Source: Verrucomicrobiota bacterium
GTDB taxonomy: Bacteria > Verrucomicrobiota > Verrucomicrobiia > Chthoniobacterales > UBA6821
Direction: 5' to 3'
Length of the DNA stretch: 25,358 nucleotides
NCBI GenBank assembly: GCA_008932965.1
Contig: WBXG01000023.1
Span: 1-25,358, forward strand
The position numbers and the translations under genes are program-made. The notes beneath the pieces are model-generated. The model had not been told where the DNA came from, searched no databases, and worked only from the letters and a program-made list of their open reading frames with translations. Each line of letters begins with the position of its first letter. Positions within the stretch are counted from its first letter, which is position 1. Shown in pieces: positions 1 to 25,358 of the stretch.

Positions 1-133
1 ACAAGGCGGGCGAAGGATTGGGATGCCGGGCTGTATGTTTCATACTGTCCAAATCACAATTCGAGACCAACGCAGTAATGATGAGCTTTCCACAAGCCGT
101 AATAGATTTAGTGTGAAATATGCAGGTTAAGGC
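1..133 (+). repeat. Copy A (5' end cut by window edge) of the multi-copy structured intergenic element, short form; candidate ncRNA or MITE-like repeat
   Basis: acaagg-N3-gcgaaggattg-N3-atgccgg-N-ctgtatg (1-37) matches copy C at 15142-15177 and, without the atgccgg and ctgtatg segments, copy B at 6431-6470. catactgtccaaatca (41-56) is identical to 13454-13469. gagctttccacaa (83-95) is identical to 6515-6527. The 3' end gtgtgaaatatgcaggttaagg resembles the 3' ends of copies C and D. It ends 27 nt before recF. Confidence 0.75.
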
Positions 134-160
134 TGAAGTTCTCCCAAAAAAACGCTCATT

Positions 161-1228
161 GTGAATATCCTCACCAGACTAACGCTCCAACATTTCCGCT
201 CTTTTTCCTCAAAATCTCTTGAGCTACATCCTGGACTCAACTTCATCATTGGCCCCAATGCTCAAGGGAAGACCTCTCTTCTGGAAGCAGCGTGTGTCTT
301 GCTACGGCTCAAGTCTCCCCTCACGCATACGCTCACTGAGGCAATTCGCTTTGGAGAGGAAGCATTTTTTTTAGCAGGAAGCTATGGAGGCAAAGAACTT
401 TCGATGCGCTTTTCACCTGGTGAGAAGGTCAAACGTCTACTCCAGATCGACGATGTCACTCAGCAAGAGACAACAGATTATTTAAGCACAGGTTGTATTG
501 TTTGGTTTGGAAGCGATGATCGAGAAATCATCAATGGCCCAGGAGAGCGACGTCGCCGTTTTTTGGATAGTGCAGGATTGCAACTTAGTAATGACTATAG
601 AAAACACTTGAAATTTTACGAAAAGGCCCTTCGTTCACGTAACTTGGTGTTGCGGAAACAGCGACCTCGACGTGAGGTAGAGGCTTACAATTCGATCCTA
701 ATAGAAAATGGAGATGCACTCATGAATCTGCGAGCACATCTTTGCAAAGCCTTAGCACCACAAGCTGCTCAGGCTTGCCATTCTATTTCACAAGAAAAAC
801 TAATGCTGCACTACCAACCAGGGGCATCCATGACCATGCGTGAGGCATTAGAAAATTCTCTAGCCAAAGAAATAGAACTCGGGATGACTTTAGTGGGCCC
901 TCACCGTGATGAGCTTCTTATTAGACTGAATGATATTCCAACTGCCACCTTCGGCTCGGAAGGGCAACGGCGTACCGTAGCCTTGTCATTGAAACTTGGT
1001 TTAGCCAATTTACTCCACCAAGAAAAATTAACCCCACCACTTCTCTTGCTCGATGACGTCTTTGGAGAACTTGATCCAGAACGTAGAAGTGCTTTACTTG
1101 CAGGATTGCCCCTAGAAGCACAAGCTCTCCTTACTACGACTGATATGGAAGGAATAGAACTACCTCAAACAACAACAACTCATTTTTTTGCTCTTAAAGA
1201 TGAAATATCTGAGCTATCCCTTTTTTAA
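161..1228 (+). CDS. recF: DNA replication and repair protein RecF
   Basis: 355-aa ORF with a GTG start. It has an N-terminal Walker A (GPNAQGKTSLLEA), the SMC-like RecF layout, and a C-terminal Walker B/D-loop (LLLLDDVFGELDPERR). Confidence 0.92.
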   Translation: MNILTRLTLQHFRSFSSKSLELHPGLNFIIGPNAQGKTSLLEAACVLLRLKSPLTHTLTEAIRFGEEAFFLAGSYGGKELSMRFSPGEKVKRLLQIDDVTQQETTDYLSTGCIVWFGSDDREIINGPGERRRRFLDSAGLQLSNDYRKHLKFYEKALRSRNLVLRKQRPRREVEAYNSILIENGDALMNLRAHLCKALAPQAAQACHSISQEKLMLHYQPGASMTMREALENSLAKEIELGMTLVGPHRDELLIRLNDIPTATFGSEGQRRTVALSLKLGLANLLHQEKLTPPLLLLDDVFGELDPERRSALLAGLPLEAQALLTTTDMEGIELPQTTTTHFFALKDEISELSLF

Positions 1229-3364
1229 CATCATTTTTTGATGCTTTAAGGCACGCTGGGGAAGAATCTCTTGAATCAATTTTTTCCAACGTTCTCGTGT
1301 AGCCTCTTTAGTAAAATTTTTTACCGAGCAAAATCCATTATTAATGAGTCTCGAGCGGAGTTCCTCACTCTCTTTGAGTCTTCGGAGCTGCACAAAAAAT
1401 TCCTCCAGCGAGGTTGCCACAAGATAGTCTTTACCTGGGTGTCCATCGCAGGCATAGGCCACATCACTTCCTCCAATAAAAGGAACTCCTGCAAGCCAGG
1501 CATTGTAGAGCTTCGTTGCTGGTTTATGATAATGGGGTGATTTTGAAAAATCACGAATACCAATCGCACAATCCACTTGACTATAATCATTCCATTCTGA
1601 GGGAGGCGCTATTGTAAAAGTAAGCCCAAGCTCTTGTTCCAGCCGATGATGCCATGCCGTTGAAATTAATTCCATGGCAAGATTTTGTTTTTCCCCGAAA
1701 AAAACAATGTTCTTAAAACAAGTCCCTCGTTGAGGATTCCGAGGAATCAAGCGGGATTGTGGCCAATGCGGTATAAAAAAAGCATTACGAAGCCTCTTTG
1801 CTTGGACCCGATTCTGAACAATATAAAAATGAGCAGTGGGATGGGGTGAGGCATCAGCCACAATATCCACCAAAAAAACATCAGGTGATAATGGGGGATT
1901 TATTCCAAAAGTGGGATCAGTAGCAGAAGTAAGAGCAAGCATAATACCACATTTTTTGGGAGCCATGGATAGATCGCAAGGAATGCTGGCCTCTTTCAAA
2001 AATTCTACTGTTTGATAAATCCAACTATGGCTACAGGTGAACTCTGTTTCAGGACTGATTTTCCCTTCCCTCCAAGCCTTTAAACACTTTTCTTGAGGTA
2101 ATAATGGCTCTGGAAGAAAAAAAGAAAGATTTTGCCATGGCTGTTGAAATTCTTCCCATAAAAGAGCTGCAATTTTTTTTCTGTGAAAAGACTCTCGATA
2201 CCGCGCCACCCAACTCCAATAAAAATTGAAAAGATGGTGATGATTTTTTTCTTTTTTTAGAACAATTTGTTGCCACGCATCAATGATCCCATCTGCTTTC
2301 TTTGTGACTTTTTTCCAGTGAAGTGAAAGAGCTTTTTTCTGTTGATAGTACAATTCAAGGCTCTTCAAATAGCTTTCATAGGAATATTCGGACCAATAAG
2401 CAAGCTCTCGAGCGGCCTCTCTTTGTTTTCCATGAACCATTGAGGCAACTTCAGCGCGTTTTTTCATTGCTTCCACTGTTGCATTCAGGGCATGGGTGAG
2501 GAGCTCCCAAACCTCTTGGGAACTAGCAGAAAAGAGTTCCATGCGATTTATCTCAATATCACAAGCAAGACTTGCAGCATGAGCAGCCAAGGACCAATCG
2601 ATCGCACATTCCTCCTCCTTTTCCTCGGCAGCTTGGGCGGCCTTGATTCTCCATTGGAAAGCAGAAGTGGCAAAATTAAGCACTCTATTCCAATGATCAT
2701 GATTTTTTTTATCACTTTCTAATAGTGGTGCCTCACACTTGCGTTGAAAGATAGCAGACAGAAGTGCTGAGTAAGCTACTAATTTGCAACGATAGATAAG
2801 CACCTCATCGTCCAAGGAGCGTGTTCCCATTTTAGCAATTTTTTGAGCATATAAAAACCAGCTCTGTGCCTCATCATAGAGGCAATTAGTCTTTGGAGCC
2901 TTTTCTAGATATTTTGTTGCTACTTTTTGAACCTGAGCAATTTCATATTCTAAAAAAGGGGAGTCGCTTACCTGAGAAACATTCATCCAATAACGGTAGT
3001 TCCAGACAGCTTCTCTCAATTCCTCTTTTTCAAAAAACCAGTATGGAGAAAGAGAAGAGAGGGATTTTTTCTCAAGAGCCTTCGCTAAACGATAACGTAC
3101 CTCTTGAGTTTTTCTGAGTGCGATGACTCTTGCATTGAAATCCCCTGGATTGGAAGTAAAGAGAATTTCATTTTCGTGACACTGCCTGGAGTAATTTCTA
3201 GCAGCATCGGAAGCGATTCTCCAGCACAGGGCGTTACTTTTTTTTCCTTCTGCTAGTGCTCTTAGAATCTCATGAGAATAGAGAGAGAGGCTTTTTTTAT
3301 TGGAATAAGGCTCTTTTAATAATGAGTTTTGTAATTCAAATGACTTCATGCATGAAAAATTCAA
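1214..3364 (-). CDS. Unknown two-domain protein: N-terminal Trp-containing all-helical repeat region (paralogous to the 3455-4648 product) plus a C-terminal alpha/beta domain that may be GT-B glycosyltransferase-like
   Basis: 716-aa uninterrupted ORF. The N-terminal ~400 aa align with the neighbouring 397-aa protein (ALCWRIASDAARN vs ALCWRIVADAACN; RIKAAQAAEEKEEECAIDWSLAAHAAS vs RIKAAEASHQKDEVTAIKWSLAAAAAA). The C-terminal ~300 aa contain IVFFGEKQN...KPATKLYNAWLAGVPFIGGSD, reminiscent of the nucleotide-sugar-binding half of GT-B enzymes; that similarity was judged by eye only. Its 3' end overlaps the recF 3' end by 15 nt, convergently. Confidence 0.7.
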   Translation of the reverse strand: MNFSCMKSFELQNSLLKEPYSNKKSLSLYSHEILRALAEGKKSNALCWRIASDAARNYSRQCHENEILFTSNPGDFNARVIALRKTQEVRYRLAKALEKKSLSSLSPYWFFEKEELREAVWNYRYWMNVSQVSDSPFLEYEIAQVQKVATKYLEKAPKTNCLYDEAQSWFLYAQKIAKMGTRSLDDEVLIYRCKLVAYSALLSAIFQRKCEAPLLESDKKNHDHWNRVLNFATSAFQWRIKAAQAAEEKEEECAIDWSLAAHAASLACDIEINRMELFSASSQEVWELLTHALNATVEAMKKRAEVASMVHGKQREAARELAYWSEYSYESYLKSLELYYQQKKALSLHWKKVTKKADGIIDAWQQIVLKKEKNHHHLFNFYWSWVARYRESFHRKKIAALLWEEFQQPWQNLSFFLPEPLLPQEKCLKAWREGKISPETEFTCSHSWIYQTVEFLKEASIPCDLSMAPKKCGIMLALTSATDPTFGINPPLSPDVFLVDIVADASPHPTAHFYIVQNRVQAKRLRNAFFIPHWPQSRLIPRNPQRGTCFKNIVFFGEKQNLAMELISTAWHHRLEQELGLTFTIAPPSEWNDYSQVDCAIGIRDFSKSPHYHKPATKLYNAWLAGVPFIGGSDVAYACDGHPGKDYLVATSLEEFFVQLRRLKESEELRSRLINNGFCSVKNFTKEATRERWKKLIQEILPQRALKHQKMMLKKG

Positions 3365-3371
3365 ACAGCTT

Positions 3372-3444
3372 CTTAACCCGGATATTGTATACTAAACGTA
3401 ACAAGGCTTCGCATGATGAATCATCATATAATATTCAGAGCAAG
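3372..3444 (-). repeat. Mini-copy H of the intergenic element (5' arm joined directly to 3' arm), minus-strand orientation
   Basis: On the minus strand it reads CTTGCTCTGAATATTATATGATGATTCATCATGCGAAGCC, about 70% identical to the 5' arm of copy C. This is followed by ...GTTTAGTATACAATATCCGGGTTAAG. ATATCCGGGTTAA is identical to the copy D 3' end, and GTTTAGTAT is shared with the copy B 3' end. It fills the 90-nt gap between the two paralogous genes. Confidence 0.6.
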
Positions 3445-3454
3445 GTATTTTTTG

Positions 3455-4648
3455 CTAACTAAAATAGACTTCTTTTGATGAAGGATCAGAGATCATTCTT
3501 CTATATTTTTTCTCTGCATAAAGAGCTCTTCTCTGCTGGTAGAGACGAGCAAGAGTGAAGCTTCGCTTGGTTTCGAGCTTCTTGAAATGTTTCCAAAGAG
3601 AGGCAACATGCTTAGCACCTTTTGTAGCTATTTCCCACTCTCTATTTGCTAGGGGATAGGATGACATGTAGGCTTCAATGACTTTGGTATAACAGTCATA
3701 ATAGTGTTCACTCCAAAAGGCAGCGTGATCCGAAAGAATATTTTTTTTCTTTAATGAGGTACTGTTTTTTCGCAGTTGCATTGTCTCCTCTGCTGCATGG
3801 AGCAAGTTATTCCAATGAGTAATAAGGCACTGATCTCCTATGGGGAATAATTCAAGCAGTTGAGTGTGAGCCTCTCTAACCTGGGCAGCTGCAGCTGCTG
3901 CTAAAGACCACTTTATAGCAGTTACTTCATCCTTCTGATGGGAAGCTTCTGCAGCCTTGATCCTGGCATAAAAAGCCTCCTCTCCATAATGAGCTGCCTC
4001 TTTCCAATGATATAATAGAATTTCATTATTCCTCGATCGAGAGGCCTCTACATGAAGATACGCAATGGCTACCTCAACAGCAGCACAGGCGGTTATTCGA
4101 AGGTGATAAGATTCTAGCAATGCTCTAGCAATTGATATGTTTTGAGCTTTTTTAAAATAGTTTGCTGCCTCTTCTGCAAAAAAAGAGACCTCTGGGGCGA
4201 GAAGCCTATATTTTTCAGCTGCCTGCTGCGTTTGCTCTATTTCGCTCTTCCATAAGTGAACACTTCTGGTCACGGATTGAAGAATCAAAGCAGCATAGCT
4301 TTCTGCTATCTCTTCCATTCCCTCTTGATTAAAAATCGATTCCTCAGTCCAAATTTGGCTAGAAACAGGCTGTTTATTAAGATGAGAACGAGATTTTATC
4401 CTGGACCCATCAAGATTCGCTATTTCCTCTTCACGATCAGCGTGAAAAATCCGGGTTAATGGTATTTCGTGATTCAGCCCATGAGCTAAAAAGGAACCTG
4501 GCAAGGAAATAATCTCGTTAGACTGATTCTCTTTAGATGCATTGCATGCAGCATCAGCAACAATTCTCCAGCAAAGTGCTAAAAGATCACAATGATTTCC
4601 CGTAGCTTTAAGAGCCTTATTACGATAAAAAAAGAGCGTTTTTGTCAA
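3455..4648 (-). CDS. Unknown Trp-containing helical-repeat protein, paralog of the N-terminal region of the 1214-3364 product
   Basis: 397-aa ORF, colinear with the N-terminal ~400 aa of the 716-aa neighbour. Shared blocks include ALCWRI, RIKAAxA...AIxWSLAA and FWSEHYYDCYTKVIEAY vs YWSEYSYESYLKSLELY. I recognise no known domain. Confidence 0.7.
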   Translation of the reverse strand: MTKTLFFYRNKALKATGNHCDLLALCWRIVADAACNASKENQSNEIISLPGSFLAHGLNHEIPLTRIFHADREEEIANLDGSRIKSRSHLNKQPVSSQIWTEESIFNQEGMEEIAESYAALILQSVTRSVHLWKSEIEQTQQAAEKYRLLAPEVSFFAEEAANYFKKAQNISIARALLESYHLRITACAAVEVAIAYLHVEASRSRNNEILLYHWKEAAHYGEEAFYARIKAAEASHQKDEVTAIKWSLAAAAAAQVREAHTQLLELFPIGDQCLITHWNNLLHAAEETMQLRKNSTSLKKKNILSDHAAFWSEHYYDCYTKVIEAYMSSYPLANREWEIATKGAKHVASLWKHFKKLETKRSFTLARLYQQRRALYAEKKYRRMISDPSSKEVYFS

Positions 4649-4707
4649 AGTTATTATTTTTTAAAATACTCTTGCAAATTTAGTTATTCATACCACTTTT
4701 ACTATAA

Positions 4708-4744
4708 AGCCCAGATGAAATATCTGGGCTAGATTTTCTTTTTG
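4708..4744 (+). terminator. Intrinsic-terminator-like hairpin in the divergent region upstream of dnaA
   Basis: Perfect 9-bp stem agcccagat / atctgggct (4708-4716 / 4722-4730) with loop gaaat, followed by agattttctttttg. No + strand ORF lies upstream. gatgaaatatctggg also resembles the 3' terminus of the repeat family (gtatgaaatatccggg). Confidence 0.35.
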
Positions 4745-4941
4745 TTCCATTCCCTAGCCTAAGTGAGTGTCAGGTCAAGCATTTTGAGTCTTGGGCTTCA
4801 AAAATATATCCTTTAAAACAAGATTTTTTCTTGAGTGGAGTAATGATTTTTTTAAAATAGAAAGCCATTTTGGAGTATTCCTTTTCTTTTTCTCCAGATT
4901 TAAAGCGACCTCCCTTCATCTTTACCCCTTTACGTTTTTTC

Positions 4942-6288
4942 ATGGACCTTAATAACCAAAAAATCTGGGAACAACTCTCTACCGTCCTTCAGCAACGCAT
5001 TAGTAGTGATGGCTATCAACGCTGGTTTAGTGATGTTTCTATTTTGAGCTATGATACAAAATCAATTAACCTGAGTGTCCCTAATCCTATTCATCAGTTT
5101 TTTATCGAGAGTAATTATTCCGCTCTCCTTTCCTCCTCAATAGAAGAAATTTTCAAAAGCACGCGTCAGCTTCATTTTATACCGCGTGAGCTCCAAGAGC
5201 AGGATATCGATCTTAAATCAAAAAATCCTCTACTGCCTCCTTCTATTGCCAAAAAAGCCTCTGCTTCCTTGGGTTTAAATCCTTCCTATACCTTCGAAAA
5301 TTTTATTGTTGGAGCCAACAATCAATTTGCCCATGCAGCTGGACTGGCTGTAGCTCAAAGCCCCGCCAAGACCTACAATCCTCTCTTTATATATGGTGAA
5401 AGCGGCCTTGGTAAAACACATCTTCTTCATGCAATAGGCCATCACATCTTAGCTCATAAAAAGGGAGCGAAAGTCGTCTACCTGCGCAGTGAACAGTTTA
5501 CGAACGAATTTATTGATGCGATTCAGCATGGAACACTCTTCCAGTTTCGCAAGCGTTACCGACAAGCTGATATTCTCATGATTGATGATATCCAATTCTT
5601 CGCTGGAAAAGAGCGATCGCAGGAAGAATTTTTTCATACCTTTGGTGCACTCCATGATGGACACAAACAAATCATCCTCACAAGTGATCGCTCCCCTAGT
5701 GAAATTGAAAAATTGGAAAAGCGACTTGTCTCCCGCTTTGAATGGGGCATGACAGCAGAGGTACAGCCTCCTGATATTGAAACACGCTTAGCTATTTTGC
5801 ACAGAAAAGCAGAGACTCTTGGAATGATGATTGAAACATGGGTGCTCGAATTTTTAGCTGAACATATTCGTACCGATATTCGCAGAATGGAAGGAGCCTT
5901 AATGCGCGTGATGGCCTACCAATCACTTAGCGGAAAGCCACTCCAACAACAGGATATCAATCACCTTTTGCGTGATGTTTTTCAAGAACAAGCCCGTAAA
6001 AATATTACAATAGATCAAATTCAAAAAAGAGTTGCTGACTATTTCGATATTCGTCTTGCAGATATGTCAAGTAAACGAAGGCAAGCTAGTATCGCCTATC
6101 CTCGACAAGTAGCCATGTATCTCGCACGTGAAATGACTCCCTCCACACTCAAGGAAATTGGGGAAGCCTTTGGAGGAAAAGATCACGGAACAGTGATTCA
6201 TGCACACAAACTTATTAAGAAGCGCATGGATGGAGATCTTCGTTTGAGAGATCTCATGCGCCAACTTGATAAACAATTGGCTCAGTAG
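4942..6288 (+). CDS. dnaA: Chromosomal replication initiator protein DnaA
   Basis: AAA+ Walker A GESGLGKTHLLHA, Walker B ILMIDDIQF, and domain IV HTH (RQVAMYLAREMT...IGEAFGGKDHGTVIHA). The ORF track starts at a TTG at 4870. The ATG at 4942 (MDLNNQKIWEQL...) gives a typical DnaA N-terminus, so I prefer it. Confidence 0.93.
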   Translation: MDLNNQKIWEQLSTVLQQRISSDGYQRWFSDVSILSYDTKSINLSVPNPIHQFFIESNYSALLSSSIEEIFKSTRQLHFIPRELQEQDIDLKSKNPLLPPSIAKKASASLGLNPSYTFENFIVGANNQFAHAAGLAVAQSPAKTYNPLFIYGESGLGKTHLLHAIGHHILAHKKGAKVVYLRSEQFTNEFIDAIQHGTLFQFRKRYRQADILMIDDIQFFAGKERSQEEFFHTFGALHDGHKQIILTSDRSPSEIEKLEKRLVSRFEWGMTAEVQPPDIETRLAILHRKAETLGMMIETWVLEFLAEHIRTDIRRMEGALMRVMAYQSLSGKPLQQQDINHLLRDVFQEQARKNITIDQIQKRVADYFDIRLADMSSKRRQASIAYPRQVAMYLAREMTPSTLKEIGEAFGGKDHGTVIHAHKLIKKRMDGDLRLRDLMRQLDKQLAQ

Positions 6289-6377
6289 AAATTTTTTCAC
6301 CTCAATGAATTCATTTAAAACAACCACTCATCGATAAGTCTTAATAATTCATAAGCAAATAATAATGATTAGAATGC

Positions 6378-6558
6378 TACCCTAATATTTTATACTGAAT
6401 CCTTATGAGTCACCGTTTAAGGCGTATTAATACAAGGCTAGCGAAGGATGGTCATACTGGACTGCAGGAATAGATACCGCCGCAATGATTATCTGAGACC
6501 AGCGTAGTTGCCATAGAGCTTTCCACAAACCGTAACAGGTTTAGTATGATACATCGGG
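6378..6558 (+). repeat. Copy B of the structured intergenic element, short form, in the dnaA-dnaN spacer
   Basis: The terminal helix accctaatattttatactgaatc (6378-6400) pairs with aggtttagtatgatacatcgggt (6536-6558), including several G-U pairs. Internal blocks shared with copies A and C are attaatacaagg, gcgaaggat, gagaccagcgtag and gagctttccacaa. Confidence 0.8.
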
Positions 6559-6665
6559 TCTCAATCTTTTTTCTTTATTGAAACTATCCTTAGCGCTGCA
6601 ATGATGATTATTCTTCCTCGATTTTTATCTCCATTTTTCACTCCTTACTCGTTACTTTTTATAAA

Positions 6666-7781
6666 ATGAAATTCACGGTTACCAAACAAGCACTTCTGGA
6701 TGGGTTGCAACGTATTCAAAATATCATTAGCACTCGTGTCACCCTTCCTATCCTCTCCAACCTTCTTTTAGAAGCAACCGAGCATGGTCTTACTTTAGTA
6801 GCCACAGATCGTGAAGTAAGCCTTCGTACTTTCGTAAACGCTATTGTTATCGACAAACAAGGATCAACGACCTTGCCTGCACGTCGTCTTCTTTCCATTA
6901 TTAGAGAGCTTCCTATTGAGGAAATCTCTTTTGAAACGGATGCCCGGCATATTACTTCCATTCGGAGTGGCGCTAGTTTTTTCAAAATTTTTGGATTACC
7001 TAAGGATGAGTTCCCTGAGTTCCCTTCTTTAGAGGAGACGCGAGGTTTTATCATGAAACAAGGGGTGCTCAAGGATGGGCTTCACAAGACCTCCTACGCT
7101 ATTTCTTTGGATGCTTCACGTTATGTGCTCAATGGAATTCTTTTTTCTTTCAAGGAGGGTTCTCTTACTCTTGTGGCCACCGATGGGCGTCGCTTAGCTC
7201 TTTGTGATGCAGAACTAGGTGAGATAAAATATCCAGCAGATCATGAATGTGATTTTATTGTTCCTACAAAGGCGATTAATGAACTCGAACGGTTGCTTTT
7301 AGATGAACAAGAAGTACGTCTTTTTGTGGGGGATAATCTTGTAGCTTTTGATCTTGGTGGATCTGTACTAGCTACAAAATTAGTCGATGGAAAATACCCT
7401 AATTATCGCCAGGTTATTCCTTCTGAAGCAACGGAGCGCATCACCTTAGAGCGAGAGCAACTGTTACAATCCGTAAGACGCGTTGCTCTCCTTAGCAATG
7501 ATAGGAGTGGTTCTATTTGTTTTCATTTTTCAGAGCACAATTTGGATATTACTTCTAATACTCCTGAAGTAGGAGAGGCCAAGGAATCCCTCTCTATTGT
7601 TTACAAAGGACCGAGGCTTTCCATTGCATTTAATCCTGATTTTCTCATGGATCCTCTTAAAAATCTCAATGATGATTTCGTTGCCCTAGAGCTCATTGAT
7701 GAAATGAGTCCTGGTGTTTTTAAAATTAATTCTGGTCAACGATTTCTCTACGTTTTGATGCCCATACGGGTTTCTAAGTAA
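6666..7781 (+). CDS. dnaN: DNA polymerase III beta sliding clamp
   Basis: 371-aa ORF downstream of dnaA. It has the typical clamp N-terminus (MKFTV.K..L...L......V..R..LPILSNLLLEA) and a length consistent with three domains. Confidence 0.93.
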   Translation: MKFTVTKQALLDGLQRIQNIISTRVTLPILSNLLLEATEHGLTLVATDREVSLRTFVNAIVIDKQGSTTLPARRLLSIIRELPIEEISFETDARHITSIRSGASFFKIFGLPKDEFPEFPSLEETRGFIMKQGVLKDGLHKTSYAISLDASRYVLNGILFSFKEGSLTLVATDGRRLALCDAELGEIKYPADHECDFIVPTKAINELERLLLDEQEVRLFVGDNLVAFDLGGSVLATKLVDGKYPNYRQVIPSEATERITLEREQLLQSVRRVALLSNDRSGSICFHFSEHNLDITSNTPEVGEAKESLSIVYKGPRLSIAFNPDFLMDPLKNLNDDFVALELIDEMSPGVFKINSGQRFLYVLMPIRVSK

Positions 7782-7801
7782 TCAGGGCTGAAAAGAGACT
7801 A

Positions 7802-9400
7802 TCAAACGTACTCTTTTTTGCTTTCTGTTTTAAATGGCAAAGCACAAAGAATCGTCACCATACTTCCAATAAAAACATACCAAGGCCACGCTATTTCTGG
7901 CCACCATGCTGGCATGAAGTGACCAAAATTAATAATTCCAGGAAGTTCTACTTTACCTAAAAAGAGAACACTGGTCATTCCAAGGAACATCGCAATAACG
8001 TTGGTTTTATCATTGCCTCGTGTGGTAGTGAGCATACCAACTAAGAAAATACCGAGTAGTCCACCGTAAGTGTAACCTAGGATCCCAATAGCGATAGGAA
8101 TGATAGTAAGCTGTGGATTCAGGAGTACTGAATAGGCTGCCATCGTACCTACCCCAACCATTAAGATGCCAAAAATCAACGTAGCTATACGGGCAGCACG
8201 AATTGAAGCCCTATCATCGGCCATAGGATTCACATAGGGAATATAAAAATCGGTAGTAAAGCTCGTGGCAAGAGCATTAAGGGCAGCAGAAGTGGAGCCC
8301 ATCATCGTTGCTAAGACACCAGCAATGATAAGTCCCCTCAGTCCTACAGGCATATTATTGACAATGAAATGAGCAAAGATTTCATTATCGGGAATCGTAG
8401 GAGCACCTACATGGGAATAATACACAAAGAGAAGAATGCCGACGCTTAAGAATGCTAGCGCTAATGGAATATCTGCAAAGCCACTTAAAATGAGTGAAAG
8501 GCGTGATTTTTGGACATTTTTAGCTGTAAGGAGGCGCTGCACCATATCTTGGTCAGTGCCATGCGTGGCCATCGTTAAAAAAGTTGATCCAATGAAAGCT
8601 GCCCAAAGAGTATAAGGTTCAGCGAGCATTTTTGAGAGAGCAGCACCAAAGGGGAGTGTTACATCCCAATCGCTTTGGACCCATTTCAGATTTTCCCAAC
8701 TACCAAAAGTTTCTTTGACAGCGCTCAATCCTCCAATACGACTCAGGAGAAGCCATATTGCTATAATAATAGATCCTATCATGAGGGAGGCTTGGATGAG
8801 ATCAGTCCAAACAACAGCTTTAATTCCACCAACCATCGTATACCCAGTTGTGATCAGTGTGATGATCAATATACCCCAGAAATAGTGAGCGAGGGTGGTC
8901 GGCATTCCAGGATAAAAGTAATGCCAGAGAACCACAAGAATAAGACCTCCTAAATAGAGTCGCACTCCAATACCTAGCACCCGAGTAAAAAGGAAAATAG
9001 CACTAGCTGTGTTTTTCGTAGCTGTGCCAAAGCGCACTGTTAAAAATCCATAAATACTTTTTACTTTGTAGCGGTAGTAGGGGGCAATGAAAGTATAGGC
9101 GATAATAATACGTGCTAGAACGGTTCCGATAGCAAGTTGAGCATAGAAAAAGGCATGCGTTTTATAGCCTTCCGCCGGAGTTCCAAGAAAGGTAGCAGCG
9201 CTTGTCTCAGCTGCTACAATAGAAGCAAGAACAGCCCACCATGGAATGGAATGTCCCCCAAGAGCAAATTCTTCTAGTGTCTTATTGTGCCGGCCAGCAT
9301 AGAGGCCAATTCCAATAATGACCATGAAGTAGATCAAGACTACACAGGCATCAATGGAAATGGCAAAAGTGGAATGGTTATTCAGGGCAATGCAGAGCAT
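7802..9400 (-). CDS. Sodium:solute symporter family (SSS) transporter
   Basis: 532-aa, very hydrophobic, multi-TM ORF. The N-terminal region (AGRHNKTLEEFALGGHSIPWWAVLASIVAAETSAATFLGTPAEGY) matches the conserved SSS signature region. Substrate cannot be determined. Confidence 0.85.
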   Translation of the reverse strand: MLCIALNNHSTFAISIDACVVLIYFMVIIGIGLYAGRHNKTLEEFALGGHSIPWWAVLASIVAAETSAATFLGTPAEGYKTHAFFYAQLAIGTVLARIIIAYTFIAPYYRYKVKSIYGFLTVRFGTATKNTASAIFLFTRVLGIGVRLYLGGLILVVLWHYFYPGMPTTLAHYFWGILIITLITTGYTMVGGIKAVVWTDLIQASLMIGSIIIAIWLLLSRIGGLSAVKETFGSWENLKWVQSDWDVTLPFGAALSKMLAEPYTLWAAFIGSTFLTMATHGTDQDMVQRLLTAKNVQKSRLSLILSGFADIPLALAFLSVGILLFVYYSHVGAPTIPDNEIFAHFIVNNMPVGLRGLIIAGVLATMMGSTSAALNALATSFTTDFYIPYVNPMADDRASIRAARIATLIFGILMVGVGTMAAYSVLLNPQLTIIPIAIGILGYTYGGLLGIFLVGMLTTTRGNDKTNVIAMFLGMTSVLFLGKVELPGIINFGHFMPAWWPEIAWPWYVFIGSMVTILCALPFKTESKKEYV

Positions 9401-9422
9401 TTTTTAACTATATCAACTGTTA

Positions 9423-10403
9423 TTATAGATGCAAAAACATTTCATGCTCTATCGAAGCAACAAGAGGCTGAGGATCAGATAATGGAGCTAAAGGGCTCCT
9501 TGTCTCTACTTTATTAATAGAAAAACGACTCGTATAAGAGCGCAGGCTGGTAATAGCTTCCGTGATGAGACGCTCGGAATCCTGAGTTGCAAGAAGAGAA
9601 ACAGGAGTAGTCATCGAGCTCATTTTACTTGAAAGATGACGCCAGAAACGAGCAGAACTTTGTGCTAAGAAAGCATACTCTGCTCCATATTGCTGGGCAG
9701 TGGAGGTAAGCACAGAAAGTACCTCTTCAAGGAACGGATCCAAAGGTGAAAACCCTGAGCGTACAAGCCACTGTTTGATTGAGGCCTCCGTGCTCCATTG
9801 CCGCTGATAGACGATACGTGCAAGTGTAGGGAACCAGGAGAGATGGTGGCAGGGGCCCATTGAGAAATTTTTCTGTAATGTGAGCAGGGGCATCCATAAA
9901 AGAAGACGTGCAATATTTTGAGGATAGCGTGCAGCAAGTAGCAATGCCAGATTAGAGCTTAATCCAGAGGCAATGATCGTCATGGGAGAACCGGAGGTAA
10001 TGCGAAAAAATGCTGCAAGTGCTTGGACCTGAGCTTCGACATTAATAGCAGAACGAGGCCGCTGAGATTCACCAAACCCGATTAAATCAGGAACGATGAC
10101 CTGGTGGCTATGCGCAAAATAGGGATAAATTTTGGACCATTCAAAGGAAGAGGCTCCCGGAAAGACACCATGCAAAAAAAGGAGAGGACTCCCATTTCCA
10201 GAAGTATGGTAAACGACCTCCCCAGAGGAGGTATTAAGCACCCGAGTTGCAAACACAGCTGGTGAAATAGAATCTGGAATATGTTTACGTAAAGGATGAC
10301 GCCACCCAAAACGAACAGCTAAAGCCAAGGCTCCAATGAGACCGACCCCCAATCCTGTACCAAGACTTATGTTTAATGGAGAGGAGGTTTTTTTACTCTT
10401 CAT
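9423..10403 (-). CDS. Alpha/beta-fold hydrolase with N-terminal membrane anchor
   Basis: 326 aa. Contains an HG oxyanion motif (LLFLHGVFPG), PDLIGFGES, and a nucleophile elbow variant SGLSSN. Its start overlaps the purM stop by 11 nt, so it is probably co-transcribed. Confidence 0.8.
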   Translation of the reverse strand: MKSKKTSSPLNISLGTGLGVGLIGALALAVRFGWRHPLRKHIPDSISPAVFATRVLNTSSGEVVYHTSGNGSPLLFLHGVFPGASSFEWSKIYPYFAHSHQVIVPDLIGFGESQRPRSAINVEAQVQALAAFFRITSGSPMTIIASGLSSNLALLLAARYPQNIARLLLWMPLLTLQKNFSMGPCHHLSWFPTLARIVYQRQWSTEASIKQWLVRSGFSPLDPFLEEVLSVLTSTAQQYGAEYAFLAQSSARFWRHLSSKMSSMTTPVSLLATQDSERLITEAITSLRSYTSRFSINKVETRSPLAPLSDPQPLVASIEHEMFLHL

Positions 10404-11523
10404 GAATCAATTGCTGAGCCGGCTCTAACTGCACTTCACCATGACCTGCGATGATTTTTCCAATAATTTTTCCACGAAGTTTTTTGGCAATTGCAGTAGC
10501 TTCTTTCGAGGGGACAACAAAAACCATTCCAATTCCCATATTAAAAACGCGGTACATTTCTAGAGGGTCAATATTACCACCGTGGCACATGAGTTTAAAA
10601 ATAGCTGGGACCTTCCAAGCATTGGAATCAATAAAGGCATCGCAATTTTTAGGAAGCACTCTTGGAAGATTATCAATAAGCCCACCTCCAGTAATGTGTG
10701 CGGCAGCATGGAGCAGAGCTGTTCCCAAGCCTGCGATCGACTTAAACTCAGGAAGATAAGAGCGATGCACTTTGAGCAGTTCTTTTTCGAGTGTTGTAGA
10801 AAGCCCCTGAATTTTACTAGAGAGCTTGAGGTGCATTGTTTCAAAAAGAACATGCCGTGCTAGTGTGTAACCGTTGGTATGAAGGCCATTGGAAGCAAGT
10901 CCGATGAGAACATCTCCAACCTTCACACGACTTCCATCCAAAAGTTGCTTGCGATCAGCCACACCAACAATGGTTCCTGCTAAATCATATTCCCCAGGAT
11001 GATAGAGGCCAGGCATTTGGGCCGTTTCTCCACCTATAAGAGCACAGCTAGCTGCTTTGCAAGCGCGCGAAAGACCGCTAAGAATAGAGCGCACTGTTTT
11101 TGGACTTAGGGTTTCTGCAGCAATATAATCTAAGAAAAAAAGAGGCTCTGCTCCGGTCACAAGAATATCATTGATGCAATGATTCACAAGATCGGCCCCA
11201 ATGGTATCATGACGACCAGTTGCAAAAGCAATCTTGAGCTTGGTTCCCACTCCATCAGTGCTAGAGACAAGGACCGGTTTTTTAATCTTTCTTTTTTTAA
11301 AGTCAGGTTGAAAAAGTCCTCCAAAGCCACCGATACCCCCCAACACCTCGGCACCATGCGTTTGTCGAACGATGTTCCCAATGCCCGCCTTGACTCGATT
11401 TCCTAGAGCCACATTCACACCAGCTTGAGCATAGGAACTTGAATCAGTAGTTTTAGCAAGCAGCCTGGCAGCAGAGGGATTTTTTTTTCTAGAATTTGAA
11501 GGATGAGTCGAGGTAATTTTCAT
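10393..11523 (-). CDS. purM: Phosphoribosylformylglycinamidine cyclo-ligase (AIR synthetase)
   Basis: 376 aa with PurM motifs GGFGGLF, STDGVGTKL and DLVNHCINDIL. It has an N-terminal extension of about 30 aa. Confidence 0.93.
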   Translation of the reverse strand: MKITSTHPSNSRKKNPSAARLLAKTTDSSSYAQAGVNVALGNRVKAGIGNIVRQTHGAEVLGGIGGFGGLFQPDFKKRKIKKPVLVSSTDGVGTKLKIAFATGRHDTIGADLVNHCINDILVTGAEPLFFLDYIAAETLSPKTVRSILSGLSRACKAASCALIGGETAQMPGLYHPGEYDLAGTIVGVADRKQLLDGSRVKVGDVLIGLASNGLHTNGYTLARHVLFETMHLKLSSKIQGLSTTLEKELLKVHRSYLPEFKSIAGLGTALLHAAAHITGGGLIDNLPRVLPKNCDAFIDSNAWKVPAIFKLMCHGGNIDPLEMYRVFNMGIGMVFVVPSKEATAIAKKLRGKIIGKIIAGHGEVQLEPAQQLIHEE

Positions 11524-11672
11524 TAAAAATTAAGTAGTCAAGAATATGAGATGAATCATCAGAGTCAAGATCTGCTAAGGGCCCGATAAAAGAAAGAATG
11601 TCTGTGATCCATGGATAAAATATATTCATAGCCAATTAGAATAAGAATTTTCTCTTGGCGCTACATGACGCT

Positions 11673-13121
11673 TTAGAACAACACAGCATCATCAGGGAGA
11701 AGATGGGCCTGATTGTGGCGACGCTCCATGATTAATTTATTAAAAGAGGCATCAAAGGGGATGGGGTAATCACCTGTAAAGCAGGCAAGGCAGAAACTTT
11801 CTTTGGGAAGGCGTGTCGCTCGAACCATACCCTCAACATCTAAGTAGCCAACGCTGTCAGCTCCTAGGTAGGCACATAGCTCCTCTTGAGAATATTGATT
11901 TGCTAGTAATTTTTCAGGATCAGGAAAATCAATTCCATAGTAACAGGCATATCGATGAGGGGGACAACTAATACGCAGATGTACTTCTTTGGCTCCCGCT
12001 TCACGAAGATTAATCACACGATTTTTCGCAGTAGTTCCACGTACAATAGAATCATCCACCACCACAACCCTCTTTCCTTCAACATAAGAGTTAATAAGGT
12101 TGAGTTTCACACGCACGCTGAAATCACGCACGAGCTGGGTAGGCTGAATAAAAGTACGTCCGATATAATGATTACGAACAAAGGCAGGCTCATAGGGAAT
12201 ATTCAACTCCTCCGAAAAACCAAGTGCTGCATAAATTCCAGAATCAGGAATCGGAACAATAATATCGGCTTCTACAGGATGAAGCCGTGCTAATTCTTGT
12301 CCCATACGCACCCTTGCTTGACTCACATTGATATTGCGAAGATTGCTATCAGGACGTGCAAAATAGACATATTCGAAAATACAAAATGATTCTTGGCTGC
12401 TCTTAAAGGGGAATTCAGAACGAAGTCCTGATTCATTAATGATGAGAGCTTCTCCAGGCTCCACATCGCGCACAAAGCGTGCTCCAATGAGATCAAAGGC
12501 ACAGGTTTCTGAGGCTAAAACCCAAGCATCATCGAGCTTCCCCAAAGAGAGAGGACGAAATCCATGAGGATCACGGACCCCAATAATTTCTTTTTCCCCC
12601 ATGATAACGATAGAAAATGCTCCCTCAAGTTCACGGAGTGCTGCAAGCGGGTTTTTTGTTTCGGAAGAAGCCCCAGGCTGAGCCAAAAGATGTAGAATAA
12701 TTTCGCTATCAGAAGTCGCTTGAAAAATCGATCCCTTCATCTCTAGTTCGGCACGAAGACGTGCAGCGTTAATCAAATTTCCATTATGGGCAATAGCAAT
12801 TTGTCCACGACTTGTATCAGCACTTAGGGGCTGTGCATTGAGGAGGTTACTTGATCCCGTTGTCGAATAACGAACATGACCGATGGCATAGGAACCCTTT
12901 AATTGATCTATATCTTTTTCATTAAAAACCTGAGAGACAAGTCCCATGCGCTTCACGCTCTGAAAAGGAGTCTTACTGCCAGCATGAGTGACAATCCCGG
13001 CGCTCTCCTGTCCTCGATGTTGTAAAGCAAAAAGACCATAATAGGAGAGAAGCGCTGCATTAGGGTGCCCATACACGGCAAATACACCACATTCATGTGA
13101 GGGATAGTCAAGAGAGGTCAA
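11673..13121 (-). CDS. purF: Amidophosphoribosyltransferase
   Basis: 482 aa with a TTG start. A short propeptide precedes the catalytic Cys (HECGVFAVYG). It has a PRTase motif (VVVVDDSIVRGTT) and a C-terminal Cys cluster (CLACFTGDYP) typical of the Fe-S type PurF. Confidence 0.94.
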   Translation of the reverse strand: MTSLDYPSHECGVFAVYGHPNAALLSYYGLFALQHRGQESAGIVTHAGSKTPFQSVKRMGLVSQVFNEKDIDQLKGSYAIGHVRYSTTGSSNLLNAQPLSADTSRGQIAIAHNGNLINAARLRAELEMKGSIFQATSDSEIILHLLAQPGASSETKNPLAALRELEGAFSIVIMGEKEIIGVRDPHGFRPLSLGKLDDAWVLASETCAFDLIGARFVRDVEPGEALIINESGLRSEFPFKSSQESFCIFEYVYFARPDSNLRNINVSQARVRMGQELARLHPVEADIIVPIPDSGIYAALGFSEELNIPYEPAFVRNHYIGRTFIQPTQLVRDFSVRVKLNLINSYVEGKRVVVVDDSIVRGTTAKNRVINLREAGAKEVHLRISCPPHRYACYYGIDFPDPEKLLANQYSQEELCAYLGADSVGYLDVEGMVRATRLPKESFCLACFTGDYPIPFDASFNKLIMERRHNQAHLLPDDAVLF

Positions 13122-13237
13122 AGTATCTTTAATAAGTAAAATGATTTTAAATTAGGTCGTAAACAATATGGCTGATTTTACAATTAATACAATCGGGACC
13201 TTTCATTCTTCTCCATACAGGGGGAATGTTTTTGATT

Positions 13238-13258
13238 AAAAATGGAAGCTTCCTTCCA
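13238..13258 (-). terminator. Weak candidate intrinsic terminator on the minus strand, downstream of the permease gene and copy D
   Basis: The minus strand reads TGGAAG-GAAG-CTTCCA followed by TTTTTAATC. The stem is only 6 bp, so support is weak. Confidence 0.3.
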
Positions 13259-13271
13259 AAAATGGATTTTC

Positions 13272-13542
13272 TAACCCGGGTATTTCATACTGATCGTGAC
13301 GAGCTAGCTACAAAGACTGATGGGGTACCACGGAGGTCGGGAGACCGCAGGGGAGACTGCCCTGGCTTTAAGGGGGCAGCCCTGAAAGGGCGAGACGAGC
13401 GGGAGCGAGCGAGTCAACGCAGGCGAGCATTTTGATGTAGGGCTGCATGTGTACATACTGTCCAAATCAAAATGTGAGTCTAACGCAGCATCCATCTGGC
13501 TTCACGGCTTACGCAGTAGATCGGTATGAAATATCCGGGTTA
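13272..13542 (+). repeat. Copy D of the structured intergenic element, long form with the 81-nt GC-rich insert at 13339-13419
   Basis: The terminal helix 13272-13295 / 13519-13542 forms 24 consecutive pairs (22 Watson-Crick plus 2 G-U on the + strand). The 3' half is colinear with copy A (catactgtccaaatca, taacgcag, gaaatat..gggttaa). The GC-rich insert is 78/81 identical to 20627-20707. The last 3 nt coincide with the permease stop codon. Confidence 0.85.
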
Positions 13543-15033
13543 AAGCTCATCCTCAAAGGAGAGACCCTCTGTTTTATATTTTTTACAGAACTGAATAAAA
13601 CGAACACTTGTAATAAAAAGGTAAAAAAGGAATGAAACAACTCCTACATAAATGAGATTTTGATAAACGTAGATCATTGCCAAGTAACCCATGAAAGGAG
13701 TAATGAGGCCTAAGAGGATTAAAAAATTATTCTTCTTGGTTAATTGCACTCCTCCATAAATCACCATGAGTACCACTAAGGATATAATCATCATAAATAA
13801 ATCATGTTTTGGAAGAGTCGTCATAATAAGCCCAAGAATCACAAAAACAATAACTCCATAAACACGTGTCTTTGGCTTAATAGCTCCCATACTGATAGGT
13901 GCAGCCATATAACCTAGAAGATTGTAACCTGTAACCACAACCATGAGAGACGACCAGCTTTCAGCATTCCAGAGAACAACAGCAATCATCACCCAATTAA
14001 TGAGCAGAGAACGTCTGCAAAGATTATAAATAGGATTGAGTTTTCCTATAGACCATTGTGGCATCTGACCTTCTGCAGCCATGGCATAAAACATTCGAGC
14101 CGAACCTCCAAGATAGGCATATCCAGTACCTGAAGGGCTAATGACACTGTCAGCCATTAGTAAAATCACAAGAAAATGGAGCCCTAGGAGTATTGCTAGA
14201 TTTAATAAGGGAGAATGAAAATTCAGCGAACTCCATCCCGCTTGTAACATTTCGTGAGGAACAGCTCCCATAAAGGCAAGTTGTAATGCCATATAGACAA
14301 ACATTACGATGACGATCGAAAGCACGATGGAGAGGGGAACATTTCTTTTTGGCTTTTCTATTTCACTAGCAAAGGCCACGGCTAACTGAAAACCGTTAAA
14401 AGAGTAAATGAGACCAGCTCCTACAATCGCACCAAGAGCCGATCCAGCAGTATAGACATAATGAGAGTCTAATTGAAAATTACTTGTATCAAATCGTGCA
14501 ATAAGAAAAAGAACGATCGTAAAAATGGGGGTAAAGATTTTTAATGCTGTGACGATATTATTTACTTTGGCAAGTAATTTGATTCCGTAAAAATTGACAA
14601 TTAAGTATAAAAACAAAATACCCAGAGCAAACAATTTTCCATAAATCGTTAACCCATGATCATTCATGAGATCGGTATTTTTAAGAGCAGCGGATAAATA
14701 TTGAGTAGTAGCCTGCGCTTCAGTAGCAACACAAACCATAATGCCAAACCAGTTAGCAAAGGCAAAAGGCATTCCAAAGATGGAATTATGAGACAAGGCA
14801 CTTGAGCGTGTAGTAGCACCACGGACTGGAAAGACGGAAACAACTTGAGCCAAGCAAAGCCCTACAGGCATCACAAGTAGGGCAGCTAAGAACCAGGCAA
14901 GAAAAGAATAATTTCCAGCAAGTTGAGCATTGAGCTGTGCACTAAAGAGCCACCCAGATCCGACCATTGCCGTCGCACTTAAGGCGGTAGCGCTCAAAAG
15001 GGATATTTTTTTGTGGTTCGTTTTTTCAATCAT
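13540..15033 (-). CDS. Amino acid/polyamine/organocation (APC) superfamily permease
   Basis: 497-aa hydrophobic ORF with about 12 predicted TM segments. The N-terminal TM1 region SATAMVGSGWLF is typical of APC permeases. Confidence 0.85.
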   Translation of the reverse strand: MIEKTNHKKISLLSATALSATAMVGSGWLFSAQLNAQLAGNYSFLAWFLAALLVMPVGLCLAQVVSVFPVRGATTRSSALSHNSIFGMPFAFANWFGIMVCVATEAQATTQYLSAALKNTDLMNDHGLTIYGKLFALGILFLYLIVNFYGIKLLAKVNNIVTALKIFTPIFTIVLFLIARFDTSNFQLDSHYVYTAGSALGAIVGAGLIYSFNGFQLAVAFASEIEKPKRNVPLSIVLSIVIVMFVYMALQLAFMGAVPHEMLQAGWSSLNFHSPLLNLAILLGLHFLVILLMADSVISPSGTGYAYLGGSARMFYAMAAEGQMPQWSIGKLNPIYNLCRRSLLINWVMIAVVLWNAESWSSLMVVVTGYNLLGYMAAPISMGAIKPKTRVYGVIVFVILGLIMTTLPKHDLFMMIISLVVLMVIYGGVQLTKKNNFLILLGLITPFMGYLAMIYVYQNLIYVGVVSFLFYLFITSVRFIQFCKKYKTEGLSFEDEL

Positions 15034-15084
15034 AAAATTTCTAAGTTCATCAGGAAAATGGCAGCTGACGATGAATCCAAACGC

Positions 15085-15272
15085 GCTAGCCTGAATAATT
15101 TATACTAAATCATCATGAGGCGCCGTGCAAAGCTCATTAATACAAGGGGGGCGAAGGATTGTAATGCCGGACTGTATGATTATAAGAACCATGAAGCTAT
15201 TCAATTCTGATTCAGTATCAAACAGACTTTCTCAAGCCACAGAAGAATTTGTATAAAATATGCGGGTCTACC
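15085..15272 (+). repeat. Copy C of the structured intergenic element, short form
   Basis: The terminal helix gctagcctgaataatttatac (15085-15105) pairs with gtataaaatatgcgggtctacc (15251-15272). attaatacaagg-N4-gcgaaggattgtaatgccggactgtatg matches copy A positions 1-37 closely. It lies between two minus-strand genes. Confidence 0.8.
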
Positions 15273-15317
15273 ACGAGTCAAGCTGATTTGATTTTATGTG
15301 TTGTTTATTTCTGTAGC

Positions 15318-17909
15318 TCACCTTACTGAAAATCTATTTTTTTTCTTAGCTACTAAAGTGCTGCGAGATTTTGATGGTTTTTCTACTTTTTTTGAAACTA
15401 CTTTTTTAAAGGGTACTTTTTTAGAAGAGGCACTCACTTTTTTCTCGCGCGGTTCAAACTCAAAACTGACTTTATTGGCCTCTAGCTTGAGGTAGGCAGA
15501 AAATTTACGTCCTTTTTTAGAGACAAAGCCTGGAATCAAATCTGTTTTTCCAGAACTGAGGAGTTTAGCTGCTTGCACGGGAATGATCTCTCTTTGGAGA
15601 ATCATCTTACCTATACGAAAGGAACATCGTTCCTCTTTTTCTAATGAGCGATCACAGACATAGGCATTCATTCCAATTCGAACAACCCCTTTTTTACAGA
15701 GGGGGCAATCTCCTACAGATTCTGCAGCGCGTAGAGTTTCAAGAGCAGCGGGATCATCCTCACGTTCACCAAAAGAAAATTTTGTTTTTCCTTCTTCATC
15801 TAAAAGAATGGTGGCTGCAAAAAGTTTTCCAAAACGACTTCGGAATCCTTCCAGAGGACCCACCTGTTTGTTTTCAAGTAATTCTCGGACTTCTTCACGA
15901 TTAAGGGGACGACTTGCAACCGATTTCCAAACGCTTAAACCGCAACCACGGCATTTGAATTGGCGTATGTTTTCTTTGAAAAGACCTTGGCCACACTGAG
16001 GACATTGCACCTCCAGGTCAGGAAAAACTCCTGTATCTGCATCGTCATGAAATCCTTTAGCTTTTTCAATAATATCCGAGGTAAATGCTCGTATCTCTTT
16101 CATGAATGCAGGACGCTCTATTGTTCCAGCCTCCATTGCTTTGAGTTTGAATTCCCATTCACCAGTCATCTCCGGTGAAGTTAAAACGGCAATACCCATA
16201 TGCCTCAAAAGATGAATCAAGGCCATTCCCTTGCTAGTTGGCGTGAGCTCGCGTCCTTCACGAAGAAGATAATTATCTAGAAGGAGGCCTTCAATAATAG
16301 CAGCACGCGTTGCAGGCGTCCCTAGCCCACGTTGACTCATTGCATCACGCAGCTCTTCATCCTCCACAAATTTTCCAGCTCCCTCCATCGCACTTAGCAA
16401 TGTTGCCTCAGTAAACCGTGCTGGAGGTCGCGTCTGAGCCTCGTGCATTTCGACATTAATAGTTGAAGCAGCTTCTAATGTTCCTTTCTGAGAGGCAACC
16501 GCTACGAGCCTCTTATCTTGGTTTCCCTCTTCAGCTTCTAGCTTCTTTCCATAGACTGCTAACCACCCGGGATCGGTAAGAATTTTACCTTCACTTTTAA
16601 AATGCTCCCCCTCCACTGTTGTGATACGTGTGGTCACATCAAAACGGGCTGGAGGATAAAAAACAGCCACAAGTCGCTGGGCTACCATCTGGTAAATCTT
16701 GGCCTCCATCTCATCGAGCTTTGCTATGGAAGCTCCTGTAGGAATGATAGCATGATGGTCCGAGACTTTTTTATTATTGAACACTTTTCCTGTCTTCACG
16801 AGCCATCCTTTTTCTAGCAAGAGAGCTGCGTGTGCATGAAGTTCGCGGTCTTCTAATTTTTCTAATGCCTTTCGCACTCCAGCAATAGTATCCTCAGGGA
16901 GATATCGAGAATCAGTACGAGGATAAGTCAATACTTTGTGATGTTCATAAAGCCGTTGCGCCAGTTGCAGTGCTCTCTTGGCACTGAGCCCAAAGCGACT
17001 GTTAGCTTCACGTTGCAAGGTCGTTAAATCGTAGAGAAGTGGTGAGGCTTGGGAGGTAGCTTTTTTTTGCTCCTCGATTGACCCTGGTTTTCCTTGGCAT
17101 TTGACACAAATGGCTTCTGCTTGCTCTCTCTCCCAGAGGCGTTCTGGCTTGCGATCCTCCTCTTCTCCTTTTTTGAAATTAGGGTCAAACCACCTTCCTT
17201 CATAGGTTCCTGCATCTACTTCAAATTCTCCATGAACTTCAAAATAGGTCTGAGGATCAAAAGCACGTATACGCTCTTCTCTCTCGGCCAAAATCGCGAG
17301 TGTCGGAGTCTGCACGCGTCCTACAGGAGTGAGCTGAAAACCTCCACCACCGGAATTTAAAGCGGTGAGAGCTCGTGTGCTATTAATTCCAACAAGCCAA
17401 TCACTCTCTGCTCGGCAGAGTGCCGCATCTGCTAAATGTTCCATCTCCTTGGCCTGACGTAGATGAGCAAACCCCTCCCGAATCGCATCAGGGGTCATCG
17501 ATTGAAGCCATAAGCGTTGAACGGGCTTCTTGATTCTAGAAAGTTGTATGATGTTATGGAAAATGAGTTCTCCTTCACGGCCGGCATCACAGGCATTGAT
17601 CACCGAGGTAATATCGGGACGTTTTAATAATTTTTTGACCATTGCGAATCGATCTGCAGAACGAGCAATCGGCTTGAGATCAAATTCTTCAGGGAGGATT
17701 GGTAATGTTGCTAGCCCCCAAGGAATTCCTTTTCCGTGAGTCATCGAACTTGGAAGAGAAAGCTCTACAAGATGACCTACAGCAGAGGTAATGAGGTAAT
17801 TGTTCACCTCAAAAAAATCGACCTTACCAGCCTTGACTTTACCGCCAAGAGCCCTTGTTAAGTCAGCTGCAACACTCGGTTTTTCTGCGATAACAAGAAT
17901 TTTGGACAT
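15318..17909 (-). CDS. Type IA DNA topoisomerase, topoisomerase III-like, with C-terminal zinc ribbons and a Lys-rich tail
   Basis: 863 aa. TOPRIM N-terminus ILVIAEKPS, active-site Tyr motif LTYPRTDSRYLP (topo III style), C-terminal CPQCG...CRGCG and CPLCKKG...C motifs, and a basic tail KKVSASSKKVPFKKVVSKKVEKPSK. Confidence 0.9.
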   Translation of the reverse strand: MSKILVIAEKPSVAADLTRALGGKVKAGKVDFFEVNNYLITSAVGHLVELSLPSSMTHGKGIPWGLATLPILPEEFDLKPIARSADRFAMVKKLLKRPDITSVINACDAGREGELIFHNIIQLSRIKKPVQRLWLQSMTPDAIREGFAHLRQAKEMEHLADAALCRAESDWLVGINSTRALTALNSGGGGFQLTPVGRVQTPTLAILAEREERIRAFDPQTYFEVHGEFEVDAGTYEGRWFDPNFKKGEEEDRKPERLWEREQAEAICVKCQGKPGSIEEQKKATSQASPLLYDLTTLQREANSRFGLSAKRALQLAQRLYEHHKVLTYPRTDSRYLPEDTIAGVRKALEKLEDRELHAHAALLLEKGWLVKTGKVFNNKKVSDHHAIIPTGASIAKLDEMEAKIYQMVAQRLVAVFYPPARFDVTTRITTVEGEHFKSEGKILTDPGWLAVYGKKLEAEEGNQDKRLVAVASQKGTLEAASTINVEMHEAQTRPPARFTEATLLSAMEGAGKFVEDEELRDAMSQRGLGTPATRAAIIEGLLLDNYLLREGRELTPTSKGMALIHLLRHMGIAVLTSPEMTGEWEFKLKAMEAGTIERPAFMKEIRAFTSDIIEKAKGFHDDADTGVFPDLEVQCPQCGQGLFKENIRQFKCRGCGLSVWKSVASRPLNREEVRELLENKQVGPLEGFRSRFGKLFAATILLDEEGKTKFSFGEREDDPAALETLRAAESVGDCPLCKKGVVRIGMNAYVCDRSLEKEERCSFRIGKMILQREIIPVQAAKLLSSGKTDLIPGFVSKKGRKFSAYLKLEANKVSFEFEPREKKVSASSKKVPFKKVVSKKVEKPSKSRSTLVAKKKNRFSVR

Positions 17910-18270
17910 GAAAATGAAATAGAGCTTTTGTTTCTAATGATGCTTTATACTTACCAAAGAATGTTAGGAGATGATACACTGAAGCTCTCAAGGTACGAAT
18001 GGACAAACCTACGAAAACTAAAGAACTATGCAAGAAGGACCTACTCTTCATCTAAAGTGATGTAACTGCAGGAGGGTATTGGAAATCTAGGATTAGAAGC
18101 AATTTTAATTTTAATCTTGACTCTTGTTTTTGCTGCTTCCTCTTAAGAATTGCAATGCATGGACATTAAGAATAATGTCGCAAAGAATTATAATTTTCGT
18201 TTATTAATCAGTTTCCTCTTTAGGCCTCACCAATACTAGTTTTACCACTCGCTCTTGTTCCCATAATTTA

Positions 18271-18792
18271 ATGAATATGATCTCAGAGGCTTATCTCTCT
18301 CTTCTCGAAGCACTCCGTGTTAGTTGTAAATTACCAGAATTCCCAGATCCGCTTCCTTCAACTCAACTCGATTTAGAGTTGGAAAACGGACCTACAGTTA
18401 CTATCGATTTTGAAGAATCAGGCGAACTTGTGGTCATTTTTTCTCAAATTGGAACTTATTCTCCTGAGCAAGAATTAGAAGTTTTAAGAAAAATTGCAGA
18501 AGCTAATTTTCTCTGGACATCTAGTGGTGGAGCGACTCTGAGTGTTCGTCCTGAAATTCATACAGTCTACCTTGCATATCAAACACCTGCCTCCAGTTTA
18601 ACTGGTCTCGACTTTATTCAACGTGTTGAAAAATTCGTCGAGATAGTTCTTCAATGGCAGCACACTCTCTCTCAAGGCACTCTTGAAGAACCCCTCAATC
18701 AAGATACTAACGAATCCTCTTTAAACCCATTAGAAGCAGAAAAAGAGACGGCGCTCCCCACGCCCGGCAGTAATAATTACATTCTGGGATAA
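18271..18792 (+). CDS. Type III secretion chaperone-like protein (CesT/SycE-type fold) with an acidic C-terminal extension
   Basis: 173 aa, acidic. The pattern LLEAL...L.LD.E.G.TVTIDFEE.GELVVIFSQIG......E.E.LRKIAEANFLW..SGGATLSV......VYLAY......L....F...VEKFVEIVLQW matches the architecture of class I T3S chaperones. This is assigned by pattern recognition only. Confidence 0.55.
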   Translation: MNMISEAYLSLLEALRVSCKLPEFPDPLPSTQLDLELENGPTVTIDFEESGELVVIFSQIGTYSPEQELEVLRKIAEANFLWTSSGGATLSVRPEIHTVYLAYQTPASSLTGLDFIQRVEKFVEIVLQWQHTLSQGTLEEPLNQDTNESSLNPLEAEKETALPTPGSNNYILG

Positions 18793-18803
18793 ACACTCCC
18801 AAC

Positions 18804-18890
18804 TAACCTGAATAGTTCTTACTGATCGTGACAAGGAGGTCGTGAAGCCAGATGGATACTGCGTTAAATTTTCCGTTTCCCTTCAGGTTA
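18804..18890 (+). repeat. Mini-copy G of the intergenic element: 5' arm of about 60 nt plus a short 3' end
   Basis: Closed by taacctgaa / ttcaggtta (18804-18812 / 18882-18890). Positions 18805-18865 are colinear with the copy D 5' arm at 13273-13333 (aacc.g..ta.ttc.tactgatcgtgac...aag.c.gatgg..tac). It lies between the convergent ends of the chaperone-like gene and sufE. Confidence 0.7.
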
Positions 18891-18896
18891 TTAGGA

Positions 18897-19382
18897 TTAT
18901 TGAGTTGCATGACGGAGCAGCCGTTTTTCCCATACTTGAGAAGCCGTTTTAAGACGCGTGAGTAGATAGTAAACAGTTTGGCTGCGAGCACGAATAAGTT
19001 CTGCTCCTACAATTTTTGGAACAAAATCTTGGGGAATTGATTGTAGCTCTTCTGAGGTGATTCCATTGAGCCCTTTACACAAAATAGAACTCATAGCACG
19101 TGTTAAGGTTTGAACATGAGGGCCTAGTTGAATCTTAAAATAGTATCTTTGATTCTCATCCATCTTAAGATAGATACCAACGGAATCAGTGCATTCCTCA
19201 TCTTTTCGGACGTCTTCAAAATCAAAAACTTCTCCTTCTTTTGGGGAGTAGTTTTTGGATTGATCAGCGTAAGCAATGAGGGTCTCCCTCCGTTCTAATT
19301 CTGATAAACTTTCAAAAAGAGAAATAATATTTGCTAGTTTTTTAGGATAGTGACTCATAAGAAAAATAGAGAGTTGCTGCAC
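18897..19382 (-). CDS. sufE: Cysteine desulfuration protein SufE (sulfur acceptor)
   Basis: SufE-length ORF with a conserved Cys region (DEECTDSVGIYL) and SufE-like helices. The ORF-track start is a GTG at 19382. An ATG at 19358 (MSHYPKK...) is an equally plausible start. Confidence 0.8.
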   Translation of the reverse strand: MQQLSIFLMSHYPKKLANIISLFESLSELERRETLIAYADQSKNYSPKEGEVFDFEDVRKDEECTDSVGIYLKMDENQRYYFKIQLGPHVQTLTRAMSSILCKGLNGITSEELQSIPQDFVPKIVGAELIRARSQTVYYLLTRLKTASQVWEKRLLRHATQ

Positions 19383-19496
19383 AATTCATTCATCAAGCAC
19401 GAGCCACTGGATATTCATCACTGAAAGTCTGATGTATAAAAACTGTTGAGGGTTTGTTGCTCTTGTTGGAGTAGACTCATGCCTTGCAGTGACCCA

Positions 19497-20369
19497 TTAG
19501 CCATGATTTTCTTTTTTTTCTATCGGGGCTCCAACACGATTTCCCCACTCCGTCCAGGAACCGTCATAATTACGAACATGAGAAAATCCAAGAAGATAGG
19601 TTAGCACAAACCATGTATGGCTAGAACGCTCTCCAATTCGGCAATAGGCGATGACATCATCCTCTAATTGAAGCCCTAATTCCTGCTGATAAATTTTTCG
19701 TAATTCTTCTGCAGATTTGAAGGTCCCATCCTCATTGACTGCACGCTTCCATGGAACACTATGAGCTCCTGGAATATGACCACCTCGCAAGACCCCTTCT
19801 TGTGGGTAATCGGGCATATGAGTAATTTCTCCAGAAAATTCTCCAGGAGAGCGAACATCTATAAGAGGACGTTTCTGGTGACTATGAACTAAGGTATTTT
19901 CAAAAAAAGCTCGAATCTCATCATCAAGGCGTTTCAAAGGAATGGAATAGCTAGAAGGGGTTCTTTCTGGAAGATCACGAGTCAAAGGACGTCCCTCCGC
20001 TATCCACTTATCACGCCCTCCATTCATCACTTTGACCTTGGTATGGCCAAAAAGACGAAAAACCCAAAGCGCATAACAAGACCACCAATTGGACTTGTCA
20101 CCATAAAAAATAACTGTGGTTTCTGGAGTAATTCCATGACGAGAACAGAGTGCTGCAAAATCTTGAGGCTGGATATAATCTCGGATTAGCGGATCTTGCA
20201 AATCACGTCGCCAATCAATATGAACTGCACCTGGAAGATGACCTGTATCATAGAGTAGAATATCTTCATTGCTTTCTACGATACAAAGCGAAGGATCGAT
20301 TAAATGATCAGCTAGCCACTCTGTTGATACGAGTGCCTCTGGGTGAATGTAGTTAGAATTAGGAAACAT
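19497..20369 (-). CDS. Thiosulfate sulfurtransferase (tandem rhodanese domains)
   Basis: 290 aa with two rhodanese domains. The catalytic loop [12 protein letters not shown] (CRxGxR) is typical of SseA/CysA-type thiosulfate sulfurtransferases. Confidence 0.9.
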
Positions 20370-20490
20370 AGTTGAGATTCAGTAGATGATTACATAGTGA
20401 TTCTCTATTGCCAAGGAACAATAAAAAACAAACTAGAAGAACAGGCCCATTCAACCTAACAACGTGAATGGGAAGGGAAATAAGGTTATA

Positions 20491-20560
20491 GCAGGGTGCA
20501 GTGCTAGGAACGAGCCCACAGATGCACGGGAAGAGGCATCCATCTGACTTCTCGGCTTAG
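20491..20560 (+). repeat. Partial copy F (3'-half fragment) of the intergenic element, directly abutting copy E
   Basis: gcatccatctgacttctcggcttag (20536-20560) matches copy D 13488-13512 at 22/25. gcagggtgcagtg resembles gtagggctgcatgtg of copy D. No terminal helix partner was found. Confidence 0.5.
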
Positions 20561-20804
20561 CCCGCCTATTTTATACTGGTTCATCGCGAGGCGCCGCGAA
20601 TCCTGATGCAGAAACCACAGGCGGTAGGGAGACCGCGGTGGAGACTGCCTTGGCTTTAAGGGGGCAGCCCTGAAAGGGCGAGACGAGCGGGAGCGAGCGA
20701 GTCAACGAAAGCTATTGATTACCTAATACTGCAGAAGAAATTTGAATCTAACACAGCAGAGATGAAGATCTTTCAAGGCGCAGTGGAAGTATCCTGAAGT
20801 AAGC
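20555..20804 (+). repeat. Copy E of the structured intergenic element, long form with the 81-nt GC-rich insert at 20627-20707
   Basis: The 5' arm tattttatactggttcatcgcgaggcgcc resembles copy C (aatttatactaaatcatcatgaggcgcc). The insert is 78/81 identical to 13339-13419. The 3' half gaatctaacacagcag...ctttcaaggcgcag is colinear with copies A and D. The outer closing pair is gctta / taagc (20555-20559 / 20800-20804). Confidence 0.8.
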
Positions 20805-20861
20805 AAGCAGCCTCATTACATTACTTGAAACAATCTCAATCGTTTTCAAGAGATTGAATGA

Positions 20862-21065
20862 CTATCTTTTTTTCTTAAGAAGAGGAAGTCCTGTACGAGT
20901 ATTCTCAGAAACTTCGTAACCTTCTGGAAGCTGATCAATAGCATCTTTACCCGCAACACCTGCAAAGTAGTAAAGAGTTACCTTTTGTCCACCTTTGAGT
21001 TCTTGAAGGCGAGAATGCAGAAAATATGTTTTTCCACTTTTTTTACTGATGGCGCTAAATGACAT
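20862..21065 (-). CDS. Small conserved-looking hypothetical protein (67 aa, basic C-terminus)
   Basis: ATG-initiated ORF 32 nt downstream of rpmB on the same strand, with a plausible globular composition and a C-terminal LLKKKR. No family recognised. Confidence 0.5.
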   Translation of the reverse strand: MSFSAISKKSGKTYFLHSRLQELKGGQKVTLYYFAGVAGKDAIDQLPEGYEVSENTRTGLPLLKKKR

Positions 21066-21097
21066 AATGTATTTCCTTTCTTGATATAGAATGCAAA

Positions 21098-21370
21098 TTA
21101 ATTGGATGAAATAATCCCAGCTTTCAAAAGCGTAGCATAAGCACCACGTTTAGAAATTGTTTTTAAAGCCCGTGTTGTTAGTTTCACAGTTACAAATTTG
21201 TTGAGCTCAGAAACCCAAACACGCTTTGTTTTTAAATTAGGAGTAAAATACCGGGCTGTTACTGCGGTAATATGCATGCCGATACCCCCTTTTTTCTTAG
21301 CAAGACCTCGACGATGGATTTTAGAACCGCGAACAGGGACGGATTGGGTAATGGAACATTTACAAGACAT
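21098..21370 (-). CDS. rpmB: 50S ribosomal protein L28
   Basis: 90 aa. MS.KC..T...P..G......G.AKKKGGIG...T....R.F.PNL..KR.W..E.NKF..LK.....LK.I.K.G matches the L28 pattern. Confidence 0.92.
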   Translation of the reverse strand: MSCKCSITQSVPVRGSKIHRRGLAKKKGGIGMHITAVTARYFTPNLKTKRVWVSELNKFVTVKLTTRALKTISKRGAYATLLKAGIISSN

Positions 21371-21409
21371 AATAGAACGGGTAATACTGAATTCTCACCC
21401 TCCTCTTAG

Positions 21410-22174
21410 TCAAGAACTTTTCTTAATAAAAATATTATGTTCTCTTAGAACAGACCGCTGATATTCCACTAGTTGGCTAATTCCCTCTCTCCCGTAAGCA
21501 AGCATGCTAGCAAGTTGATCGTTATTAAACACATTTTCCTCACCGGAGGCTTGAAGCTCAATAAACTCTAGAGACTCATTCATAACGAGATTTAAATCGA
21601 CTTGGGCATCTCTATCTTCCAAGTAATCCAAATCTAGAACGGCCTGGGAGTGAACTATCCCAACACTCACAGCAGCTACAAGTTTTTGCATAGGATGGAT
21701 AGAAATTTCATGACGCCTAACAAGGTGCTCACATGCTAAGGCCATAGCAACACTGGCTCCAGTAATAGCAGCCGTACGTGTTCCTCCATCGGCCTGAAGC
21801 ACATCACAATCTACAACAATTGTGCGTGATCCAAGCATTTCTAAATCAATTGCGGCTCTTAACGAACGGCCAATCAAACGTTGAATCTCGATAGAGCGTC
21901 CATCTACCTTACCTCGAGCCGAATCACGATTTTTTCTTGGAACGGTAGAATAAGGGAGCATGGAATATTCTGCCGTTAACCAACCACCTGTAACCCCTTG
22001 TTCTTTCATCCAACGCGGAACACTATTTTCAATATTGGCAGCACAAATCACTTGTGTATTTCCAAAAGAGATGAGAACTGAACCCATAGCTCGAGGGGCA
22101 ATATCTACTTGAAAAGTAATTTTTCGAAGAGCATTTCGTAATCGGTTTTGGAATCGGGAGAGTAATGGTATCAT
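21410..22174 (-). CDS. rph: Ribonuclease PH
   Basis: 254 aa with RNase PH motifs GSVLISFGNTQVICA and DCDVLQADGGTRTAAITGA. The start overlaps the upstream amidohydrolase stop by 4 nt. Confidence 0.93.
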   Translation of the reverse strand: MIPLLSRFQNRLRNALRKITFQVDIAPRAMGSVLISFGNTQVICAANIENSVPRWMKEQGVTGGWLTAEYSMLPYSTVPRKNRDSARGKVDGRSIEIQRLIGRSLRAAIDLEMLGSRTIVVDCDVLQADGGTRTAAITGASVAMALACEHLVRRHEISIHPMQKLVAAVSVGIVHSQAVLDLDYLEDRDAQVDLNLVMNESLEFIELQASGEENVFNNDQLASMLAYGREGISQLVEYQRSVLREHNIFIKKSS

Positions 22175-23430
22175 TTTTTTAAATATGAGGTCTCGATGAA
22201 CGTTGGAAACAATCTATTGTGAATCACTGCCTCACTAGCATTCTCCATTCTACCTAAAAAAGGAATCGCTATCATGTCTGCACAGGCACCACTGCCTAGC
22301 TCTCCAAGCCGTCCTTGCATAATAATAGCAGCAGCAGGATAGAGCGTGACCATTTTCAAAACTTCTTCTGGTTCTAACTCAGGGGCTGTAGAAACCAGTG
22401 ATTGCATTTCTTCAAAAAGATTGAGTGAATCGTTACTTGCTAAGCTATCAGTGCCAAGAAGAATGCGATATCCATTTTGATAAAAAAACTTCCAATCAAA
22501 AGGAGGACGGCTAAAAAAATGGTGGGTTTTAGGACAATGAATGATGAAAAAGTCATTGCCACGTGGGGCAAGTAACAGACGATCTTGATTACTCAGAAAA
22601 TTCATATGCACAAGCATTGAACCGCATGGCAATAAATTATTTTTTAAAAGTGTTTGCACAGCAGTGGAAGATCCACAGTCGGTCATATCCCGTTTAAAAT
22701 TCTTTAAAAATTCAAAAAGGGAGCCCTCTCTTTTTGTGAACATTTCAATTTCTTCTTCAGATTCTGCAAGGTGGGTACAAAAAGGGAGCTCATATTTTTG
22801 AGCAAGCTGAAAAGCATCTCGGTAGAGAGATTGGGAACTTGTGTAGGGAGCATGCGGTGAAATACCAAAATTGTTTTGGATGGATCCTTTCTTTTTTAAA
22901 AATTGCTCGGCAGCAAATAGTCCCTCCTCCCCTTGTTTGCTTCCACGAATATCCATGATCTCGATAAATTGCCATAAACGGATAGGAAGCAAGGGAAGCT
23001 TAGAATGGAGATCAGGAAAGGATTCAATATTACAAAGAGTAGTGCATCCCCAGGAACGCAACTCCTGGGCTCCCTCCACAATCGCTCCTAAGAAATCCTG
23101 TTGGGAAAGCGAACTTTTGATTTTGTTGAGTTGCTCCATCCACTCTGTAAAACTAGATCCTGATGTTAACTGACCTCTCATCATTGTATAATCAAGATGA
23201 GCATGAGCATTAATAAGTCCTGGCATGAGAATCACCTCTCCAAGATCGTGGCAAAGAGAACCCAAATACCTCCCGCGTAAATCGTGATATTTTCCAATAG
23301 CAATAATGATTCCTAGTCGTACGACAACCGCCCCATCCTCCACAATGGGGGCTGTTATTGGCATGACGTAACGTGCCCGATAAATGGAACAGTCTTCCCT
23401 TTTCGCACTCCTTGCAGTTGCTCCCATCAT
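22171..23430 (-). CDS. Metal-dependent amidohydrolase (chlorohydrolase / nucleoside-deaminase-like subfamily)
   Basis: 419 aa. It has the HxH metal motif GLINAHAHLD, internal HL/H residues and a C-terminal GTDS Asp motif. Substrate is not assignable from sequence alone. Confidence 0.8.
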   Translation of the reverse strand: MMGATARSAKREDCSIYRARYVMPITAPIVEDGAVVVRLGIIIAIGKYHDLRGRYLGSLCHDLGEVILMPGLINAHAHLDYTMMRGQLTSGSSFTEWMEQLNKIKSSLSQQDFLGAIVEGAQELRSWGCTTLCNIESFPDLHSKLPLLPIRLWQFIEIMDIRGSKQGEEGLFAAEQFLKKKGSIQNNFGISPHAPYTSSQSLYRDAFQLAQKYELPFCTHLAESEEEIEMFTKREGSLFEFLKNFKRDMTDCGSSTAVQTLLKNNLLPCGSMLVHMNFLSNQDRLLLAPRGNDFFIIHCPKTHHFFSRPPFDWKFFYQNGYRILLGTDSLASNDSLNLFEEMQSLVSTAPELEPEEVLKMVTLYPAAAIIMQGRLGELGSGACADMIAIPFLGRMENASEAVIHNRLFPTFIETSYLKK

Positions 23431-23503
23431 AAGTTACTGATCCATTTGAGTTGCTTTTATCCTCATTAATAGAGGAAAGAAAACATTATCAACATCAGGT
23501 CGA

Positions 23504-24169
23504 TCAAGCATTTGTTGACGGAAGATTTTTTTTGGCCAAAGGGCGTGCAGCAGCAACTAAAAGATTACACGCCTCTCTACAAAGCAAAGGTATTTCATCA
23601 ATCTGATTGGAGACCCTCTTTTTTTCTGCGGGAAGGGTGGAAATTTCTTGAACTTGTGAAATCGACCAGAGGACTTTCCTCAAACAACCCTTGTTGGAAG
23701 AACAGGTTTTTTCAATGAGTTCTTGGGCCTGCTCTTCTTTTAATAACTGCGTAATTCGATACATTCCAGTTTGACGATCGAGCGTTTCTCGAAGAGGAGT
23801 AATAAGAAGTTTTTGTTGCAGGAAGGCCCCATAAAGATCCAATGCTGCTGGATAAAAAAAATCGAGCGCTAAGATCACTTGCTCTATGTTCTTAAGCTGA
23901 ATTAACCAACCTCGACGGAGGGTGGGTGCTGTTTTAAGAGGGCGAAATGATCCTAGAGCATCGTAGCGGGCGATTGCACGTGCTGCTTCCGGTACATCAT
24001 AGTGAGCCAACTCATTTTCATTCAAAAGTCGGTCTTCATAATGACGCAGTGAAAAGTGAGCATCTAATAAAATTTCTCCCATCAATCCGCTCCCTTGGGC
24101 AACAACTGATTCAATCAAAGAAGCTTTGGATAAATGTTCCTGTGAGGAGAGCGCCATAAAAAAACCCAT
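23504..24169 (-). CDS. Hypothetical protein with four C-terminal cysteines (CxxxxxC ... CxxxC)
   Basis: 221-aa ORF upstream of, and co-oriented with, the amidohydrolase and rph. It contains CSSNKGC and CREAC. I have a vague recollection of similarity to the DR2241-type family, which I cannot verify. Confidence 0.55.
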   Translation of the reverse strand: MGFFMALSSQEHLSKASLIESVVAQGSGLMGEILLDAHFSLRHYEDRLLNENELAHYDVPEAARAIARYDALGSFRPLKTAPTLRRGWLIQLKNIEQVILALDFFYPAALDLYGAFLQQKLLITPLRETLDRQTGMYRITQLLKEEQAQELIEKTCSSNKGCLRKVLWSISQVQEISTLPAEKKRVSNQIDEIPLLCREACNLLVAAARPLAKKNLPSTNA

Positions 24170-24250
24170 TAATAAAATCTAGCAATGTTACTCAAGATAC
24201 GAAGCCTATCCTAAGAACAATGTGGAGTAGCCAGAGAGTAGGCAGTTTGA

Positions 24251-24295
24251 TAGAATATTCCAAGGTTCGTTTTCTTCTATGCGTTATAGAATATT
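24251..24295. promoter_or_regulatory. Two copies of tagaatatt, 36 nt apart start to start, in the divergent promoter region upstream of glmM; possible operator
   Basis: tagaatatt occurs at 24251-24259 and 24287-24295. The first copy contains the perfect 8-bp palindrome gaatattc. A 7-bp hairpin tctgaag/cttcaga lies at 24322-24340 in the putative glmM leader. Confidence 0.2.
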
Positions 24296-24387
24296 GCCCA
24301 CTCAGCCGATTCATTGATCAATCTGAAGGGATACTTCAGAAAAACGTGCTGAGGAAGCAGAACACCACTCATCATTATCAAATTTTA

Positions 24388-25358
24388 ATGGAAAATAATA
24401 AATCACGTCTCTTTGGGACAGACGGAATCCGTGGTATTGCAAACCTGGAGCCAATGACTCCTGAAAATGCTTTTCGCTTAGGGCGTGCTGCTGGTTATCT
24501 TTTTTTTGGCAAAAATCGATCTCAACGACCTTGCTTTATTATTGGAAAAGATACACGCCACTCAGGAAGCATGTTGGAAGGGGCTCTTGTTGCTGGCCTC
24601 AATTCTATTGGCGTTGATGCACTCTTAGCGGGAGTGATACCGACTCCTGCAGTCGCCTTGCTCACACGCCATCACCACGCTCAGGCCGGCATTGTTATTT
24701 CTGCTTCGCATAATCCAGCAGAGGACAATGGCTTGAAACTCTTTGGTGGTGATGGTTACAAGCTCGATGATGAAAAAGAATTATATTTAGAAGAATTGAT
24801 GTTTTCTTTAGAAGCTAGAGTTCCACAAAGACCCATCGGAGCCGATCTTGGAATATGTTCTTTTCTTCCCAATCCTCTAGAATCCTACATCACTGCTGTT
24901 CTTAAAAGTGTCCCTACACTTTCACTTAAAGGAATTCGGATTGCTGTGGATTGTGCTCATGGAGCAGCCAGTGAGTCTACTCCTCGGATTTTGGAAGCAT
25001 TAGGAGCCACTCTCTTTTTATTTCACAACACTCCCAATGGTTTAAATATTAATGAAGGTTGTGGAAGCACTCACGGAGAGGAGTTGCAACGCCTTACTTT
25101 AGAATCTCAAGCCCATCTTGGAATTGCACACGATGGAGATGCGGATCGCCTTCTTCTTTGCGATGCAGAGGGAAACCTCGTTGATGGAGATGAGATTTTA
25201 GCAATGACAGCTCTTGATGCTTTAAAGCAAAAAAAACTCAGGCATCAAACATTAGTAACAACCATCATGAGTAATTTTGGACTTGATGCTTGTTTGGAGG
25301 CGGCAGGAGGAAAAGTCCTTAGAACACCTGTCGGTGATCGTTATGTTATCGAAGCTAT
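24388..25358 (+). CDS. glmM: Phosphoglucosamine mutase (3'-truncated by window edge)
   Basis: The ATG at 24388 opens a frame to the window end: MENNKSRLFGTDGIRGIAN..., phosphoserine loop ISASHNPAEDNGLKLFG, and Mg site AHDGDADRLL. It is absent from the ORF track because it has no stop in the window. Confidence 0.92.
   Translation, partial: MENNKSRLFGTDGIRGIANLEPMTPENAFRLGRAAGYLFFGKNRSQRPCFIIGKDTRHSGSMLEGALVAGLNSIGVDALLAGVIPTPAVALLTRHHHAQAGIVISASHNPAEDNGLKLFGGDGYKLDDEKELYLEELMFSLEARVPQRPIGADLGICSFLPNPLESYITAVLKSVPTLSLKGIRIAVDCAHGAASESTPRILEALGATLFLFHNTPNGLNINEGCGSTHGEELQRLTLESQAHLGIAHDGDADRLLLCDAEGNLVDGDEILAMTALDALKQKKLRHQTLVTTIMSNFGLDACLEAAGGKVLRTPVGDRYVIEA

Follow-up and report, generated by a model that had tools for sequence, protein, structure and literature searches.

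Several families of short non-coding repeats in bacteria have been described as MITEs, including Correia of Neisseria, RUP of Streptococcus pneumoniae, which derives from IS630, ERIC/IRU, and MITEPye1 of Paracoccus yeei. The repeats analysed here are likewise shorter than 300 nt and non-coding, and they share with these families terminal inverted repeats, short direct duplications, many intergenic copies, a long stem-loop fold and ends matching an IS family. They differ from the same comparators in having a 4-bp YTAR duplication, three or four diverged subfamilies of one architecture and an optional nested structured module. Small size with no ORF, inverted repeats, a direct duplication, dispersed copies and ends shared with an IS, the criteria by which MITEPye1 was defined (PMC11578231), were all found in this family. 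The ends belong to IS1380 here and to IS1182 in MITEPye1, and the family is much denser than MITEPye1, which has 1-3 copies per chromosome (PMC11578231). In the limited collection of literature that we searched, we found no description of an IS1380-derived MITE or of any MITE from Chthoniobacterales.

Two groups of autonomous elements also bear comparison. The IS1380 insertion sequences, such as ISEcp1, IS1247 and ISPme1, have ends that begin with CC and a duplication of 4-5 bp, as in the ISfinder family description; through one intact element (L104) and 13 relics described below, they share CCCGNATATTTCATAC termini and YTAR with our repeats, but they carry a transposase, whereas the window elements have none and the similarity is weak beyond the terminal ~20 nt. 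The eukaryotic piggyBac elements, whose TIR/TSD features have been reported and for which IS1380 transposases form the prokaryotic outgroup (PMC10813416), likewise have a TTAA duplication (rarer CTAA, TTAG, GTAA) and termini of the form CCC...GGG. However, piggyBac transposases are at least 500 aa long and eukaryotic, whereas the related transposases here match PF13701/NF033539 (IS1380), and CTAG, unlike in piggyBac, is a common target. The likeness is one of end signature, not of membership.

The window, by which we mean the whole analysed stretch of 25,358 nt, comes from an uncultured Chthoniobacterales (Verrucomicrobiota) bacterium and contains the recF-dnaA-dnaN region. We found in it ten pieces of one repeat family, amounting to ~5% of the DNA and occupying 7-8 of the 12 intergenic gaps of at least 90 nt in the window ORF list. 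A sequence-only reading had listed eight pieces filling seven of these gaps; repeat search, blastn, alignment and nhmmer recovered all eight as related repeats at about the same coordinates, the gap count was right against the ORF list, and two more pieces (4400-4459 and 4711-4733) were added. With limits that include the flanking 4-nt duplication wherever it is recognisable, the pieces and their nested modules are:

1-130, + strand: copy A, SF2, consensus positions 57-186 of 186 nt (nhmmer)
3372-3444, strand not given: copy H, a ~70-nt mini-copy with an internal deletion
4400-4459, - strand: solo 5'-arm fragment, SF1 type, consensus 1-60
4711-4733, strand not given: micro-relic, 19 nt, end-to-end, CCCAGATGAAATATCTGGG then CTAG
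6380-6558, + strand: copy B, SF2, decayed, between dnaA and dnaN
13271-13543, + strand: copy D, SF1 long form, with 24-nt inverted repeats (92%)
13328-13418, + strand: GC-rich four-hairpin module in the 5' arm of D
15086-15270, + strand: copy C, SF2, decayed, between the permease and topoisomerase III genes
18804-18890, + strand: copy G, a mini-copy with an internal deletion
20491-20556, + strand: piece F, 3'-arm remnant of an SF1-type copy, 92% to D 13488-13511
20557-~20806, + strand: copy E, SF3 long form, TTAG on the left, 3' end degenerate
20615-20706, + strand: GC-rich module in the 5' arm of E

These pieces are very probably decayed copies of a MITE family moved in trans by an IS1380-type DDE transposase, and the host is a colonised Chthoniobacterales lineage; the repeats are thus real but ordinary, namely very abundant small non-autonomous transposons. 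A MITE had been among the candidates offered by the earlier reading, whose interpretation as a whole is partly supported, and this candidate now has strong support from the inverted repeats and their ends, the duplications, the discrete sizes, the subfamilies, nesting, the filled and empty sites, and the identity of the termini with those of IS1380.

The copies represent different degrees of decay. Copy A has lost its 5' part at the window start, but a full 188-nt copy is present in a related contig (L001:3283-3470) with TTAA on both sides; in the window, its 3' inverted repeat is GTGTGAAATATGCAGG with TTAA at 127-130, and L001 and another contig, L002, part exactly at the left end of the copy. 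Copies B and C are more decayed, with identities of about 71-76% to their relatives (for B, to A and C); any duplication that once flanked B has become unrecognisable, and C has CTAG on the left and a degenerate right flank. Copy D is flanked by CTAA (13271-13274) and TTAA (13540-13543), and its inverted repeat bears out the complementarity of the 5' and 3' arms noted before. Among the minis, H is well preserved at its 5' inverted repeat, TTAACCCGGATATTGTATAC, and degenerate at the opposite end, with similar minis of 65-70 nt present in related MAGs; in G, the 5' inverted repeat and one arm remain, and the far end has degenerated. Truncated halves also occur, and all that is left of the two inverted repeats in the micro-relic is their outermost bases, joined head to head. 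Piece F stops where copy E starts, a junction that fits either insertion of E into F or adjacent decay; clean examples of nested insertion are present at other sites. Sequence blocks once listed as common to all copies proved to be mostly specific to the three subfamilies (A, B and C; D; E).

To define the intact element, we used related MAG contigs, in which a profile search (nhmmer, subfamily profiles) found 197 copies in 0.58 Mb. In a sample of 98 elements bounded by inverted repeats, two size classes predominated, one near 184 nt with 70 copies and one near 265 nt with 14, and the same discrete sizes occurred across four related MAGs. The termini form an inverted repeat of 20-23 nt beginning CCCGNATATTTCATAC, perfect in many related-MAG copies. 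Identical 4-mers, with the consensus YTAR and mostly TTAA, flanked 69 of the 98 (TTAA/TTAA 45, CTAG/CTAG 13, CTAA/CTAA 9, GTAA/GTAA 1 and TTAG/TTAG 1). The non-palindromic pairs were direct in 11 cases and inverted in none, indicating that the four bases are target duplications lying outside the inverted repeat. In addition, tandem copies have one TTAA in common, and in one contig (L021) an element was inserted at an internal CTAA of another. The subfamily consensus sequences have no shared reading frame, confirming that no ORF is conserved; the sole ORF called inside any element (D, related contigs) was of 57 aa. The repeats occur far beyond chance: among the matches listed for a strict end pattern, over 84 GTDB genome stretches were hit, nearly all of them in Chthoniobacterales/Spartobacteria MAGs.

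The statement that the family could be assigned to no IS is superseded, since the ends match an IS1380 subgroup. Specifically, an intact IS1380-family element of 1625 bp (L104:2786-4410), with ends CCCGGATATTTCATAC... and ...GTATGAAATATGCGGG and flanks CTAG/CTAG, has the same 16-nt termini as the MITE, and the protein that it encodes reaches 358 bits against NCBIfam transpos_IS1380, for which the cut-off is 180. Likewise, CCCGNATATTTCAYAC termini with YTAR are the same in our repeats as in elements encoding NF033539 or PF13701 proteins. For the end variant ...CAYACCAAAA, the N-terminus of an IS1380 transposase lies ~100-130 nt inside the repeat at 11/11 metagenome loci, as it does in an Opitutaceae MAG (L016) and a Phycisphaeraceae MAG (L077), giving a total of 13 further relics with the same termini and IS1380 transposase remnants; the left ends of two more loci (L102, L103) are similar to these termini. 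Similarity between the MITE and IS1380 is essentially confined to the terminal 16-21 nt and the target, with subterminal similarity only at the far end of the L104 element, where it is weak (68% over 73 nt, E=0.002). Derivatives of 560-600 bp in other phyla keep transposase remnants, whereas the 184-nt elements have none. Searches of the window and of ~0.58 Mb of Chthoniobacterales contigs revealed no gene for an IS1380 transposase; these contigs come from fragmented MAGs, and in assemblies of this kind insertion sequences with many copies are lost first. Because the termini are common to IS1380 elements, mobilisation in trans by an IS1380-type enzyme is the most likely mechanism, and an IS1380 transposase of this lineage probably does, or did, the mobilising.

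The same ends bear on the suggestion that the elements are orphan guide RNAs, or relics of IS200/IS605 (TnpB/IscB) or IS110 elements, served by an enzyme encoded elsewhere. An absence of internal protein genes, strong structure and a modest strand-specific excess of G.U pairs would agree with such an origin, but IS200/IS605 and IS110 elements have neither terminal inverted repeats nor 4-bp duplications, both of which are present here, and the termini are of the IS1380 DDE type. Moreover, the copies show no constant scaffold with a variable guide, their flanks being merely YTAR, and searches with NCBIfam and Pfam found no TnpA, TnpB, IscB or IS110 gene in the window. We consider this origin exceedingly unlikely and, on the inverted repeats and duplication, place the MITE proper in none of the IS200/IS605, TnpB/IscB guide or IS110 bridge RNA classes.

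For the MITE family, the following course of events is likely. An intact element is non-coding, 184 nt long or about 265 nt with the extra module, beginning with CCCGNATATTTCATAC and finishing with the reverse complement of CCCGNATATTTCATAC. An IS1380-family DDE transposase supplied in trans would recognise the shared termini and move the element by cut-and-paste or copy-out, inserting it at YTAR, preferably TTAA, with duplication of the four bases. Because TAA or TAG is present on both strands of each possible target, an element that inserts at a gene's stop codon restores the stop and does no harm; this property, together with AT-rich spacers, accounts for the intergenic pile-up. In 21 of the 98 elements, the duplication doubles as the stop codon of a neighbouring ORF (at least 80 aa). 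Copy D is among them: the permease ORF at 13540-15033 (- strand) takes its stop codon from the TTAA on the right of the copy. In a MAG from Tobar (L021), nested elements lie exactly at a gene stop codon, and the Kiruna ortholog (L010) of this gene has an 8-nt gap downstream. Similarly, the permease and topoisomerase III genes of the window are separated by 285 nt, copy C included, and those of Kiruna (L051) by ~45 nt without an element, the proteins being 84-85% identical; these comparisons of filled and empty sites are between species.

The empty sites also help in judging whether the repeats are old and immobile and are kept by the host for an intergenic role at the DNA level, like REP/BIME or ERIC. 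Examples of such roles are nucleoid organisation, a recombination site and transcript-end protection. The very high density of the repeats could be explained in this way, as could the co-occurrence of all subfamilies in several species, which indicates that the family is old, and the finding that strains at 99.4% identity carry the copies of the window without change. Copies are also not identical to one another, the nearest relative of a copy within one MAG having a median identity of 92% and at most 96-97%; however, the absence of identical copies is uninformative because such copies collapse in short-read assemblies. With the orthologous gaps of a sister species lacking elements, and with decay as free as that of B and C, the halves, the minis and the 19-nt relic, retention by the host seems very unlikely. 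REP/BIME sequences are short palindromes (20-40 nt) that carry a conserved GTAG or CGTC head and lack a target duplication (PMC3733652); the present elements, of 184-265 nt, beginning CCCG and with a YTAR duplication, are not members. As to current activity of the MITE, the identity ceiling of 96-97% was counted against the IS1380 explanation.

Each whole element is predicted to fold into one rod-like hairpin, with a stability of about -95 kcal/mol for 184 nt and, for D, a z of about -6 against shuffles. Such very stable hairpins raise the possibility that the elements encode a structured, "ornate" ncRNA and that their spread is secondary. Double changes between subfamilies keep a pair more often than they break one (96 vs 42), and single changes at paired positions on the + strand favour G.U over A.C (182 vs 68 cells, 94 vs 49 positions), although arm covariation in an inverted-repeat transposon is expected already at the DNA level; among singletons, the G.U bias is weak (54 vs 40) and was estimated not to differ clearly from the unpaired control (42 vs 35). 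The + strand folds with better energy than the - strand in 86/90 copies, but this difference is mostly compositional, the shuffles of copy D already differing by 13 kcal/mol between strands (z = -5.96 for + and -5.14 for -). The reported restriction to the + strand holds for the long copies in the window but not across the 197 copies in related contigs, in which neighbouring copies have the same orientation in 70 cases and opposite orientations in 48. Orientation also shows no bias with respect to flanking genes, 20 contexts being co-oriented, 31 anti-oriented, 28 convergent and 20 divergent. No promoter or terminator common to the copies was found, and Rfam gave no match at gathering thresholds across the whole window, in line with the earlier failure to recognise an Rfam class, and only chance-level matches at E<=10 for D, full-length A and stand-alone modules. 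Duplications, nesting, halves and minis are moreover what transposon decay leaves, not selected genes. Taken as whole elements, the repeats are therefore very unlikely to be ncRNA genes. The conserved whole-length hairpin and the G.U bias nevertheless hint at a single-strand constraint beyond plain DDE needs, and we infer that the full-length hairpin was retained to aid transposition of the MITE rather than for an RNA function.

What survives of the ncRNA suggestion is the GC-rich module of D and E, the only unexplained part of the repeats, which is structured and conserved separately. It is 85-100 nt long and has four hairpins with strong covariation, and the D and E modules are 92% identical and lie at the same offset of 57-58 nt. 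Within MITEs, the module is found at two distinct positions and in either orientation; outside MITEs, it lies beside tRNA-Gln and upstream of ilvH. Phage-like contigs (52-57% GC) carry it too, with an unchanged 31-nt 3' domain and with helices P1 and P2 altered by compensatory substitutions. It has neither inverted repeats nor a duplication and always terminates in GAGTCAA(C/T), so that the module, unlike the MITE proper, might still fit the IS200/IS605, TnpB/IscB guide or IS110 bridge RNA pattern. The module thus behaves as an independently conserved structured unit; we tentatively suggest, as one possibility, an undescribed structured element, either a small RNA or a tiny single-strand-folding mobile unit, riding the MITE.

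The 60-nt solo fragment at 4400-4459 is in frame inside an annotated ORF of 397 aa (3455-4648), although translation may in fact start downstream of it. Palindromic repeats inside annotated coding sequence are also a feature of the Rickettsia palindromic elements (RPE), for which, to our knowledge, no link to IS1380-type ends or a YTAR duplication has been reported. IS1380 members can mobilise adjacent DNA through surrogate ends (PMC9330008), and such transposition could be a candidate link to the genes seen between two solo ends. The fragment and copy H face each other, 1 kb apart.

The repeats of the window are an IS1380-type family of miniature inverted-repeat transposable elements (MITEs) of Chthoniobacterales. 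The eight pieces listed by the sequence-only reading, namely the long copies A to E, the partial copy F and the mini-copies G and H, were shown to be mutually related by repeat search, sensitive blastn, multiple alignment and nhmmer with profiles from related genomes, and we located two additional pieces, a solo arm and a short relic, so that all pieces combined account for 1326 nt or 5.2% of the window. The GC content of the window is 42%, and its main genes, together with the additional pieces, are as follows.

Genes and additional repeat pieces in the window
161-1228, recF
4400-4459, minus strand, 60-nt repeat arm within the annotated ORF 3455-4648
4711-4733, 19-nt head-to-head relic of both element ends
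4870-6288, dnaA
6666-7781, dnaN
13540-15033, minus strand, amino-acid permease
15318-17909, minus strand, topoisomerase III
Elsewhere in the window, purM, purF, rhodanese, L28, RNase PH and other genes

Between recF and dnaA lie two minus-strand genes of unknown kind, and downstream of dnaN the minus strand carries most of the genes. Copy A is truncated by the start of the window, and in the longer contig L001 it is a complete 188-nt element bounded by TTAACCCGCATATTTCATAC... and ...GTGTGAAATATGCGGGTTAA. At position 3283 of both, L001 and the otherwise nearly identical contig L002 diverge exactly at the left boundary of copy A, one having an ABC-F ATPase upstream and the other a tyrosine recombinase, reflecting either an assembly chimera at the repeat or recombination between copies. 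Piece F stops where copy E begins. The relic lies in the spacer upstream of dnaA and is a 19-nt palindrome, CCCAGATGAAATATCTGGG, with CTAG after it. It retains only the outermost bases of the two element ends, fused head to head, and may have arisen by extreme deletion or as a footprint of excision.

We scanned one genome per GTDB species with the strict end pattern TAACCCGNNTATTTCAYACYRA and found at least 84 matching stretches, nearly all from four Chthoniobacterales/Spartobacteria MAGs. Among the matches listed, 98 elements are bounded by facing inverted repeats, and these fall into discrete size classes, 70 being about 184 nt long and 14 about 265 nt. The elements are polar, with a 5'-type arm always at one end and a 3'-type arm at the other, and the arms define three or four subfamilies, SF1 (copy D), SF2 (copies A, B and C), SF3 (copy E) and a variant of SF1. 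The sequence blocks that had been read as common to the copies are largely the SF2 and SF1 consensus sequences. Every subfamily is present together with the others in each MAG, so the family is older than these species.

Direct tetramers outside the CCCG...CGGG termini were TTAA/TTAA in 45 cases, CTAG/CTAG in 13, CTAA/CTAA in nine, and GTAA/GTAA and TTAG/TTAG in one each, and no inverted non-palindromic pair occurred, indicating a 4-bp target duplication with the consensus YTAR. In tandem elements a single TTAA is common to both neighbours, and nested elements are inserted into one another at the internal CTAA of the consensus. Filled and empty sites could also be compared. The MAG 'uncultured Spartobacteria Kiruna_bin-02438' has its topoisomerase III and permease genes side by side as in the window, and the two proteins are 84-85% identical to their counterparts there, which places the source of the window among uncultured Chthoniobacterales (Verrucomicrobiota). 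Copy C occupies the spacer between these genes in the window, and the spacer is about 45 nt without an element in Kiruna; likewise, a nested pair in the Tobar MAG (L021) lies exactly on a stop codon, whereas the Kiruna ortholog (L010) has an 8-nt spacer after the gene. The stop in L021 is a TAG supplied by the element, and the ortholog in L010 ends in TGA. Truncated halves, solo ends and minis of 65-90 nt resembling G and H are common decay products. Of the three candidate explanations in the sequence-only reading (RNA family, MITE, guide-like RNAs), the MITE is therefore the right one, on the evidence of repeat ends, target duplications, nesting, and filled versus empty sites.

In 21 of the 98 elements among the matches listed (loci L007-L090), a neighbouring ORF of 80 aa or more has its stop codon in the duplication, which may be TTAA, CTAG or CTAA, and the permease ORF of the window ends at the TTAA at 13540-13543. 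TAA or TAG can be read on either strand of any YTAR, so that an element landing on a stop codon regenerates a stop. This offers a simple reason why copies cluster at the ends of genes, and stop codons thus appear to be a neutral landing site. The family has all the sequence-level features expected of bacterial MITEs, that is, size, inverted-repeat ends, direct duplications, lack of a transposase, a stem-loop and ends shared with an IS, the same criteria being applied to MITEPye1 (PMC11578231). It differs from known bacterial MITEs in its IS1380 partner, its very high density, its several subfamilies of one architecture and its optional module. A BLAST search of the element against PLSDB plasmids gave no match, and nothing relevant was found in the literature searched for MITEs in Verrucomicrobia/Chthoniobacterales and for IS1380-derived MITEs.

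The link to IS1380 came from the ends of the elements. In a Phycisphaeraceae MAG (L077), two facing ends 562 bp apart enclose a remnant of the PF13701 N-terminus (E=1.3e-5), and in an Opitutaceae MAG (L016) the N-terminus of an IS1380-type transposase starts 100 nt after an end. A metagenome scan with the end variant of these two relics, ...CAYACCAAAA, which is absent from the MITE arms, found a transposase N-terminus about 130 nt inside the end in 11 of 11 loci, most of them internal-deletion derivatives of 560-600 bp. These Phycisphaerae-type derivatives still encode fused N- and C-terminal transposase stubs (P0002, P0006; L077:2260-2821, L091-L098). In their subterminal parts, the MITE arms have no significant homology to the Phycisphaerae-type IS ends. 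A protein search with the reconstructed transposase fragment revealed 582 relatives with PF13701, most full-length matches also having PF01609. One of these proteins, P0029, scores 358 bits against the NCBIfam model 'IS1380 family transposase' (cut-off 180) and is encoded in an intact 1625-bp element (L104:2786-4410) with the ends CCCGGATATTTCATACGCAAAT and ATCTGCGTATGAAATATGCGGG and CTAG on either side; the left ends of L102 and L103 are similar. The termini and target of the window repeats are thus those of an IS1380 subgroup. Mobilisation in trans by a transposase of this subgroup is the mechanism with the best support, and the predicted mobilising gene of the lineage would be of the IS1380 family, with CCCGNATATTTCATAC at its boundaries and a duplicated YTAR target.

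There is no transposase in the window, and a search of 0.58 Mb of contigs from the lineage detected no IS1380 transposase; fragmented short-read MAGs are just the kind of assembly that loses multi-copy insertion sequences. We infer that an IS1380 enzyme is, or formerly was, present in this lineage. Inverted-repeat pairs 1-4 kb apart in the MAG contigs were considered as autonomous partners and rejected, as all enclose ordinary host genes (KAS, glycosyltransferase, M29 peptidase, beta-lactamase, queD), and multi-copy ORFs, taken as a proxy for a transposase, were paralogs and orthologs only.

Some facing ends enclose genes. Copy H faces the solo arm at 4400-4459 over a span of 1087 bp (3373-4459), and the two enclose most of a 397-aa ORF, the product of which is helical-looking by eye. 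This unit was rejected as an autonomous element, as the ORF has no significant Pfam or NCBIfam match and the right 'end' is a solo arm. The arm lies in frame within the annotated N-terminus, so that the true start may be an ATG near 4316. In L066 (2767-3264), queD lies between two facing solo ends. IS1380 members move neighbouring DNA via surrogate ends (PMC9330008), and by analogy queD and the 397-aa ORF are possible candidates for gene capture.

An RNA role of the whole element was also considered. Each subfamily consensus forms one rod with some 70 base pairs, at -92 to -103 kcal/mol for 184 nt, copy D has a z-score of about -6 against shuffles, and the plus strand folds better than the minus strand in 86 of 90 copies. 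However, the shuffled plus and minus strands of copy D already lie 13 kcal/mol apart and the z-scores of the two strands are similar (-5.96 and -5.14), so the asymmetry is mainly compositional and was rejected as proof of an RNA. At Watson-Crick pairs of the consensus, single changes gave G.U far more often than A.C (182 versus 68 cells, 94 versus 49 positions), with singletons nearly balanced (54 versus 40) and the unpaired control leaning the same way (42 versus 35). This is a weak hint that propagating lineages keep the hairpin on one strand, and the G.U excess is not evidence for an RNA gene; an earlier measure by naive arm-to-arm alignment was weak (363 versus 280) and is superseded by the consensus-pair test.

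Several further observations argue against an RNA function of the whole element. The elements show no orientation bias with respect to flanking genes (co-oriented in 20 contexts, anti-oriented in 31, convergent in 28, divergent in 20), neighbouring copies are concordant in only 70 of 118 cases, and no promoter or terminator common to the copies was seen. The five long copies of the window are indeed all on the plus strand, as had been noted, but this pattern is not representative, orientation being near random over 197 copies in related MAG contigs. Nor does orientation appear linked to replication, given no strong concordance and no GC-skew switch in the window (1-25358); without such a switch, a replication origin is not evident there. 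The family, which the sequence-only reading could assign to no Rfam class, has no Rfam match at gathering thresholds and, at E<=10 on copy D and full-length A, gave nothing beyond chance.

In genome annotation, the repeats should be masked as transposon debris and called neither as RNA genes nor as small ORFs; for example, a 57-aa ORF has been called within copy D in related contigs. An identical DnaN occurs on many metagenome contigs (32 blocks), 99.4% identical to the window and all of 50 kb or less, and the repeats probably also explain why the lineage assembles only into contigs of this size. For transposon biology, the family provides an example of an IS1380-type MITE and shows clearly how elements can target stop codons neutrally in a compact genome. 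It also draws attention to an IS1380 subgroup with an end signature known from eukaryotic piggyBac, which has a TTAA-type duplication and CCC...GGG termini and for which IS1380 is the usual prokaryotic outgroup (PMC10813416); the TTAA/YTAR duplication and CCCG...CGGG ends of the subgroup resemble this signature and do not imply membership. These gains are modest, and the nested module is the sole part that could lead somewhere new.

Copies D and E consist of the 184-nt form plus a GC-rich insert (13328-13418 and 20615-20706, respectively), the two inserts being 92% identical. This module of 85-100 nt forms four hairpins. In several MITE subfamilies it lies 57-58 nt from the 5' end in the orientation of the element, and in another set its distance from the 5' end is 97-100 nt, which places it in the apical hairpin, and its orientation is opposite to that of the element. 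The module is a separable unit, copies being found at the following positions in comparison loci.

Copies of the module in comparison loci
L039:7049-7134, after tRNA-Gln, inside the duplicated 3' half of that tRNA; outside MITEs
L039:1992-2083, between an iscS-like gene and ilvH, with a run of T after it; outside MITEs
L067:5159-5242, abutting a solo MITE end
L057:6567-6655, without a MITE profile match nearby
L105:4655-4740 and 6772-6857
L107:7106-7179
L109:2363-2448 and 3206-3287

Four IMG/VR contigs of 52-57% GC carry the module in spacers between phage replication-type genes (RadC, RNase T-like exonuclease, RNA ligase, SNF2 helicase). The 3' 31 nt, GGGGCGAGACGAGCGGGAGCGAGCGAGTCAA, are identical in most phage-contig and MITE copies, and helices P1 and P2 differ between the two groups by compensatory changes. 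A covariance model built from 22 copies found 40 in the DNA searched, and in the alignment of these 40, fitted to the model, 15 of 24 pairs had changes on both sides and 87.5% of cells were paired. Covariation was strong, with a score of 0.264 for this model-fitted alignment compared with 0.128 in shuffles (0 of 500 reaching it) and at most 0.067 with slid partners; an alignment made independently with MAFFT agreed, on a smaller number of lineages. GNRA loops (GGGA, GAAA, GUAA) are frequent. The module may be a small structured RNA that the MITE has picked up and disseminated, or it may be a very small mobile unit in its own right. Its sequence always ends in GAGTCAA(C/T), and it has neither inverted repeats nor an obvious duplication. 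Searches with copy D and two stand-alone modules against Rfam at E<=10 gave nothing beyond chance, BLAST against INPHARED phages and PLSDB gave no match, and the literature searched for the module sequence held nothing relevant.

At L039:6923-7175, a 42-nt direct repeat lies 137 nt after a tRNA-Gln(CTG) and duplicates the 3' half of this tRNA, and the approximately 137 nt between the repeats are mostly module, within an anticodon-arm-like segment preceding the duplicated 3' half. Such a duplication is a signature of integrase-type insertion, yet only these approximately 137 nt separate the repeats. A further observation concerns a 173-aa ORF of the window (18271-18792), assigned to the CesT/Tir type III secretion chaperone family by a match to PF05932 (E=4.5e-10). 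Such a gene is unexpected in a verrucomicrobium that lives freely and may point to life in association with a host.

Follow-up and report, generated by a model that had tools for sequence, protein, structure and literature searches.

A long terminal helix at a permease stop codon in Verrucomicrobiota: probable MITE ends and a structured passenger module

The question raised by this locus is whether a long and nearly perfect helix at the end of a permease gene is the mark of a structured RNA or of a mobile DNA element. The helix lies in a contig from a Verrucomicrobiota bacterium (WBXG01000023.1, positions 1 to 25,358; all 25,358 nucleotides were analysed and are called the window below), at the two ends of a repeat copy that we call D. 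A repeat finder gives its arms, 13272-13295 and 13519-13542, as 24 nt each, 92% complementary (22/24) and 223 nt apart, and the sequence bears out the pairing described in the original prediction, namely 22 Watson-Crick pairs and two G-T pairs over 24 positions. The two imperfections, G13280-T13534 and T13291-G13523, are G-T when read on the + strand (A-C on the minus strand), from which it had been suggested that selection acts on an RNA fold of the + strand. We consider, with a probability of about 0.8, that copy D is a 265-bp non-autonomous DNA transposon (MITE) inserted at the permease stop codon. The helix is far beyond chance, because these ends recur on more than 90 elements. The features of copy D and its immediate surroundings are as follows.

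13243..13258, minus strand: terminator-like hairpin followed by a T-run, just beyond copy D.
13271..13274, unstranded: left copy of the target duplication, CTAA, recognised from flank statistics and from a nested insertion (locus L031) compared with an empty site (locus L014); only TA is duplicated under a 2-bp model.
13275..13295, + strand: left terminal inverted repeat, CCCGGGTATTTCATACTGATC, in which G13280 is a private A>G change.
13296..13323, + strand: left-arm body of 'L3' type, from the alignment of 63 full copies with modular halves and from the long-form alignment.
13324..13417, + strand: passenger module X, GC-rich, with four hairpins and ending in GAGTCAA, recognised by covariance model R1 and by 93% identity to the module of copy E.
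13418..13518, + strand: rest of the left arm, apex palindrome and right-arm body of 'R4' type, from sequence alignments.
About 13443-13461, + strand, within the preceding feature: apex palindrome, CTGCATGTGTACATACTG.
13519..13539, + strand: right terminal inverted repeat, GATCGGTATGAAATATCCGGG, in which G13523 is the inherited variant at position 18.
13540..13543, unstranded: right copy of the target duplication, TTAA, which holds the permease stop codon TAA (13542-13540, minus strand).

The 24-bp helix of copy D is a composite of a 21-bp terminal inverted repeat (13275-13295 with 13519-13539) and 3 bp that belong to a near-palindromic YTAR/TA target duplication. This bears on the rival reading, in which copy D is, or encodes, a structured RNA of the + strand whose 24-bp closing helix is selected and tolerates only wobble-compatible changes. 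We regard that reading as improbable, and one point against it is that the three outermost base pairs (TAA/TTA) come from the target-site duplication. As to the two imperfections, T13291-G13523 is an inherited right-arm variant, common to 28 of 91 copies and subfamily-wide, and G13280-T13534 is a mutation private to copy D. Folded as RNA, the + strand of 13272-13542 reaches -112.8 kcal/mol and the minus strand -94.2 kcal/mol, a difference in favour of a + strand RNA; against shuffles, however, the z-scores are similar (-5.6 and -4.8), and the two strands are about equally unusual once composition is counted.

The permease ORF (13540..15033, minus strand) has its stop codon at 13540-13542, at the end of copy D as originally noted. 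Copy D was inserted within the 4-mer that holds this TAA, and the protein is therefore unchanged. The element is located between the stop codon and the minus-strand terminator-like hairpin, that is, upstream of the hairpin on the minus strand; the minus strand is therefore the expected transcript, and the strand predicted to be transcribed at copy D is most likely the minus strand, as permease 3' UTR. The hairpin at 13258-13243 is likely to be the permease terminator, displaced by the insertion of D. That the permease transcription unit holds the minus strand argues against a + strand RNA, as does the outcome of consensus scans, in which no promoter-like site was found in or beside copy D. As a MITE, copy D would be a passive part of the permease mRNA, within its minus-strand 3' UTR, and there may form a long hairpin, as is the case for other bacterial MITEs. 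The ORFs inside copy D have no Pfam match, and the element is non-coding. The window has no match in Rfam at the gathering score and contains no tRNA or tmRNA; permissive Rfam searches of copy D (E up to 10) returned matches at chance level only.

Copy D belongs to a family. The window holds five large copies, A to E, all in one orientation, plus several fragments; the four besides D are listed here.

1..128, + strand: copy A, basal form, cut by the start of the window, from the family profile and sequence comparison.
6380..6558, + strand: copy B, basal form, about 179 bp, between dnaA and dnaN.
15090..15266, + strand: copy C, basal form, between topA and the permease gene; the site is empty in relatives.
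20561..20806 (end approximate), + strand: copy E, long form with a decayed right repeat; module X at 20611-20705.

A scan with a conserved internal pattern against one genome per species gave 40 stretches, all of them from two MAGs, Chthoniobacterales Tobar2m-G38 and Spartobacteria Kiruna bin-02438, and a profile search of these loci and of the window gave 140 matches, 63 of them full length. The basal element is about 178 bp long, has CCCGSATATTTCATACTG ends and is an imperfect palindrome along its whole length. Weaker profile matches on the opposite strand span the full basal model, and about 60 of 85 fold-back positions are Watson-Crick. The end consensus is found on both ends of 91 elements, with positions 2-14 nearly invariant. 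In the alignment of the 63 full copies, the left and right halves each fall into several types, which are shuffled at the conserved apex. Direct dimers that share one flank occur at no fewer than five loci, as units of about 365 bp; no repeat longer than these units was seen in the DNA sampled. The long form measures about 265 bp (copy D is 265 bp, and E is another). It has an extra GC-rich module in an identical left-arm place in both copies, and would have arisen by the gain of an unrelated four-hairpin module of about 90 nt in the left arm. The family is abundant in a freshwater Chthoniobacterales lineage of Verrucomicrobiota.

The evidence for transposition comes from the insertion sites. 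In one locus (L031), a nested basal element interrupts a copy of the module, as ...GCCTT TA [GCCCGG...CCGGGC] TA GGCAG..., and the uninterrupted module of another locus (L014), ...GCCTTTAGGCAG..., serves as the empty-site reference. Comparison of the two shows that a TA-centred target has been duplicated. Flanks of TA on both sides are found in 72 of 91 unique elements; a Y precedes the left TA in 83 of the 91, and an R follows the right TA in 88. The first base of the element is dimorphic: position 1 on the left equals position +1 on the right in 51 of 69 elements (Fisher p 2e-4), position -1 on the left equals position 1 on the right in 49 of 66 (Fisher p 1.5e-3), and direct-repeat matching extends to the bases outside TA in about 74% of elements. 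These data are read most economically as a 4-bp YTAR duplication, in which case the element proper would start at the invariant CCC. Alternatively, TA alone (2 bp, IS630 type) may be duplicated, R...Y then being the outermost bases of the repeat. The nested case, a single one, agrees exactly with a TA duplication and, with one mismatch, with YTAR.

Presence and absence of the element at one site can also be compared between genomes. In relatives whose permeases are 85-88% identical and in which the order topA-permease-purF is kept, the spacers measure 82 nt and 29 nt; the same spacer measures 418 nt in the window, and the relatives have no repeat at the sites of D and C. The absence of the element from the D site in relatives indicates that D is an insertion, although the spacers are too diverged for the ancestral 4-mer at this site to be read. 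Close homologues of the permease come from named Chthoniobacterales. The family thus has the traits of a MITE: inverted-repeat ends of about 21 bp, small size, no coding capacity, dispersed and diverged copies that include nested ones and dimers, presence/absence polymorphism and a target-site duplication.

The CCCGGATATTTCATACTG ends are putative binding sites for a transposase supplied in trans. Judged by the target, such an enzyme would be of the DDE type, from the IS5 group (4-bp YTAR) or IS630 (TA). A search of the window, of about 270 kb of MAG loci and of related metagenome contigs, all of this being fragmentary DNA, found no transposase with matching ends, and the enzyme, and hence mobilisation in trans, is therefore something that we infer from anatomy. 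Candidates for a parent transposon were sought through long-range pairs of ends, orphan ends and repeated segments longer than 400 bp, which yielded only partial copies and dimers. The ORFs that neighbour orphan ends encode RecJ, a short-chain dehydrogenase, a glycosyltransferase and one unknown protein, and the ORF between the end-like sequences at 3374 and 4458 of the window is not a transposase.

The argument for a + strand RNA rests on the kinds of mismatch in the helix, and positions 1-23 were therefore tabulated in 91 oriented elements. Counted by copy, the cells comprise 1708 Watson-Crick, 177 G-U, 61 A-C and 147 transversion pairs, a wobble excess of 2.9:1 on the + strand. This comparison of G-U with A-C had been proposed in the original prediction, and by copy the two are far from equal, in favour of a + strand RNA; counted by allele, the difference disappears. 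Distinct derived transitions at positions 2-20 number 15 that produce G-U and 14 that produce A-C (copy number, Mann-Whitney p=0.23). The excess sits at three right-arm positions, 15 A>G (32 copies), 18 A>G (28) and 19 T (40), and these three variants are inherited markers of right-half types. A caution follows for similar analyses: a count of G-U against A-C over repeat copies looks convincing (3:1) yet reflects three inherited variants. Among alleles with at least five copies, seven of eight produce G-U (p=0.07), which leans towards the RNA reading. Young transitions at Watson-Crick sites of the fold-back, in four subfamilies, do not support it, with 60 of the G-U type vs 52 of the A-C type (p=0.51), nor does the fold-back as a whole (406 G-U vs 359 A-C). 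At unpaired sites, young transitions number 20 vs 38. Changes of the G-U type are thus commoner at paired than at unpaired sites, a nominally significant contrast (p=0.02) that is confounded by the purine-rich composition of the unpaired parts.

Individual positions give a similar picture. It had been claimed that copy C keeps the helix with other letters, and this is so: position 13 is C-G in D, T-G in B and T-A in C, a series (C-G, U-G, U-A in RNA terms) that would suit a + strand RNA. Across the 91 elements, position 13 has one G-U, two A-C and one compensated pair. At position 6, which is dimorphic for G and C, 28 of 91 elements have a transversion mismatch, which counts against a selected RNA helix. 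Mutual information between the left and right arms singles out position 1 only, because of the target duplication. The orientation of the elements relative to flanking ORFs is random (39 sense and 34 antisense upstream, 29 and 37 downstream), and this too argues against an RNA read from one strand.

Module X lies in sense on the + strand of copy D, a point in favour of the RNA reading, and the long elements can be oriented by it. The helices of the Tobar and window type, with the nested element in L031 excluded, then have 19 G-U and two A-C; those of the Kiruna type have nine G-U and 15 A-C on the X-sense strand, contrary to what a selected RNA would show. The strand of the wobble pairs goes with arm ancestry rather than with module strand. 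Overall, the asymmetry of the helix is real by copy, yet it is not evidence of RNA-level selection; the residual signal is weak, and the RNA reading is at best weakly supported. The suggestion of selection on a + strand fold finds little support in the helix, which is adequately explained as transposon ends plus target duplication, but has a counterpart in the internal module, which is conserved in a strand-specific manner. A replication-strand explanation was sought through GC skew, and the skew profile of the window was uninformative.

It should be noted that the residual strand asymmetry of the helix is unexplained by a pure double-stranded DNA model. A single-stranded DNA stage, in which one strand folds back as the element is replicated or transposed and only that strand tolerates G-T mismatches, could account for the residual G-T excess, G-T being the least destabilising mismatch in DNA. 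The imperfect palindrome that runs through the whole element, the single orientation of the five window copies and the direct arrangement of 11 of 12 tandem pairs (hand count) are consistent with such a stage. However, of 37 cases of neighbouring non-tandem copies, only 23 are co-oriented (hand count), dimers moving as units explain the tandem bias, and the counts of mutational events are symmetric. Moreover, single-strand HUH elements make no target duplication, whereas double-strand cut-and-paste DDE transposition does, and the duplication present here is the signature of the latter. We therefore think a single-stranded stage quite unlikely.

Having returned to the MITE as the preferred reading, we may ask which known elements the family resembles. 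Correia (NEMIS) elements of Neisseria are known for RNase III processing and for promoter or IHF sites, and their subtypes involve the mixing of end variants and internal deletion. The family of copy D is like them in being non-coding, with TA termini and a target duplication, and in having many copies near gene ends. It differs in its host phylum, Verrucomicrobiota, in its greater length (178 or 265 bp), in being palindromic throughout, in its likely 4-bp YTAR duplication and in the foreign structured module of some copies, and there is no sequence similarity between the two. Correia elements are about 100-160 bp long with terminal inverted repeats of about 24-26 bp, and their transcripts form a long 5'-3' hairpin (PMC2229807). 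Repeats of 24 bp, TA ends, hairpin transcripts and in-frame copies are described for bacterial MITEs (PMC2229807). The RUP element of Streptococcus pneumoniae, which is mobilised by IS630-Spn1, inserts at TA, has ends resembling those of the resident IS and tends to insert into other mobile elements (PMC2229807). Our family is likewise a MITE at TA with nested insertions; unlike RUP, its cognate IS was not found in the DNA sampled, and the flank statistics favour a 4-bp over a 2-bp duplication.

IS5-group insertion sequences insert at YTAR with a 4-bp duplication. The family shares with them the target consensus Y-TA-R and an apparent 4-bp direct duplication, a likeness of target signature only. 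A further parallel is with in-frame enterobacterial repeat units and with Rickettsia palindromic elements, the latter being found in frame within protein-coding genes (PMC2229807): a family fragment at 4406-4458 is in frame within the coding ORF 3455-4648. Here, unlike in Rickettsia, there is a single and partial case, in an uncharacterised ORF with no Pfam match. In anatomy and behaviour, copy D is a bacterial MITE of the Correia/RUP kind, and the family is a MITE family new in Verrucomicrobiota, with an IS5-like or IS630-like target signature.

The MITE family makes up several percent of the window, and it matters mainly for annotation. Its copies can lie on stop codons and inside ORFs, and the hairpin alone would mislead as an RNA gene. 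The family also breaks MAG assemblies, because many of its copies, as seen among the matches of the pattern scan, are at contig ends.

What the MITE does not account for is the passenger, module X. In copy D it is about 94 nt long (13324-13417) and 93% identical to its counterpart in E; the arms around it are about 70% alike. When its tail, CGAGCNGGNGCGAGCGAGTCAA, was scanned against metagenome contigs, at least 118 stretches from peat, soil and lake samples were obtained, a set selected through the tail; most are from other, GC-rich genomes, and about ten of the matches listed are inside the MITE. Module X is present in many uncultured soil, peat and lake bacteria. Its layout is P1 (GGGA loop), P2, P3 and P4 (GGGN loop, with tandem G-A pairs), followed by (G/A)UCAA. 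A bulged GGGA-capped hairpin is joined by a (U/G)AGA junction to two short hairpins, with mainly GNA or GNRA loops, and to a purine-rich tail. This tail also forms a hairpin (GAGC-GGGN-GCGAGC, with tandem G-A pairs), in place of which some copies have a fully Watson-Crick stem, GCUCUC-GGGA-GAGAGC. Folded singly, most sequences form the first three hairpins, and circularly permuted orders occur.

A covariance model (R1), built from five sequences, has 137 matches in 100 sources, copy D matching at full length with 65.9 bits (E-value 4e-19) and copy E with 70.7 bits. In the alignment obtained by fitting these matches to the model, paired cells make up 90.2% and double changes occur at all 18 pairs; the covariation score is 0.474, as against 0.133 in shuffled controls and no more than 0.053 when the partners are slid. 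On the motif strand, G-U pairs outnumber A-C by 63 to 28. Rfam 15 had no match in 28 loci with the module, BLAST against plasmid and phage collections gave no match, and a word search for the tail in a collection of papers gave none. No fixed 5' flank was seen. Two further ideas were discarded: a hammerhead-like CUGAUG beside the module is MITE arm sequence, is not conserved outside the arm and has no Rfam support, and a pairing of GAGUC in the tail with GACU before P2 is rejected because copies with a different P2 strand keep an identical tail.

The GNRA loops and the wobble bias fit an RNA. The C-GNA-G triloops, tandem G-A pairs, inverted doublets and invariant TCAA end would appear, by analogy, to fit a single-stranded DNA substrate of the REP/RAYT or IS200/IS605 type equally well. 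Like REP/REPIN (RAYT) and PATE (IS200/IS605) elements, X is short, multi-copy, hairpin-rich and intergenic, and often occurs as convergent inverted doublets, which are 13-40 nt apart in seven contigs. It also resembles the REP type in its single invariant end (…GAGTCAA), in its stable C-GNA-G loops and in its strand bias with respect to the genes upstream. It is unlike REP in being without a 5' GTAG signature, in having four hairpins over about 90 nt and not one, and in being conserved across phyla, REP families usually being genome-specific. No RAYT, TnpA or TnpB gene was found beside X among the copies examined, and a tblastn search with an approximate IS200 TnpA query gave nothing better than E 0.8. 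We raise, tentatively and as a possibility that we would not yet favour, that X is an undescribed cross-phylum class of four-hairpin element, either a functional RNA or the single-stranded DNA substrate of a recombinase, that spreads inside hairpin-forming repeats. As an RNA, it could for example be a protein-binding or a catalytic 3'-UTR element.

It might be supposed that the terminal helix is a clamp that presents X, the MITE arms and the module being one functional unit of RNA or DNA. Evidence for this includes the position of X in a side branch of the D fold and the occurrence of X inside a closing stem in other phyla, where copies are lodged in the loops of GTAG-type REP-like hairpins, as in GGCGTTT[X]AAACGCC. 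A similar case is a locus (L076) with T-arm-like flanks, in which seven tandem X units adjoin a tRNA-Arg gene; each unit starts with the reverse complement of the tRNA 3' end, and the motif is at the position of the T-loop. The units are not tRNAs even when the module is removed. Against a clamp, 75 of 96 scored family members have no X, and the P1 stem of the copy in D is partly decayed. Furthermore, X occupies two different positions in the MITE: in the Kiruna lineage the module is reversed and lies just past the apex, so that the two long-form subfamilies (window/Tobar and Kiruna) have it at two places and on opposite strands relative to the arm types. A clamp is accordingly very hard to credit, and X may have entered the MITE at least twice.

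Module X is worth following, since it is widespread and strongly covarying, is absent from Rfam and recurs inside unrelated mobile hairpins. Were it a functional RNA or a new mobile DNA signal, it would raise the question of small structured modules that hitch-hike on transposons. The gene that precedes the module tends to be on the module's own strand (38 vs 17, p=0.006), and the genes upstream of it are housekeeping genes such as folC, kamA, clpB and rlmN; those between clustered copies encode a pseudouridine synthase and prepilin-type proteins.

The module carried within the long-form MITE copies D and E is a GC-rich sequence of four hairpins with an invariant tail, ...GCGAGCGAGTCAA, found both in the window copies and in the metagenome loci that bear it (L043-L160).

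13324-13417 and 20611-20705, + strand: four-hairpin module, window copies

Covariation in the module is strong, and a search of Rfam gave no match for it. It is matched in at least 118 metagenome contigs, which come from other genomes that are GC-rich; the module is multi-copy, frequently as inverted doublets or lodged in other hairpin repeats. In one such contig, L076, the copies lie beside a tRNA gene.

L076 217-1152: seven tandem module-bearing units of about 140 nt each
L076 1203-1274, - strand: tRNA-Arg(CCT)

Each unit opens with the tRNA 3' end in reverse complement (TGTCCCCGGCGGGAA) and continues with the module and then TCGAACC..., a layout that reads as if degenerate tRNA 3' halves had received the module in the T-loop. 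ARAGORN did not call the units as tRNAs, whether the module was present or removed.

The MITE itself also occurs as head-to-tail dimers, in which two different subfamily members have a single YTAR flank (the TA-centred target site) in common.

L035 6984-7353: MITE dimer, example

Because such dimers recur at unrelated loci with 77-91% identity (L005, L010, L019, L029, L035, L030, L037 and L042), they appear to transpose as units, which accounts for the direct orientation of 11 of the 12 tandem pairs. Amongst non-tandem neighbouring copies on the MAG contigs, orientation is mixed (23 same, 14 opposite). The five large copies in the window share one orientation, with flanking genes on both strands; given the mixture on the MAG contigs, this is probably chance. 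The GC skew of the window is uninformative on the direction of replication.

Reduced forms of the element are also present, one of them close to a CesT-family chaperone gene.

4406-4458: left-arm fragment, 53 nt, in frame within the coding ORF 3455-4648 (-)
4703-4733: extreme deletion derivative, repeat tips only
3374-3447: extreme deletion derivative, interior lost
18804-18866, - strand: solo 3'-end fragment of a D-type (long-form) copy
20536-20559, + strand: solo 3'-end fragment of a D-type copy
18271-18792: CesT-family chaperone gene

The left-arm fragment reads ...LTRIFHADREEEIANLDG..., and its in-frame position resembles that of the palindromic elements of Rickettsia; its host ORF had no match in Pfam, and the N-terminus of that ORF is paralogous to the adjoining 716-aa ORF 1214-3364 (-). 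One deletion derivative is a unit of about 27 nt consisting only of the tips of both inverted repeats between TA flanks, and the other is degenerate, about 70 nt long and without the interior. One solo fragment adjoins a SufE-like ORF at its 3' end, right after the CesT-family gene (unusual in a free-living verrucomicrobium); the other directly precedes copy E, in which the right repeat is itself decayed.

At 161-7781 recF comes first, followed by a pair of paralogous unknown ORFs encoded on the opposite strand and then by dnaA and dnaN. With MITE copies in front of recF and between dnaA and dnaN, this genome has an origin region dotted with repeats.

Two terminator-like hairpins, pointing towards each other, occupy the spacer between copy D and purF.

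13204-13238, + strand: terminator-like hairpin
13243-13258, - strand: terminator-like hairpin

The minus-strand hairpin is likely to be the permease terminator; the insertion of D shifted this putative terminator 270 nt from the stop codon.
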